From an uncultured Gemmatimonadales bacterium (GTDB lineage Bacteria > Gemmatimonadota > Gemmatimonadetes > Longimicrobiales > RSA9), in contig CAWAMW010000017.1 in assembly GCA_963783305.1 (NCBI GenBank), positions 192,001 through 256,000 of the forward strand: a stretch of DNA of 64,000 nucleotides, given 5' to 3'. How positions within the stretch are numbered: the stretch's first letter is position 1; every line of letters starts with the position of its first letter. Position numbers and translations under genes: made by a program. This document shows positions 1-64,000 of this stretch, piece after piece. Under the pieces are notes generated by a model, which had not been told where the DNA came from, did no database searches, and saw only the letters and a list, made by a program, of their open reading frames with translations.

Positions 1-32
1 TGTTCGTATAGCGGCCGACGCGGGACTGCGGC

Positions 33-485
33 TCAGCCGCCCTCGAACGTTGCGATGGACTGGCGCGTCTCGTCGTCCATGGGCCTGGACCGGCCGGCGT
101 CGTAGTCGAAGAGGACCTGGCGGCTGGTGCCCGAGCTCAGCAGCCGACCGTCGTCGTCCCACAGACCGTACTCCATGTCGAAGCTGCTCCGGCCGAGCCG
201 CGTGGTCCGGACCCCCGCCACCAGGATCGCCGGGTAGAGGATCCGCTGGTGATATCGGAGCGTGAACTCCCCCATGACGTAGTCGATGGACTCCACCGTC
301 TCGCGACCGGCCACGGTCCGCCAGTACCGCGCCCGCGCTTCCTCCCAGTACATGAGCGGGAGTGAGTGGTGGACGTGCCCCATGGGATCCAGGTCGCGGA
401 ACCGGACCGCCACCTCGTGCTCGAAGCGGAATTCCTCCCGACGCGGCTCTCGGACTTCCCGCGCCGCCGACCCGGCGGTGGTCAC
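33..485 (-). CDS. Acyl-CoA thioesterase, 4HBT/YbgC-like hotdog fold
   Basis: VRFRDLDPMGHVHH motif (D-x-x-G-H-V) and RLGRSSF; 150 aa. Confidence 0.85.
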   Translation of the reverse strand: MTTAGSAAREVREPRREEFRFEHEVAVRFRDLDPMGHVHHSLPLMYWEEARARYWRTVAGRETVESIDYVMGEFTLRYHQRILYPAILVAGVRTTRLGRSSFDMEYGLWDDDGRLLSSGTSRQVLFDYDAGRSRPMDDETRQSIATFEGG

Positions 486-664
486 CGGCGCCTGCTGCCC
501 CGCTCGGTCCTGCGCAGCAGGTCGAGCGGCGTGAAGTGGTGGGTCTTCCGGCGACGCATCCCCTTCGGCAACACCCGGTCCTCCCGGCCCGGTAGACCGG
601 GCATGCCAAGGCCGATGTAGATCCCGGCCAGAAGAGCCGCTATCGCTCCGAGCACGTAAAGCAT
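482..664 (-). CDS. Small membrane protein, hypothetical
   Basis: 60 aa with N-terminal hydrophobic helix; GGAGAGGAG RBS; overlaps start of next gene by 4 nt. Confidence 0.65.
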   Translation of the reverse strand: MLYVLGAIAALLAGIYIGLGMPGLPGREDRVLPKGMRRRKTHHFTPLDLLRRTERGSRRR

Positions 665-683
665 GTTCAGCTCTCCTCTCCCT

Positions 684-1517
684 TCAATGCGTACTACGCA
701 GTCGCGGCGCCGGCAGGCCTTCGGCCGCGGACATCAGCCTGCCGTGCAGCACGGGCGCCGCGGCGACGATCCCGTGCACGTACGGGTCCGACCGATTGTA
801 CCGCGGCGGCCGGCCCAGCAGATCCGTCACCCGTCCACCCGCTTCCGCCACGATGAGCGACCCGGCGGCAACATCCCACTCGCTCTTGGGGCCCCGGCTG
901 ATGAACCCGTCGCCAGCGCCGGCCGCGACGCCCGCCAGCTTGTAGGCCGCGCTGCCCCAGGGCCGGATGTGCCACTCGCCCTCGAATGACTCGAACTCGC
1001 CGGCGGCGATCTCGCTCCGGGACGCCAGCAGCGCCGGCGTCCGACCCTCGAGCGGGTCCGCCATCCTCAGCGCCTCCCCGGCCTCCGAGCCCCCGTGCCA
1101 GTGCCGGGCCCGGAACGCGCCACCGCCCCTCGTGGCCCAGTACACCTCTTCGCGGGCCGGGTTGTACACCACCCCCACCACCGCCTCTCCATCCTCCACC
1201 AGCGCCACGGAGACCGCGAACTCACGATACCCCGCGATGAAAGAGCGGGTCCCGTCGATGGGGTCCACGATCCACACCCGCGACCGCTCCAGTCGGTCCG
1301 GGCGGTCCACGCTCTCTTCCGACAGCCAACCGTAGCCGGGGCGAGCGCTGGACAGCCGCTCCCGCAGGATCGCGTCCGCCTCCAGATCGGCGGCCGTAAC
1401 CGGCTGGTCGGGCGTCTTGTGCCGCACCTCGGGGTTCGCCCGGAACCACGGCATCACCGCCTCGCCCGCCGCCCGCGTGGCCGCGAGCGCCAGCTCGAGC
1501 TCAGCCGTCAGGGTCAT
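684..1517 (-). CDS. cysQ: 3'(2'),5'-bisphosphate nucleotidase / inositol monophosphatase family
   Basis: PVTAADLEAD, LSEE, WIVDPIDGT and SEWDVAAG motifs; start placed at ATG 1517. Confidence 0.8.
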   Translation of the reverse strand: MTLTAELELALAATRAAGEAVMPWFRANPEVRHKTPDQPVTAADLEADAILRERLSSARPGYGWLSEESVDRPDRLERSRVWIVDPIDGTRSFIAGYREFAVSVALVEDGEAVVGVVYNPAREEVYWATRGGGAFRARHWHGGSEAGEALRMADPLEGRTPALLASRSEIAAGEFESFEGEWHIRPWGSAAYKLAGVAAGAGDGFISRGPKSEWDVAAGSLIVAEAGGRVTDLLGRPPRYNRSDPYVHGIVAAAPVLHGRLMSAAEGLPAPRLRSTH

Positions 1518-1947
1518 GGGCTTCCGGGTCATCGAGGACCAGCTCGGGGTGGCGATGACAGCCATAGCACTCCAGCGTCTGGCGACCCCGTACGCGCGTT
1601 CCGCGAGACAGCTCGATCGGCGTTTCGCACCGCGGGCAGTGGCCCTCGAAGTCGATGACGTAGTACTCGCCCCGCCAGTACCGCCAGGCCAGGTAGCCGC
1701 CGATGCCGAGCGACAGCAGCGGCCACAGGAAGTGCGGCGGGATGAAGAAGACGACGGGCATGATCGCAATGGCCACACCCAGTGTCAGGAGCGCACGGGA
1801 GGCCCGCGTCGCCCGCGACTGGTAGATCACCTCGACGGATGCATCCACGGTTCCGCTGCCCGGGAGGACCAACCGCGCGTCCGGCCGTCCGATCTCCGTC
1901 GTCGCCACGCTCTCGCTCCTGTCTTCTGCTGGATTGGGTGATGTCAT
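1501..1947 (-). CDS. Hypothetical 2-TM protein with C-terminal zinc ribbon
   Basis: Two hydrophobic segments followed by CPRC...CYGC. Confidence 0.7.
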   Translation of the reverse strand: MTSPNPAEDRSESVATTEIGRPDARLVLPGSGTVDASVEVIYQSRATRASRALLTLGVAIAIMPVVFFIPPHFLWPLLSLGIGGYLAWRYWRGEYYVIDFEGHCPRCETPIELSRGTRVRGRQTLECYGCHRHPELVLDDPEAHDPDG

Positions 1948-1975
1948 GCCCACCGTTGCGAGAACAGTGCCCGCG

Positions 1976-3721
1976 TCACAGCTCCACCTCGCCCACCCGC
2001 CGCACCGCCGTGCGCAGCGGGACGATGATGGCCACCGCCGAGACTCCCGCCGCCGCCGCCAGCCCGCCCGCGAGCCAGAGCCAGGCGCCCACCGTAAGCA
2101 CGCTGCCCTCCATGCGGGCCTGAAGCACCGCGTACACCGGCCACGCCTCCAGCACGATCACCGTAGCCAGGTAGCCCACCGCCGTCATCATGAAAAGCAG
2201 ACCGCCGAAGCCGGTGGGGATGTCCGCCGCGTTGGCCGTGTCGAAGCGAGGGAAGAGCGCACCGAACCCGAGCGCCAGCGCGGCGATCGCGAACGTCATG
2301 ACCGTGATCGTCACGATCGACAGCACCATCACGAAGGCTCCTACCTCCAGGATGTAGTTGGTCCCCGCCGTCAGCGTCACGGCCACCACCAGGAGCGGGA
2401 CCACGTTCACCCAGTACTTGCTCCAGATCAGGCGTCGGAGCATGAGCGGAGAGGAGCGCAGCAGCCATAGCGTCCGCCCCTCGAGGCTGACCACCGGGAA
2501 AAGGAACCGCGCTGCGATGGCCGCCAGGACGAACCCGGCCAGCCCCACATTGAGAAAGCTGATCACGTTCACCAGGAAGAAGCCCACCTCCACGCCGGTG
2601 AAGAGCGGCAGAACCCTGATGTTGTACACGTACACCACCACGAGGACCGCCAGGAGGATCAGCTGCGACCACTGCGTCGTGTCCCGAAAGAAGCTCCGGA
2701 TGTCCTTCACCACCAGCGCCCGCGTGGACGGCCGTAACGCCACGAACACCCGGTCGAGTCGCGCGCCCCGGCCCGAGACGTTCCCCTCCCTCAACGACGC
2801 CCCCTCCTGCGCCCGGCTGTACCCGTCGGCGAAATACCGCGCGTGGAGCCAGGCCCCTACCACCACCGTCCCCGCCGCGGTACTCGCGAGCAGGAACAGC
2901 GGGAACCAGTCCGCCCCCCGGCTCCGGAGCGGCGCCATGATCGCCTCGGCCGCCCACTCGCTCGGCAGCCACACGGAGCCCGGCGTCCGCAGCGCGGCAA
3001 TGAAATCCACCAGGCTGGTGAAGCCTTCCGGACTCACGATCTGCTCAGGGCGCAGCAGACGGAACAGCACCACCACGCCCGCCGCCGCAAAGAGCCCGAT
3101 GAGCGCCAGCAGGTCGCGGGCGCGGCGCGCGGGGAAGACGTTCACGAGGACCAGGGTAATGGCACTCCCGACCACCGCGGGGATGACGAAGAAGGAGGCC
3201 ATCGCCAGGAGGGAGACGCCCACGTAGAGCAGTCCACCGCGGTACACGACGCCATAGGAGCTCAGGATGGGGACCATCATGAGCGCCACCATCCACGACG
3301 AGTAGGTCATGGTCTCCGTGAGCCGCGCAGTGTAGACCTTCAGCGCGTCGGTGGGCGACGACATCAGGAGCTCCAGGTCCCTGGCCAGGAAGAAGCTCGA
3401 CAGCGCGGCAATGACGTTCGACAGCAACAGGATCGCCATGAAGCTGAGCAGCACCAGGCTCAACAGCTTCACCGCCAGCACCTCGCCGATCCCCTCCGCC
3501 CGCCGGAAGTAGAGGAGCATCCGCAGCAGGATCCCGAACATCAAGGTGAAGAACAGGAGCCCCACGCAGCCCAGCAGGAGTGCCCGACCGCGACCCGACT
3601 CCCCTCCCGACCGGCGCCGCAGCGCCACCCACTTCGGCCGCAGGATGTCGAGCACCCCGAAGCGGCCGCCCGCCCGCGGCGCCGCCATGGTGCCCTGCAT
3701 CGGGGGCGCCGGGCTGTCCAC
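1976..3721 (-). CDS. Putative ABC transporter permease (large multi-TM exporter type)
   Basis: About 12 hydrophobic segments; RDLELLMSSP and SLEGRTLWLLRSSP motifs; adjacent to ABC ATPase. Confidence 0.85.
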   Translation of the reverse strand: MDSPAPPMQGTMAAPRAGGRFGVLDILRPKWVALRRRSGGESGRGRALLLGCVGLLFFTLMFGILLRMLLYFRRAEGIGEVLAVKLLSLVLLSFMAILLLSNVIAALSSFFLARDLELLMSSPTDALKVYTARLTETMTYSSWMVALMMVPILSSYGVVYRGGLLYVGVSLLAMASFFVIPAVVGSAITLVLVNVFPARRARDLLALIGLFAAAGVVVLFRLLRPEQIVSPEGFTSLVDFIAALRTPGSVWLPSEWAAEAIMAPLRSRGADWFPLFLLASTAAGTVVVGAWLHARYFADGYSRAQEGASLREGNVSGRGARLDRVFVALRPSTRALVVKDIRSFFRDTTQWSQLILLAVLVVVYVYNIRVLPLFTGVEVGFFLVNVISFLNVGLAGFVLAAIAARFLFPVVSLEGRTLWLLRSSPLMLRRLIWSKYWVNVVPLLVVAVTLTAGTNYILEVGAFVMVLSIVTITVMTFAIAALALGFGALFPRFDTANAADIPTGFGGLLFMMTAVGYLATVIVLEAWPVYAVLQARMEGSVLTVGAWLWLAGGLAAAAGVSAVAIIVPLRTAVRRVGEVEL

Positions 3722-3723
3722 CG

Positions 3724-4494
3724 CTAGGCCTCCGAGACGGCCCTGAGGGAGGCGATGAGCTCCCCCACCTCTTCACCGCCCGTCAGCTTCAGGAAGATCT
3801 CCTCCAGACCCGCCGCCCCCGTTTCCGCCTCGGCCCGAAGCTCGTCCATTGTCCCCATGGCACGGATCCGACCGCCCTGGATGATGGCGATCCGGTCGCA
3901 CAACGCCTCCGCCACCTCCAGCGTGTGCGTGGACAGGAACACCGTACCGCCCTGCTCCACGAACGTCCGCAGCAGCTCCTTGATCATCCGGGCCGCCTTC
4001 GGATCAAGCCCCACCATCGGCTCGTCCACCACGATCAGGCGCGGGCCGTGGATGAGTGCGGAGCTGATCAGCAGCTTCTGCCGCATTCCGTGGCTGTAGC
4101 TCTCCACCAGCGTGTCCTTCCACGCGGTCAGCTCGAACAGCTCAAGCAGCTCGCTCGCCCGCGCTTCCACCGCCGGACCCTCCTGGCCCCACAACCCGCT
4201 CACGAAGCGGAGGAACTCACTCCCCGTCAGTTTCTCGTACAGGAACGGACGGTCCGGGATATAGCCCAGCAGCTGTTTTGCCGCCGCTGGCTCCGTCGCC
4301 ACATCGTGCCCGCCGATGAGCACGCGCCCGCCAGAGGGCCGGAGCACCCCGGTGAGGAGCCGGATGGTCGTCGTCTTCCCGGCGCCGTTGGGGCCCAGGA
4401 ACCCGAACAGCTCCCCTTTCTCCACGTGGAGGTCCAGCGGGTGCACCGCGGTGAACTTGCCGTAGCTCTTGCTGAGGCCTTCCAGACGGATCAT
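3724..4494 (-). CDS. ABC transporter ATP-binding protein
   Basis: Walker A GPNGAGKT, signature YSHGMRQK, Walker B IVVDEP, H-loop STH; ATG at 4494. Confidence 0.95.
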   Translation of the reverse strand: MIRLEGLSKSYGKFTAVHPLDLHVEKGELFGFLGPNGAGKTTTIRLLTGVLRPSGGRVLIGGHDVATEPAAAKQLLGYIPDRPFLYEKLTGSEFLRFVSGLWGQEGPAVEARASELLELFELTAWKDTLVESYSHGMRQKLLISSALIHGPRLIVVDEPMVGLDPKAARMIKELLRTFVEQGGTVFLSTHTLEVAEALCDRIAIIQGGRIRAMGTMDELRAEAETGAAGLEEIFLKLTGGEEVGELIASLRAVSEA

Positions 4495-6092
4495 AGCGTG
4501 CTGACGATCTCCAGATCGAGCCGGCCGATCAGCCGGATGAGCTCCACCTGACGGGCGAGACCGCCCACCAGGAACCGCAGGTGCGTGGCGTCGGCCGGGT
4601 ACTGGTCCAGCGTTGGATCCACCGCGACCCACCCGTCCAGCCATACCTCTGGCCACGCGTGGTAGAAGAACCGGCCATTCAGATGGACCAGCCCCACCGC
4701 CGTACGCGCAGGGAGCCCGAGCGCCCGGGCCAGCGCCACGTACAGCACCGTGTGCTCATTGCAGTCGCCCTGCCCCAGCTCCAGCACCTGCACCGCGCTC
4801 GGGATGCTCAGCGTGATGTCCTTCCGGAGCCTCCCATACACCCACTCCGTCAGACGACCCGCCACTACCTCCGGCCTCGTCTCCCCCCCGGCGATCTCCC
4901 GCGCCCGCGCCACGATCCGGGGGTCGGCCGCCTGGATCAGCGGCGTCGACTCCAGCGACTCCGGTCCGGGAGCGCCGTACAGATCGCCCCCGGCGACGCC
5001 CGCATCCTCCCGCCGGCCGGCTGATGCTGCCGCCTCCACCCGGTAGGGGAGACGATACGACGCCCGCAGCGGCAGCGATTCCCGTGTCACCACGAGCGTG
5101 TCACCCCGCAACGCCTGCCGACCGCCATCCAGATCGAAGCCTTCCAGCTCCACCCGCCGCAGCTTCACCGCCAGCCGCGGCACTGCGTCCTCCGCATCCG
5201 ACAGATCCACGTTCGCCGCGATCGCCGTGTTCTCGATGACGCTGCCATAGCCAGACGCCAGCCGGGGATCGGACCGGGCGGATTCCCACGCCTGGTTCGC
5301 CAGCTCGTACGGGGCCCGCTTCACGCGAAATCCCATGGGGCTCTCCGCCACCACGAGCCGACCATCCTCGTCGATCCAGCTGGTCACGCTCACCCCGCCG
5401 TAGCTCTCCTCCACCACCCAGACGGGAATCGTGTCGTAGCGCGCCGGCGCCCATCGCCGCGCACCAGCCCCAAGGAACACGCTGTCCGCGACCACCACCA
5501 TGTCCCGGCCCGTCACCTCGACCTTTACCTCCCGCTCGGACATCGAGGACGGATCGAATACGCGCGCCGAATACTCGCTCCCCACGTCCAGCCGACCGGC
5601 TGCCGCCATGCGCAGCGGGAGCGCGACCGGGAGCGTCAGCCCCTGGTCGAGGGGGATCGCCGTCACCTGGTCGCCCGTCCCAGCCGCCATCGAGAGGACC
5701 AGCGTGGAGTCTCCGCGCGCCTCGCCCGTGACGTTGAAATCGCCGATCTCCGAGTCGAGGGAGAACTCGAAATCAAGGAGCTGAAGCGAGTGACCGAGGC
5801 GAGCGCGGGTTCGTACCACCGCCGAATGGCTCGTGCCCATGGCCGGCACTTCGAGGCGAAGCACATCCTCGAACGAGAAGCCCTCGGGGACCGTATCCAG
5901 CCGCGAGGAGGCGAGGCCGATGGCCTGACCATCCATCTCCACGGTGTAGAAGTAGGAGCCCGGGGCCAGCGACTGGGCGCCCTCGGCAAGGACCAGCGAT
6001 TCCGAGCGGAAGTACTCGCGCCGTACGTGGAACGAGAGTGCGACGACCCACGTCAGGAGCACCAGCGCTCCGATGAGATGACGAAGCTTCAC
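4491..6092 (-). CDS. Membrane-anchored transglutaminase-like (Cys-His-Asp) protein
   Basis: GDCNEH, HAWPEV and WVAVDPT triad motifs; N-terminal TM. Confidence 0.9.
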   Translation of the reverse strand: MKLRHLIGALVLLTWVVALSFHVRREYFRSESLVLAEGAQSLAPGSYFYTVEMDGQAIGLASSRLDTVPEGFSFEDVLRLEVPAMGTSHSAVVRTRARLGHSLQLLDFEFSLDSEIGDFNVTGEARGDSTLVLSMAAGTGDQVTAIPLDQGLTLPVALPLRMAAAGRLDVGSEYSARVFDPSSMSEREVKVEVTGRDMVVVADSVFLGAGARRWAPARYDTIPVWVVEESYGGVSVTSWIDEDGRLVVAESPMGFRVKRAPYELANQAWESARSDPRLASGYGSVIENTAIAANVDLSDAEDAVPRLAVKLRRVELEGFDLDGGRQALRGDTLVVTRESLPLRASYRLPYRVEAAASAGRREDAGVAGGDLYGAPGPESLESTPLIQAADPRIVARAREIAGGETRPEVVAGRLTEWVYGRLRKDITLSIPSAVQVLELGQGDCNEHTVLYVALARALGLPARTAVGLVHLNGRFFYHAWPEVWLDGWVAVDPTLDQYPADATHLRFLVGGLARQVELIRLIGRLDLEIVSTL

Positions 6093-6652
6093 GACCCGCT
6101 TTCCACCCGGCGTACGGATGGCTCGTCCACCTCCAACGACGACATGCCCTCGCTGCCGAGACGCGCCACGGCCGCCTCGAACACCGCCTTCTGGTACGCG
6201 TCCTCCACCACGATCGTCGCCTGGAGCGGTCGGCCCGTACGGCTCTCATGCTCCGCCAGCACCGGGACCATCGCCAACGCGGATTCCTCCGCGTCCAGGT
6301 TCCCCGCCCCCGTACCGAGCGGCGCCAGCGCCAGCACGTCGATCCCCCAGTCGGCCGCCCTGCGGAGCGCGTTGCGGAGCCCCTGCCGCACCACCGCCGC
6401 CGTGGCGTTCTCCGCCGCCGTCCGGACGACCACGTGGATGATGAAATCGGCGGGGAGCGCGCCGGCCGCGGTGATGGCGGCCGACCCGAGGGGAAGCTCA
6501 CCGAGAGCGGCGCATTGCGCGGCCACGGCGGGACCCGCGGCCTCGGAGAACCGCGACATGGCCGGCGTCACCGGTGCGAAGTCCGAAGCCACAGGACGGA
6601 TGAGGGCGCCCGCCACCACCTGCGCCAGCTCACCGACCCGCGCTTCGATCAT
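6089..6652 (-). CDS. Macro domain protein (divergent)
   Basis: GSAAITAAGALPADFIIHVV and LAPLGTGAG macrodomain motifs. Confidence 0.8.
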   Translation of the reverse strand: MIEARVGELAQVVAGALIRPVASDFAPVTPAMSRFSEAAGPAVAAQCAALGELPLGSAAITAAGALPADFIIHVVVRTAAENATAAVVRQGLRNALRRAADWGIDVLALAPLGTGAGNLDAEESALAMVPVLAEHESRTGRPLQATIVVEDAYQKAVFEAAVARLGSEGMSSLEVDEPSVRRVESGS

Positions 6653-7293
6653 GCGGCGCCGACTTCCCTGGCCTTCCGATACATGGTCGCCGCTTCCTGA
6701 CTGAGGTGCTTGCGGTCGTACAGAATGCCCATGGTGTAGTAAGCCTTGGCATTCCGCGGCTGGTACTGAACCGCCCGCTCCAGCATCTCCAGCGCGTCAT
6801 CCAGCCGCCCCAGCTGGTTCAGCGCCTCGCCCCGGTAGAAATACGCCTCGCCATCCCGGTCATCCAGCTCGATGGCCCGGGACAGCTCCGCCTCTGCCTG
6901 ACGGTACAGCCCTCGCTTGAAGAGCAGCACGCCGAGCTGGCTGTGCACGCGCGGTCGGTCCGGGTCCAGACGCTGCGCCCGCCGAAGCTCCTTCTCCGCC
7001 TCCGCCGCGCGACCCGCGATTCTCAACGCGACCCCCAGCTCCACCAGCACTTCCACGCTCTCCGGTGCCGTGGAGCGGGCGGCGTTCAGCTGCTCGATGG
7101 CCAGCTCCGTCTCTCCACCCTCCATGTAGAGCTGCGCCAGCCCCATGCGCGCTTCCACGTTCTCCGGCTCCTCGACCGCACGGCGCCGCGCGTCCACCAG
7201 CGCATCCGATCCCCCCCGAGGCTCCGCCTCGGCCGCCGACTCGGTCTCGCCGCTCTTCTTCCGTCGATTCGTCACGCCTTCAGCCACCTTCAT
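6649..7293 (-). CDS. Tetratricopeptide repeat protein
   Basis: About five 34-aa TPR-like repeats (e.g. AYFYRGEALNQLGRLDDALEMLERAVQYQP); ATGA overlaps with neighbours. Confidence 0.9.
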   Translation of the reverse strand: MKVAEGVTNRRKKSGETESAAEAEPRGGSDALVDARRRAVEEPENVEARMGLAQLYMEGGETELAIEQLNAARSTAPESVEVLVELGVALRIAGRAAEAEKELRRAQRLDPDRPRVHSQLGVLLFKRGLYRQAEAELSRAIELDDRDGEAYFYRGEALNQLGRLDDALEMLERAVQYQPRNAKAYYTMGILYDRKHLSQEAATMYRKAREVGAA

Positions 7294-7628
7294 GCACCCA
7301 CGTTCTCGGAAATCCATTGCACATACGGCAGGTATCCCGCCTCCACCGGGAGCACGAGCACCTCCGGGACATCGTAGGGATGGAGCTCCGGGACCCGGCT
7401 CAGAAGCCGCTCCGCCCCGGCCGCCGTGGTCTTGAACACCACCAGCGCCTCCTTCTCACGCTCCACCTTGTCATTCCACCGGTAGATCGACGTGACCCCC
7501 GGCAGGATGTTCCCGCACGCCACTACACCTTCCTCCACCAATTGTCGCACAAGTGTCTCCGCAGCGGCAGCGCCCTGTATCGTCACCAGCACGACCCGCG
7601 CCGCGGCACCCGTACCCTCCGCCGCCAC
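7290..7628 (-). CDS. cutA: Divalent-cation tolerance protein CutA
   Basis: ACGNILPGVTSIYRW and HPYDVPE motifs. Confidence 0.92.
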   Translation of the reverse strand: MAAEGTGAAARVVLVTIQGAAAAETLVRQLVEEGVVACGNILPGVTSIYRWNDKVEREKEALVVFKTTAAGAERLLSRVPELHPYDVPEVLVLPVEAGYLPYVQWISENVGA

Positions 7629-7630
7629 CC

Positions 7631-9484
7631 TCAGTCTTCCGCCGGGACGGCGCCATCCTCGTACAGAGCGCGGATCACATCCGCAAACCGCTCCTCCACC
7701 ACCCGCCGCTTTACTTTCTGGGTGGGCGTCAGCACGCCACCCTCGACCGTGAACTCCGCCGCCAGCAGCGCCGTCTTCTTCGGCCGCTCGAATCGCGCGA
7801 ACCCTTCCAGATTCCCGAGCGATTCCTCCTCCAGCTTCTGCCGCACCCGCTCGTCCCGGAGCAGCGCTTCACCACGCTCCGTGATGCCCTGCGTCTCCGC
7901 CCACTCCTCCAGCTTCACCGTGTTCGGTACGAGCAGCAGGATCGCGTACGGCCGCCGGTCCCCCACCATCACCGCCTCGTCGATGAACGCACTCTGCTTC
8001 ACACGGTTCTCGACCGGCTGCGGCGCGATGTTCTTCCCGCCCGCCGTCACGATGATGTCCTTCTTCCGGTCCGTGATCTTGAGGTACCCGTCCACATCGA
8101 TCTCGCCCACGTCACCGGTGGAGAACCAGCCCTCCTCGTCGATGGCCTCCGCCGTCGCGTCAGGCAGGTTGTAGTAGCCCTGCATCACCTGCGGACCGCG
8201 CACCAGGATCTCACCATCCGCGGCGATCCGGATCTCCGTCCCCGGCACCGGCTTGCCCACCGTCCCGAGCCTGAGATCCGTCTCGGTGTTCACGTTCGTC
8301 ACGGGCGAGGTCTCCGTGAGGCCGTACCCCTCCAGGATCAGAACATTGGCGCCGTGGAAGAACTGCGCCACGTGGTATGCCAAGGGGGCGCCACCCGAAA
8401 TAAAGAACCGCAGCTTGCCTCCGATCCGGCCGCGCAGCTTCGAGTACACCAGCCGGTCAGCGATCGCATGCTGCACGGATGTTGCCAGCCCCGGCGAGCG
8501 CCCCGCCAGCTTCGCCTCCGACCAGCGCGCTGCGACCCTGGACGCCCAGGCCACAAGCTTCCCCTTCACCCCCGCCTGTGAGATGACCCTGTCGTAGACC
8601 TTCTCGTAGAGCCGCGGCGTCGACACTGCCATGGTTGGCTGCACCTCCACGAGCGAGTCGGCCACCAGGTCGATATCGTGCACATACGCGATGGTGACCC
8701 CGTTCGAAAAGAACCAGTAGTCCACCATCCGCTCCAGGATGTGCGAGAGCGGAAGGAAACTCGTCGCCGTATCCTCGGGCCCCGCCGTGAAGAGCTCGTT
8801 CACTGCCTGCACATTGCTGTAGATGTTGTAGTGCGACAGCAGCACGCCCTTCGGCGATCCCGTGGTGCCGGAGGTGTACAGCATTGTGGCGACATCGTCG
8901 GGGGTCGCCTGCAGCGCGCGCTCCCGGAACGCGCTTCCACCGCGCCCCTCCTCCTCCGCCTCCCGTCCCTTCTCCATCAGCAGATCGAGGGCAATGACCC
9001 GCGTGTCCTCGACGTCACCGTCGAAGAGGACCGCGTGCTCCAGAGAGGGCACATCGTCCCACACCGCCAGCACCTTCTCGAGCTGTGCCGTCGTGGACAC
9101 GAAGATCAGCCGCACCTCGGCGTCGTTCAGGATGTACGCCACCTGGTTGCTCGGCAGCGTGTCATAGATGGGCACGTCCGGAATCCCCGCGCAGAGAGCG
9201 GCGAAATCCGCCTGCGCCCATTCCGGACGGTTCTCCGACAGGATCGCGACGCGCTGCCCGCGCTCGACCCCCAGCGATTCCAGCCCCAGAGCCGTTCGTG
9301 TCACCCGCTGCAGCAGGTCACGGTGGGATATGGAGCGCCAGTCGTCGGGCCCGACGCGATAGCGCATGGCGTCGTCGCTGTCGACCCGCTCCACCGCCTC
9401 GAAGAAAAGCTCCACCAGCGTCCCCCGCGGCACGTCGGCGGGGTTGGCGGCGTACTGGAGGGTGGTCTCGGGAACCGTCGCCAT
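7631..9484 (-). CDS. Long-chain fatty acid-CoA ligase (AMP-dependent synthetase)
   Basis: YTSGTTGSPKG, EGYGLTET, TGDVG and ITDRKKD motifs. Confidence 0.93.
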   Translation of the reverse strand: MATVPETTLQYAANPADVPRGTLVELFFEAVERVDSDDAMRYRVGPDDWRSISHRDLLQRVTRTALGLESLGVERGQRVAILSENRPEWAQADFAALCAGIPDVPIYDTLPSNQVAYILNDAEVRLIFVSTTAQLEKVLAVWDDVPSLEHAVLFDGDVEDTRVIALDLLMEKGREAEEEGRGGSAFRERALQATPDDVATMLYTSGTTGSPKGVLLSHYNIYSNVQAVNELFTAGPEDTATSFLPLSHILERMVDYWFFSNGVTIAYVHDIDLVADSLVEVQPTMAVSTPRLYEKVYDRVISQAGVKGKLVAWASRVAARWSEAKLAGRSPGLATSVQHAIADRLVYSKLRGRIGGKLRFFISGGAPLAYHVAQFFHGANVLILEGYGLTETSPVTNVNTETDLRLGTVGKPVPGTEIRIAADGEILVRGPQVMQGYYNLPDATAEAIDEEGWFSTGDVGEIDVDGYLKITDRKKDIIVTAGGKNIAPQPVENRVKQSAFIDEAVMVGDRRPYAILLLVPNTVKLEEWAETQGITERGEALLRDERVRQKLEEESLGNLEGFARFERPKKTALLAAEFTVEGGVLTPTQKVKRRVVEERFADVIRALYEDGAVPAED

Positions 9485-9515
9485 TTATCAGTCTCCGTTA
9501 TGAGGGGATTCGCTG

Positions 9516-9923
9516 TCAGCCAGCCTCGATCCGAATGGAGAGGTCCATGTCGGGATCAAGGGTGTGCAGCACGCTGCAATACTTGTCCCGCGAGAGATCC
9601 ACCGCCCGCTGCAGCTTGCCGTGACTGTCTTCCGGAACACCGGTCACCACGTATACGAGGCGCATGGCCGTGAACCGCCGGGGAGGATCGGCGCGACGAT
9701 CGCCTTCCGTGCGCACCGACAGTCCGTCGAAGGGAACCCGCATCTTGTTCAGAATGTCCACCACGTCGATGCCCATGCAGGCAGCCAGCGCCATGAGGAG
9801 CGCTTCCATCGGGGAAGGGCCTGCCGCACCCGCGCTGTCCAGCATCGCGCGAGACCCGCGCTCGCCTACCGCTTCGAATTGGAGCGCCTCGGTCCAGCGC
9901 ACCTCCACCACCATGTCGCTCAC
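9516..9923 (-). CDS. OsmC/YhfA family protein
   Basis: GPSPMEALLMALAACMG ... KYCSV two-Cys pattern; start may be ATG ~9914. Confidence 0.88.
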   Translation of the reverse strand: MSDMVVEVRWTEALQFEAVGERGSRAMLDSAGAAGPSPMEALLMALAACMGIDVVDILNKMRVPFDGLSVRTEGDRRADPPRRFTAMRLVYVVTGVPEDSHGKLQRAVDLSRDKYCSVLHTLDPDMDLSIRIEAG

Positions 9924-10375
9924 ACGTCCACCGGTCCCGCTGAACCTTGCTCCAACCCGTCCGACCCGTCCTCCAGACGCGCCAGCGTCGCACGCGCATG
10001 GTCGACGTGCCGCTGCGCTTCCTCCCGCTCCGGCGCCAGCTCCAGGAACCGCCGCAGATGCTCCACCGCTTCCTCATCCCGCCCCGACCGCAGCAGGAGG
10101 AACGCCAGACCGTAATGCGCGCCCGCCGCGCCCTCATCGCGCGACAGCACCGACCGGTACGTCTTCATGGCCTCGTCGGTCATTCCGATACGCGTGTGCG
10201 CGATCGCCATCTGCTGCAGGATCGCCACGTCTCCCGGCGACTCCCGCAGCGCCAGACGAAACGACGTCAGCGCTTCGTGGTAGCGGCCCGCCCCCAGGAG
10301 ATCCAATCCTTCCCGGTAGTAGTCCACCGCACTCTCGTGCGCAGGCCCGTTGAACAGCTTTTTCAGAAAGTCCAT
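9920..10375 (-). CDS. Tetratricopeptide repeat protein
   Basis: About three TPR-like repeats; start MDFLKKLF at 10375. Confidence 0.85.
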   Translation of the reverse strand: MDFLKKLFNGPAHESAVDYYREGLDLLGAGRYHEALTSFRLALRESPGDVAILQQMAIAHTRIGMTDEAMKTYRSVLSRDEGAAGAHYGLAFLLLRSGRDEEAVEHLRRFLELAPEREEAQRHVDHARATLARLEDGSDGLEQGSAGPVDV

Positions 10376-10448
10376 GGGATGGGGAAGGGGTGCGTGCCGG
10401 GGCTGATGGGAACAGCCAGAAGATAGAAATGGGCTCCCGCCCACGCAA

Positions 10449-11081
10449 TCACCGGAGCCGACCCGCCACCACCACGTCCGCCTCCGCGGCGAGGACCCGC
10501 AGACCGGCAGCCTCCAGGCGCTCACGGGCGTCCGCAGGCGCCGGCTCCACCAGCAGGCGGCCCGCCGGACCCAGCAGCCGAGCGCCCTCCTCCACCTGCT
10601 CGGCACGGGCCCCCGTGAGCGCGACTCCCCTCATGCTGCCGCTCCGGAGCGGCACCGACGCCCCCACCCTCAACACACTCACTCCCTCCTGAGCCGCGCC
10701 GTCGACCGCTCCACCGCCCGCAAGCACGATCACCGCCACGTCCGGGACCAGACTCCGCAGCAGCCCCGCGTGCGCCACGGCCGGCCCCGCCACCAGCACA
10801 GTACCCCCACCCCCCGTGAGTCCCAGCAGCGCCGCCAGCCGCACCGCCGCCTCCCGGTCCGGCGCCCCCACTCCCCCGTCTCCTCGCGTGCACGACGTCT
10901 CGCCCGGATCCACCCGCAGATCCGCCACCCCACCCTCGACGCCCCACCGCTCCCGGCAGTTCGCACACCCCAGAACCCCCGTCACCACCCCCCGCTGCCG
11001 CACTTCGCTCGGGAGCAGGATGAGACCGTACGAGGGGCCGCACCGGGGGCAGGTCAGGACGTCCGTCAGCGCTAGCTCCAT
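10449..11081 (-). CDS. Trm112-like zinc-binding domain fused to a degenerate methyltransferase-like region
   Basis: LTDVLTCPRCG ... GVLGCANCRERWGVEGGVADL resembles Trm112; the C-terminal assignment is weak. Confidence 0.65.
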   Translation of the reverse strand: MELALTDVLTCPRCGPSYGLILLPSEVRQRGVVTGVLGCANCRERWGVEGGVADLRVDPGETSCTRGDGGVGAPDREAAVRLAALLGLTGGGGTVLVAGPAVAHAGLLRSLVPDVAVIVLAGGGAVDGAAQEGVSVLRVGASVPLRSGSMRGVALTGARAEQVEEGARLLGPAGRLLVEPAPADARERLEAAGLRVLAAEADVVVAGRLR

Positions 11082-11169
11082 ACCCGCGATGGTACGACCC
11101 CCCGCCGCGCCGCGCCATCCCTCCCTCCCACCGCCCCCTCTCCGCCTCCACCACCCGCCCGTCGGGCAC

Positions 11170-11186
11170 TGTCTGGAGATCCGACA
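11170..11186. promoter_or_regulatory. Candidate enhancer (bEBP UAS) TGTCTGG-AGA-TCCGACA
   Basis: 17-bp imperfect palindrome ~165 bp upstream of a sigma54-type element; similar sites at 17058-17154. Confidence 0.4.
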
Positions 11187-11307
11187 GATCCACCAGCGCA
11201 CGCGTCGATCACCGCGTCGCCTCGGGCTGCACGCCTGGCGCACGGAAATCCCACACTCCGCAAAAAGTAGCGGAAATTTGTAGCAGATACGCTGGGGGCT
11301 ATACAGG

Positions 11308-11332
11308 TAAATGGTTGTGGTACAACAGGTTG
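11308..11332. promoter_or_regulatory. 25-bp palindrome, copy 1 (double inverted IHF-like core)
   Basis: TAAATGGTTG-TGGTA-CAACAGGTTG; CAA-N4-TTR on both strands. Confidence 0.6.
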
Positions 11333-11349
11333 AGAAACTTACCAAATAA

Positions 11350-11364
11350 CGGCCCCGCAGTTGC
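11350..11364 (+). promoter_or_regulatory. Sigma54-type promoter for the pilin operon
   Basis: CGGCCCCGCAGTTGC = GG-N10-GC with TTGC; 17 bp downstream of the palindrome and upstream of AGGAGG RBS. Confidence 0.55.
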
Positions 11365-11426
11365 CCTGATCCAGGCCGGCAGAATCAGAATGACACGGCG
11401 AATCGACACCCACAGGAGGGGCACAC

Positions 11427-11927
11427 ATGAAGAAGCTCGCGATCGTTACTCTGGTAGCAGCGGCGGCTCTGGCACTGCCGGAGCTGGCATTCGCGCAGGC
11501 CATCACCGCCAGCGCGACAGTGAACTCACTCTTCAGCGAGGGTCTGACCCAGGGCCTGACGTTCAATGCGGTGAACCCGGGAACGGCAGCGGCGGTGGAT
11601 ATCACGAGCGGCACGGGCGGCACGCCGGGGTATGTGGAGTTCAACTACAACGCGAACTACAAGGTGACGGCGACGACCCTCCCCGCCACCCTGACAAATG
11701 GCGGCACTTCGACCCTGTCGGTAGCTTGGATGTGTGGGACGTCGTCGGCCGTGGGCATAAACCCCGCGGCGTCGGCGGCGTGTGTACAGGGCAATGTGGT
11801 GGACAGCGACAACGCTGTGGCGGATTTCGGAACCGTGGTGGTGTGGCTCGGTGGCTCAATCGCCAACACGGACGTCCTGGCCGGAACGTACACCGGGAAC
11901 ATCACCTTCACGATCTCGGCGTTCTGA
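11427..11927 (+). CDS. Secreted pilin-like protein (DUF4402-type), probable major subunit
   Basis: Signal peptide (AFA-Q), N-terminal alternating strand AITASATV, Cys pair, C-terminal AGTYTGNITFTI; strong RBS. Confidence 0.7.
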   Translation: MKKLAIVTLVAAAALALPELAFAQAITASATVNSLFSEGLTQGLTFNAVNPGTAAAVDITSGTGGTPGYVEFNYNANYKVTATTLPATLTNGGTSTLSVAWMCGTSSAVGINPAASAACVQGNVVDSDNAVADFGTVVVWLGGSIANTDVLAGTYTGNITFTISAF

Positions 11928-11956
11928 TCGAGTCGTAGCAATGGGAGGGCACGGCG

Positions 11957-12469
11957 ATGCGGTTCCGCTTCGAGAATCCTGCGAGGATCATCGGCGGAGC
12001 CGTTTTCGTCTCGGCCCTGCTGGTGTCCCCTCCCGGGGCATACGCCCAGGGAGTTGGCGGGGGGGCGGGTGGAGGAGGAGAGGCCACCGTACAGCCGGTT
12101 CAGGGCCTCGAGTTCGGACTGCTCATTCCCGGCACTCCCATGCGTGTGCGGCCGGATGATGTGGGGCGGCGCGGCGAGCTGCAGGTCTCTGGAAGGGGGC
12201 AGTACCAGGTCCGGTTCGTTCTTCCCGCGTCTCTCGTGTCGGCTGAGGGGGCCAGTATCCCGGTCGAGTTCGGTCCCGGTGACGCGGCGGTGGTACGGGG
12301 CACTGCGGGGTCACCGCAGCTGTTCGATCCCAGTGTGGGAGCGGGCGTCTCCTTGACGGCAGGCATCAGCGAGGCGCAGTTGTTTCTCGGCGGAACGGCG
12401 CGACCGGCGGGGAATCAGGCGGCCGGGACGTACTCGGCGAGTGTCACGGTTCTGGTGGCCCGAAACTGA
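11957..12469 (+). CDS. Secreted pilin-like protein (DUF4402-type)
   Basis: Signal peptide (AYA-Q), VQGLEFG, LFLGGTARP, C-terminal AGTYSASVTVLV. Confidence 0.7.
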   Translation: MRFRFENPARIIGGAVFVSALLVSPPGAYAQGVGGGAGGGGEATVQPVQGLEFGLLIPGTPMRVRPDDVGRRGELQVSGRGQYQVRFVLPASLVSAEGASIPVEFGPGDAAVVRGTAGSPQLFDPSVGAGVSLTAGISEAQLFLGGTARPAGNQAAGTYSASVTVLVARN

Positions 12470-13386
12470 TGGTGACGAAGAAAGAGGGCGGGATGGTCAG
12501 GCTCATGGGGACAGTGAAGAGGCGGGGACCGCTGGCAGTTGCGGCGGTCTTCGCTGTGCTGTTGCTCCCCATCCTGGCGGATGCGGTGTCGGTTAGCCCG
12601 GTGGCGCTCTACATGGATCACCGAACCCGGTCGGAGACGCTCACGCTCTACAACTCGGGGACGACGACGGAGGAGATCGAGATCTCTTTCGCGTTTGGCT
12701 ATGCCCGCTCCGACTCGACAGGCGACGTGAGCGTGTTCTTCAGCGATGATCCCGCGCCGGCAGGCGAGCCGTCGGTGGTTCCCTACCTGAGGGCCTTCCC
12801 GCGCCAGCTGCGCCTCGCTCCCGGGGAGCGGCAGGTCGTCCGCATCCTGGTCACACCGCCGGCGGACCTGCCCGCCGGCGAGTACTGGGGGCGCGTGATG
12901 GTCACGTCGCGTGGCGGACAGCCGCCCATCGAGGAGTCCCGCGGCGACGTCCAGATGCAGCTCAGTCTGACCACCGTGATCGCGGTCGCCCTCAACTACC
13001 GGCATGGCGAAGTCGCCACCGGGCTGGCGGTCCGGTCGGTCGACGCGGTGCAGACGGAGGAGACGATCGAGTTCATCGCGGACGTGGAGCGGATCGGCAA
13101 CGCCGCCTTCCTCGGCCGCGTTGTCGCGGAGGTCGTGGACGCGGACGGCAATGTGGTCGCGGAGCACGTGGAGGACATGGTTGCCTACGTCCCCACACTG
13201 TGGCGCTTCTCCATACCGCGGCCCGCAGGGACTCTGGGAGCGGGAGCGGTGGTGAGGTACCGGTTCGAGGCGGAGCGGGCCGGGGTGCCCGCAGGGGCCA
13301 TCCTCCCGGCCGAGCCCGTCCGCGGCACCGCACCGATCCGGCCGGTCGCCAACGCGCCCACACCAACGTCCCACCCCGACCGATGA
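12469..13386 (+). CDS. Fimbrial chaperone-like protein (PapD-like Ig fold)
   Basis: Signal peptide, VSVSPVALY, LTLYNSG, PRQLRLAPGERQVVRI, LPAGEYWG, RIGNA; start uncertain. Confidence 0.75.
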   Translation: MVTKKEGGMVRLMGTVKRRGPLAVAAVFAVLLLPILADAVSVSPVALYMDHRTRSETLTLYNSGTTTEEIEISFAFGYARSDSTGDVSVFFSDDPAPAGEPSVVPYLRAFPRQLRLAPGERQVVRILVTPPADLPAGEYWGRVMVTSRGGQPPIEESRGDVQMQLSLTTVIAVALNYRHGEVATGLAVRSVDAVQTEETIEFIADVERIGNAAFLGRVVAEVVDADGNVVAEHVEDMVAYVPTLWRFSIPRPAGTLGAGAVVRYRFEAERAGVPAGAILPAEPVRGTAPIRPVANAPTPTSHPDR

Positions 13387-13934
13387 GCACCGGCGCGCGA
13401 CTGCTGGCGCTGTTCCTTGCGGTCGGCGTGCTCGGCGCCCCCACCGGAGTCCGTGCTCAGGGTGGGACGCTGGCCGCCAGCGTGAACATCCTGCTACCTC
13501 CGGCCAGCGGCAGCGGTCTGAGGGGGCTGGAATTCGGGACGGTCACGCCCGGGACCCCCGCGGAGGTCCTGCCCATCGCGCCGCTCAGCGGCTGGTTTCA
13601 GCTGACGAGTGTGAATCGGAAGACCAATGTTCGGCTCACGTTCACGCTGCCCTCCGTGCTGATCCGGGCTGGCGGCAGCCAGGCACTGCCGATCTTCTTC
13701 GATGGCCCCTACGTCCGCTCGTGCGGGAACGGCTGCCAGACCCACACGATCACTCCTACCCCGCTCAACGCTACGCAATCGACGGCCGAGGCCATCCACG
13801 TTCGCCCCGGCCCCCCCTGGGGTGCCAACCCCACCGTCATCGACGTGTACATAGGAGGCCGGGTGGAACCGACACCGGCGCAGCTGGCCGGCTCGTACCT
13901 GGGCACCATCCAGCTCACGTTCGCGGCTCTCTGA
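13383..13934 (+). CDS. Secreted pilin-like protein (DUF4402-type)
   Basis: Signal peptide (VRA-Q), TLAASVNIL, LRGLEFG, CGNGC, VYIGGRV, AGSYLGTIQLTF; ATGA overlap with the chaperone gene. Confidence 0.7.
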   Translation: MSTGARLLALFLAVGVLGAPTGVRAQGGTLAASVNILLPPASGSGLRGLEFGTVTPGTPAEVLPIAPLSGWFQLTSVNRKTNVRLTFTLPSVLIRAGGSQALPIFFDGPYVRSCGNGCQTHTITPTPLNATQSTAEAIHVRPGPPWGANPTVIDVYIGGRVEPTPAQLAGSYLGTIQLTFAAL

Positions 13935-13966
13935 GCCGCGCGGCGAGCCCCCTTCCGCGCTCCGCC

Positions 13967-16477
13967 ATGCGCCGCACGCTAGCGGTCGTGATCCTCGCGG
14001 CGGCGGCCGCCGCGGCTGTTCCGACGTGCGGTACCGCTCAACAGCTGCCGGCGCACGTGGAGGAGGGCCTCTTCGAGGTGCTCGTCCCGGCCCTCGGAGC
14101 GATCACGGTGCCCGTCCTGGTGGATACCGCCCAGGCGGTCCTGCTCCCGCTCGAGCCCGTTCTCAGCCACCTGGGCTTTCTCGTCGAGACCGGCCCCCTG
14201 CAAGCGGCCTGGCGACCGGCCGCGGCGGCGCCCGAAAGCCGGCTCCAGCTAACCCCGCCGCATTACCGCGACGTCGACGGAGACACCCTCTCCCTCCCGC
14301 CAAGCTCCGTCCTCCGGTACGGCGGCGAGGTCTTCGTCAGCACGGCCGCCCTGGGCGTATTGCTGGGCGCCGAGATCGAGGTGGACTGGGGTGCACTTCG
14401 GGTGGTGCTGACCCGCAGGGACCCGCCCTTCCCCGCCCACGCCCGCGCGCTGGTCGAGGCCCGCCGCAGTCGGCTGGCGAGGCCGGAGCGCGGTGCGGGC
14501 GCCCCCTCGGTGCCGTACACCCCGCGCACGGGGGGCGGAATCCTGGACTGGAGCCTGGGCACTTCTCCACTGGAGGATCGGACCCTTGCACGCGTCGCAC
14601 TCGGTGCCGCGATTCTCGGCGGCGACCTGGTGGTCGGCGGATCCGTGGTCACGGGCGACTCCCCCGACCGCGCGGGCGAGGTATCCTACCGCCGCATCTT
14701 CCCCGAGCGGCGCTGGATCAACCAACTGCTGCTGGGGCAGGTCGTCACCCAGGACCTGGCACCCCGATCGATCATGGGCGCGGTCGTGTCGAACATCCCC
14801 CAGCAGCGCGACGCCCATTTCAGCGACGTTGCCATCGCTCCGGACATCCCGGAGGGATGGGAGTTCGAGGTGTACCAGGGCGGTCGCCTCGTCGGGTTCT
14901 CCAGCGCCGGCGCAGATGAGGCCGTGCTCGTGCCCGTCCGGTACGGTCAGACACCCGTCGAGGTGCGAATGGTGGGACCGTCCGGGGAGGAAGTGGTGTC
15001 GCAATACCGTTACCTGGTTCCGATCACACACCTCCCGCCCGGGCGGACGGAGTACTCCGCGGGCGTGGGCGTCTGCCCCGCCGACCGCTGCGACGGGATC
15101 GGCTACGGCGAGCTTCGACACGGCTGGGGGCAACGGCTCACTCTCGGCGGTGGTGTCCAGGCGCTCTCCGAAGACGGGGAGCTGAGGGTCAGGCCGTCCG
15201 CCCTGGCGAGCTTCGCGCCCGATCGCCACTGGGCTCTCGAAATGGAGGCGCGCGCCGAGGAGTTCGTCCGCGCCTCCGTGGATCGCATGGGAGACGACGG
15301 GCGGCACGTGGGTGTCGATGCATCTCTCCACCAGTCGATTTTCGGTCAGCCCTCTTTCCTGCCGGGATCGGGTGCGCGCTGGCAGCTGCAGGGCCAGGCG
15401 GGGGCCCACCCCGTTCACGTGACCGGCCGGATCGATGGGGTGGCGGGCGACGGAATCGAGCGGGTTCGCCTCGCCGCTGGCCGCTCGCTCCCGCGGGGGT
15501 TCGGTGAACTGGCCGTGGAGGGCGGCCCTTTCGGCGCTGACCGCGTCACCGGCCGCGCCACCACGATCCTCCCCGAGCGCCTTTGGGCGTTCGGACGACC
15601 CATCGCCGTTTCCGGCAGCATGAGCGCCACCGCCGACGGGCTGCGGCTCCTGGAGTTGAGCAGCTCGATGCGGCCTCGGCGCGAAAGCTACCTGAGCGCC
15701 GCCCTCCAGTGGAACGGGGAGCGCGACGAGCTCCACCTAAAGGTCACCTTCCGACAGGTGCTCCAGGCCGCGCGCCTCGACGCCGCCCTCTCCCAGCGCT
15801 CCGCCAACTCCAGCCTCACCATGTCCGCCAACGGCTCCATCGCGATCGGCGGGGTACGCGGCTCCCATTTCTCCAGTCGAGACCTCCAGCGACGAGCCGG
15901 CGTCGTCGGCCGCGTCTACTACGACCGGAACGGAAACCGCGCGTTCGACGATGGCGAACAGCCCGCCCCCGACGTCTCGGTACTCGTGGGCGGCATGCGT
16001 ACCAGGACGGACGACGACGGGCTCTACCGCGCGTGGAACGTTACCCCCTACGAGGTCACTGCCGTCTCCGTCGACACCCTCTCGGGGATCGACCCGCGCT
16101 ACACCGTCCTCACCGGCGGCACACTCCTGCGCCCCGTTCCACACCTCCCAAACCGCGTGGACTTCCCGCTCACCGAGACGCGCGAGCTCCTCGGCCGCGT
16201 CCAGAGGGAGAACGGAAAAGGCGTCGGTGGCGTCGAGATCGAGATCCTGAGCGCCCATGGTGACCCCGTCCAGACCCTCCGGACCTTCACCGACGGGACC
16301 TTCTACGTGAGCCGCCTCCTGCCCGGCGATTGGCGCGTGCGGATCGCCAGCCGATCACTCCGCGCACTCGGCGTGGCTTCCGCACCGCCCGAGGTCACCG
16401 TCCACATCCGCCTCCAGGAGTCCGAGCCGCTGCTGGAAATCCCACCCTTCGTACTGCGCGAGGACGCGGAGCCCTGA
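13967..16477 (+). CDS. Usher-like outer membrane protein with C-terminal carboxypeptidase-regulatory/SdrD-like Ig domains
   Basis: 836 aa, signal peptide, amphipathic beta strands, plug-like PEGWEFEVYQGG...VRMVGPSGE, GRVYYDRNGN, TFTDGTFYV. Confidence 0.65.
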   Translation: MRRTLAVVILAAAAAAAVPTCGTAQQLPAHVEEGLFEVLVPALGAITVPVLVDTAQAVLLPLEPVLSHLGFLVETGPLQAAWRPAAAAPESRLQLTPPHYRDVDGDTLSLPPSSVLRYGGEVFVSTAALGVLLGAEIEVDWGALRVVLTRRDPPFPAHARALVEARRSRLARPERGAGAPSVPYTPRTGGGILDWSLGTSPLEDRTLARVALGAAILGGDLVVGGSVVTGDSPDRAGEVSYRRIFPERRWINQLLLGQVVTQDLAPRSIMGAVVSNIPQQRDAHFSDVAIAPDIPEGWEFEVYQGGRLVGFSSAGADEAVLVPVRYGQTPVEVRMVGPSGEEVVSQYRYLVPITHLPPGRTEYSAGVGVCPADRCDGIGYGELRHGWGQRLTLGGGVQALSEDGELRVRPSALASFAPDRHWALEMEARAEEFVRASVDRMGDDGRHVGVDASLHQSIFGQPSFLPGSGARWQLQGQAGAHPVHVTGRIDGVAGDGIERVRLAAGRSLPRGFGELAVEGGPFGADRVTGRATTILPERLWAFGRPIAVSGSMSATADGLRLLELSSSMRPRRESYLSAALQWNGERDELHLKVTFRQVLQAARLDAALSQRSANSSLTMSANGSIAIGGVRGSHFSSRDLQRRAGVVGRVYYDRNGNRAFDDGEQPAPDVSVLVGGMRTRTDDDGLYRAWNVTPYEVTAVSVDTLSGIDPRYTVLTGGTLLRPVPHLPNRVDFPLTETRELLGRVQRENGKGVGGVEIEILSAHGDPVQTLRTFTDGTFYVSRLLPGDWRVRIASRSLRALGVASAPPEVTVHIRLQESEPLLEIPPFVLREDAEP

Positions 16478-16569
16478 CCCCGGTCCGCCAACCGAGGGAA
16501 CCACTACGATCGAATGGCCGTTCCAAGGCGGCCATCACCGATCGCTCCAGCACGGATTTGCGCCGCGAA

Positions 16570-16926
16570 TCAAGGGGCGGCCAGCACCACCCGCACGGGA
16601 ACCGCGCTCGTACCCGAGTCCCGCGCCAGAGTCGCCCAGTCGGACGCCGACAGCTCCAGCCGACCCGCGGGTCCAGGGTCACGAGTCACTGCGTAGCCCT
16701 CAGCACCCACCCGCACGCTCACCGTCCACCGGTGCCTCCCCTCCACAACCACCGCCGGCTCACCTTCCGCGACACCGGAGGCCTCGATCCGCACCGATGG
16801 CTGCACGCTCGGCGCAAGCACCGTCACACTGGCCTGAATACTGGCTGATTGCGCCTCCGACGCGGTCGGACACACCGCCAGCAGAGCCAGCGCCGCCACC
16901 ACAACTGCCTGACCCGTGAATCTCAT
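16570..16926 (-). CDS. Short secreted beta-rich protein with pilin-like N-terminal strand
   Basis: Signal peptide (SEA-Q) followed by SASIQASVTVL; GAGGAG RBS; 118 aa. Confidence 0.65.
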   Translation of the reverse strand: MRFTGQAVVVAALALLAVCPTASEAQSASIQASVTVLAPSVQPSVRIEASGVAEGEPAVVVEGRHRWTVSVRVGAEGYAVTRDPGPAGRLELSASDWATLARDSGTSAVPVRVVLAAP

Positions 16927-16964
16927 GCGACTCCTCGAGCGGGAAGATCTCAGGAGTCAGGCGG

Positions 16965-16980
16965 TGCGAGAACCGTGCTA
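16965..16980 (-). promoter_or_regulatory. Degenerate sigma54-type promoter
   Basis: Minus strand TAGCACGGTTCTCGCA vs consensus TGGCACG-N4-TTGCW (AG instead of GG); 16 bp from palindrome copy 2. Confidence 0.35.
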
Positions 16981-16996
16981 CGCGGACAATATGAGG

Positions 16997-17021
16997 GAAA
17001 CCGTTGGTGGACAACACTTTA
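16997..17021. promoter_or_regulatory. 25-bp palindrome, copy 2
   Basis: GAAACCGTTG-GTGGA-CAACACTTTA. Confidence 0.55.
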
Positions 17022-17057
17022 TAAGTATATCCACCCTCGCGCTCCAGGCACCCGGGC

Positions 17058-17154
17058 TGTCCGGGATCCAGACGCCTGGAGCGGTGAATACGGATCTTGT
17101 GAAGGGGATCCTGGGCCGGCATCCGAAAACCAGACACTGTGTGAATCCCGGACA
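17058..17154. promoter_or_regulatory. Three candidate enhancer sites, TGTCYGG-N3-CCRGACA-like
   Basis: TGTCCGGGATCCAGACG (17058), CATCCGAAAACCAGACA (17120), TGTGTGAATCCCGGACA (17138). Confidence 0.4.
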
Positions 17155-17201
17155 CCACCGGGTAATCGCCGGTCCACGCGCTGCTCGGCCGGCGACCCCG
17201 G

Positions 17202-17588
17202 TCAGAAGGCGAGGGTCTTCTCGGAGTACAGCGCGAACTGGGTGGGCGTCTCCCACACCTTCACGTAGAGGAGCGCGGCGGCCATGTCGGTCGGGAGTCG
17301 CTGCTTCAGCTCATCGAAGAAGAAGCGGGCCTGGTTCTCGGCAGAGGGCTCGACCTCGTCGAAAGGCGGGAGCTCGTTGATGTTCTCATGATCGAGCCAG
17401 TCGGCAAGCTCGCGCGTGTGCCTCTTCACGTCGACGAAGTCGAAGGCCAGACCGGCCGCGTTCAGCTCGTCGGACATTAGTGCGACTTCCACCACATAGC
17501 GGTGGCCGTGAAGCCTCTCGCACTTCCCCTTGTAGTTGCGGAGGAAATGGGCCGAGTCGTAATGGGCCTGCACACTGACGACGTACAT
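17202..17588 (-). CDS. queD: 6-carboxy-5,6,7,8-tetrahydropterin synthase (QueD/PTPS-I type)
   Basis: SAHFL, C-X3-HGH (CERLHGH), LDHENIN, PSAEN, VWETP. Confidence 0.8.
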   Translation of the reverse strand: MYVVSVQAHYDSAHFLRNYKGKCERLHGHRYVVEVALMSDELNAAGLAFDFVDVKRHTRELADWLDHENINELPPFDEVEPSAENQARFFFDELKQRLPTDMAAALLYVKVWETPTQFALYSEKTLAF

Positions 17589-17590
17589 GG

Positions 17591-18361
17591 TCAACTCCGT
17601 TGGACTGCGACCGTAGGGATGTGGACTCCCGGCGGCCGCGATAGGACGAACAGAACGGCGTCGGCGATGGCCTGGGCCGTGAGCATTTCACTGCGCGCGG
17701 GAAGATCCGGCCGCCCGTCCGGATCGATGGGATCCCAGATTGGGGTGTCGGTGGCGGCGGGCTCCACGAGGGTCGCGCGCACGCCGGTGCCACGGAGCTC
17801 CTGCACCAGGACCTCGTGCATTCCCCGCACGCCGAACTTGGACGCCGAGTACGCGGCGTTGCCGGGGAAGGCTGTCCTCCCGGCCACGGAACCGATGGTG
17901 ACGATGTGCCCGGCCCCGGCGGCGAGCATGGACGGGAGTAGGGCGCGGGTAACGAGGAACGGCGCGGTCAGGTTGCCGTCTATCATGCGCTGGAACATCC
18001 GGGGCTCGGTCTCCGCCAGGGGCGCGAGGTCGAACGCGCCCACCGCGTGGACAACGGCAAACAGTGGCCCCTCGTCCAGCACGGCCTCGGCCAGCGCCCC
18101 GACGGCGTCGGCGTCCGACGCATCGGCGGGAAGGGCGCGCGCCCCGGTGTCGGCCGCCAGGTGGTGCAGCCGCTCCGCTCCGCGCGCGGTCGCCAGCACG
18201 CGCGCGCCCCGGCCGGTCAGTCTACGGACGACTGCCGCGCCGATCCCTCCGGTCGCACCCGTCACCAGAATGAGTCGGCCCGTCAGGTCGACCGCGTCGA
18301 TGCTCCCGCCGACGTCAGAGGGTCCAGCCCGGCCCGGATCCACCTCAGTCGATGATGCCAT
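17591..18361 (-). CDS. SDR family oxidoreductase (possible sepiapterin-reductase role)
   Basis: [15 protein letters not shown]; lies within the pterin operon. Confidence 0.85.
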
Positions 18362-18935
18362 TCGACATCGTCAGTCGGAGGAACTCCTCGCGGGTCCTGA
18401 TGTCCTCGAGGAACACACCCTTCATTGCACTGGTGATGGTCTTCGAGTTCTGCTTCTCCACGCCACGCATCATCATGCACAGGTGATAGGCCTCCACGAC
18501 CACCCCCACGCCTTCCGGCTTCAGCACCTCCTGGATGGCGTCGGCCACCTGCTCCGTGAGCCGCTCCTGCACCTGGAGCCGACGCGCGAACACGTCCACG
18601 ATCCGCGGGACCTTGCTGAGTCCCAGGATCCGACCGTTCGGGATGTACGCCACATGCACCTTCCCGAAGAACGGCAGCATGTGATGCTCGCACAACGAGT
18701 ACATCTCGATGTCCTTCACCACCACCATGTTGTGATGGTCCTCGTTGAAGATGGCCGTGCCGATCACATCCTCCACCGCCTGACCGTATCCCCGCGTCAG
18801 CCACTTCAGGCTGTCCGCCACCCGGTCCGGCGTCCGCAGCAATCCCTCCCGCTCCGGATCCTCACCCAGTCGCGACAGCAGCTCCCTGACCAGATCCCGT
18901 GTCTCCACCGTCTCCAGCTCCGACCCGCTCCCCAT
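18345..18935 (-). CDS. folE: GTP cyclohydrolase I
   Basis: [45 protein letters not shown]. Confidence 0.97.
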
Positions 18936-18937
18936 CC

Positions 18938-19354
18938 TCAACCCCCCGCGTATTCCACGTAGTTGCGCGGCGTCTCCCACAGGACCAGCCGCACCAGCTC
19001 CACCTCACCCGGGAGCTCCGTCACCAGTCGGCCCCAGATCGCCACCACCAGGTTCTCCGTAGTGGGATTCTGACCGCCGAGCCACTCCACGTCCAGATTC
19101 AGATTCCGGTGATCGACGTCCCCCAGCACCCGCTCCTCCACGAGCGCCTTCAGATCCTTGAGGTCCAGAACGAACCCCGTCTCCCCGTCTACCTCGCCCT
19201 CCACCGTCACATCCAGCTCGTAGTTGTGGCCGTGCCAGTTCGGGTTCGAGCAGTCCCCGAAGACCGCCGCGTTCCGCTCAGCACTCCACTCGGCGAGACC
19301 CAGTCGATGCGCCGCCGCGAAGTGTACCCGCCGCGTTACCCGGACCCTCGGCAT
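18938..19354 (-). CDS. 6-pyruvoyl-tetrahydropterin synthase, PTPS-II type
   Basis: FAAAHRL, C-X5-HGH ([11 protein letters not shown]), [20 protein letters not shown]. Confidence 0.85.
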
Positions 19355-19386
19355 TCGCCACCTCCACCTCGCCACAGGAAACGATG

Positions 19387-19421
19387 AAAGGGCCGGTCCG
19401 CGACGCATCGCAGACCGGCCC
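19387..19421 (-). terminator. Intrinsic terminator downstream of the 6S-like RNA
   Basis: Minus strand GGGCCGGTCTGCGA-TGCG-TCGCGGACCGGCCC followed by TTTC. Confidence 0.6.
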
Positions 19422-19426
19422 AGTCG

Positions 19427-19575
19427 GCACACCGAAGGGTATATTTGAAGCCCAGTCGTTAATAACTGGTGACCTCCCCGCGCCTTCCGTCTTCCCTCTC
19501 GGGCCTGACGTCCGGCACAGAAGTGAGTCCCTGCTTCTGTAGTGTCGGCTCAAATGACGGCCCTTCAGTGCACCG
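19427..19575 (-). ncRNA. ssrS: Probable 6S RNA
   Basis: Rod-like fold: GCACTGAAGGG...ATTTGAGCC pairs with GGCTTCAAAT...CCCTTCGGTGT, central bubble with A-rich strand, inner GGGACTC/GAGGTC; own promoter and terminator. At ~150 nt it is short for 6S. Confidence 0.7.
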
Positions 19576-19582
19576 CACCTAC

Positions 19583-19611
19583 AAGATCACCAATGGGCCC
19601 CAGTGAGTCAA
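19583..19611 (-). promoter_or_regulatory. Sigma70-type promoter for the 6S-like RNA
   Basis: TTGACT-N17-GATCTT on the minus strand. Confidence 0.55.
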
Positions 19612-19626
19612 CCGGCGCGGAAGCCC

Positions 19627-19673
19627 ACAAAAGACGAACGGCCGCTGCCTAAGCAACGACCGTCCGCCTTTGT
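19627..19673 (-). terminator. Intrinsic terminator
   Basis: Minus strand AAAGGCGGACGGTCGTTGC-TTAG-GCAGCGGCCGTTCGTCTTTT; 19-bp stem whose G-U pairs only work on the minus strand. Confidence 0.7.
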
Positions 19674-19724
19674 CCGCGGCGCTCTCCCCGGTTATCCCGC
19701 CGCCGCGTCCAACCTTCTTGTGCC
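19627..19724 (-). ncRNA. Candidate ~100-nt sigma54-dependent small RNA
   Basis: Lies between a GG-N10-GC element and an intrinsic terminator; internal CGCGGCG/CGCCGCG stem; no credible ORF. Confidence 0.45.
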
Positions 19725-19734
19725 CGTTCTTCAG

Positions 19735-19749
19735 GCAGGATCGAGTCCA
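19735..19749 (-). promoter_or_regulatory. Sigma54-type promoter
   Basis: Minus strand TGGACTCGATCCTGC = GG-N10-GC; 17 bp from palindrome copy 3. Confidence 0.45.
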
Positions 19750-19766
19750 GCGCGGGCACGATACGG

Positions 19767-19791
19767 AAACTCGTTGCAGGACAACCACTTA
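19767..19791. promoter_or_regulatory. 25-bp palindrome, copy 3
   Basis: AAACTCGTTG-CAGGA-CAACCACTTA. Confidence 0.6.
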
Positions 19792-19937
19792 CCCCATGCC
19801 AGCGCGCAGGCACGGTCCGTGACAGTCGATACTATTTGCCGGGTTCCGCGCCATTTTTTCCGCCCCCGTCGGCCCCAGAAGGACGCGAGCGGGAATCGGA
19901 GCGCACAACCTGAGGGATCCTGATCCGGCAGCGACTG

Positions 19938-20103
19938 CCGGGGGGAAATGGGATACCGATGGCCGCCGGCACGGCGCTGGGCGGATTCACCCCGGTATCC
20001 GGGGGGAAACGGGATACCGATCGCCGCCGGCACGGCGCTGGGCGGATTCACCCCGGTATCCGAAGGAAAACGGGATGCCGGCGCCGCCGGCACGGCGCCG
20101 GGC
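19938..20103. repeat. Tandem 61-bp repeat, ~2.7 copies
   Basis: Units start at 19938, 19999 and 20060 (CCGGGGGGAAAYGGGATACCGAT...GGCACGGCGCTGGGCGGATTCACCCCGGTAT). Confidence 0.9.
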
Positions 20104-20180
20104 AAAAAGCCGGGAGATGCCCCGGGGTTGATTCGCCGCGGTCGCGCCGGAGTCGCGCCGCTCGCGTCGCCCCCCGGCCG

Positions 20181-21077
20181 CTATTTCCGCCGGTAGGAGC
20201 GGAGCAGGGCGAGGTTGGCGCGGTCGGCTGCAACGGCATCGTCGCCCTTGGGAGTCTCGATGGCCTTCGGCACATGGGCGAGACGGGGCTCGTTCATGAT
20301 GGCGCGGAAGATCTCGTCGCCAATGGAGCCCTCGCCGATGGCCGCGTGACGGTCGCGGTGGCTGCCGAAGGGAGTCAGGGAGTCGTTCAGGTGGAGGAAC
20401 CGGAGGTGCTGGAGTCCGACGGTGTGATCGAATCGATCGAGCACGGCTTCCAGGTCGCGGAGGTCGTGGCCGGCGGCCCACACGTGGCAGCTGTCGAGGC
20501 AGACGCCGACGCGGTCCGGGTGGCGTGCGCCCACGAGCGTGACGAGGGTCGCGAGCTCCTCGAACGTGGAGCCCAGGGCGGTACCACTGCCGGCGGTGCC
20601 TTCGAGGAGGACGCGAACTCGGCCCGGAACCGCGTCGAGTGCGCGGCTGATGGATTCGGCGTTCTGTCGCAGGCCCCGGTCGGGATCGCCGTCGGTCGCG
20701 TTCCCCGGATGAGAGACGAGGAAATCGAGGCCGAGGGCCTCGCAGCGACGGACTTCGGTGGTAAAGGAGTCCAGCGAGCGCTCCAGGAGCGACGGATCGG
20801 GCGTGGCCAGGTTGATCAGGTAGGAGTCGTGGGCGGCGCTGGTGCATATGCCGTGCTCCTCCATGGCCGAGCGGAAGGCGGCGACCTCCTCCTCCTCCAC
20901 GTCCCGCTCGCGCCAGCGGTTGGGCTGCTTGGTGAAGATCTGGAGCACCGCGGCGCCGAGCTCGGCGGCCCGACCGGGGGCGTTGGGCGTCCCTCCAGCG
21001 GTGGAGACGTGCGCCCCCAGCTCGTCAACGATCCGCTCCGCCATCTGCTTCGTTCCGTGATCCGTGTCGGTCCGCAT
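20181..21077 (-). CDS. nfo: Endonuclease IV (AP endonuclease)
   Basis: LGAHVSTAGG, HDSYLINLA, HPG, LLEGTAG, DSCH, HLNDS, DRHAAIGEG, ETP. Confidence 0.95.
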   Translation of the reverse strand: MRTDTDHGTKQMAERIVDELGAHVSTAGGTPNAPGRAAELGAAVLQIFTKQPNRWRERDVEEEEVAAFRSAMEEHGICTSAAHDSYLINLATPDPSLLERSLDSFTTEVRRCEALGLDFLVSHPGNATDGDPDRGLRQNAESISRALDAVPGRVRVLLEGTAGSGTALGSTFEELATLVTLVGARHPDRVGVCLDSCHVWAAGHDLRDLEAVLDRFDHTVGLQHLRFLHLNDSLTPFGSHRDRHAAIGEGSIGDEIFRAIMNEPRLAHVPKAIETPKGDDAVAADRANLALLRSYRRK

Positions 21078-21125
21078 CTTGCCTCCTTCGACCGTGAATA
21101 GGGAGGCAGCAACAACGGGTGTCAA

Positions 21126-21644
21126 ATGCTACTGGTACTGTATTTCTTCATCGTGGTCGCGCTACCGCTGGCGCTGGGCTCCTACGTCGTTTTCAACGGC
21201 CTGCCGCGCTCACGGGCGTGCCCCGTGTGCGCGTCTGAGACGCTCCGGATCCAGTCGGTGCCCCACGCGCTGGCCAGTCGAGTGCTGCGGCGGAGCCTCC
21301 ATAGCCGCTGGTGCATGAGCTGCGGCTGGCGCGGCGCCATTGTGGACCGCGGCCGAGCGGTCGTGCCCCCCGTCCGGGTCGCCTCCGATCGTCGGGCCGC
21401 CGCGCCCCAGCCGGACCGGGTGGACCTGCGGACCCTCGAGGTCGATGGTCACCCGTGGCGCGTGATGCTCGAGTGCTGGGCCGAGGGCGGCCGCTGGCTC
21501 GCCCGGCTGGTGTTCGTGGCGCCCGGCGGACAGGTGTGCGCGGACCAGAGTTCCCTGGAGGGCGACTCCGTGCTCGAAGTGATCTCGCAGGCCTTCCGTC
21601 TGCCCGAGCAGACGCTGGCCGGCCGACTGCGGTCCATCCGATAA
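21126..21644 (+). CDS. Hypothetical membrane-anchored zinc-ribbon protein
   Basis: N-terminal TM, CPVC...CMSC. Confidence 0.7.
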   Translation: MLLVLYFFIVVALPLALGSYVVFNGLPRSRACPVCASETLRIQSVPHALASRVLRRSLHSRWCMSCGWRGAIVDRGRAVVPPVRVASDRRAAAPQPDRVDLRTLEVDGHPWRVMLECWAEGGRWLARLVFVAPGGQVCADQSSLEGDSVLEVISQAFRLPEQTLAGRLRSIR

Positions 21645-21652
21645 CGCGCGTC

Positions 21653-22516
21653 ATGACAGAAATTTACGGGCCCGAGCCGGGCTCCCCGCCACCGCTGGTC
21701 TCCACTTCCGATCTGGCCGGACTCTCCGCCAGCGATGTGGAGGGGACCCCGGTGGGGGAGCTGGTCGGCGCGCTTTCGGAGGAGCGGACCGGCCTGATTC
21801 GCTATCTGGATGTCTCCATCCGGGATGCGGGGAAGCACGTGCTGGTGCCCATCGGACACGCGCGTATCGATCGCGAGTCGGTGCCGCCACGGGTGCGGCT
21901 GCGTGCAGCGACGCACGGGGACCTCCTCTCCGTCCCGGAGTTCGTGGAGGACGAGACCCCCGTAGACGCCGAGTATCAGCAGGCTGTCATGGGAGTTCAC
22001 GGCCGCCTCTTCTACGGCGCCCGCTACTACGCCCACCCCGCCTACGACCACTCCGCACTGCACGTGGGGGACGTACCCGTCGTGGGGACAGCCGCACCCG
22101 CCGAGGAGGAAGGGCTCCGGGCGCTTTCGGAGACCGGGGCTCTCGCGCTCTCGCGGCGCGGCCCCGACCTGTCCGGCTGGGAGGTGGTGGACGAGGACGG
22201 CGAGACCGTCGGCGCTCTGCGGGACTTCCTCGTGGACCCCTCGGCCGCACGCGTGCGCTACGCCATCCTGGACCTCGCGTCCCCGGAGCGGTCGACGGCG
22301 CTTCCCATCGGCTATCTCGTCATCGATGAAGAGGCCCGGAGGGCACGTGTGCCGGCGCTCACCGTGGAGGACATCGGGCTGCTCCCGCCGTACGAGCCGC
22401 CTCTCACGCGTGAGGAGGAGAACAGACTGCACGCCGCGATCGAGGGCCGGCTCACGGGCGAGCGCTACTTCGATCGCCCAGACTTCTGGAGACCGAACGC
22501 ACGAGAGCTGGACTAG
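21653..22516 (+). CDS. Tandem PRC-barrel domain protein
   Basis: Two repeats: G..VG.L...IRYLDV...VLVPIG and GWEVVDEDGETVG...RYAIL...LPIG. Confidence 0.8.
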   Translation: MTEIYGPEPGSPPPLVSTSDLAGLSASDVEGTPVGELVGALSEERTGLIRYLDVSIRDAGKHVLVPIGHARIDRESVPPRVRLRAATHGDLLSVPEFVEDETPVDAEYQQAVMGVHGRLFYGARYYAHPAYDHSALHVGDVPVVGTAAPAEEEGLRALSETGALALSRRGPDLSGWEVVDEDGETVGALRDFLVDPSAARVRYAILDLASPERSTALPIGYLVIDEEARRARVPALTVEDIGLLPPYEPPLTREEENRLHAAIEGRLTGERYFDRPDFWRPNARELD

Positions 22517-23199
22517 AGCAGCACCTTCCCCGGCCCGGGCGGCGTTTCCCACGCGTCGAATCGCTCGGCCACCTCGAGATCGTGCGGGCGCCCCGCGCGT
22601 CGCAGCCGATCGAGGAGCCATTCCTCCTGCGGCCACCCCACGCGCTGGCGGTGGAATGCGGCCAGCTCGAGCACGATATCCAGGTGTGGCTCCACATCCA
22701 CCACCGCCTCGGGCAGCGCGGAGTGCTCACCCCGGAGCGTGAAGACCGGGGCGGGCTCACGATGGGGTGAGTCGGGGGCGGTCACCCGGCCCAGCCGCGC
22801 CAGCGTGATGGCATCGCGCACGATCTGGCCGGTCGCCTGGTGATCGGGATGACGCATGCCTCGCGACCACGCCTCACCCCACGTGATGACGGCGTCCGGC
22901 TGGATCTGAGCGATCGCCCGGGCCACCTCGCGGGCCGCCTCGGGCGTTGCGTGTACGCGCGTGTCCGGAAAAGAGAGGAACCGGTACTCGGCGTCCAGGA
23001 TCTCCGCCGCGCCGCGACCCTGCTCCATGCGGGTTTCTATCACTGCCTCAGTGCTCATCCCGCCGTAGATCTCCGTCATCTCTCCACGCGTGAGCCAGAG
23101 CAGGACCACTCGGTCACCCGCCGCCCGGTGGGCCGCCACGGTGCCGGCGCAGCCCACCTCGTCGTCGGGGTGGGTCAGGGCCACGAGTATCGTCTTCAC
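22513..23199 (-). CDS. PIG-L/LmbE family deacetylase
   Basis: THPDDE, LTRGEM and HPDH motifs; GTG start. Confidence 0.9.
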   Translation of the reverse strand: MKTILVALTHPDDEVGCAGTVAAHRAAGDRVVLLWLTRGEMTEIYGGMSTEAVIETRMEQGRGAAEILDAEYRFLSFPDTRVHATPEAAREVARAIAQIQPDAVITWGEAWSRGMRHPDHQATGQIVRDAITLARLGRVTAPDSPHREPAPVFTLRGEHSALPEAVVDVEPHLDIVLELAAFHRQRVGWPQEEWLLDRLRRAGRPHDLEVAERFDAWETPPGPGKVLL

Positions 23200-23249
23200 A
23201 TCCGCTCCCGGTTGACGGCGCGCCTCCACATGGTCATCATCGGCGCGCC

Positions 23250-23645
23250 ATGGAACTGTTACTGTCACTCGCCTGCGAGGACGCCAACGCGCGTCCTGAC
23301 GGAAGACTCGACTTCATCGGGGTCTTCGACGAATTGAACGCCCCCGGCTTCCCCGCGGCGCAGGACCGCATGACAGTGGTCTTCATCATGGAATGGGCGG
23401 CGGGGCAGGAGGGGCGGCAGCAGTTCACCGCCGACCTCGTGGATGCCGACGACCAGAAGGTCCTGACCATTGAGGGCCATACGGACGTGGCACAGCCGAA
23501 CGGCGCCGCGCGCGCGAAGACCCGGCTCATCATGCCGCTCGAACGCGTGGTATTCCCCCACGAGGGCGCGTACCGCTTCATCCTGACCGTCGCAGACACC
23601 CGGACCACCGCCTTTTCGCTGGTGGTCACCGAACGTCCGGACTGA
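23250..23645 (+). CDS. Hypothetical protein (DUF6941-like)
   Basis: ACEDANARPDGRLDFIGVFDEL ... FPHEGAYRF. Confidence 0.7.
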   Translation: MELLLSLACEDANARPDGRLDFIGVFDELNAPGFPAAQDRMTVVFIMEWAAGQEGRQQFTADLVDADDQKVLTIEGHTDVAQPNGAARAKTRLIMPLERVVFPHEGAYRFILTVADTRTTAFSLVVTERPD

Positions 23646-23720
23646 CACGGACCCCGCCCGCCAGAGACGGGTAGTAGGCCCCACGCAAGGGAATCACCGC
23701 TGGACACCTTCGGAGGCCGA

Positions 23721-24131
23721 GTGGGGGAATCGCAACCAACGTCGCGGGAGACCGTACGCGTTCTGGCCGCCTTGTCGGACGAGAACCGCTTCCGGATCGT
23801 GGAGCTCCTCGCGACGGAGCAGCAGGAGCTGACGTGCGGCGCCATCAGCACGGCGCTCGACATGTCCCCATCGCTCCTCTCCCACCATCTCGGGATCCTG
23901 GCGGACGCCGGGATCATCGGCCGTCGGAAGAACGGGCTCTGGACCATGAACGTGCTCCAGCAGGCTGTCATCGAGCGGCAGGTGGAGACGCTCCAGTCGC
24001 TGATCCGCTCGGGCAACGGGCACTCCGAGGCGCTGATCCGGCTGCACCGCGACTCCGAGACCGGCACCCACCCGGCGCCACCGCACCTCGGCGATGCCCC
24101 CGAATGCGACGAGGCCATCGCCGGCTCCTGA
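23721..24131 (+). CDS. ArsR/SmtB family transcriptional regulator
   Basis: ALSDENRFRIVELL, ELTCGAI, SLLSHHLGILADAGII. Confidence 0.85.
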   Translation: MGESQPTSRETVRVLAALSDENRFRIVELLATEQQELTCGAISTALDMSPSLLSHHLGILADAGIIGRRKNGLWTMNVLQQAVIERQVETLQSLIRSGNGHSEALIRLHRDSETGTHPAPPHLGDAPECDEAIAGS

Positions 24132-24173
24132 CGAGCCCCGCTCACCTCACTCCGACGGCACCGTCCGCCGCCG

Positions 24174-25556
24174 TCATGATCCCGGGATCCCCGGTTCCGT
24201 CATCGACCGGGCGTCCAGCACCCGATCCAGCTCTTCGGCGGGCAGGACGTCCTTTTCCCGCGCCAGCTCCCGCACCGTCTTTCCTTCCCTGAACGCCTCT
24301 TTCGCGAGCGCGGCCGCTGCGTCGTAGCCGATGTGGGGCGCCAGTGCGGTGCCGAGCGAGAGGTTGCCCTCGAGCAGCTCCCTGATCCGCTCCTCGTTCG
24401 CCGTGATCCCGTCCACGCACTTGTCCGCCAGAACCTGCGACGCATTGGCGAGGATCCGGATGGACTGCAGGAGCGCCTGGGCCATGACCGGCATCATGAG
24501 GTTCAGCTCGAAGTAGCCCCCGGTTCCCGCCACCGTGATGGTGGTGTGATTGCCCATCACCTGCGCCGCGACCATGGTCACCGCTTCCGGGATCACCGGG
24601 TTCACTTTCCCGGGCATGATGCTGGACCCGGGCTGCGTGGACGGCAGCGTGATCTCGGCCAGACCCGCCCGCGGGCCGCTTCCGAGCCACCGGATGTCGT
24701 TAGCGATCTTCATGAGCGAGACCGCCAGAGTGTTCAGCGCGCCGTGGGCGAACACCACCGTGTCGCGCGTCGCCTGGCGCTCGAAATGATTGCTCGCTTC
24801 CACGAAGTCCAGCCCCGTCGCGTCCGCCAGCCGCGCGATGGTGCGGGCGGCGAACTCCGGGTGCGTGTTGATCCCCGTACCTACGGCCGTGCCCCCGAGC
24901 GGGAGCTCGCGCATGTCCGCCATCGCCTCCCGTACGCGGCGGATCCCGTGCTCGATCTGACTCGCGAAGCCCGCGAACTCCTGCCCCAGCCGGACGGGTG
25001 TGGCGTCCATCAGGTGCGTCCGGCCACTCTTCACCAGCCCGTCGAACTCCCGGGCCTTCCGCTCGAGCGCTGCCTTCAGCGCCTCCAGCGACGGGATCAG
25101 CTCCTGAGCCATCGCCACCGTGGCCGCCAGCTGCATGGCCGTGGGGATCGTGTCGTTCGATGACTGGCCGTTGTTCACATGATCGTTCGGATGGACCTCG
25201 TCGCCCAGCCGCCGGCTCGCCAGTGTCGCGATCACCTCGTTCGCGTTCATGTTCGTCGAGGTGCCGCTCCCCGTCTGGAAGATGTCGATGGGAAAGTGAG
25301 GGTCGTGCTCCCCCTCGATCACCTCCTGCGCCGCCTCGACGATCGCCGCCGCACGCGCCTCATCGAGGAGCCCCAGCTCCGCGTTCGTCCGGGCCGCCGC
25401 CTTCTTGATCATCCCCATGGCCGCGATGAACCCGCGCGGGAACCGCAGGTCGCTGATCGGGAAGTTCTCCACGGCCCGCTGCGTCTGCGCCGCGTACAGC
25501 GCGTCCGCCGGCACCCTCATCTCTCCCAGCGAGTCCTTTTCGATCCGATATTCCAT
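24174..25556 (-). CDS. fumC: Fumarate hydratase class II
   Basis: [32 protein letters not shown]. Confidence 0.93.
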
Positions 25557-25615
25557 CTTTCCCCTTCAGGTTGTTCCGTGAGCGAAGTGCGCCCCGAGAG
25601 CGGAGCGAGCCCTCC

Positions 25616-26317
25616 CTACTTCTTCGGCGGCCGGCTCGGCCGGACCTCGATCCTGCTGGGCAGCGTCCGATCCGGAGTGGCCAGGAGATCCAGTACGATC
25701 TGCCCGAGGTCCTCCGGCTGGATCTTCCACTCGGCGTCCCCAGAGCTGAACCCGGGCGTGGCCACGCTCCCCGGCATGATGTAGCTGACGCGTATGTCGT
25801 CGTGACGCACCTCCTGCATGAGCGCCTCGCTGAACCCGATCAGCGCGAACTTGCTCGCGTTGTACGCCGCGCCGCCCGGAAACGCATTCTTCCCGGCCAG
25901 GCTGCCGATGTTGATGATCCAGCCGCCTCCCCGCTCCTTCAGCCGCGGGATCGCCGCGCGCGAGCAGTAGAAGACGCCGTTCACGTTCGTGCGCTGGACC
26001 CGGTCCCACTCGTCCACCGACAGCTCCGCCACCGGCTTGAAGATCCCCACTCCCGCGTTGTTCACCAGGATGTCGAGTCCACCGAACGCGTCCACCGCCG
26101 TAGCGACCAGCGCCTCGCAGTCCCCGGCGCTGCCCACATCGCAGACGACCCCGCGGGCGTTCTCCCCAAGCTCGTCGGCTGCACGCTCCACCTCCTCCGC
26201 CGTGCGGGCCCCCACGACCACGCGGGCCCCCTGTCCGATGAGCGCCTCCGCGATCGCGCGACCGATCCCCTTCGTTCCCCCGGTGACCACCGCAACCTTG
26301 CCGTTCAATGCCGACAT
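25616..26317 (-). CDS. SDR family oxidoreductase
   Basis: TGGTKGIG, NNAG, YNASK. Confidence 0.9.
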   Translation of the reverse strand: MSALNGKVAVVTGGTKGIGRAIAEALIGQGARVVVGARTAEEVERAADELGENARGVVCDVGSAGDCEALVATAVDAFGGLDILVNNAGVGIFKPVAELSVDEWDRVQRTNVNGVFYCSRAAIPRLKERGGGWIINIGSLAGKNAFPGGAAYNASKFALIGFSEALMQEVRHDDIRVSYIMPGSVATPGFSSGDAEWKIQPEDLGQIVLDLLATPDRTLPSRIEVRPSRPPKK

Positions 26318-26502
26318 CCTCTTCCTTTCCGCTCTGTGACCATGCTCCCCCCGGGACCGCGCCGCAGGGGCCGTACCGCGACGCGCCCGAGCGTCCGCTC
26401 CTGCGCCCTCGGAGCTCGCTGCGTAGCCGAGGATCGCCGCGGGATCCAGGGGTGTGCCCACCTTGATTGCTCCCCCCAGCCGTCGCCCCTTACGTTTCCG
26501 CC

Positions 26503-27231
26503 ATGAACCTCGACAACAGCGTGGCACTGGTGACCGGCGGGGCCCACCGCGTGGGACGCGCGCTCGTCCTGGCGCTGGCCCGCGCCGGCGCTGACATCGC
26601 GCTCCACTACCACGGCTCGGAAGAGGCAGCGGAGCGAACGGCCGGGGAAGTGGAGGCCCTGGGGCGCCGGTGCGTCCGGTTGCCCGCGGATCTGGCCGAT
26701 GCGGAGCAGGCGGCGGCGCTGGCCGGCAGGGCGGTGGAGTCGCTCGGTCGCCTGGACGTGCTGGTAAACAACGCCGCCCTCTTCGAGTCCGCGTCGTTCC
26801 TGGAGGTCACAGCCGCGGACTGGGACCGCGTCATGGCTGTCAACGTGCGCGCCCCCTTCCTCCTCCTCCAGGCAACCGCACCCCACCTCGCCGCATCGAA
26901 AGGGGTGGCGGTCAACATCGCCAATGTCTCCGGGCTACGGCCCTGGCCGGCGTTTCCGCACCACAGCGTGTCGAAGGCGGCGCTGGTCCACCTGACGAAG
27001 GTGGCCGCCCGCGCGCTGGCGCCGGACGTGCGCGTGAACTGCATCGTCCCGGGAGCCGTGATGCCGCCGGAGGACTATACAGAAGCACAGCTGCGGGAGA
27101 GCCGCGATCGCACCGTGTTGGGCCGGATCGGCTCGCCGGACGACGTGGTCGAAGCGCTCCTGCTCCTGGTGCGATCGGAGTTCGCCACCGGGTCCGTGAT
27201 CGTCGTGGACGGTGGAAGGATGCTGAAGTAA
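26503..27231 (+). CDS. Pteridine reductase-like SDR (FolM/PTR1 type)
   Basis: TGGAHRVG (Arg in the Gly-rich loop), LHYHGS, NNAA; HSVSK in place of YxxxK. Confidence 0.75.
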   Translation: MNLDNSVALVTGGAHRVGRALVLALARAGADIALHYHGSEEAAERTAGEVEALGRRCVRLPADLADAEQAAALAGRAVESLGRLDVLVNNAALFESASFLEVTAADWDRVMAVNVRAPFLLLQATAPHLAASKGVAVNIANVSGLRPWPAFPHHSVSKAALVHLTKVAARALAPDVRVNCIVPGAVMPPEDYTEAQLRESRDRTVLGRIGSPDDVVEALLLLVRSEFATGSVIVVDGGRMLK

Positions 27232-27247
27232 CGGTGTAGAAGGCAGC

Positions 27248-29359
27248 ATGAAACGCATAGCACGACGCTGGAAGAGCTGGGGCACGGTGCGCCGCGTCCT
27301 CTATCCGCTGATCGCCGTCGGGGTCCTTCTTGGACTCGGCGGATTCCTCTGGGCCGGTCTCACCGTGGCGGGCGTCACGGGGCCCGGCTGTCCACCCATC
27401 GCGGAGCTCCGCACCTATCGGCCCCCGGAGGCCACCCGGGTATTCGCCGTGGACGGGTCGGTCGTAGCCGACCTGTCGCCTCAACGCAGGGTCGTTCTGG
27501 ACATCGAAGAAGTGCCACCCCTGCTTCGAGAAGCCGTGGTTGCCGTGGAGGACCGTCGCTTCTGGGACCACGGCGGCGTCGACTTCCGTGGAGTCGCCCG
27601 AGCGCTGTGGCGCAACGTCACGGGTCTCGGGATCGAGGAGGGCTTCAGCACCATCACAATGCAGCTCACCCGCAACATCTTCCCGGATCAGCTCCCGATG
27701 CGGGAGAAGGTGACGCGGAAGGTGTGCGAGGTCTATCTCGCCTACCGCGTCGAGGCGGAGTTCCAGAAGCGGGAGATCCTCGAGCTCTACCTGAACCAGA
27801 TCTACCTGGGCGGCGGTCTTTACGGGGTCGAGGCGGCGGCACAGGGATATTTCGGCACGTCGGTGAGCGAGATCTCGCCGGCCGAAGCGGCGCTCCTCGT
27901 GGCACTGGTGAAGAGCCCCGAGGGATACAACCCGCGCAAGAACCCGAGGAAGGCGGTCGAACGCCGCAACATCGTCCTTGGCGTCATGGCCGAGGCCGGC
28001 GTCATCGAGCGAGCCGAGGCCGACGCGGCTCGGCGGGCGCCCCTGGCTCTGGCGCCGCCGATCGAGGCGTCTGGACCCGCGCCGTACTTCGTGGCGGCCG
28101 TACGCAGACAGCTCCGGGAGGAGTTCGGGCCGGACGCCGATATTCGGGGGCTCCGGGTCTACACCGGCCTCGATCCCTCGCTCCAGCGCGGAGCCCGATC
28201 CGCGCTCGTCTCGCAGATCGACAAGATCGAGCAGGGCGGCTATGGACGGTACTCCCACGCGAAGGGGCCGGCGGCCGATCCGGAGGCCGCGGTGCTGCAG
28301 GGGTCTGTGATCATCCTGGACCCGCACACCGGCGACGTGCGGGCACTCGTGGGAGGCCGCGACTTCGCCACGTCACAGTTCGACCGGGCCCTCCAGGCGC
28401 GTCGGCAGCCGGGCTCCGCGTTCAAGCCGATCGTCTATGCCGCGGCGCTCGAGTCGGGGCTCCCGCCCACGGCCCGGCTCGGTACCACGCCGGTGGCCGT
28501 GAACACCCGCGGCTCGCCCACCTGGAGGCCCGGTGACCACGTGGCCGACAGCGTGGAGACCCTCTCCGTTCGCAAGGCGCTGGCGGTCTCGTCGAACAAC
28601 GCGGCCGTCCGTCTCGGACAGTGGGTCGGGGAAGGCCGCGTGGCGGCGATGGGGCACCGGCTCGGGCTCTCCACGGACATCCCGGAGTACCCGTCGATCT
28701 TCCTGGGCTCCGCCGAGGTCATACCGGCCGAGCTGGTGGCCGCGTTCGCCGCCTTCGGCAACGGCGGCTACAGGGTCGAGCCCCGTCTGTTTTTCCGCGT
28801 CGAGAACGGCGATGGGGCCGTGCTCTGGCAGGCGCGTCAGCCGGCCCATCAGGCGCTGGACCCGGGCGTGGCCTTCCTGACGCTCACGCTCCTCGAGGAA
28901 GTAGTGAACACCGGCACGGGCTCGGCCATCCGCGAGGGCGGGTTCTGGCTGCCCGCGGCGGGGAAGACGGGGACCACGAACGACGGCAAGGACGTCTGGT
29001 TCGTAGGGCTGACCCCGGACCTGGCGGCGGGCGTCTGGCTGGGGTTCGACAAGCCTCGATCGATCATGCCCGGCGCGAGCGGCGGGCGGCTGGCCGCACC
29101 GGTCTGGGCCACGGTCATGAAGGAGGCGTACCGGGAGCGGCCCGCGCCGGCCCCGTGGACCCCCCCCTCCAACGTCGTGAGCGCCCAGGTGGACCAGGCC
29201 ACCGGGTACCTGGCCACGGAGAACTGTCCGCCGGAGGACGTGAGAATCGAGTACTTCCTCGCGGGGACGGAGCCGGAGGAGTACTGCCCCGTCCATCCGC
29301 AGGAGGGCATGGATCGGTTCCTGGACGACCTGTGGGGTCGGATCCGGAAGATCTTCTAG
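27248..29359 (+). CDS. Class A penicillin-binding protein (PBP1A family)
   Basis: EDRRFWDHGGVD, GFSTITMQL, SAFK, SSN, KTGT. Confidence 0.95.
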   Translation: MKRIARRWKSWGTVRRVLYPLIAVGVLLGLGGFLWAGLTVAGVTGPGCPPIAELRTYRPPEATRVFAVDGSVVADLSPQRRVVLDIEEVPPLLREAVVAVEDRRFWDHGGVDFRGVARALWRNVTGLGIEEGFSTITMQLTRNIFPDQLPMREKVTRKVCEVYLAYRVEAEFQKREILELYLNQIYLGGGLYGVEAAAQGYFGTSVSEISPAEAALLVALVKSPEGYNPRKNPRKAVERRNIVLGVMAEAGVIERAEADAARRAPLALAPPIEASGPAPYFVAAVRRQLREEFGPDADIRGLRVYTGLDPSLQRGARSALVSQIDKIEQGGYGRYSHAKGPAADPEAAVLQGSVIILDPHTGDVRALVGGRDFATSQFDRALQARRQPGSAFKPIVYAAALESGLPPTARLGTTPVAVNTRGSPTWRPGDHVADSVETLSVRKALAVSSNNAAVRLGQWVGEGRVAAMGHRLGLSTDIPEYPSIFLGSAEVIPAELVAAFAAFGNGGYRVEPRLFFRVENGDGAVLWQARQPAHQALDPGVAFLTLTLLEEVVNTGTGSAIREGGFWLPAAGKTGTTNDGKDVWFVGLTPDLAAGVWLGFDKPRSIMPGASGGRLAAPVWATVMKEAYRERPAPAPWTPPSNVVSAQVDQATGYLATENCPPEDVRIEYFLAGTEPEEYCPVHPQEGMDRFLDDLWGRIRKIF

Positions 29360-29441
29360 CCATCACCCGGTCGCCACCGACCGCGCGGAGGAGGAGCGGG
29401 GCCGATCACCGTCGGCCCGCTCCCGCCCCGCGGCGGAGCCG

Positions 29442-30446
29442 TCAGCCGGTGCCCGGAGCCTCCGCCGTCTCCAGCAGCGGGCTTTCGCCGATCCCCTGGT
29501 GCGACAGCCAGCGCTCCGCTTCCAGCGCCGCCATGCACCCGGTGCCTGCGGCCGTCACGGCCTGGCGGTAGAAATCGTCCATGACGTCGCCAGCGGCGAA
29601 CACCCCCTCGATGTCGGTAGCCGTGCGCCAGCTGTGGGTCTTCACGTACCCGTGCTCGGTCAGGTCGAGCTGTCCGTCCAGGAAGTCGGTGTTCGGTCGG
29701 TGGCCAATGGCCACGAACAGCCCGCCCACTTCCAACTCCGTGCTCTCTCCCGTCACGGTGTCCTTGAGGCGAAGCCCCTCGATCTGCTCGTAACCGAGGA
29801 TCTCCTCGACCACGCTGTTCCAGAGGACCTCGATCTTGGGGTGCTCGAGCACGCGCTTCGCCATGACGTTCGACGCCCGCAACTCGTCCCGACGATGGAT
29901 CACATAGACCTTGCTGGCGAACTTGCTCGCGTACGTCGCCTCCTCCATGGCAGTATCCCCACCACCGATCACTGCCAGGACCTTGTTCCTGAAAACCGGC
30001 AGCGCGGCATCACACACCGCGCACGCCGAGACGCCGCCGCCGCTCTGCGCCAGCCGCTCTTCGTTCGGTAGACCCAGCCACTTGGCGTTTGCGCCCGTGG
30101 AGACAATCACCGCGTGCGCACGGTACTCGTCCCCGGCGCGAGTGGTCACCGTGAACGGACGGTTCTGGAAATCCACCTTCTCCACCATCTCCATCATGGA
30201 GCGCGTGCCGAAACGGGTCGCCTGCTCCTTCATCTTCTGCATCAGCTCCGGACCCGTCACACCCTCGGGGAAGCCGGGATAGTTCTCGACCTCCGTGGTG
30301 ATCATCAGCTGCCCCCCCGGCAGCATGATTCCCTCGGGCTCCCCCTCCAGCACCAATGGGTTAAGGTCCGCCCGTGCCGCGTACAGCGCTGCCGTCCACG
30401 CCGCCGGGCCCGAGCCGATCACGAGTAGGTTCTCCACGTTTGCCAT
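29442..30446 (-). CDS. trxB: Thioredoxin-disulfide reductase
   Basis: GSGPAA, GGQL..TTEVENYPGF, CAVCD, GGGDTA, HRRDELRAS, YRQAVTAAG. Confidence 0.95.
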   Translation of the reverse strand: MANVENLLVIGSGPAAWTAALYAARADLNPLVLEGEPEGIMLPGGQLMITTEVENYPGFPEGVTGPELMQKMKEQATRFGTRSMMEMVEKVDFQNRPFTVTTRAGDEYRAHAVIVSTGANAKWLGLPNEERLAQSGGGVSACAVCDAALPVFRNKVLAVIGGGDTAMEEATYASKFASKVYVIHRRDELRASNVMAKRVLEHPKIEVLWNSVVEEILGYEQIEGLRLKDTVTGESTELEVGGLFVAIGHRPNTDFLDGQLDLTEHGYVKTHSWRTATDIEGVFAAGDVMDDFYRQAVTAAGTGCMAALEAERWLSHQGIGESPLLETAEAPGTG

Positions 30447-30594
30447 AGCGATATCCGATCTCGAGTGCATGCCTCCGAGCGTCCCTCAGGGGGAATGTAC
30501 AAAGTCTGGCAACCCTGCGGGTCGCGCCAGGGGAGTTGCAGCCAGTGTCCGCCGCGTGCTACACTCCCTTCCGGTCCACTCTATCCTGCGATCC

Positions 30595-31344
30595 ATGCAT
30601 CACGCCCACGACGGGAAGCTCCGCGAGGAGGACGCCGAACGACTGCTCGGCGCACTGGCCGGTGTCGTATCGGCTCACATCATCTCCGATGACGCGGGAC
30701 GGCTTCTGGAGATCCACGTTCTGGCCACTCCCGACCTGCACCCCAAGCAGGTCGTGCGGAACGTCGAGTCGGCGCTCTCCGCGGGGCTGGGCATCCAGGT
30801 GGACCGCCGCATCGTGAGCGTCGCCCAGATCCGGTCCTCGACCGTGGGCGGGAGCGGTTCCGTCAGCGCGGAGGACGCCGCGGCCGATCAGGGGAGCTCC
30901 CACGCCGCCGCCGCGGTCATCGACGCCATTGCCGATCGACAGCCGAACGCACCCATGGCGAGAGCCACCAGAAACGAGCGGCTGGAGTATGTGCGCTACG
31001 AATCACACCGGGATGAGGAGCTCTGCCACTGTCAGGTCCTGCTCCGCTCGCCGGCGGGCGAGGCGGCCGGGAACGGGTCGGGGCCCGACACCGCCGGTGG
31101 CCGGGCAGAGGCCGCGGCGCGCGCGGTATTCGACGCCCTCGCGAAGGCGCGGCCCGATCTCCGCATCCGCCTGGACGGCGCCGTGATCTCGCAATCGCGC
31201 GGCCGGAGCTTCGTCATCATCTCGGCCAATGTCGTTCTCGACAGGGCTACGATTCCACTGGCCGGCGCCGCCATCCTGAGCCGATCCCCCGAGGAGGCCG
31301 CCATACTCGCGGCGCTCCAGGCATCCAACCGTTGGAGCGCCTGA
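30595..31344 (+). CDS. Hypothetical protein
   Basis: EIHVLA...PKQVVRNVESAL...VDRRIVSVAQ; C-terminal alpha/beta domain shared with the next gene. Confidence 0.75.
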   Translation: MHHAHDGKLREEDAERLLGALAGVVSAHIISDDAGRLLEIHVLATPDLHPKQVVRNVESALSAGLGIQVDRRIVSVAQIRSSTVGGSGSVSAEDAAADQGSSHAAAAVIDAIADRQPNAPMARATRNERLEYVRYESHRDEELCHCQVLLRSPAGEAAGNGSGPDTAGGRAEAAARAVFDALAKARPDLRIRLDGAVISQSRGRSFVIISANVVLDRATIPLAGAAILSRSPEEAAILAALQASNRWSA

Positions 31345-31347
31345 AGC

Positions 31348-31947
31348 GTGAGCCCGGCCGACCTGGGCCCTGATCTGGAACGACTCCCGGGTGTTCTGGC
31401 GGCCACGGTCTTCGAGGACACCGCGCTGGGCCCCAGGATCTATCTCGCCACCGGCGTCCAGGCGGACCGGGAGGCGCTTCGCTCCACGATCCTCGCCGTC
31501 CTCCAGGACCGCGGGCTGACCGCTGACCCCGCTCGGATCCACATCGCAGTGGCCCCCGCCAGCGCCGCCACACCGCTCCCCACCTTCGCACTGGATTCCA
31601 TGGACGTGCACCGGGTGGGCGGGCGCGCAGAGGTCGAAGTTCGGCTGCGCGCCGGTGGGCGCACGGTGGTGGGGAATGCGGCCGAGCCCGACACCTCGGC
31701 GGGGCGAGCGCGGGCGGCGGCGCGAGCGATCCTCACCGCGGTCGAGTCGCTGGGACCGGACCTGCGGCTGGGGCTGCACGGCGCGCGCCGGCTCGACCTG
31801 TTCGGCCAGGATGCCGTGCTGGTCCTGCTGGAAGCGACGGAGGGAAGAGCCCACGTACACCTCCCGGGCTCCGCGCTCGTCGAGCAGTCGGTGGAGCATG
31901 CGGCCGCGGCGGCCACGCTGGGAGCGCTGCGCAGCTGGGGGCCCTGA
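31348..31947 (+). CDS. Hypothetical protein, paralog of the upstream gene
   Basis: Shared PDT..GRA.AAARA..A and PDLR motifs. Confidence 0.75.
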   Translation: MSPADLGPDLERLPGVLAATVFEDTALGPRIYLATGVQADREALRSTILAVLQDRGLTADPARIHIAVAPASAATPLPTFALDSMDVHRVGGRAEVEVRLRAGGRTVVGNAAEPDTSAGRARAAARAILTAVESLGPDLRLGLHGARRLDLFGQDAVLVLLEATEGRAHVHLPGSALVEQSVEHAAAAATLGALRSWGP

Positions 31948-31953
31948 GGAGCC

Positions 31954-32355
31954 CTACTCGTCGCCCGTTTCCACGGGGGGCCCGATGAACTTCTCCACCT
32001 CCTGGACCACCCGGCGCGGCTCCACCGGCTTGGCCAGGTAGCCGTCGCACCCCGCGCGCATCGCTTTCGCCCGGTCCTCCTCCAGCGCGTGGGCGGTCAG
32101 CGCGATGATCGGAATCCTGGAAGTGTCATCGTGTCCTTTCAGACGAACCGTGGCTTCCCAGCCATCCATCTTCGGGATCGAGATGTCCATCAGGATGATG
32201 TCCGGCTGCTCGGAGTGCGCGCGGCTCACACCCTCCTCGCCGTCCCGCGCCTCGACGACCTGGTACCCCACGTGCTCGAGGATCGTCCGGTACACCACGA
32301 GGTTGTCCTCGTTGTCCTCCACCAGCAGCACCTTCTTCTTTGGCAGATCGCTCAT
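31954..32355 (-). CDS. Single-domain response regulator (DivK/CheY-like)
   Basis: LLVEDN, ILMDISIPKMDG, ALTAHA, AKP. Confidence 0.93.
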   Translation of the reverse strand: MSDLPKKKVLLVEDNEDNLVVYRTILEHVGYQVVEARDGEEGVSRAHSEQPDIILMDISIPKMDGWEATVRLKGHDDTSRIPIIALTAHALEEDRAKAMRAGCDGYLAKPVEPRRVVQEVEKFIGPPVETGDE

Positions 32356-33380
32356 GACGTTTCCGGCTCCTCGCGGTCCTTGAATACCTTCAGGTTCGTT
32401 GAATGACCCGGGTTGACCCTGGCATTCGGATCGATGTGGTGAACCGCATGGTTCACCGCGATTGCGGCTTCGCTGAACCCCGTCGCGATCAGTTCCAGCT
32501 TGCCTTCGTATGTGGCGATGTCACCCGCGGCGAAGATCCCCGGGACGTTGGTCGCCATCGTGGCGCCGACCCGCAGCGTGTTCCGCTCCAGTTCCAGCCC
32601 CCACTCGGCGAGGGGACCCAGGTCGGGCTTGAAGCCGATCAGCGAGAGCACCGCGTCCACCTCGATCGTGGTATCCTCGTCCGTCCGGTTGTCGTAGATG
32701 GTGACCGCCGTCACGCACTCGCCGCCATGGATCTCCCGGACCTCACGGAACGTCAGCAGGTCGACCTTGCCCGCGTCCACGGCCCCGTCCAGCTGCCGCA
32801 TGGAGTGCGCATGGGCGCGGAATCCCTTCCTCCTGTGAATCAGCGTCAGCGCCTCCGTATGCTCCTGGAGCGCCAGCGCCCAGTCCACAGCGGAGTCCCC
32901 ACCACCCACGATGAGGACCCTCTTCCCTTCGTAGTGGGACGGATCACGCACGTGGTACTCCACGCCCTTCCCCAACAGCGAGTCGTATCCCGGGCACTCC
33001 AGCACCCTGGGGGCGAAGGCGCCCTTTCCGGCGGCGATCAGGACGGTCCGTGACGGATACCGCCCTCCGCTGGTCCCGAGGACGAACCCCTGGTCATCGG
33101 GGACCAGATCCCTCACCTCCTCTTCCAGGTGGATCTCGGGGTCGAACTGGGTACCCTGCTCGATCAGGTTCTCGGCCAGCTCCTTGGCGGTGATCCGGGG
33201 AAATCCACCCACGTCAAAGATGTATTTCTCCGGGTAAAGCGCCATCAGCTGGCCCCCGAGTTCCGGGAGCGAGTCGATGATGCGCACGGATGCGCCCCGC
33301 ATCCCGGCATAGAAAGCGGCGAAAAGTCCTGTAGGCCCGCCCCCGATGATGTTGATGTCGCGACGATCTGCTTCGGCCAC
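32352..33380 (-). CDS. TrxR-type ferredoxin-NADP reductase (YumC-like)
   Basis: GGGPTG, GGQLMALYPEKYIFDVGGF, GGGDSAVDWA, HRR; no CxxC. Confidence 0.88.
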   Translation of the reverse strand: MAEADRRDINIIGGGPTGLFAAFYAGMRGASVRIIDSLPELGGQLMALYPEKYIFDVGGFPRITAKELAENLIEQGTQFDPEIHLEEEVRDLVPDDQGFVLGTSGGRYPSRTVLIAAGKGAFAPRVLECPGYDSLLGKGVEYHVRDPSHYEGKRVLIVGGGDSAVDWALALQEHTEALTLIHRRKGFRAHAHSMRQLDGAVDAGKVDLLTFREVREIHGGECVTAVTIYDNRTDEDTTIEVDAVLSLIGFKPDLGPLAEWGLELERNTLRVGATMATNVPGIFAAGDIATYEGKLELIATGFSEAAIAVNHAVHHIDPNARVNPGHSTNLKVFKDREEPETS

Positions 33381-33501
33381 GCTGGCTCGTCCTCTGGCAA
33401 GTTCCCTCTGGTGATGGCCCCATGGTACCCCGGCCGCCGCCCGAGGGCAACCGACCCGCACGCGCGCCGGCAGACGCAAGGTGCATTCCCGACCGTAGCG
33501 G

Positions 33502-34761
33502 TCAGTCGGCGCCCGTGTCGGCCCCCAGATACACGCTCGACGCCCGGTATCTCGCCAGCCCCACCTCGAGCAGCAGCTTCACCAGGATTGCGCCCGGGAT
33601 CGCGAGCAGAAGACCGACGAAACCCAGGAACACGCCAGCCACGGCGATGGCCAGGATCACCCACACCGGGTGCAGTCCCACCGACTCCCCCACGATCCGG
33701 GGCGCGATGATGTTCCCGTCCAGGAACTGCACGATCCCGAAGACGATGGCGATCTTGGCGAGACTCGCCAGGAAGGCGCCGCTCAGGATGGCGATGATGA
33801 GGGCGGGGACGAGGCTCACCACCAGCCCCAGATACGGGACCAGGTTGAAGACCCCGGCCACGGCGCCCACCAGCCCTGAATAGGGGAAGCCGGCGATCCA
33901 GAGACCGAGCCAGGTGAGCACCCCGACCACCGCGGCCGCCACGACCTGCCCGCGCAGGTAGCGCGACAGCAGGCGGTCGTACTCACGGCCGAACCGCATC
34001 CACCCCGCATGGCGCGGGCGCGGGATATAGCTCGTCACCCGGGTCGTGATGGCATCCCAGTCGCGGAGCAGGTAGAAGGTCAGGACGGGCGTGAGCACCA
34101 CATACCCCAGCACGGTGAAGACCGTCCCGAGTCCCCGCCCGAGCCCCAGCACCGCCTCCCACGCGCCCGCTCCGACCTCCTGCTGCTTCTCCTGGACGAA
34201 CGCCGTCACCGTGGCGGGGGAGAGAGACCGGAGTCGCTCCACGACCCCCCGCTCATCCACGAACGGCAGGTCGAGCCCGAGGATCCCCGCCTGGAGCCCT
34301 TCGATCCAGCTGGCGAGGCGCTCGACCAGCTCCGGTGAACGGGCGATCAGGCTCTGGATCTGCTCGGCGAGCGCCGGGATCCCCAGGAATATGAGCAGCC
34401 CGATGGCGACGAGCACGGGGAGCGCGAGGACGAGGATGGCCGCGGAGCGCGGCAGCCGGCGCCGCTCGAGCCGGTCCACCAGCGGGTCGAGGACGTAGGC
34501 GAGAACGACGGCCAGGATGAATGGCGCCAGGAGCGTCCCCAGGTCGGCGAGCATCCAGAGCCCCACGAGGACACTCGATGTGAGGACGATGAGACGGTGG
34601 AAGGGTGAGCCGGAGTAGGGCAGCAGCAGGACCAGCAGTGCCAGGAAGAGCACCAGGGGCGACAGGATATCCTGAAGCTGCCAGAGGAAGAGAGCGAGGA
34701 CGAGCAGCACGCCCACACCATGGACGAGACGCGCATCCCTCACCGCCGTCAGTGGCTTCAT
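33502..34761 (-). CDS. AI-2E family transporter
   Basis: LAYVLDPLV, YLRGQ, NLVPYLG, PRIVGESVGLHP, GLLLAIP. Confidence 0.9.
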   Translation of the reverse strand: MKPLTAVRDARLVHGVGVLLVLALFLWQLQDILSPLVLFLALLVLLLPYSGSPFHRLIVLTSSVLVGLWMLADLGTLLAPFILAVVLAYVLDPLVDRLERRRLPRSAAILVLALPVLVAIGLLIFLGIPALAEQIQSLIARSPELVERLASWIEGLQAGILGLDLPFVDERGVVERLRSLSPATVTAFVQEKQQEVGAGAWEAVLGLGRGLGTVFTVLGYVVLTPVLTFYLLRDWDAITTRVTSYIPRPRHAGWMRFGREYDRLLSRYLRGQVVAAAVVGVLTWLGLWIAGFPYSGLVGAVAGVFNLVPYLGLVVSLVPALIIAILSGAFLASLAKIAIVFGIVQFLDGNIIAPRIVGESVGLHPVWVILAIAVAGVFLGFVGLLLAIPGAILVKLLLEVGLARYRASSVYLGADTGAD

Positions 34762-34781
34762 AGCTTTGGAATGAGAGGAAG

Positions 34782-35258
34782 TTACTCGCGGGCCGCGCCG
34801 AGGACCTTTTGGCCGGCCGACTCCAGCACCGCGCGGGCGTTGTCGTAGGTCAACGTGACCAGTGCCTCCTGGAGGGGGAGCCAGATGCACTCGGTGATCC
34901 CCTCCTCCAGCTGTGGCTCCGTGCCGCTGTTCGTGGTCTCCATCAGGAAGAAATGGCAGTACTTGTGGATGAGGTCGGCGCCATCCCGGAAGAACCAGTC
35001 GATGGTCGCGAGCGCGTCACGCAGCTCCACCTCCCGGATCCCCGTCTCCTCCATCACCTCCCGGACCGCCGTTTCCTCCGCCGCCTCCCCGCGCTCCACG
35101 TGACCCTTGGGCAGACCCCAGTTCTCGTACGGGTCCCGGATGAGCAGGAAATAGACTTCCTCACCCTCGCGACGGAATACCACGCCGCCCGCGCTCGTCT
35201 CGATACGAACGGGGCGCCGTGCGCCGCGGGGCCTCCGGGAGCCGTTGCGCCTACTCAC
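34782..35258 (-). CDS. NUDIX hydrolase
   Basis: Nudix box GHVERGEAAEETAVREVMEETG. Confidence 0.9.
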   Translation of the reverse strand: MSRRNGSRRPRGARRPVRIETSAGGVVFRREGEEVYFLLIRDPYENWGLPKGHVERGEAAEETAVREVMEETGIREVELRDALATIDWFFRDGADLIHKYCHFFLMETTNSGTEPQLEEGITECIWLPLQEALVTLTYDNARAVLESAGQKVLGAARE

Positions 35259-36231
35259 GCAGCACGAGGTCTGCGATCTGCACACTGTTGGTCGCTGCGC
35301 CTTTGCGCAGGTTATCCGCCACGATCCACATGTGGAGAACGTGGGACCGGTCGGGATCACTCCGCAATCGTCCGACGACGATCTCGTCCTTCCCCGCCTC
35401 TGCGAGTGGTACAGGATCGCCGCCAGTGGCGTCCATCAGACGCACGCCCGGCATGCCCCGGAGCGCCTCGGCCGCCGCCGAAACCGACAGCGAGCGCTCC
35501 GTTTCCACCGCCACGGTGATGGCGTGTCCGACTTCCACCGGTACGCGGACGCAGGTGGTCGCCACGGCCAGATCCGGTGCACTCAGGATCTTCCGCGTCT
35601 CATTCCGCATCTTCTCTTCTTCCTGCGTCCATCCGTTCTCGAGGAGCGGCCCGATCCGCGGAATCACGTTGCCATCAATGGGGCCCGGGAACGGCGATGA
35701 CTCCGGGGTCCGGCCCGCGCGTTCGGCACGATAGGCGTCGATGCCCTTCTGCCCCGCCCCGGACACCGACTGGTAGGTGCTCGCCACCACCCGCACCAGG
35801 CCGGCCGCGCGCCGGATCGCTTCCAGCGGCACCACGAGCTGGATCGTCGAGCAGTTGGGGTTGGCGATGATCCCACGGGGCCGCTCCGATGCGCGCTCCG
35901 GGTTCACCTCCGGGACCACCAGCGGGACCTCCGTGTCCATGCGCCAGGCCGACGAGTTGTCCACCACTACCGCACCCTCGGCCGCGGCCCGGGGCGCCCA
36001 CTCGCGGCTCAGCTCCGCGCCCGCGGAGAAGAGCGCCACATCGCAGCCGTCGAAGATGCCCTCCCGCGGCGAATCCACCCGCCACTCACGGCCACGGAAC
36101 ATCAGTCGGGTGCCCTTCGATCGCTCCGAGGCCAGCGGGATCAGCTCGTCCACCCCTGGCAGCCGCTCCTCCATCAGACGCAGCATGGTTCGACCCACCG
36201 CGCCCGTCGCGCCCAGCACCGCGACCTTCAT
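35251..36231 (-). CDS. asd: Aspartate-semialdehyde dehydrogenase
   Basis: [37 protein letters not shown]. Confidence 0.96.
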
Positions 36232-37466
36232 TCGCCCTCCTCGCCCAGCTCGAACGTCCGGTGGACCACGCGGATCGCCCGCTCCTCCGTCCCGGCGTCC
36301 ACCATGAGAATGATCGACACCGATGATGCCGACACCGCGTGGACCGCGACGCCCTCCTCCTGCAGCGCCTCGAACGCCCGCGCATACACCCCCGGTCGAC
36401 CGTGCATCCCGCTGCCGACCAGCGTGATGCGCGCCAGCTCATCGCTCGTATCCAGACCCCGTCCGCCCAGCTCCGTGGAGACCGCCTCGCATACCGCGAG
36501 GGCGTCCTCGAGCTGGTCCTGCCTCACGGTCAGCTCAATGTCCCGACGGCCCTCCTGCGTGTCGAGCTGCGCCAGCAGGTCCACGCTCACCCCGGCCCGA
36601 CTCAGCCGTGCCAACAGCCTCGTCATGCTCTCCATCTCGGCCGGCAGCTCGCGCAGGACCACCTGCGCGTACCCGCCTTCCGAGGCGACGCCCGTTACGA
36701 CTGGATCTTCCATGCTTCTGACTCTGGGTGCGATGAGTGTGCCTCCGGTCTCCTCCTCCGCCATGGACGAGAGGACCCGGACCGGGACGCCGAACCGCGC
36801 GGCCAGCTCCACCGCCCGAGGGTGCAGGACACGCGCGCCGGAAACCGCCAGCTCGGTCATCTCCTCATAATCCACCCGCGGGATCCGGCGAGCCTCGGGC
36901 ACCACGCGGGGATCGGCCGTGAAGACGCCATCGACATCCGTGTAGATGTCACAGCGGTCCGCCTCGAGCGCCGCCGCGAGCGCCACCGCCGTCGTGTCGG
37001 ACCCGCCGCGCCCGAGGGTCGTGATCTCCCGCTCTCGGCTCACGCCCTGGAACCCGGCTACGATGACGATCCGCCCCTCATCCAGCTCCTGCCGCACCCG
37101 CGCCGCCCGGACTTCCTCGATCCGCGCGCCCGTGTGTCGGGCATCCGTGATGATGGCGGCCTGTGAGCCGGTGAAGCTGATGGCCTCCAGCCCCGCCTCG
37201 CGAATGGCCATGGCCAGCAGCGCCATGGAGATCCGTTCCCCCGCCGTGAGCAGCATGTCCATCTCCCGCGGGTGACTGCCCACCGGGTTCGCACTCACCT
37301 GCTCGGCCAGTGCCGTCAGGTCGTCGGTGGTGCCACCCATGGCCGATACGACCACCACGAGGTCGTGGCCCTCGCGCCGGCAGCGGCACGCCCGCTCCGC
37401 CACTCGCCGGATGCGCTCCGGGTCCCCCACCGAGGTGCCGCCGTACTTCTGGACGAGGAGTGTCAA
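36228..37466 (-). CDS. lysC: Aspartate kinase
   Basis: [29 protein letters not shown] domains; TTG start assumed. Confidence 0.93.
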
Positions 37467-37578
37467 GGTATCTGCATGGGTCCGGGGTCGGGTCCGCACG
37501 TCGCCGGGGCAGGACCCCGGTCCAGCGGCGGTAGCCCATGCAACTGGCGGACCGGCCCCCACTCTCCCGGGGCCCGGG

Positions 37579-38562
37579 TCAGAAAACCCGCAGATTGATG
37601 TACTTCCGGGGATTGCGCTGGAAGTCCAGGAGGAGGTCCTGGACCAGGGTGGAAGTGCGGAGGAGGTCGCCATAGAGCGCGGTGTCCTGGAGCAGCAGAC
37701 CCAGCGTCCCCTCCCCTCGCTCCAGGTCGCCCATGATCTGGCTCAGCGAGGCGAAAGAGCTGTCCGCGGACGCCACGGTGCCTCTCATCTCGCCCGAGAG
37801 TTGAGTGAGGGAGCGGCTCAGCGTGTCCATCTGGGCCGACATCCTGTGGATGTTGTCCACGATTTCCGAGAGCTCGCCCCCGGCGATGGCCCTCTCCACC
37901 TCCCCGAACGCACGTTCGGCACTCTCCGCCACCTCCTGGAAGCTGGTGGTCGTGCTCTCCAGGCCGCTCGCCAGGTTCTCCACCGTCTGACCCTGCGTCT
38001 CCATGAGGCGGGTGAGCTGCTCCGTAACCTCCTGCACGTTCTCGATCGCCGTGCGGATGTTGACCGCGGTCTCGTCCGTGAACGCGAGATCCACCCGATC
38101 GGTGATCACCGCGAGGTTCTCGGCGATGCGGTCGGCCACCGCCGTGAGGCGCGAGACGTCCGGCAGCGAGTAGCCGGGCAGCATCCCCGGCCGCGGTGAC
38201 ATGGCGTAGTTGTAGGTGGGGAACCGGGCCCGCGGAAAGATCTCCGCCTGCCAGTCACCCAGGAGGGTTTCCGGCGACAGAAGCACAACCGGATCATCCG
38301 GGAGGATCACGTCGTCCGCGATGCTGAGCCGGGCGATGACCCCGGTGGAGCGCTCGTCCAGCGCGATCTCCGTGACGGTGCCGATCGGGACGCCTCGCAG
38401 CTTCACCGCGTTCCCATCCTGGAGCTGGCCCACCTCCCGGAACCACGCCACCACCTCCTGCTTTCCGCTCCCCAGGCTCCAGTCCTGGAGCCAGAGGATG
38501 CCCCCGACCACCAGCACGATGCCAGCCATCAGCACCAGGCCAACCTTCGTCTCGTTGTTCAC
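37579..38562 (-). CDS. mlaD: MlaD/MCE family protein
   Basis: N-terminal [19 protein letters not shown], coiled coil, GTLGLLLQD...NPRKY. Confidence 0.85.
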
Positions 38563-39311
38563 GCCGCCGACTCCTGCATCAGATCGGGCCTTCCCTCGAT
38601 GAACCCCTTCACGATCGGGTCCTCCACCGCCTGGATCTCGGCGGGCGTGCCCACGTAGCGGATCCGCCCCCTGTACAGCATGGCGATCCGATCAGCCACC
38701 CGGAAGGCGCTGGTCATGTCATGCGTCACCACGATGCTCGTGACACCGAGCTCCTCGTCCATCTTCAGGATGAGGTGGTCGATCACCGCGGTCGTGACCG
38801 GATCCAGCCCGGTGGTGGGCTCGTCGTAGAGCAGGTATTTCGGTCGGGTCGCGATGGCGCGCGCCAGCCCCACCCGCTTCCGCTGTCCGCCGGACATCTC
38901 TCCCGGCATCCGGTCCTCGTAGCCTTCCAGCTCCACCAGCCGGAGCGAGTCCCGCACTCGATGGGCACGCTCCGCCTCATCCAGCTGCCGCATGCGCCGG
39001 AGCCCCATGGCGAGGTTCTCCGCCACCGTCATGGAGTCGAACAGGGCAGCGAACTGGAAGACGTATCCGACCCTCCGTCGGAGCTCGTACAGCTCCGGCC
39101 GCGTCAGCTCCGTCACCACCTCATCGTCCACCACGACCCGCCCCTCGTCCGGCACGAGCAGTCCGACGATGGTCTTCAGCAGCACGGACTTCCCCGCCCC
39201 CGAAGCCCCGATCACCGCCACCGTCTGGCCCTCGGGGACCTCCAGGGAGACGCCATCGAGGATCACCTTGTCCCCGAAGGCCTTCGAGACGTTCTCCAGC
39301 ACGATGCTCAC
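38559..39311 (-). CDS. mlaF: MlaF-type ABC ATPase
   Basis: GASGAGKS, FQFAALFDS, SGGQRKRVGLARA, YDEPTTGLDP. Confidence 0.9.
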   Translation of the reverse strand: MSIVLENVSKAFGDKVILDGVSLEVPEGQTVAVIGASGAGKSVLLKTIVGLLVPDEGRVVVDDEVVTELTRPELYELRRRVGYVFQFAALFDSMTVAENLAMGLRRMRQLDEAERAHRVRDSLRLVELEGYEDRMPGEMSGGQRKRVGLARAIATRPKYLLYDEPTTGLDPVTTAVIDHLILKMDEELGVTSIVVTHDMTSAFRVADRIAMLYRGRIRYVGTPAEIQAVEDPIVKGFIEGRPDLMQESAA

Positions 39312-40090
39312 AGGAGCGTCACCGCCCAGAAGGCGTCCAGCACGAGGATCAGCATGCTGGACAGCACCACCGACTGGGTCGTGGAGCGGCCCACGGCCTC
39401 CGCGCCACCCCGCGTGTGGAACCCGAAGTAACAGCCGATGGAGGTGACCGCGAACCCGAACAATGCGGCCTTGATCAGGGAGTAGGAGACATCGAATGGC
39501 ACGAAGTACATGCGGAGCCCCCGCACGAACTCCGCGGTGGACAGGTCGAGCATGTTGATGGCCGTGTACCAGCCGGTGACGAGGCCGAGGGCGTTCGCGA
39601 ACGCCACCACCACCGGGAACATGATGACGCCGGCGATAATGCGCGGGACCACGAGGTGGGAAACCGGATTGTATGCGAGGGTCTCGAGCGCATCGATCTG
39701 CTCCGTCACCCGCATGGTGCCCAGCTCGGCGGCGATGTTCGCTCCCACCCTGCCCGCCAACGCCAGGCCCGTCAACACCGGCCCGAGCTCCAGCAGCATG
39801 GTCTTCCCGACCAGGACGCCCACGAAGTACAGCGGCACGGCCCCCGTGAAGGTGTAGGAGGCCTGAAGCGCCAGCACGATGCCGGTGAAACCGGCAATGA
39901 ACAGCGCGATCGGGAGCGACGCGACCCCGACCCGGGCCATCTCCGTCAGGACCATCCGGCTCCACGTGGCCGTGTCGCCCAGACCCCGTCCCGCGCTCGC
40001 CAGGAAGCGTCCGAAGCGACCGAATCCGCCCGCCGCGCCCAGGGCCGACCGCCCCAGCCACCCGATGGGGGCACTCCATGAGCCATTCAT
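39308..40090 (-). CDS. mlaE: MlaE-type ABC permease
   Basis: ELGPVLTGL, AGRVGA..AAELGTMRVTEQIDAL. Confidence 0.92.
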   Translation of the reverse strand: MNGSWSAPIGWLGRSALGAAGGFGRFGRFLASAGRGLGDTATWSRMVLTEMARVGVASLPIALFIAGFTGIVLALQASYTFTGAVPLYFVGVLVGKTMLLELGPVLTGLALAGRVGANIAAELGTMRVTEQIDALETLAYNPVSHLVVPRIIAGVIMFPVVVAFANALGLVTGWYTAINMLDLSTAEFVRGLRMYFVPFDVSYSLIKAALFGFAVTSIGCYFGFHTRGGAEAVGRSTTQSVVLSSMLILVLDAFWAVTLL

Positions 40091-40107
40091 GGTCCGAACA
40101 TAGACGA

Positions 40108-40123
40108 CGGCCTGTGCCTTGCA
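40108..40123 (+). promoter_or_regulatory. Possible sigma54-type promoter
   Basis: CGGCCTGTGCCTTGCA = GG-N10-GC with TTGCA, upstream of ATG 40158. Confidence 0.35.
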
Positions 40124-40157
40124 AAGCCTCCCGGCCGTGACACACGACTCATCTCGC

Positions 40158-41072
40158 ATGCGCGTCCGACGCGGGCTCGCCATCCTGATCGGCCTGCTCT
40201 TCGCCGCCGCCCTCGTCTTCAATCTCGACGTCGTCGTGGACTGGTTCCACGGCTACGTGGATGTGGTGGCGCTCGTACCTCGCACCAACGGAGTGCGCAT
40301 CGGAGCGCCCGTCTGGGTCGCGGGCGTCGAGGTCGGGCGGGTTACCGCAATGGACTTTCAGGAGGCCGGTGGGAGGGCGGTGATCGCCCTCCACGTCCGG
40401 CTGGAAGACCGGGTCCGGGATGTCGTCCGGAAATCGAGCCGGGCCCACACCGCACGGGAGCGTTTCATCGGTGGCCCGTCGGTGCGGATCTCCGCCGGCA
40501 CCGCGGACTCCCCACCTATCCAGAGCGGCGACACGATCCTACCGCTGAACACGGTGTCGCTCGACACGCTGATCCAGCGTGGCCTGTCGTTTCCCGGGGC
40601 GCTCGACTCCCTCACCGCGACGCTGTCCGAGCTCAATCGCCTCGCCGCAGCACAGCGCGGGGGCGTAGAGACACTGCTGGACCGGGTCAGCGACGCGAGC
40701 CGCGAGGCCGCCCTCCTGGCGGCCGACTTCGAGGGTGGATCCATCGGGCAGTGGCAGCGCGACCCGCAGCGCGGACTCCGGCTGGCGGGGCTGCGCGAGC
40801 GCCTGGCTGCGCTCGGTGAAGCGACGGACGCCATGCAGCGGCGGTATCAGGACCCCGAGCTGCAGGCGGGGCTCGCGTCGGTCGCCCAGCGTGCGCAGCG
40901 CCTGGGTCAGGCGCTGGACGACCTGGAGCGTGTGGTGGCGAACGGCCGGGGGTTCGTGCCGCGTGTGGCCCGGGATTCGGCGCTGGGGGTCGCCGTCCAG
41001 GGGGTGCAGGCCCAGATCGACTCGCTGCGGAACGCCGGGCTGGGATTCGCCGCCCGTATGGTCCTGCCGTGA
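40158..41072 (+). CDS. Second MlaD/MCE family protein
   Basis: N-terminal TM, GVRIGAPVWVAGVEVGRV, helical C-terminus. Confidence 0.8.
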   Translation: MRVRRGLAILIGLLFAAALVFNLDVVVDWFHGYVDVVALVPRTNGVRIGAPVWVAGVEVGRVTAMDFQEAGGRAVIALHVRLEDRVRDVVRKSSRAHTARERFIGGPSVRISAGTADSPPIQSGDTILPLNTVSLDTLIQRGLSFPGALDSLTATLSELNRLAAAQRGGVETLLDRVSDASREAALLAADFEGGSIGQWQRDPQRGLRLAGLRERLAALGEATDAMQRRYQDPELQAGLASVAQRAQRLGQALDDLERVVANGRGFVPRVARDSALGVAVQGVQAQIDSLRNAGLGFAARMVLP

Positions 41073-41092
41073 GCCGGAGCGCCGGACCGGAA

Positions 41093-41440
41093 TCAGCCGC
41101 AGTGCTCGATGGTGAACTGGATGTCGTCGTCGCTCTGGACGCCGCCGCTTCCATTCGATGGCCCCGTCTCCACCACTACGCGCTTGACCACGCGGTCGGG
41201 GTCGGTGATGGCCACCTCGAAGAACAGGCCCTGGACTTCGCTCCGTATCTCCGTCCTGACCTGCCGCCCCGGCTCCCGCTCCGGCGCCTCGTCAGGAACG
41301 AACAGCGTCTTCGTGGACTGGCGACCCGTGGGCAGGAGGCGGCTGATCTTGACCTGCTTCAGCCAGTCGGGCTGATAGCTGATCCTGTACTCGAAGCCGC
41401 GCTGGTCCGACCCGTGGCCCTCCCGATTGTGGCGTGCCAT
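41093..41440 (-). CDS. Hypothetical protein
   Basis: GGAGAG RBS, normal composition (FEYRISYQPDWLKQVKI). Confidence 0.7.
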   Translation of the reverse strand: MARHNREGHGSDQRGFEYRISYQPDWLKQVKISRLLPTGRQSTKTLFVPDEAPEREPGRQVRTEIRSEVQGLFFEVAITDPDRVVKRVVVETGPSNGSGGVQSDDDIQFTIEHCG

Positions 41441-41777
41441 AGCTCTCCGCACTGGTGGGGGAATAAAGTCCCGCGCCGCGGGGGGCATGTCAAGCAGGCC
41501 GGTCGGCCGTGGCGGGAAGGAACCGAGGGCGCGGCGGGCTCCCGGTCCATGGTGGCCGCGGAGCCCGTCCCGTTCCACTTGACCCGGAGGGCGCGGGGTG
41601 GTAGTGTGCGCCATTCACCCTCGGCAATTCTACCTGCCACCTGTCGGCATAACCGCGTGCGGTTCCGCCGATCGAACATCAGACCTTCTTCTTACCGATT
41701 AGCAGATATACACGTCCGGCCTCCGGCCCGGTCGTTCGGGCCCCGAGCCCCGATCGTGCCTCGCGCGAGGCCGTGAT

Positions 41778-43040
41778 ATGGAGAGTCACGTGGACATCGC
41801 AGAACTGAAGAGCAAGACAGTGGGGGAGCTCCACGAGATGGCGGAGGAGCTCCAGATCGCGAATTATTCCGGGCTCCGGAAGCAGGACCTCATCTTCCGC
41901 ATCGAGCAGAATCTGCTGGACAGCGACGTGGTGCTCCGCGGGGAGGGCGTGCTCGAGGTGCTCCCGGAAGGCTACGGCTTCCTGCGGTCGCAGGACTGGA
42001 ACTATCTGTACGGCCCCGACGACATCTACGTGTCGCCGTCGCAGATCAAGCGATTCGACCTGAGGACGGGCGACACGATCATGGGGCAGGTCCGTCCGCC
42101 GAAGGAGGGCGAGCGGTACCTGGCGCTGCTGAAGGTGGAGGATGTCAACGGGAGCGACCCGGACAACGCCAAGCACCGGATCGCGTTCGACAACCTGCGC
42201 CCGCGGTACCCGGAGGGGCGGCTGCGGCTGGAAAAGAAGGATGGCGACCTGTCCATGCGGCTGATGGACCTCATCAGCCCCATCGGGATGGGGCAGCGGG
42301 GTCTCATTGTGTCGCCGCCCAAGGCCGGTAAGACGATCCTGCTCCAGAAGATCGCCAACGCCGTTCTGGAGAACCAGCCGGAGGTCCACCTCATCGTGCT
42401 GCTCATCGACGAGCGGCCCGAGGAGGTCACGGACATGGAGGAGCACGTTCCGGCCGAGATCATCTCCTCCACCTTCGATGAGCCGGCCGACCGGCACACG
42501 CAGGTGGCCGAGATGGTGCTGGAGAAGGCCAAGCGGCTGGTTGAGGCGGGGAAGGATGTGGTCATCCTGCTCGACTCCATCACGCGTCTCGCTCGGGCCT
42601 ACAACGTGACCGTGCCGCACTCCGGGAAGATCCTCTCCGGTGGTGTGGACGCCAACGCCCTCCACAAGCCCAAGCGGTTCTTCGGCGCCGCCCGCAACAT
42701 CGACCAGGGCGGATCCCTCACCATCATCGCCACGGCGCTGATCGAGACCGGGTCCCGGATGGACGAGGTGATCTTCGAGGAGTTCAAGGGCACGGGCAAC
42801 ATGGAGGTCGTCCTCGACCGCCACATCGCGGACAAGCGGATCTTCCCCGCCATCGACATCAATCGGTCGAGCACGCGGAAAGAAGAGCTGCTGCTCAGTG
42901 ATGACGAGCTGAACCGCGTTTACCTGCTCCGGAACTTCCTCTCCGACATGCCGGGTGCCGAGGCCCTCGAGTTCCTGCTGGAGCGGATGAGGCGGACGGA
43001 AACGAACCGGGAGTTCCTCGACAGCATGGCCAAGGGCTGA
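41778..43040 (+). CDS. rho: Transcription termination factor Rho
   Basis: [49 protein letters not shown]; start may be GTG 41790. Confidence 0.98.
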
Positions 43041-43044
43041 GGCG

Positions 43045-43494
43045 TCAGCCGTACGCCGACGCCGTGTGGCGTCCCTCCACGAGGAGCTCGTAGGCGGCGT
43101 GCTGTGCGGCGGAAGGGTGCTGCGGGTAGCGCAGTACCAGGACGGGGGCGGCGACGGCGTCCGGAATGTAGAGGACGAGTCCTACCGCACCCACCACCCG
43201 TTCCACGGGAAGCGCGCGGCCGGTAGGGTCGAGCTCCACCGTAGTACCCGAGCCGAGCGTCCGGCCGATCATCAAACCGTACTCCGCCCAGGCGGGGAGC
43301 GCGGCCGCCCCGCCCGCCACCGCCGGCACCAGCTCTTCCTCGAAGTACCGCAGCGCCCGCTGGAAGCCCGGCTCGTCGTTCTCGCGGAGGTGCCGGAGTA
43401 CGATACGATAGAAGGGACGCGGATCCCGCTGACCCGCCTCCTCGATCGCTGCATCCAGCATGACGTCCGCACGTGCCTTCATCTCGTCGGTCAT
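43045..43494 (-). CDS. Hypothetical protein
   Basis: 149-aa ORF filling the gap (DPRPFYR..L, AQHAAYELLV). Confidence 0.65.
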   Translation of the reverse strand: MTDEMKARADVMLDAAIEEAGQRDPRPFYRIVLRHLRENDEPGFQRALRYFEEELVPAVAGGAAALPAWAEYGLMIGRTLGSGTTVELDPTGRALPVERVVGAVGLVLYIPDAVAAPVLVLRYPQHPSAAQHAAYELLVEGRHTASAYG

Positions 43495-43598
43495 GGCAGG
43501 ACGATGTGCCAGCGTGCCGGCCGGGTCAAGCGGGTTTCCCTGATCAGGACGGCGGCGCTACCTTGGGTTCCCGTGTCCCGCACCGAGGAGCCGCGCCC

Positions 43599-44153
43599 AT
43601 GCCCGACGAACGCTCGATCTCCGATTTCGTACAGGCTCCCGAAGGAACGCTCCAGGACATGGGGGTCCTCGAGCTCTCCTGGGACGTTTTCGGTGAGCTC
43701 TCCCGCGCCCTGGCCGTGAACGTGGCCCGGGAGTTCGATCCCGACATCGTGATTGGGATCGTTACGGCGGGCGTGATACCGGGGGCGATCATCGCGTCCA
43801 TCCTGCGACGCGACTTCTTTACTCTCAAGATCACTCGCCGGTCGGGGATGGAGCGGGTCCACGAGCACCCCAAGCTGCTGACAGCGGCGCCGAACCAGGC
43901 GCGAGGGAAGCGCGTCCTCATCGTGGACGAGATCTGCACCACCGGTGAGACGCTCCGGATGGCGCTCGCGGCCGTCCGCGCGGTGAATCCGGCCGACATT
44001 CGCACGGCCACGAGCTTCGTCAAGTCGGGCGGATTCACACCCGACTTCTACGCCGTGGAGACTGACGCCACCGTCATCTTCCCCTGGGATCGTCAGGTGC
44101 TCGGCGACTCCGGTGAGCTGACGCAGAACCCCCGCTACGACGGCGTCCTCTAG
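43599..44153 (+). CDS. Type I phosphoribosyltransferase (purine PRT-like)
   Basis: PRPP-binding VLIVDEICTTGET; C-terminal IFPWD. Confidence 0.88.
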   Translation: MPDERSISDFVQAPEGTLQDMGVLELSWDVFGELSRALAVNVAREFDPDIVIGIVTAGVIPGAIIASILRRDFFTLKITRRSGMERVHEHPKLLTAAPNQARGKRVLIVDEICTTGETLRMALAAVRAVNPADIRTATSFVKSGGFTPDFYAVETDATVIFPWDRQVLGDSGELTQNPRYDGVL

Positions 44154-44200
44154 AGTCCTGCCGCGGCAGCGAACGCGTCCGCCCCCCGGCCCCCAGGGAC

Positions 44201-44485
44201 CTACCGACGCGGGTCCGTGTCCCCCACGGTGTTCTCGAAAGACTTCGGGTCGTGGGCGTGATCGAAGGGCTGTGCCCGGCCGAACAGATCCGCCAGCTCG
44301 GTATCGTCCAGCTCCTCGACTCGACCGCCGCGGGAGAACTCCGCCGCCGGCACCTCCACTACTCGCCAGCCGTTCGACGAATTGGACGTACAGTGGAAGA
44401 TCAGGGGCAGCACCCCCTCGTGCGGGGCATCCTCCCCCACATAGGCGCGCCATTCGTCTCCGGCAGTATCGGTGATCTTGGCCAT
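44201..44485 (-). CDS. Small hypothetical protein
   Basis: 94 aa; ITDTAGDEWRAY ... LDDTELADLFGRA. Confidence 0.65.
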   Translation of the reverse strand: MAKITDTAGDEWRAYVGEDAPHEGVLPLIFHCTSNSSNGWRVVEVPAAEFSRGGRVEELDDTELADLFGRAQPFDHAHDPKSFENTVGDTDPRR

Positions 44486-44545
44486 GTCAGGTCCGTTTCC
44501 TGCATTCGTGAATCCGGAATTCTCACCCTAACTCATGCCAGACCC

Positions 44546-45310
44546 GTGCCCGCCAAGCCTACAGTTCCACACGACCGTCCCCTGCCCCGCGGCTTTCGCC
44601 GGGCTCCGATCCTTGCACTGATGGCCGTGTTCGGACTCTCCGGCTGCGCGGGCCCGGGCGAGGATGCCGAAGCGCAGGGTCGGTCAGAGGAGGCGGCCGC
44701 GGCCGCCCGGGGGGACGGGGGCATCCGGCCGGCCACCTCCACGGACACGCTCGAGATCGAAGGGATGCGAGAGCCCATCGAGCTCCGGCTCTTCGAGGCC
44801 GGCGACGACTTCCCTCTGCCGTTCACGGCATACATCCCCCAGGACATGCGCGCCGAGGTCCACGGGGACGGCACGCTGAAGATCGTCGCCGAGTTCGGCG
44901 GGGTCCGAAACGAGAACGCCTTCATCCACTTCTACACCTTCCCCGAGGGCACGCCGTGGCAGGAGGCGCTGGCCACCGCCAAGGGGTTCAAGGCCGCACA
45001 GGGGATCCCGGTGAGCCGGGGGCTCGAGCCCCTCCAGGACGACCTTCCGCCGCCCGAGGGGCTGGCGTGGGCGGAGGAAGCGTACCGATACGTGTACGAG
45101 ACCGGGGGCCAGGCGTTCGGCGGCACGCTCGGTGTGGCCCGCCGAGAGGGCCGGGCGTTCATGATCGTCACGCACCGCCCTGTCGAATACGCCGAGGGGT
45201 TCGGCCCCCGGGCGCACATCGTCATGGAAAGCTGGCGGTGGGCCGATGGCTCCGCACTGGCGAGTGGCGAGGGGTCCGCGGAGGCCGGCTCGGCACCGCC
45301 GGTTCCGTGA
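44546..45310 (+). CDS. Hypothetical lipoprotein
   Basis: Lipobox LSGC; start uncertain (GTG 44546 or ATG 44621). Confidence 0.7.
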   Translation: MPAKPTVPHDRPLPRGFRRAPILALMAVFGLSGCAGPGEDAEAQGRSEEAAAAARGDGGIRPATSTDTLEIEGMREPIELRLFEAGDDFPLPFTAYIPQDMRAEVHGDGTLKIVAEFGGVRNENAFIHFYTFPEGTPWQEALATAKGFKAAQGIPVSRGLEPLQDDLPPPEGLAWAEEAYRYVYETGGQAFGGTLGVARREGRAFMIVTHRPVEYAEGFGPRAHIVMESWRWADGSALASGEGSAEAGSAPPVP

Positions 45311-45440
45311 TGGGGAGGGCTCCGGGCAGCGCCCTCGTTTTCGGCGGCGCCATCACCCACTACCTTCCCTGCCCGGCCGTCGGATGGCGGCGGGTCGGCG
45401 GCCACGCCGGGTCGCATGCATCGTCCAGGGGTAGTCGCAC

Positions 45441-47348
45441 ATGAGCTGGAAGATCACGGACGCGTTGGACCTCTACAACGTGGAGGGCTGGGGCATCGGC
45501 TATTTCGGGATCGACGGAGAGGGCCACCTCAACGTCCACCCTACCCGGGACCCGCAGCTGGGCCTGGACCTCTTCGAGATGGCCATGGACCTGGAGGAGC
45601 AGGGCGTCACGCTTCCGGTCCTGCTTCGATTCTCCGATATCCTGCGCGACCGGATCAAGTCGCTCACCGGGCGCTTCCGCAACGCCATGGACGAGTTCGA
45701 GTACGACGGCGGGTACTCCCTGGTCTACCCCATCAAGGTCAACCAGCAGCGGCACGTGGTGGAGGAGATCCTCTCCTTCGGCGAGGACCACGGTGTGGGC
45801 CTGGAGGTGGGGAGCAAGCCCGAGCTCATGGCCGTCCTGGCGCTGGCGGAGCGAAGCGATCACCTGATCGTCTGCAACGGCTACAAGGACGAGGAGTACG
45901 TGCGTCTCGCCCTCATGGCGCAGAAGCTCGGCCACGACGTGCTCATCGTCGTAGAGAAGATCAGCGAAGTGGGCACGGCCCTCCGCGTGGCCGAGGAGAT
46001 GGATGTCGTGCCGGGGCTGGGGGTGCGGGTCAAGCTCTCGGCCAGCGGCGCGGGGCGCTGGCACCAGTCGGCCGGGGAGCGGAGCAAGTTCGGCCTTACC
46101 GCCGCCCAGCTGGTGCGCGTGGTGGACATCCTCAGGGAGGCGGACAAGCTGGAAGCGTTCCGGATGGTCCACTTCCACATCGGCTCACAGGTGCCGGACA
46201 TCCACAACGTGAAGTCCGCCATGACCGAGGTGGGCCGCTTCTACGTCGAGCTGCGCCAGATGGGCGTGGACCTGAAGTACGTGGACGTGGGGGGTGGGCT
46301 CGGGGTGGATTACGACGGTACGCGTTCCACCGCGCCGGCGAGCGTGAACTACTCCATCCAGGAGTACGCCAACGATATCGTCTACGCGCTGGCCGTCGCG
46401 TGTCGTGAGAACGGGCTGCCCATGCCGCACATCATCTCCGAGTCGGGGCGTGCGCTCACGGCGCACCACGCGCTGCTGCTCATCAACGTCATGGACCTGG
46501 AGACGCAGATCGTCGAGGCGCCAGCGGACCTGCCCGGAGATGCCGACCCGCTGGTCCAGGAGATGGCCGGGTCGCTGAAAGAGATCGACCGCCGCGATCT
46601 GCGCGAGGTCTACCACGACGCGCAGTACATCAAGAACCAGATGAACTTCCGGTTCGCCACCGGCGTCCTGTCGCTCCGCGACCGCGCTCTCGCCGAGTCG
46701 CTGCACCTGGCCATCATGAAGCAGGTGGAGGTACGGGCGCTCCGGGACCCCGAGGAATACGAGGATATCCTGCCGGAGCTCGAAACGATCCTGACGGATC
46801 GCTATTTCTGCAATTTCTCACTCTTCCAGTCGCTGCCCGACTCGTGGGCCATCGACCAGATCTTCCCGATCATGCCGGTCCACCGGCTGGACGAGGAGCC
46901 GACGCGGCGCGGGACGCTGCAGGACGTCACCTGCGATTCCGATGGGAAGATCGACCTGTTCGCCGGCTGGCGGGAGCCGCAGCGGAGCCTGCCGCTCCAC
47001 GAGGTGCGGGCGGGGGAGGCCTACGTCCTGGGGATCCTGCTGTCGGGCGCGTACCAGGAGATCCTGGGCGACCTCCACAACCTCTTCGGCGACACCAACG
47101 CCGTCCACGTCCGGCTCTCGGACGGCGGCTACGAGATCACCGACATGGTCCTGGGCGACACCACCACCGAAGTCCTGGAGTACGTCCAGTTCGACTCGCG
47201 GAAGCTGGTCGCCACCTTCCGTCGCAAGGTCCAGAACGCCAAGCTGCCCCGGGCGGAGGCCAACGCCTTCATCGCCGATTACATCGAGGGGCTCGAGGGC
47301 TACACCTACCTGGAGGGCGAGGTGGGGCTGAGGCCCGGTACCAGCTGA
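45441..47348 (+). CDS. speA: Biosynthetic arginine decarboxylase
   Basis: YPIKVNQ, EVGSKPEL, HFHIGSQ, DVGGGLGVDYDG, TCDSDG, GAYQEILGDLHNLFG. Confidence 0.97.
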   Translation: MSWKITDALDLYNVEGWGIGYFGIDGEGHLNVHPTRDPQLGLDLFEMAMDLEEQGVTLPVLLRFSDILRDRIKSLTGRFRNAMDEFEYDGGYSLVYPIKVNQQRHVVEEILSFGEDHGVGLEVGSKPELMAVLALAERSDHLIVCNGYKDEEYVRLALMAQKLGHDVLIVVEKISEVGTALRVAEEMDVVPGLGVRVKLSASGAGRWHQSAGERSKFGLTAAQLVRVVDILREADKLEAFRMVHFHIGSQVPDIHNVKSAMTEVGRFYVELRQMGVDLKYVDVGGGLGVDYDGTRSTAPASVNYSIQEYANDIVYALAVACRENGLPMPHIISESGRALTAHHALLLINVMDLETQIVEAPADLPGDADPLVQEMAGSLKEIDRRDLREVYHDAQYIKNQMNFRFATGVLSLRDRALAESLHLAIMKQVEVRALRDPEEYEDILPELETILTDRYFCNFSLFQSLPDSWAIDQIFPIMPVHRLDEEPTRRGTLQDVTCDSDGKIDLFAGWREPQRSLPLHEVRAGEAYVLGILLSGAYQEILGDLHNLFGDTNAVHVRLSDGGYEITDMVLGDTTTEVLEYVQFDSRKLVATFRRKVQNAKLPRAEANAFIADYIEGLEGYTYLEGEVGLRPGTS

Positions 47349-47558
47349 CGGCACGGCACCAAGCTGGGCCGGACCGGTCCATTGGCTCGCGTCCCACGTG
47401 GCACGGAAGGCAGGCTCCAGGTGCGCATCCACATCCTCCGCCGTGGCCAGCGCCCGGAGCAGGTCGGGCTCGTTCTCGTTCGGCGTGATCAGGTCGCCGC
47501 AACCCGCGAGGAGGGTCAGGAGAACACCAACCGGTAGCATCCTGCGTGGCAAGGGCAT
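47349..47558 (-). pseudogene. Probable truncated RagB/SusD-like lipoprotein N-terminus
   Basis: AGGAGG RBS, signal peptide with lipobox LAGC, then DLITPNENEPDLLRALATAEDV; frame then runs antisense into speA. Confidence 0.45.
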
Positions 47559-47962
47559 GGCAGATTGCCTCCTGTTCGTGTAACGGGTCCTCCACCTCAT
47601 GGTACCTGCCCCGCGAGCACGCAGAGCGTTCCGGGACCATTCAGGCGAGAATCGGGGGGGTGGGGTGACGGCGACGCTTTGACATGCTGCTGCCCTCCCG
47701 TGGCGCGGGCGCGCGGGCTACCGGGGCCGCGTAAATGCGGCCACGGGTGGGGGGGTTGCTCCCTCAAAGCTAGGCGGTTGGGACCGGCCGCGGAAGGAAG
47801 CTAAGCACGAATCGGAAGCAATGCCGAATTCGACCGGGCCCGCTTGCGGCGGCCCCACTGCCTTCGCACCTTCAATTATGCCGCGCCCGCCCGGGCGCTG
47901 ACGCCGGCGCTCCGGTCGAAACGCCGCGGTACGAGCGTTCCAACCCCGAACCGGAGGTGCAG

Positions 47963-48175
47963 ATGTCGGAGAGCGTCTACAAGGTCATCGAGCTGGTGGG
48001 CACGAGCAGCGAATCCTGGGAGAAGGCGGCGAAAGCGGCGGTGGATCGGGCGGGTCAGAGCCTGGAGGACCTGCGCATCGCCGAGATCGTCGAGCTGGAC
48101 ATGCAGCTGGAAAGCGGCCAGGTCCGAGCCTACCGCGCCAAGGTGAAGGTGTCGTTCCGCTACAAGGGCGACTGA
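47963..48175 (+). CDS. Dodecin family protein
   Basis: VYKVIELVGTSSESWE.AA...YRAKVKVSF; GGAGG RBS. Confidence 0.92.
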   Translation: MSESVYKVIELVGTSSESWEKAAKAAVDRAGQSLEDLRIAEIVELDMQLESGQVRAYRAKVKVSFRYKGD

Positions 48176-48368
48176 ACCGAACCGGCCATCGAGGCGGAGG
48201 TGCGACGGCGGCTGAGCGACCCCCCTGACCGCATTGCCCTCAGCCCGCATTGCCCCCAGCCCGGCCCGAACATCGAGGGCCACGCCTGGTCCGCAGTCGG
48301 AAAGGGCGAGTGGGCCCGGGCCGGTTTCGGTCAGGGCCCGCTCAACTGCAACTGGCACTCGCGGACCC

Positions 48369-48412
48369 CCACTCAGGCTCACGATCACCACTCAGGCTCA
48401 CGATCACCACTC
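48369..48412. repeat. 19-bp tandem repeat, ~2.3 copies
   Basis: CCACTCAGGCTCACGATCA x2 followed by CCACTC. Confidence 0.8.
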
Positions 48413-48680
48413 CGGCGGCGCTTCCCTCGGCCGGCGCGTGTCCCGACTGGAGCCTCCGGGTTCGGGAACTGCCGCCGGGTCGCGGCCGTGAAACCCGCGC
48501 CCGCCGTGGCGGCTGAACTCGCGCGGGTAGGCGCCACGGTCTTCAGCCGCCGCGCTCCTCAGCGACGTCTGCGCTGCCGGGGAGTGGACTGCGGCGGAGG
48601 GTGTTCAGCTGCGACGGCGCGTGGCGGCGTGACGGCTGAGATCGGGCGCGGCCACCGCCTTGGTATCAGCCCCCGCGCCA

Positions 48681-48753
48681 CCGCCACTGCCGGAGGACCG
48701 CCACCGCCGGGACCGCCACTGCCGGAGGACGCCACCCGGATGACCGCCACCCG
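48681..48753. repeat. Degenerate 13-18 bp tandem repeat downstream of gyrB
   Basis: CCGCCACTGCCGGAGGAC-like units repeated about 5 times. Confidence 0.6.
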
Positions 48754-48793
48754 AAATGCCGCCCTAACACTTCTCCGCCCCGGCACGGATGCC

Positions 48794-50803
<2,010 letters not shown>

Positions 50804-50850
50804 CTACTACCCTGTCCGGCTCCGGAGGTTGCGTTGAAGCGGCCGCCGCC

Positions 50851-51222
50851 TCAGCGACCCCTTCGCCCCCACCCCATCCGGCTCCTGCCCTGCCCCATTT
50901 CTTCGTCCGCCGCATCCTCGCCCGCCTGCACGAAGCGGATGCCGGCGAGCCGTCCCTTGTCGCGTCCCTCGTTCAGACGACGGCGGATGTCCGCCTCCAT
51001 CATGCGCAGCTCCATCAGCCACGCGCTCGACTTCACCGCCACGAAGAGCACGTCGTTCGTGACGTGGAGCGGCTCCGTGACGGCCGCGATCCGCTCGCCG
51101 ACACGCTCCGCCCAGTCATCCAGTGCGCTCACCTGCTCCAGGCGATTGCCGAGACCCGACCGATCCAGATACCGGGCGAGGGCCTCGGCCACCTTCATCG
51201 GCTGGTTCTCAGAGCTGGTCAT
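50851..51222 (-). CDS. DUF721/DciA family protein
   Basis: WAERVGERIAAVT...LFVAVKSSAWLMEL; canonical position between recF and gyrB. Confidence 0.85.
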   Translation of the reverse strand: MTSSENQPMKVAEALARYLDRSGLGNRLEQVSALDDWAERVGERIAAVTEPLHVTNDVLFVAVKSSAWLMELRMMEADIRRRLNEGRDKGRLAGIRFVQAGEDAADEEMGQGRSRMGWGRRGR

Positions 51223-52382
51223 CGCGCGCCTTTCGCTTCCTCCGCCGCTCCCGCCGTGATCGAGCCGCGGGCGATCCGCCAACGGGGCAGTGCGCCCTGG
51301 CGCACTTCCACGTCCGAGTCCTTGGGTGCCGTGAGCAGGGCCTGTCCCGGCTCCCGCTCGAGCTGCTCCAGGAGCCGCTCGCTCCGGCCGGGATCCAGCT
51401 CCGCGAAAATGTCGTCCAGCAGGACGATCGGTGCGCGGCCGCGCGCCTCCCGGATCGTGGCCGCCTCCACCAGGCGGAGCGACACCGCCGCCGTCCGCTG
51501 CTGCCCCCCGGAGCCGAAGTCCCTGAGGTCGCGCTCGGTGGCGTCATCTTCCCGGACGAAGCCGAGGTCATCGCGATGGGGACCGCGCAGCGTCGTGCCG
51601 CGCTCCCATTCCCGCGCCGACAACCGCTCCAGCTCCGCGCCGAGGGCCCCTTCCATGTCGGTGTCCGGCGCCGCGGCGTCCGGCACGCTCGGCCGGTAGT
51701 CCATCCGGGCGGCCGCCTCGCCGCCGATGCGCTGGTAGCGGTCGGCAAAGCCCCGCCCCTGCGCCTGCACCCACGCGGCCCGCGCCCGCATCACCCGGGC
51801 GCCCGCCGCCACCAGCGCCCTCGTCCACGGCTCCAGCTGCGCCGCCCCCACCCGGTCCTTGAGCAGGGCGTTCCTCTGCTTGAGCGTGTGACGGTACCTC
51901 TGTATCGCGTCCAGGTACCCCGGCTCATTCAGGGACAGCACAATGTCCAGGAACCTCCGTCTCTCTCCGGGCGAGCCGGCGATGATGGCCACGTCGGTGG
52001 GTGAGAACACCACCGCGCCGATGCGGCCCAGGGCATCGCTCAGCCGCTCCGGCTCGACGCCATTCACCAGGACCTTCTTGAGACCCCGCCGCTCCTCGTA
52101 CGCGGCGGTTACCTCCAGCTCCTCGCCCGTGGCGGGGTTCTCGAACCGACCGCGGATGTGGAAGGCCTCCTGCCCGAACCGCACCAGCTGTCCGTCCGCC
52201 GCCCCCCGGAAGGAGCGGAAGATCTCGAGGTAATACAGCGCCTCAATGAGGTTGGTCTTGCCGGACCCGTTGGGACCGATGACAGCCAGACCCTCGGGTG
52301 GAAGCTCCAGATCCAGCGCCGCGAAGTTCCTGAACTGGCGTACACGCAACTCGCGGCAGACGAGGGAAGGCGGGTCAGTCAT
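51219..52382 (-). CDS. recF: DNA replication/repair protein RecF
   Basis: FRNF, GPNGSGKTN, RSFR, GPHRDD, SGGQQR, LLDDIFAELD. Confidence 0.96.
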   Translation of the reverse strand: MTDPPSLVCRELRVRQFRNFAALDLELPPEGLAVIGPNGSGKTNLIEALYYLEIFRSFRGAADGQLVRFGQEAFHIRGRFENPATGEELEVTAAYEERRGLKKVLVNGVEPERLSDALGRIGAVVFSPTDVAIIAGSPGERRRFLDIVLSLNEPGYLDAIQRYRHTLKQRNALLKDRVGAAQLEPWTRALVAAGARVMRARAAWVQAQGRGFADRYQRIGGEAAARMDYRPSVPDAAAPDTDMEGALGAELERLSAREWERGTTLRGPHRDDLGFVREDDATERDLRDFGSGGQQRTAAVSLRLVEAATIREARGRAPIVLLDDIFAELDPGRSERLLEQLEREPGQALLTAPKDSDVEVRQGALPRWRIARGSITAGAAEEAKGAR

Positions 52383-52505
52383 GCGGAAACAAAGCTAGCG
52401 CGCGTGTGCGCGTGAGGCAAACGCCGCAGAGGTCCGCCGGGCCGTGCGCGGGCCAGGCGACCGAACGCCTTCCGGCCGAACCGGGCGCGGTCGCGCGCAG
52501 AGCCG

Positions 52506-53291
52506 CTACTTCCCTTCGAACGCCGCCTCCCTCTTCTCCAGGAACGCGCTCATCCCCTCGCGCATGTCGTCCGTGGCCGCGAGCAGACCGAACAGGTGCG
52601 ATTCCAGACCGAGGCCTTCGTCGATGCCCGTCTCGAGGCTCCTGTCCACCGCCTCCAGCGCGAAGCGCAGGGCAATGGGGCCATTCTTCAGGATCGCGTC
52701 CAGAAGCTCCTCCGCGGCCGCGCGGGTCTCGCCGGCAGGAACGACCTTGTTCACCAGCCCCATCTCGTAGGCCCTCTCGGCGCCCACCATTTCCCCCGTC
52801 AGGATCATCTCCAGCGCCCGCCCGCGACCTACGATCCGCGGAAGCCGCACGGTGCCGCCATAGCCGGGGATGATCCCCAGCTTCACCTCCGGCAGCCCGA
52901 ACCGGGCCTTCTCCGATGCCACGCGCAGGTGGCACGACAGCGCGAGCTCCATCCCGCCGCCGAGCGCATACCCATTCACCCCGGCGATCACCGGCTTGCC
53001 CATCCGCTCGAGCCGCCGGAAGGCCTCCTGCCCCTGCCGCGATACGCCGATCCCGTCGATCGGTCCCATCTTCGCCAGCTCGGCGATATCGGCGCCCGCG
53101 ACGAACGCCTTGTCCCCGTCGCCCGTCACGACCAGGCCCCGGACGGCGGGGTCATCCGCCAGGTCGCGGAACGCAGCATCGAGCTCACCGATGGTCTCGG
53201 CGTTCAGCGCGTTCAGCTTTTCGGGACGGGAGATGATGACGGTGGCGCGGCCCTGTGCCCGCTCCACGCGGATGGTCCTGTAATCGGCCAT
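52506..53291 (-). CDS. Enoyl-CoA hydratase (crotonase)
   Basis: AFVAGADI, GYALGGGMEL, GLPEVKLGIIPGYGG. Confidence 0.92.
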   Translation of the reverse strand: MADYRTIRVERAQGRATVIISRPEKLNALNAETIGELDAAFRDLADDPAVRGLVVTGDGDKAFVAGADIAELAKMGPIDGIGVSRQGQEAFRRLERMGKPVIAGVNGYALGGGMELALSCHLRVASEKARFGLPEVKLGIIPGYGGTVRLPRIVGRGRALEMILTGEMVGAERAYEMGLVNKVVPAGETRAAAEELLDAILKNGPIALRFALEAVDRSLETGIDEGLGLESHLFGLLAATDDMREGMSAFLEKREAAFEGK

Positions 53292-53354
53292 TTCGCGGCT
53301 CTCGGTGTCTGGTGGAATGTCGTGGCGGGAATATAGGCCGGGTGAGCGCCGGTC

Positions 53355-55982
53355 TCAATCGTGCCCGCCGGGCTCTCGCCCGTGCACGGCCCCCTCCATC
53401 AGGCGATCCGGATCGAACCAGCGGCTGGCGGCCTGGAGGACCTGCTCGCTCGTGACCGCCCGGACCCGGTCCCCGAACTCGCGCACCTCGGCCACGCCGT
53501 CCCCGAGCATGAGCGCCTGGGCCAGCTCCGAGAGTTGAGCGCCGTTCGTCTGGGTCCGGATCTGCCAGGACCCCAGGGTGTAGCGGCGGGCCCGCTCCAG
53601 CTCTTCCTCGGAGAGCGGCTCGGTCCGCAGCCGGAGTAGCTCGTCGATCAGCGCGTGCCGGGCCTCCGGGGCCCGAGCGGGCGAGGTGGCGATGTACCCG
53701 ACGAACGCGCCGCCGTACCGTCGCGCGATTGGAAACGCGGTGACGGTGTAGGCGAGGGACCGTCGGCTCCGCAGCTCCTCGAAGAGGCGGTTCCCCAGCC
53801 CGCTCACCGCACTCGACAGCACCTCCAGCGTCACACGGTCGGCGTGCGTGTGCGACGGGCCCGGGAACCCGATCGCGAGCGCCGTCTGCGCCCGGTCCCT
53901 GGACACCGATCGGGTGACGGGCGATTCCGGCCATAGCGGTCGGGGACCCGTCGCGGGGACGGCACGGGTGGACGGACGAACGAGCTCCGAGGCGACCTCC
54001 GCCACCCGCTCCGGATCGACATCGCCGACCACGAACACCCAGGGCTCGGCCACCTCCGATGCGTGCCACCGCCGGAGGTCCTCCGGAGTCAGTCCCGGGA
54101 CCGCCGCCTCCACGGCCTCCACCGGCGTGCCGTAGGGGTGGCCGCCGAAGGCGGCGTTGAGGAAGAGCCGGAGCGGGTAGCGGTACATGTCGTCTCTGAG
54201 CTGGTCCAGGTCCGCCATGAGCACCTCTCGCTCCCGCTCCACCTCACCGGCCGGGAACAGCGGGTTGAACGCCACGTCCGTCAGAAGCCGGAACCCGTCC
54301 CGAAAGTGCTCGGAGGGCACGGTCAGCGACCACGACAGTCGGTCGGCGCCGGCCGCGGCCCCGATGGACCCGCCGAGACCTTCCGACTCCAGCGCGATCC
54401 GCTCGGCCGACCGCGTGCCGGTTCCCTTCACGGAGGCCCGCATGACCAGGCTCGTGATCCCGGCGTTTCCGGGCGTCTCCCGGGGACTGCCGCCCGCCGC
54501 CGCGATGGCCATGGAGACGAGCGGTGCGCGGGAGCGCGGCTTCACGATGAGCCGGCCACCCCCGAGGTCGTACTGGAGCACGCCGTCGTCGGCCGTGGGC
54601 GAGGAGAGGACGATGGGCGCACCCACCGGTGTTTTCTCCACGGTCAGATCGGCCGGGGGCGCCGGCTCCTGGGGGGTGTGACCGAGGAGGACGTCCGGCA
54701 GGTCGGTCTCGCGCCATCCCACCGGCTCGGAGGACTCGGGGCGGTACACGACGAGTGTGACATCGCCGGGATCGAGGTAGCGCTCGGCGGCTCGGTTCAG
54801 GTCCGCTGGCGCCAGCGTCCGCACCCGCTCCAGGAAGGCGCCCGCCTTCCGCCAGTCGCCCATGCCCTCCCATTCGGCCAGCAGGTTCGCCTGCCCCTGC
54901 GCTGTCTCCAGGCGACGAAGCAGCCGCGACTCCAGCAGCGTCCGCACCCGCTCCAGCTCCTCCTCGCCCACCGCTCCGGCGCGCACCGACTCCACCTCGC
55001 CGATCGCGCTCCGGACCGCTTCGCGCGTTCGTCCCGCCTCGCACTCCAGGCTGATTCCGAATACGCCAATGTCCCGGGGCGTGTAGTTGTACGCGCCGAT
55101 ATCGGAGGCCAGCCCCCGCTCCCGCACGCCCCGGTAGAGCCGCGACGCGCGACCCTGGCCGAGCACTACCGCCAGCGCGTCCAGCGCCGGCGTGTCCTCC
55201 GCCAGTGCGCCGGGAGACCGCCAGCCCAGCTCGGCGTAGCTGTGCCCGACATCGGCCGTGAGCTCACGGAACCGCGCCCCGGACCGCGGCGGCTCCGGCC
55301 GCTCCAGTCGCTCGGCATCCCCCGGCGGGAGCTCCGCATACAGCGACTCGACGCGCTCGATGATCCGGGCGGGATCGATGTCGCCCGAGACCACCAGCGT
55401 CGTGCTCAGACCGCGGTACATCGATCGGTAGTACGCCGTCACGTCCGACCGCTCGAGCCGCCGCAGCGCCTCCTCCGTTCCCATCCGCCAGCGCCGCATG
55501 GGGTGCACGTCGAACATCGCCTCGTACAGCTTCTCCGATGCCATCGCCCCCGGGTTGTCCAGCTTGCGGTTCACCTCCTGGATGATCACCAGGAGCTCCT
55601 TCCGCAGCTCCTCCTCGTCGATCTGCGAGTGGATCAGCGCGTCCGCCTGGATCTCCAGCCCCATCTCCACCGCCGACGACGGGAGCACGGTGTAGTAGGA
55701 CGTGTGGTCGTAGATGGTGCCCGCGTTCAGGAATCCGCCCGCGGCCTTCGTCTGGCGGGCGATCTCCCCCACCCCGCGCCGTTCCGTCCCCTTGAAGTAC
55801 ATGTGCTCGAGAACGTGACTGATCCCCACCAGGGCGTCGGGCTCATCGAAATAGCCGGCGCTCACATGGGTGACGATCGCCACCACCGGTGAGGAGTGGT
55901 CCTCCCGCACCAGCAGGGTGAGGCCGTTGTCGAGACGGTGCTCGATGGGGCGAATTCGGTCCAGCAATTCATTTCCGTTCAT
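53355..55982 (-). CDS. M16 family (pitrilysin-like) zinc peptidase
   Basis: HVLEH inverted zincin motif; two-half architecture. Confidence 0.92.
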   Translation of the reverse strand: MNGNELLDRIRPIEHRLDNGLTLLVREDHSSPVVAIVTHVSAGYFDEPDALVGISHVLEHMYFKGTERRGVGEIARQTKAAGGFLNAGTIYDHTSYYTVLPSSAVEMGLEIQADALIHSQIDEEELRKELLVIIQEVNRKLDNPGAMASEKLYEAMFDVHPMRRWRMGTEEALRRLERSDVTAYYRSMYRGLSTTLVVSGDIDPARIIERVESLYAELPPGDAERLERPEPPRSGARFRELTADVGHSYAELGWRSPGALAEDTPALDALAVVLGQGRASRLYRGVRERGLASDIGAYNYTPRDIGVFGISLECEAGRTREAVRSAIGEVESVRAGAVGEEELERVRTLLESRLLRRLETAQGQANLLAEWEGMGDWRKAGAFLERVRTLAPADLNRAAERYLDPGDVTLVVYRPESSEPVGWRETDLPDVLLGHTPQEPAPPADLTVEKTPVGAPIVLSSPTADDGVLQYDLGGGRLIVKPRSRAPLVSMAIAAAGGSPRETPGNAGITSLVMRASVKGTGTRSAERIALESEGLGGSIGAAAGADRLSWSLTVPSEHFRDGFRLLTDVAFNPLFPAGEVEREREVLMADLDQLRDDMYRYPLRLFLNAAFGGHPYGTPVEAVEAAVPGLTPEDLRRWHASEVAEPWVFVVGDVDPERVAEVASELVRPSTRAVPATGPRPLWPESPVTRSVSRDRAQTALAIGFPGPSHTHADRVTLEVLSSAVSGLGNRLFEELRSRRSLAYTVTAFPIARRYGGAFVGYIATSPARAPEARHALIDELLRLRTEPLSEEELERARRYTLGSWQIRTQTNGAQLSELAQALMLGDGVAEVREFGDRVRAVTSEQVLQAASRWFDPDRLMEGAVHGREPGGHD

Positions 55983-56080
55983 GGTATCGGAGAGAGGCAC
56001 GAAGCTTTCATGCCGTTGCGCGAGGTCGGCGGCCGCGGCATTGTGAACGCCACGTTAACCATGACAACCACGGAGCGAAC

Positions 56081-56920
56081 GTGCTGGTCTATCTGAACGG
56101 CGAATACATCCCCCACGAGGAAGCTCGCGTCTCGGTGAACGACAGGGGGTTCCTCTTCGCTGATGGCGTATATGAAGTCATCCGGATCTTCGGCGGTCGG
56201 CTGCACCGGGCCAGTGACCACGTCGAGCGGATGAAGCGTGGGCTGGCGGCTCTCCAGATCGACTTCCGCGACATGGACGCGGTGACCGCGGCCATGGACC
56301 GGCTGATCGAGGAGAACGGCATCGACGGCGATGGCACCATCTACATCCAGATCTCCCGCGGCTCGGCCCCGCGGAGGCACGCCTTCCCGGCTCGCGGGAC
56401 GCCGCCGACGGTGTACGTGACCGCGGAGCCCTACAAGAACCATCCCGAGGAGTACTGGCTGGATGGTGTGGAGGCGATCACGGTGCCGGACAACCGCTGG
56501 GCCCGCTGCGACATCAAGTCCATCGCGCTGCTGCCGAACGTGCTGGCGAACCAGGCGGCCCACGCGGCGGGTGCGTTCGAGGCGCTGTTCGTGAAGGATG
56601 GCGTCGTCATCGAGGGCTCGCATTCAAACCTCTGGGGAGTGCATCGCGATCGCCTCATCACCTATCCGGCGAGCAACTACACCCTCCCGGGGATCACGAG
56701 GGCGGAGGTGTTCGAGCTGGCCGGGGAGCTGGGGATCGAGGCCCGCGAGGGGATGATCTTCCACGACGAGCTGTTCGATATGGACGAGCTGTTCCTCTCC
56801 GGGACCACCACCGAGATCATGCCCGTGGTGCGCGTGGACGGCCGCGAGATCCTGGACGGCGAGCCGGGCCCGATCACGCGCAGGCTGCTGGCGGCGTTCC
56901 GCAAGAGGATGCAGGGGTGA
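56081..56920 (+). CDS. dat: D-amino-acid transaminase (class IV aminotransferase)
   Basis: DRGFLFADGVYEV, RWARCDIKSIALL, EGSHSN, LPGITR. Confidence 0.85.
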   Translation: MLVYLNGEYIPHEEARVSVNDRGFLFADGVYEVIRIFGGRLHRASDHVERMKRGLAALQIDFRDMDAVTAAMDRLIEENGIDGDGTIYIQISRGSAPRRHAFPARGTPPTVYVTAEPYKNHPEEYWLDGVEAITVPDNRWARCDIKSIALLPNVLANQAAHAAGAFEALFVKDGVVIEGSHSNLWGVHRDRLITYPASNYTLPGITRAEVFELAGELGIEAREGMIFHDELFDMDELFLSGTTTEIMPVVRVDGREILDGEPGPITRRLLAAFRKRMQG

Positions 56921-56957
56921 CGCAGGGCTGATCGGAAGAGTGGGAGGGGCTCCGTCG

Positions 56958-58040
56958 TCAACCGTCGGCGGAGCCACGGTCGGCGTCCAGGTCCTCGACG
57001 TAGAGCTCGGCGATCATCACCTGGAGGACGGCGAAGAGCGGCACGGCGAGGAACAGCCCGAGGAATCCGAAGAGGACTCCCATGGCCATCTGGAAGAGGA
57101 TAATCGCCGCAGGCTCGAGTTCCACCGCCTCCTTCATGATGACCGGCGTCAGGAAGTTCGATTCCAGCAGCTGGATGCCCAGGTAGAGTATAGCCACCCA
57201 TAGCAGCATCATGGGCGAGACCGTCAGCCCCATGGCCATGGCCGGCACCGCGCTGAGCGTGGGTCCGACGAAGGGGATGAAGACGAGGATCCCCGCGATC
57301 ATGCCCAGGACCAGCGCGCCGGGCACCCCCAGCAGGTAGAGCCCGGCCGTGCTCATGAGGAATATGACGGTCATACTCACCGACATTCCGGCGATCCAGC
57401 GCTTGAGCGCCGACCCCGCGTCCTCGACGGCCCGCCGCAGACGTGGGCGCCCGTTCCGTGGCACGAGATGCAGGATTCCATTCACATACGTGTCCGGGGC
57501 GATCACCAGGAAGACAGCGGCGAAGATGGTGATGATGACGCCGGTCACCGCGCCGATGGCGGTGTTCAGCAGTGGCAGCGCGCCCGCCACCATGTTCACT
57601 GCCTCCGTCCGCAGCCGCGCCTGGAAGCTCTCTTCGGTCTGGCCGGCCGCGGTACCGGTCACCGTTCCATCGGGGGAGGCCGTCGGCAGCATCTGATCCC
57701 ACTGCTGCCGTACCCATTCGGCCGCGCTCCCGAGAGTGCGCGGCAGCTGATCGGCGACGGTGGTGATCTGGCTCTGCACCTGGGGCCACACCACGGCCCA
57801 GAACCCCACGACCAGGCCCAGGAACACCAGGAGCGTGATGAGCCCGGCGAGCCAGCGCGGCATGACCGGCTCCAGCCGGTCCACCAGGAGCGAGAAGAAC
57901 ACCGCGAGCAACGTCGCCGCAAAGGCGATGAAGAGGACATCCCGCACCAGCCATAGACCCTGCGCCAGCGCCCAGACGGCAATGACCACCACGGCCGCCT
58001 TTGCCACGGATCCGTACGTCAGCCGCTGCGTCTGCTCCAT
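56958..58040 (-). CDS. AI-2E family transporter
   Basis: FIPFVGP, QLLESNFLTP, GLFLAVPL. Confidence 0.88.
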   Translation of the reverse strand: MEQTQRLTYGSVAKAAVVVIAVWALAQGLWLVRDVLFIAFAATLLAVFFSLLVDRLEPVMPRWLAGLITLLVFLGLVVGFWAVVWPQVQSQITTVADQLPRTLGSAAEWVRQQWDQMLPTASPDGTVTGTAAGQTEESFQARLRTEAVNMVAGALPLLNTAIGAVTGVIITIFAAVFLVIAPDTYVNGILHLVPRNGRPRLRRAVEDAGSALKRWIAGMSVSMTVIFLMSTAGLYLLGVPGALVLGMIAGILVFIPFVGPTLSAVPAMAMGLTVSPMMLLWVAILYLGIQLLESNFLTPVIMKEAVELEPAAIILFQMAMGVLFGFLGLFLAVPLFAVLQVMIAELYVEDLDADRGSADG

Positions 58041-58079
58041 GCCTGCTCCTCGTGCGGGGGAGTAACGGCAGAACCGCGG

Positions 58080-58094
58080 GCAACGGTCATGCCA
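58080..58094 (-). promoter_or_regulatory. Sigma54-type promoter
   Basis: Minus strand TGGCATGACCGTTGC, near consensus, 40 bp upstream of the AI-2E start. Confidence 0.55.
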
Positions 58095-58250
58095 GACACG
58101 CCCGCGCCGCCGCCGTGGAAGTGGCCGGTCGGGCCATGGACTCGCCCTCCGCGGTGCGCAACCTTGCCGCCCGGTCCCTCGGCGCCTAGCGTGGACGCTG
58201 GAGCAGACCCAATCGGGCAGTCCTGACCACCCTCTTACGCTGGATCACGA

Positions 58251-58736
58251 ATGAGCCGCTCTCTGAACAAGGTAATGTTGATCGGGAACGTGGGGGCCGA
58301 GCCGGAGGTCCGCACCACTCCCTCGGGCACCCGGATCGCCAAGATCTCCGTGGCCACCAATCGTGAATGGTCCGACCGGAGCGGTCAGAAGCAGGAGAAG
58401 ACCGAGTGGCACCGGATCACGTTCTGGGACAAGATGGCGGAGATCGTCGAGCGCTACGTCCACAAGGGCGACCGCATCTACGTAGAGGGGCGCATCGAGT
58501 ACAGCCAGACCCAGGATGACCAGGGGAACGTGAAGTACTGGACCGACATCGTGGCGCGCGAGATGGTCATGCTCGGTCAGGGCGGCCCCGGAGGGGGGGG
58601 CGGGGGCGGCGAGTACGACTCCGGCGGCGGGTTCAATCAGGACCGCGGCGGCTCCGGCGGCTCCGGCGGCTTCGACCAGTCGCCCAAGGGCGGCGGCGGA
58701 ACGCCCTTCGAGGAAGATGACGACCTGCCGTTCTGA
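58251..58736 (+). CDS. ssb: Single-stranded DNA-binding protein
   Basis: LNKVMLIGN, TEWHR, Gly-rich linker, C-terminal DDDLPF. Confidence 0.97.
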   Translation: MSRSLNKVMLIGNVGAEPEVRTTPSGTRIAKISVATNREWSDRSGQKQEKTEWHRITFWDKMAEIVERYVHKGDRIYVEGRIEYSQTQDDQGNVKYWTDIVAREMVMLGQGGPGGGGGGGEYDSGGGFNQDRGGSGGSGGFDQSPKGGGGTPFEEDDDLPF

Positions 58737-58742
58737 AGCGAC

Positions 58743-58778
58743 AGAGGGCCCCGGCCGCACCCGCAGCCGGGGCCCTCT
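58743..58778. terminator. Hairpin after ssb (terminator between convergent genes)
   Basis: AGAGGGCCCCGGC...GCCGGGGCCCTCT 13-bp stem. Confidence 0.6.
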
Positions 58779-58837
58779 CATATCTAGCCTCTCACGGACC
58801 GCGCCCGCCCGACGGCGGAAGCACGATCCGGTTCTGG

Positions 58838-59101
58838 CTACGGCCGGGAAAGCCGCTTCTTCGCCGTCTCGCGATCGACTGGCAGCGCCTCCGGTCCCTC
58901 TACGATCTCCAGTTCCACGGGCGCGAAGGCGCGGATCTCCGGATCCCCGTCCAGCGTCACACTCACCTTCTGCGGCGTGTATACGGAGTGTTCCACCACC
59001 GCACCCGTCCGGCCGATCAGTCCAGGATCGGACGGCAGGGGTCCACGCTGGATGCGAACGCGCGTGCCGTGGGGCAGAACGGACAGCTCGGTTATGGCCA
59101 T
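58838..59101 (-). CDS. Small hypothetical protein (possibly SH3/KOW-like beta barrel)
   Basis: [16 protein letters not shown]...GRTGAVV pattern. Confidence 0.65.
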   Translation of the reverse strand: MAITELSVLPHGTRVRIQRGPLPSDPGLIGRTGAVVEHSVYTPQKVSVTLDGDPEIRAFAPVELEIVEGPEALPVDRETAKKRLSRP

Positions 59102-59249
59102 GACCTCTCCTCGTTCGGCTCAATGGTGGCCGGAAGATGGCGGCTCCGGACCCGCCGGGCAATGCACCAGAGCCTCGACCGCCGGCTTGCCACACACGGG
59201 CGTCTGCCTATATTTCCGCCCCCCGAACGATTCATCGATACGAGGCGAC

Positions 59250-59489
59250 ATGAGGGAAACGCGAGACATCTCCAGGACCATGGGCGCGGTCCCCGGGTTC
59301 GTAATCGGCGTGATCTGGCTGGCCCTGGCCGCCAACGCGATCTGGGGCTCCATGCAGGGCTACGCCAACGGACGCGATGACTGGGGCCTGGGCTGGGGAT
59401 TGGTGGGGTTCTTCCTGCTGGCCGCCGGCGCATCCGCTCTCATCGGGACCTGGTGGCACACCTTCCGGGTCAGACGGGACCGCCACTAG
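59250..59489 (+). CDS. Small 2-TM membrane protein
   Basis: Two hydrophobic helices; GAGG RBS. Confidence 0.65.
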   Translation: MRETRDISRTMGAVPGFVIGVIWLALAANAIWGSMQGYANGRDDWGLGWGLVGFFLLAAGASALIGTWWHTFRVRRDRH

Positions 59490-59496
59490 CACGACT

Positions 59497-59594
59497 CGGG
59501 CTTCGATCCGCCGGGCTTCGATCCGCCGGGCTTCGATCCGCCGGGCTTCGATCCGCCGGGCTTCGATCCGCCGGGCTTCGATCCGCCGGGCTTC
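59497..59594. repeat. Perfect 15-bp tandem repeat, 6.5 copies
   Basis: CGGGCTTCGATCCGC x6 followed by CGGGCTTC. Confidence 0.95.
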
Positions 59595-59607
59595 CAACCT
59601 TCCCGCC

Positions 59608-59994
59608 TCAGGAACCGCCGGCGCTGTTCGCGTCCGCGGGCGGCGTGGATTCCGACCCCTCCACCGCTTCTTTCCAGAACCCCAGAAGCTCCACGTCAAA
59701 TCGCTCCGGTGATTCCTCATACGCCGCGGACCACTGCTCGTATGTCGGGAGGGGCGTCCGCTCCAGCAGCACATCCGTCACGCGCTGGACCAGTGAGCGA
59801 TAGCTACGGTGCGTGGGAAGAGGGAGTCTCGATTCCCCGGGAGCGGCCTCCGGACGCCGGGCGGCGGAAGGGTCGTCCGGACGCGCCAGCTCGTAGATCT
59901 GCTCCGGGCTCAGATCCAGGAACCGCTCGGCCAGCCGCGCCGAACACCAATCCAGGTACTTCGCCCGTCGCGTTCGGTCCCCGGACTGATCCAT
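59608..59994 (-). CDS. Hypothetical protein
   Basis: 128 aa; KYLDWCSARLAERFL...LPTYEQW...LLGFWK. Confidence 0.7.
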   Translation of the reverse strand: MDQSGDRTRRAKYLDWCSARLAERFLDLSPEQIYELARPDDPSAARRPEAAPGESRLPLPTHRSYRSLVQRVTDVLLERTPLPTYEQWSAAYEESPERFDVELLGFWKEAVEGSESTPPADANSAGGS

Positions 59995-60065
59995 TGGCTC
60001 CGCTGAGACGGTGAATTCGATCCTTCCCTCTCGACCATCAGCCTAGAGGTCGGACCGGACTTTCG

Positions 60066-60260
60066 TCAATAGCGGGCGTCCCCCGCGACATCCAGCCCCC
60101 CGTCCCGCGCCACCAGATACTCGAAGATCATGCGCCGCGTGATCCCGTACGCCACGATCCGGGCCAATGCCTCCGGATCGCTCCCCTGCACCCGCTCAAC
60201 CTCGTTCTCGAGCGGTTCAGGGGGGCGGACGTGCAACTCGGCGGCACTGGTTTCCGACAT
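60066..60260 (-). CDS. Small hypothetical protein
   Basis: 64 aa from ATG 60260; plausible composition. Confidence 0.5.
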   Translation of the reverse strand: MSETSAAELHVRPPEPLENEVERVQGSDPEALARIVAYGITRRMIFEYLVARDGGLDVAGDARY

Positions 60261-60270
60261 TGGATGGCTC

Positions 60271-60313
60271 TCTGGATAAATTGTGGAAAAACTGTGTACA
60301 ACTTCGTGGAAAC
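60271..60313. promoter_or_regulatory. Four phased DnaA-box-like 9-mers (candidate oriC element)
   Basis: TCTGGATAA, TGTGGAAAA, TGTGTACAA and CGTGGAAAC at 60271, 60282, 60293 and 60305, compared with TGTGGATAA. Confidence 0.6.
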
Positions 60314-60447
60314 GTCGGATCATCAGCGATCCAGCACGTTCCGTTGGGCGGCCAGCCATGTTTCCCGCAGGGGACGAAGAAGATAGGACGCGGAAACGGG
60401 CGCGTCAACCCTCACGATGCCTCCCGGCGATCGCCCCCGCAAACACC

Positions 60448-60472
60448 TAAATGGTTGCAGCACAACAACTTA
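60448..60472. promoter_or_regulatory. 25-bp palindrome, copy 4
   Basis: TAAATGGTTG-CAGCA-CAACAACTTA. Confidence 0.6.
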
Positions 60473-60663
60473 GCGAAATGGCCAATTTCACGTTTTTTGG
60501 CAAACATCCGTGGTCTCGAGGACGGCCGGTGAGGGTATCGAAAGTCACGGAACCGTTGCAATTCGGACACATCCGGCGTGTGGCCGGAGCCGGGAAGCCT
60601 CATTTTCGCCGTCCAGAAACACTTGTTTTTTGGCGTTGATAAGTAGCCCGGTTTTCCCCATCC

Positions 60664-60693
60664 TTGACACTCCCGGCGGCCGCGGGCTACGCT
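60664..60693 (+). promoter_or_regulatory. Sigma70-type promoter
   Basis: TTGACA-N18-TACGCT. Confidence 0.5.
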
Positions 60694-60699
60694 CTTTGT

Positions 60700-61428
60700 G
60701 TGCTGAAATCTACGAAGCGGGAGAGCGGTGACGGAGCACCCCCGGGGACGCGCAACGCGGCCCGGGAGGGGGCGCGCCGGCGCTCGTTCACATTTGTCGA
60801 GCGTGAAGGATATCGGTGGTCGGTGTTCCTGGCGACGTACGCCGGCGATGACGGCCGCTGGCGTGGGTACTTTACCTTCCGGACGGCGGCGCCGGGCCTG
60901 GAGGGGCAGGAGATCCGAACGGCGGACCTGTTCGTGGAGCCGAGTGAAGCGGAGGTGGATGCGCGCGCGCGGGGTCTGGGGCGGCCGCTGCTGGGGTCAC
61001 TCCTGGAGTCGGCGCTGCACACGCACGACCGGAAGCGGGGTCCGTCGCCGGACGTGAGCCGGTGGTTCCGGGAAGTGCTGGCGAACCGATCGGAGGAGCT
61101 GGCGGTGCCTCTGGGTGAGGCGGACGACATCTCGCTTACGCACCTGCGGTCGCTCTACGACTCCTATCGAATCGATCAGGTCTCGCACCTGATCGCGCTG
61201 GTGGAGCCGGCGCAGTTCCGCCTTGTCGTGGACCGGCTGCTGGAAGGGCGCGAGATCGACTTCCGTGCGAGTGACCGGCTGCAGCTGGCGATGATCGTGG
61301 TACAGGAGCTGGAGCGGCACCTGCCGCTGCCGCCGTTCGAGGTCTGGGTGGAAGACTACATGGACCGCCGGGACGTCTACCATCGGTACACCCACGACCT
61401 GCACCGGGAAGGTACGCTTCCGGGCTGA
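60700..61428 (+). CDS. Hypothetical protein
   Basis: 242 aa from GTG 60700; ends with LPLPPFEVWVEDY, similar to the LPTYEQW motif of 59608-59994. Confidence 0.7.
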   Translation: MLKSTKRESGDGAPPGTRNAAREGARRRSFTFVEREGYRWSVFLATYAGDDGRWRGYFTFRTAAPGLEGQEIRTADLFVEPSEAEVDARARGLGRPLLGSLLESALHTHDRKRGPSPDVSRWFREVLANRSEELAVPLGEADDISLTHLRSLYDSYRIDQVSHLIALVEPAQFRLVVDRLLEGREIDFRASDRLQLAMIVVQELERHLPLPPFEVWVEDYMDRRDVYHRYTHDLHREGTLPG

Positions 61429-61493
61429 GAGTGGGTGCACGCGTCTGAGGGCGATGCAGGGGCAGGTGAGAGCGAAGGGCGTGGGTGTGCGGG

Positions 61494-61536
61494 CGCGACG
61501 AGCCCCGCCGGGCGGATGCCGGCGGGGCTCGTCGCG
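61494..61536. terminator. 18-bp perfect hairpin between convergent genes
   Basis: CGCGACGAGCCCCGCCGG-GCGGATG-CCGGCGGGGCTCGTCGCG. Confidence 0.7.
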
Positions 61537-61574
61537 TGGCGCCTCCCCCCCGTCCGGCGGGGGAGGGGGGAGAC

Positions 61575-62966
61575 TCAGGCCACGAGGGACCAGACCAGCT
61601 GGATGAGGAGGGCGGTGATGGCGACGGGGGCGACATATCGGATCAGGAAAACCCATGCCCCACCGAGGGGGAACTTGCCGTCGTTGGCCCGGACCTCTTC
61701 TCCCGCGGACTGAACGCCCCACACCCAGGCGATGAAGATGCTTATGAGGAGGGCGCCGATGACCAGGGAGTACTGACCGAAGATGGTGAAGAGGAGGGAG
61801 AGGAAGTCGAGCCCCACCCCGGGAACGTTGGACAGCCAACCCACGGCGCCGTTGGCCAGGGCGCTGGGGATGCCCACAACGAATGCCACGCCGCCGATCG
61901 TGAATGCGGCCTTCCTGCGGCTGAAGTTGCGCTCGTCGATGAGCCAGGCCGAGGCTACCTCGAGGAGGGATACCGAGGAAGTCAGGGCGGCGATGGCCAG
62001 GAGCGAGAAGAAGAGGGTGCCGAAGATGATGCCGCCGTAGGGCGCCGGCGGGATGGAGCCGAGGAGTGAGGTAAGGACGACGAAGACCATGCCGGGCCCG
62101 CCCGTCCCGGGCTCGAGCCCGGCGGAGAAGAGCGTGGGGAAAATGATGAGGCCGGCCATGATGGCGATGGCGGTGTCGAAACCGGTCACCCAGGCGGCGG
62201 AGCTGACCAGGTCGTCTCTCTTGGTGATATAGGAGCCGTAGGTGATCATGGCGCCCATGCCGAGGCTGAGGCTGAAGAAGGCCTGGCCTACGGCGGCGAG
62301 GATCACGGTGCCGGTGATCTTGCTGAAATCGGGCTTGAGGTAGAAGTCGAGGCCCGCCTCGGCGCCGGGGAGGGTGACGGCCCGGGCTACGAGGAGGAGC
62401 AGGATCAGGAGGAGCGCGGGCATGAGGATCTTGGTCCAGCGCTCGATGCCGTGGCGGACGCCGCCGATCACCACCAGGATGGTGATGATCATGAAGACGA
62501 AGTGCCAGCCGATGGAGGCCACACCGCTGCCGGCTACGCCATCGAAGATGGCCGCAGTGTCGGCGCTGGCGACGAAGGTCCCGGTGATCGCCTTGAGAAT
62601 GTAGGCGAGGGTCCAGCCGGCGATGACGGAGTAGAAGCTGAGGATCACCACGCCGGTGAGGACGCCCAGCCCTCCCACGACCACCCAGGCGGAATCGGGG
62701 GCCAGGGCCTTGAAGGCCCCGACGGGGTTGCGCTGGGTCCTGCGCCCGATGATGAGCTCGGCCAGCATGACTGGCGCGCCGATGAGCGCTACCGCCAGGA
62801 GATAGACCACCAGGAAGGCGGCCCCGCCGTTGGTCCCCGCCACCGTGGGGAAGCCCCATATGTTGCCGAGCCCGATGGCGCTGCCCGCGGCCGCGAAGAT
62901 GAAGGCGGCCTTCGAGCCCCAGGTGTCGCGGGTGGGCGCGGCGCCCGGGTCAGTGCGGGTGTCCAT
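61575..62966 (-). CDS. Sodium-dependent transporter, NSS/SNF family
   Basis: RDTWGS, GSAIGLGNIW.FP, QAFFSLSLG, AALTSSVSLLE. Confidence 0.95.
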   Translation of the reverse strand: MDTRTDPGAAPTRDTWGSKAAFIFAAAGSAIGLGNIWGFPTVAGTNGGAAFLVVYLLAVALIGAPVMLAELIIGRRTQRNPVGAFKALAPDSAWVVVGGLGVLTGVVILSFYSVIAGWTLAYILKAITGTFVASADTAAIFDGVAGSGVASIGWHFVFMIITILVVIGGVRHGIERWTKILMPALLLILLLLVARAVTLPGAEAGLDFYLKPDFSKITGTVILAAVGQAFFSLSLGMGAMITYGSYITKRDDLVSSAAWVTGFDTAIAIMAGLIIFPTLFSAGLEPGTGGPGMVFVVLTSLLGSIPPAPYGGIIFGTLFFSLLAIAALTSSVSLLEVASAWLIDERNFSRRKAAFTIGGVAFVVGIPSALANGAVGWLSNVPGVGLDFLSLLFTIFGQYSLVIGALLISIFIAWVWGVQSAGEEVRANDGKFPLGGAWVFLIRYVAPVAITALLIQLVWSLVA

Positions 62967-63141
62967 GCGGTCTCCTGTGGGGTCGGTGGCGTCGATGATG
63001 CGATCGAACGGTGGTGGGTCGGGAAGGTAGCGAAAGTGCGGGGGGAGCCGCCGCTCCCGCAAGGGGACGAACCGGCCGGGCGCTGGAGGTCCCCAGCGGT
63101 GCGGCCCGGGCGGCGGAGGGAGCCGCCCCGGCCGGCCGGCC

Positions 63142-64000
63142 CTAGACGGCGAGATCCAGAGGTACGGGCTTGTCCCCCGAGTAGTCGTAGAAGCCGCGCC
63201 CCGACTTCCGGCCCGCATAGCCGAGGGTGACCATGCGGCGGAGGAGGGGTGGAGGGGCGAAGCGGGTCTCTGCGAACTCCTCGTACATGATCTCCGCGAT
63301 GCGGAAGAGGGTGTCGATGCCCACGAAATCGCTCAGGGTGAACGGTCCCATGGGGTAGCCCGTGCCCAGGACCATGGCCTTGTCGATGTCCTCGATGGAC
63401 GCGAGCCCCTGCTCGAGGGAGCGGATGGCGTCCAGCATGTACGGCACCAGGAGCCGGTTCACGATGAACCCGGACGCGTCCTTCGCCTCGACGGGGTCCT
63501 TCCCGATCGCCGACGTGAACTCGAACGCGCTCCGGTACGCCTCGTCGCTGGTAGCGATCGTGCGGACCACCTCCACCAGCTTCATGACCGGCACCGGGTT
63601 GAAGAAATGGAGACCTACGAAGCGATCGGGTCGGTTCGTGGCGGCCGCCATCTCCGTGATGGTCAGTGAGCTCGTGTTGCTCGCCAGGATGGTGTGCGCC
63701 GGGCACACCTGGTCGAGTTTCGAGAAGAGCTCTTTCTTCACGTCCATGTTCTCGACGATCGCCTCGATCACCAGATCCGCCTGAGCCAGCTCGTCCAGCG
63801 ACGTGGTCCCGCGGATCCGCTCGAGGGCGGCATCGCGGTCGGTGCCCTCCAACTTCCCCTTCTCGACCGCACGATCCAGGCTCTTCCGGATCCGGCCCAG
63901 TCCCTTTTCGAGCAGCTCGTCATCGACTTCGCGGACCATGGTGGTGAAGCCCGCCTTGGCGGCCACCTCCGCGATCCCGCTGCCCATCAGCCCACACCCG
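63142..64000 (-). CDS. 3-hydroxybutyryl-CoA dehydrogenase (5' end outside window)
   Basis: GLMGSGIA, IEAIVE, ASNTSS, GLHFFNPVP, GFIVNRLL, PMGP. Confidence 0.93.
   Translation of the reverse strand, partial: GCGLMGSGIAEVAAKAGFTTMVREVDDELLEKGLGRIRKSLDRAVEKGKLEGTDRDAALERIRGTTSLDELAQADLVIEAIVENMDVKKELFSKLDQVCPAHTILASNTSSLTITEMAAATNRPDRFVGLHFFNPVPVMKLVEVVRTIATSDEAYRSAFEFTSAIGKDPVEAKDASGFIVNRLLVPYMLDAIRSLEQGLASIEDIDKAMVLGTGYPMGPFTLSDFVGIDTLFRIAEIMYEEFAETRFAPPPLLRRMVTLGYAGRKSGRGFYDYSGDKPVPLDLAV

Follow-up and report, generated by a model that had tools for sequence, protein, structure and literature searches.

Bacterial GC skew is usually taken as a chromosome-scale replication signal or as coding-strand bias. 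The window studied here, meaning the whole stretch of 64,000 nucleotides that was analyzed, raises the question of why the top strand should switch locally from C-rich to G-rich at each of four copies of a palindrome, AA-N4-TTG-N5-CAA-N4-TT. The switches were first described in a sequence-only reading that relied on eight base counts made by hand, and all eight proved exact on recount. For the present analysis, the flip was scored at fourfold-degenerate sites with correction for coding-strand and codon-family bias, using genes called with a home-made hexamer model. A scan of the whole window at a threshold of z=4 gave only four interior peaks, at 11011 (z=8.2), 16916 (7.9), 19748 (7.5) and 60864 (9.8), and these coincide with the four palindromes on which the flips had been said to be centered (Table 1); the same scan gave an extra peak at the window edge, at base 8. 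Along the plus-strand gene at 13967-16477, the top-strand skew in successive fifths toward copy 2 is -0.15, -0.15, -0.01, -0.51 and -0.45, and to the right of copy 4 the skew returns to -0.03 by 63142. The genes on the two sides of copy 4 had both been assigned to the minus strand, which our gene calls correct for the one just to the right (60823-61428), placed on the plus strand. No Rfam families were found in the window, and a rho gene is present within it.

Table 1. Palindrome copies in the window and the skewed arms on either side of them (skews are fourfold values on the top strand)
Feature	Position	Strand	Details
Palindrome copy 1, probable IHF-type site	11309..11331		PWM 29.3 bits; flip 0.62, z 6.8
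Copy 1 left arm, C-rich	10449..11081	-	Trm112-like gene, -0.54
Copy 1 right arm, G-rich	11427..13386	+	Three genes, fading +0.33 (11427-11927), +0.16, +0.08
Secreted-protein operon with DUF4402 genes, putatively a pilus operon			Begins in copy 1 right arm
Palindrome copy 2	16998..17020		PWM 27.7 bits; flip 0.65, z 7.6
Copy 2 left arm, C-rich	15472..16926	both	End of + gene 13967-16477; - gene 16570-16926 (-0.64)
Copy 2 right arm, G-rich	17202..17588	-	QueD gene, +0.28; curtailed by copy 3 left arm
Palindrome copy 3	19768..19790		PWM 28.1 bits; flip 0.64, z 7.5
Copy 3 left arm, C-rich	18345..19354	-	folE, -0.53; 6-PTS/QueD-family gene (18938-19354), -0.54
Copy 3 right arm, G-rich	20181..21077	-	Endonuclease IV family gene, +0.40
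Palindrome copy 4	60449..60471		PWM 30.3 bits; flip 0.66, z 8.6
Copy 4 left arm, C-rich	58251..60260	both	Five genes, -0.24 to -0.38 (59608-59994: -0.38)
Copy 4 right arm, G-rich	60823..62966		+ gene 60823-61428, +0.64; - sodium-dependent transporter gene 61575-62966, +0.48

Genome-wide, spacers of at least 150 bp that contain the motif were compared with those that do not. The fourfold flip was 0.499 (n=16) versus 0.103 (n=505) in tandem spacers (p=7.8e-6) and 0.486 (n=13) versus 0.165 (n=357) in divergent ones (p=5.5e-4). Codon positions 1 and 2 were alike in the two classes in the same test (p=0.38 and 0.72), which rules out amino-acid composition as the cause. The flip drops almost linearly with distance, starting at 0.30 for 250-500 bp and reaching about 0 at 2-2.5 kb, and is thus gone by roughly 2 kb, within the 1-3 kb decay that the sequence-only reading had predicted. 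Its claim that the polarity is independent of gene strand also holds at fourfold sites, both in genes read away from the site and in genes read toward it, whose coding strand is C-rich; the sign of top-strand skew is common to plus and minus genes (r=0.71 over 177 windows of 20 kb). Intrinsic terminators were without effect on the flip in tandem spacers.

The change in base composition is itself asymmetric. On the outward strand, fourfold C is 0.285 and 0.324 near the sites versus 0.427 and 0.455 far away, G and T are raised (T is 0.074 and 0.066 versus 0.053), and A is flat; on the inward strand C and A are raised and T is flat. The shift is found in 11 of 12 codon contexts in genes read toward the site and in 12 of 12 in genes read away, and T climbs along with G, which lends little support to the earlier suggestion of selection for oriented G-tracts. 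A sequence-context mutator was rejected when a context analysis gave no clear context, and gene-level codon preference as the sole cause is ruled out by within-gene gradients that reach non-adjacent genes (0.082 both ways versus 0.009 and 0.021).

The flip climbs with motif score (rho 0.62, n=33), and all 10 sites of at least 27 bits flip (0.58-0.91), six of them outside the window. After control for AT content, sigma-70 score, spacer length and orientation, sites of at least 26 bits retain an effect of +0.56 (t=7.7), so that the association did not dissolve into a general feature of intergenic DNA, as the sequence-only reading had allowed that it might. That reading proposed a strand-asymmetric process centered on these sites, and this part stands; the palindrome as a specific loader does not, being neither necessary nor sufficient. 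It is not necessary because only 16 of the 165 strong flips in the genome carry it, and repressor, LexA-like, CIRCE and dif-like sites flip too. It is not sufficient because the same motif outside the family mostly lacks a flip (8 of 21 sites flipped, versus 59 of 65 within the family). The motif as specific cause is ruled out on these counts.

To judge from its sequence, the palindrome probably represents a symmetric site of the IHF type. The E. coli IHF consensus appears as WATCARnnnnTTR in PMC3897727, and as TAAnnnnTTGATW in PMC10380432. The core of this consensus, CAA-N4-TT, is matched in both arms of the palindrome (PWM consensus AA..TTG and CAA..TT), and the spacer between the arms is strictly 5 (12 matches, versus 0 at spacers 2-4 and 6-9); conservation is weak at the positions 5' of CAA, where WAT would stand, and the site as a whole has symmetry. 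Two IHF/HU family members score above the Pfam cut-off, one nearest HU (G000:C13:92161) and the other nearest IHF-beta (G000:C6:188971), both below the NCBIfam cut-offs; the candidate binder is the one IHF-beta-like protein of the genome, acting as a homodimer. One motif copy (C2:890957) lies in the dnaA-dnaN spacer, with genes identified from their translations, and has an AT-rich tract on one side and DnaA boxes on the other; this layout fits the place of an IHF site in an origin, between the unwinding element and the DnaA boxes. The core, the origin copy and the IHF-beta-like gene in the host genome thus resemble the E. coli system, from which the palindrome differs in its full symmetry, its lack of WAT and its predicted binder, with one IHF-like subunit and not an alpha/beta pair.

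Other protein-bound sites behave in the same way. Repressor-gene spacers, defined by Pfam, have a flip of 0.385 (n=39) versus 0.040 (n=1662), and 0.41 versus 0.115 when set against matched spacers (n=35). LexA-like boxes flip by 0.32 when intergenic (n=13) versus -0.04 when genic (n=20), the CIRCE site has a flip of 0.69, and a dif-like site, which is no promoter, gives a peak of z=5.8; LexA-like, CIRCE, PadR, TetR and MerR sites all stand out in the skew readout. Two rRNA operons have flips spanning +/-50 kb, and parS has little flip (z=1.4-1.6). No large chromosome-scale switch was found at the dnaA/parS region of this genome; chromosome-scale structure was sampled in three genomes (G000, G027 and G019). 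In this family, then, synonymous sites up to about 2 kb from tight sequence-specific binding sites have C down and G and T up on the outward strand, on both sides and whatever the direction of the gene.

The best reading of the distribution is that the flip is restricted to one lineage, a family of GC-rich bacteria. Flips were replicated in independent genomes and were absent from GC-matched outgroups run through the same code; two genomes within the family, G015 and G022, are negative for the trait. E. coli operator and IHF sites had a mean flip of -0.007 +/- 0.017 (n=16), with none at the IHF-associated acs/nrf and pspG spacers. Genomes without regional skew were also without flips (rho 0.66 over 22 genomes, which as kin are not independent). 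None of 12 repair and replication families tracked the trait: RNase H and UDG (27/27 each), mutS and xseA (28/28 each), priA (24/24), recG (28/28, with mfd-like second hits), recJ, PD-(D/E)XK and mutL (5/5 each), DnaE-type polymerases (23/24) and Y-family polymerases (20/24) did not, and ung was over the cut-off in 13 of 31, with both trait states represented.

The explanation that we favor, tentatively and with somewhat less than even confidence, is a lineage-restricted mutational footprint at tight protein-DNA roadblocks, probably produced by phased single-strand exposure in replication, with the palindrome as one of several roadblocks. We infer that mutation, not selection, is the source. 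In the proposed process, a bound protein would pause the fork and set the start or stop of lagging-strand synthesis; exposure of the lagging template would then be longest just beyond the block and least just ahead of it, across one Okazaki-fragment length. The long-term mutation bias would be a loss of C, as by deamination of single-stranded DNA. Fork direction may be averaged out beyond co-oriented regions, by inversions or by forks arriving from either side, and regional skew would therefore cancel as a symmetric local flip accumulates. The arms fit pre = -0.22 + 1.10|b| and post = 0.26 + 0.34|b|, where b is regional skew, which is near the -s+b and s+b of this mixed-direction model with s of about 0.25. 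Single-direction Okazaki phasing, with an amplitude proportional to regional skew, was unsupported by the data, and the mixed-direction form stands.

Several observations tell against phased exposure at roadblocks. E. coli possesses the same machines yet shows no flip at its 16 sites, and no family among the 12 tracks the trait. The model leaves the rRNA-operon flips unexplained, and the effect at parS is small. Intergenic DNA near motifs has only a weak skew (0.035-0.04), and in the broader AT-rich class the flip shrinks with rising regional skew (slope -0.69 +/- 0.28, n=239). Furthermore, most of the G gain requires transversions, for which deamination accounts only indirectly.

A real possibility, albeit a doubtful one, is that roadblocks delimit tracts of repair or recombination. 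Mismatch-repair excision, or break repair accompanied by biased gene conversion, would begin or end at tightly bound proteins and would favor one strand for resynthesis or correction within 1-2 kb. C:C mismatches are poorly repaired relative to G:G, and this would yield a G/C-specific bias. Such tracts are consistent with the presence of both arms at low regional skew, with a change that is mainly from C to G with A flat, and with the larger flips at larger obstacles such as the rRNA operons; mutS, mutL, recJ, xseA, addAB-like genes, recG and priA are all encoded. However, these genes also occur in flip-negative relatives, and the outward rise in T is unpredicted by pure G/C conversion.

Transcription seems an unlikely source. 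Divergent transcription or R-loops at strong repressed promoters could leave the outward non-template strand single-stranded to left and right of the site, as happens near transcription starts in eukaryotes. The polarity agrees with the coding-strand bias seen across the genome at fourfold sites (+0.073), consensus sigma-70 sites flip by 0.23 (n=48), the top 3% by an expression proxy flip by 0.16, and rRNA operons flip widely; the correlation with a codon proxy for expression is rho 0.13. Yet the upstream arm of tandem spacers, which is antisense, equals or exceeds the downstream one (0.24 versus 0.15, n=17), tRNA loci flip by only 0.087 (n=27), sigma-70 score contributes little to a regression that already includes motif and repressor (t=2.0), and the dif-like site and, slightly, convergent spacers flip as well.

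Synonymous selection acting through Rho, with inward transcripts kept C-rich to let Rho end them at a repressed promoter and outward ones G-rich to evade it, is quite improbable. The window's rho gene, the slight flip of convergent spacers and the 3' C-enrichment of weak spacers (0.064 +/- 0.015) agree with it, and a bias in base composition driven by Rho has been described for other bacteria (PMC13323073). But Rho prefers pyrimidine-rich RNA, and the inward strand gains A along with C, not the U expected of a terminated strand; the inward arm moreover lies within translated genes as far as 2 kb away, the context analysis showed no clear YC preference, and the +/-50 kb zones are unaccounted for.

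A dedicated loader that binds the palindrome and dispatches a helicase or translocase in both directions, the strongest form of the original proposal, is largely refuted and very unlikely: the dose response to motif score is strong and the motif is the largest single regression effect, but 149 of the 165 strong flips lack it, unrelated operators flip, and outside the family it mostly does not. An artefact of gene calls, codon usage or assembly is scarcely credible, for all that the gene model is home-made and weak spacers show within-gene gradients of 0.05-0.06, since the flip is visible in raw base counts, recurs in independent genomes, is absent from the outgroups under the same code, and has few opposite-sign counterparts (6 versus 65 peaks at z of at least 8).

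The local imprint of protein-DNA complexes on skew is dose-dependent and confined to one clade, with GC-matched neighbors and E. coli lacking it, and it makes operator occupancy readable from sequence alone. It offers a natural experiment in how forks and repair handle protein roadblocks and in where bacterial Okazaki fragments start, and it is a warning that attempts to call origins from skew can go wrong in this group. A broader interpretation, which we regard as rather doubtful, is that chromosome copying or re-copying in the family is dispersed and unusual, with strand-asymmetric synthesis radiating from protein-bound obstacles, over about 2 kb where these are operators or IHF-type sites and over about 50 kb where they are rRNA operons, and with a dnaA-oriC region that lacks chromosome-scale skew. 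If this were true, synonymous composition would be a fossil occupancy map of the place and tightness of protein binding in uncultured bacteria. A literature search, with most subscription journals beyond its scope, turned up no earlier description of local flips of this kind in bacteria.

Among the closest known parallels is the replichore skew switch at oriC, which shares the C-rich to G-rich polarity, the same sign in plus and minus genes and the effect at synonymous sites; the local flips differ in reaching only about 2 kb, at more than 100 sites, with no single persistent switch at oriC. In yeast, Okazaki junctions and raised substitution rates are found at transcription-factor sites. There too, bound proteins determine where lagging-strand events fall and leave their trace in the pattern of mutation, but that trace is a narrow increase in rate, whereas the bacterial flip is a two-sided compositional change over 2 kb. 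Asymmetry at eukaryotic transcription starts, as described in PMC3269016 and PMC2927911, is likewise a local, kilobase-scale skew at regulatory DNA; the bacterial flip appears to track tight binding more than transcription, does not follow the coding strand (which is C-rich in genes read toward the site) and occurs in one family only. Finally, the purine bias driven by Rho is also a strand-specific base bias at synonymous sites, but it follows the coding strand over whole genes (PMC13323073), whereas the local flip reverses within operons and ignores gene direction.

The base counts behind the sequence-only reading, which proposed local changes from a C-rich to a G-rich top strand (flips) centred on each palindrome, are exact (8/8). 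The palindrome reads AA-N4-TTG-N5-CAA-N4-TT. The genome that holds the window (G000) was searched throughout its 4.35 Mb and 17 contigs; it contains 12 strict copies with the spacer of 5 and none with spacers of 2-4 or 6-9. A weight matrix seeded on these 12 copies finds 44 sites of at least 15 bits; after local shuffling of the genome it finds 4 at 14 bits and a single one at 16 bits. Sites of at least 17 bits fall in 36 spacers; removal of three paralogous copies left the 33 used for the arm-skew, AT-patch/intergenic and dose-response analyses. Genes were called with a purpose-built hexamer model (3777 genes, 88% coding).

The sequence-only reading expected skew at fourfold-degenerate sites to vary with distance from the motif, and the flip, taken there as skew right of a spacer minus skew left of it, is indeed larger at motif spacers in both gene contexts. 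Among G000 spacers of at least 150 bp, it is 0.499 with the motif (n=16) versus 0.103 without (n=505) in tandem spacers (p=7.8e-6), and 0.486 (n=13) versus 0.165 (n=357) in divergent ones (p=5.5e-4); codon positions 1+2 show no difference between motif and other spacers. The claimed independence from gene strand also holds, in that skew on the outward strand (running 5'-3' away from the site) is 0.22-0.32 in the first kilobase where genes read away and 0.18-0.34 where they read toward the site. It is back at baseline by 2-3 kb, in line with the predicted decay over 1-3 kb, and the flip profile per 250 bp is 0.16, 0.30, 0.27, 0.24, 0.20, 0.17, 0.08, 0.06, 0.03 and 0.01 (n=46 sites).

When the score is corrected for codon family, the interior of the window shows four peaks exceeding z=4, each at one palindrome. 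Higher-scoring motifs have larger flips (rho 0.62, n=33), and all ten sites of at least 27 bits, six of them outside the window, have flips of 0.58-0.91. Skew gradients are found even within single long genes (0.108 +/- 0.024, n=76; 0.075 +/- 0.035, n=43) and in non-adjacent genes (0.082 in both directions); at weak spacers the within-gene gradients are 0.048 and 0.064, and near nil in non-adjacent genes. On the outward strand of strong sites, C is 0.285/0.324 versus 0.427/0.455 far away, G is 0.589/0.557 versus 0.471/0.437, T is 0.074/0.066 versus 0.053, and A is unchanged. Two-fold sites show a modest T gain on the same strand. No sequence context dominates the change at codon sites. Intergenic DNA near motifs responds weakly (0.035-0.04), close to the proportion at the 50-kb scale (slope 0.26).

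The palindrome is probably a symmetric IHF-type site for a homodimer. The IHF consensus core described in PMC3897727 and PMC10380432, CAA-N4-TT, occurs in both arms, and the WAT bases are absent. G000 codes for one HU-like and one IHF-beta-like protein, and therefore a homodimer on a symmetric site would fit. The dnaA-dnaN spacer contains one copy, and others are upstream of apparent pilins, ECF sigma factors and flagellar genes; a sigma-54 pattern is found in 3/36 motif spacers versus 9/631 controls.

Features of the window and of G000 (C, contig of G000)
Feature	Location	Remark
Palindrome copies 1-4	window 11309, 16998, 19768, 60449	
Operon flanked by copies 1 and 2	window 11427-16926	five + genes for secreted-looking proteins, plus a convergent small gene; two DUF4402 proteins and one with carboxypeptidase-regulatory/SdrD-B domains; appears to resemble a chaperone-usher pilus cluster; no pilus family matches
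Two 61-bp direct repeats (97% identical), partial third	window 19938-20100	directly right of copy 3; hairpins inside
15-bp unit, about seven tandem copies	window 59497-59601	between convergent genes
DnaA-box-like word cluster	window 60270-60310	about 170 bp left of copy 4; strict-pattern match at 60282; possibly a DnaA-titration or regulatory site
Perfect hairpin (18-bp arms), then second G/C hairpin	window 61494-61572	between convergent genes; terminator-like
dnaA-dnaN spacer	C2:890810-891095	AT-rich tract, palindrome copy, DnaA boxes; palindrome between the other two
parS, two perfect sites	C2:897239 and 897840	
Palindrome 1-2 kb upstream of dnaE	C2:12232	also in relatives G003, G004, G005, G006
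tRNA array	C2:112817-115211	19 genes
rRNA-operon skew switches	C7:~520000 and C15:~196000	
dif-like site	C6:48100-48140	region without terminus-type skew switch
Sharp G-to-C switch with gene-strand change	near C12:115-122 kb	not at dif-like site
Candidate LexA box upstream of lexA	C12:79436	direct repeat CGAAC-N6-CGAA; also upstream of recA and other apparent repair genes
Polysaccharide-type loci	C1, C3, C2:937939; C4, C5, C9, C10	near-duplicate, 87-99% identical; suggests that near-duplicate small contigs are strain variants in the assembly

Flips are not confined to the palindrome. A motif-blind scan of G000 detected 165 C-to-G flips versus 41 of opposite sign at z>=6, and 65 versus 6 at z>=8; the palindrome is present at only 16 of the 165 and is not necessary. 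Flip size tracks the AT-richest 30 bp of a spacer, and does so in convergent, divergent and tandem contexts. Of the 45 highest-ranking spacers, many lie next to genes that, by their translations, look like repressors or repressed genes. A set was assembled from all Pfam TetR, MarR-like, MerR, PadR and GntR hits, with an upstream gap of at least 40 bp in 39/41; it includes one ATPase beside the dif-like site, and two members without a gene call were placed at fixed positions. These spacers have a flip of 0.385 +/- 0.056 (n=39; nine had suggested the idea, and the remaining 30 average about 0.25) versus 0.040 in controls (n=1662, p=4.5e-11). PadR spacers are positive in 12/12 cases and GntR spacers weak (0.07, n=5). 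Matching on context, AT and sigma-70 score leaves 0.41 versus 0.115 (n=35, p=4e-5), and joint regression gives separate terms of +0.56 for a strong motif (t 7.7), +0.14 for a weak one (t 3.0) and +0.32 for a repressor (t 8.7), with t 7.1 for the AT patch and 2.0 for sigma-70. For the candidate LexA-box repeat, the flip is 0.32 over 13 copies between genes (10 positive, recA among them) and -0.04 over 20 copies within genes. The flip is 0.69 at CIRCE, 0.33 +/- 0.21 at Fur-like sites (n=5), 0.10 at sigma-54 sites (n=12), 0.23 at sigma-70 consensus sites (n=48) and 0.087 at tRNA loci (n=27); the dif-like site peaks at z 5.8, and the two parS sites reach only 1.4-1.6.

A stricter palindrome pattern occurs in 26/41 genomes of the order (a tally that takes in G020, G021 and G024, flagged unpublished), with reversed controls near zero; it is spread over many phyla, named Gemmatimonadota accounting for 18 among the 80 loci listed. 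G000 itself probably belongs to this phylum, where its protein matches are densest. At strict sites, where kin are not independent, the flip is positive in 27/28 cases in the genus (mean 0.43), in 32/37 in the rest of the family (0.27) and in 8/21 outside it (-0.04). The palindrome is therefore not sufficient. Two genomes inside the family, G015 and G022, appear flip-negative (0.00 and -0.03). A closed sister-family genome has no flips (slope on AT -0.05 +/- 0.14, 191 spacers), and another relative, G019, has them (0.43 +/- 0.13). Repressor spacers of relatives flip in 9/10 family cases and are mildly positive in the two outgroup cases (0.19 and 0.11). Motif loci in Bacteroidota, Treponema, Fibrobacter, Proteobacteria and mixed sets have mean flips of -0.015 to 0.06, and in E. 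coli the mean over 16 spacers with an operator or IHF site, taken from 150 kb, is -0.007 +/- 0.017. None of the tested repair and replication families accounts for the lineage restriction. UDG subclasses, in a tally that again takes in G020, G021 and G024, seem family-dependent: a 520-nt class is found mostly in sister families, and the window's family, G015 and G022 included, has a weaker one of 550-600 nt.

On a larger scale, G000 has no chromosome-scale skew switch at dnaA/parS, and its regional skew is a mosaic common to + and - genes (r=0.71). Origin-like switches of about +/-50 kb, as read from the present assembly, are centred on two rRNA operons in genes of both strands; a flank swap between these operons would keep them, because both upstream flanks are C-rich in the rRNA sense. 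Genomes with more regional skew tend to have larger local flips (rho 0.66 over 22 genomes, short loci partly sharing signal). The closed 4.5-Mb relative G027, sampled at 20 evenly spaced 20-kb loci (L224-L243), has almost no replichore skew.

Flips are no larger where regional skew is higher, and phasing under a single fixed fork direction is therefore excluded. The arm fits, pre = -0.22 + 1.10|b| and post = 0.26 + 0.34|b| (n=58; arms either side of the site, b regional skew), agree with phasing under mixed fork direction, the reading we tentatively favour. The flip would then be twice the per-arm amplitude whatever the background skew, and its near-linear 2-kb decay would suit an Okazaki-sized tract; Okazaki tracts are comparable in size to this decay. 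Repair or conversion tracts with roadblocks as boundaries are a rather unlikely source. Divergent transcription is improbable. What flipping sites share would appear to be a tight, static protein-DNA complex, not transcription rate. Selection through Rho is less probable again. A loader specific to the motif, the strongest form of the sequence-only reading, is very improbable; its site-centred, strand-asymmetric signal stands, but not the palindrome as a necessary (16/165 flips) or sufficient (8/21 outside the family) cause. An artefact is hardly credible. The signal is real, replicated, clade-restricted and wider than that reading saw.

PMC11237797, in the part available, describes, in Gemmatimonadota, 600 kb of co-oriented sequence close to the terminus that contain rRNA operons, with little gene-strand bias elsewhere, and that part makes no mention of local flips. 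Nor did the available portions of the literature, including PMC3269016, PMC2927911, PMC13323073, PMC3897727, PMC10380432 and PMC11237797, yield an account of skew that extends for kilobases on both sides of protein-binding sites in bacteria. The signal is a new form of strand-asymmetric substitution, for which a mechanism is proposed.
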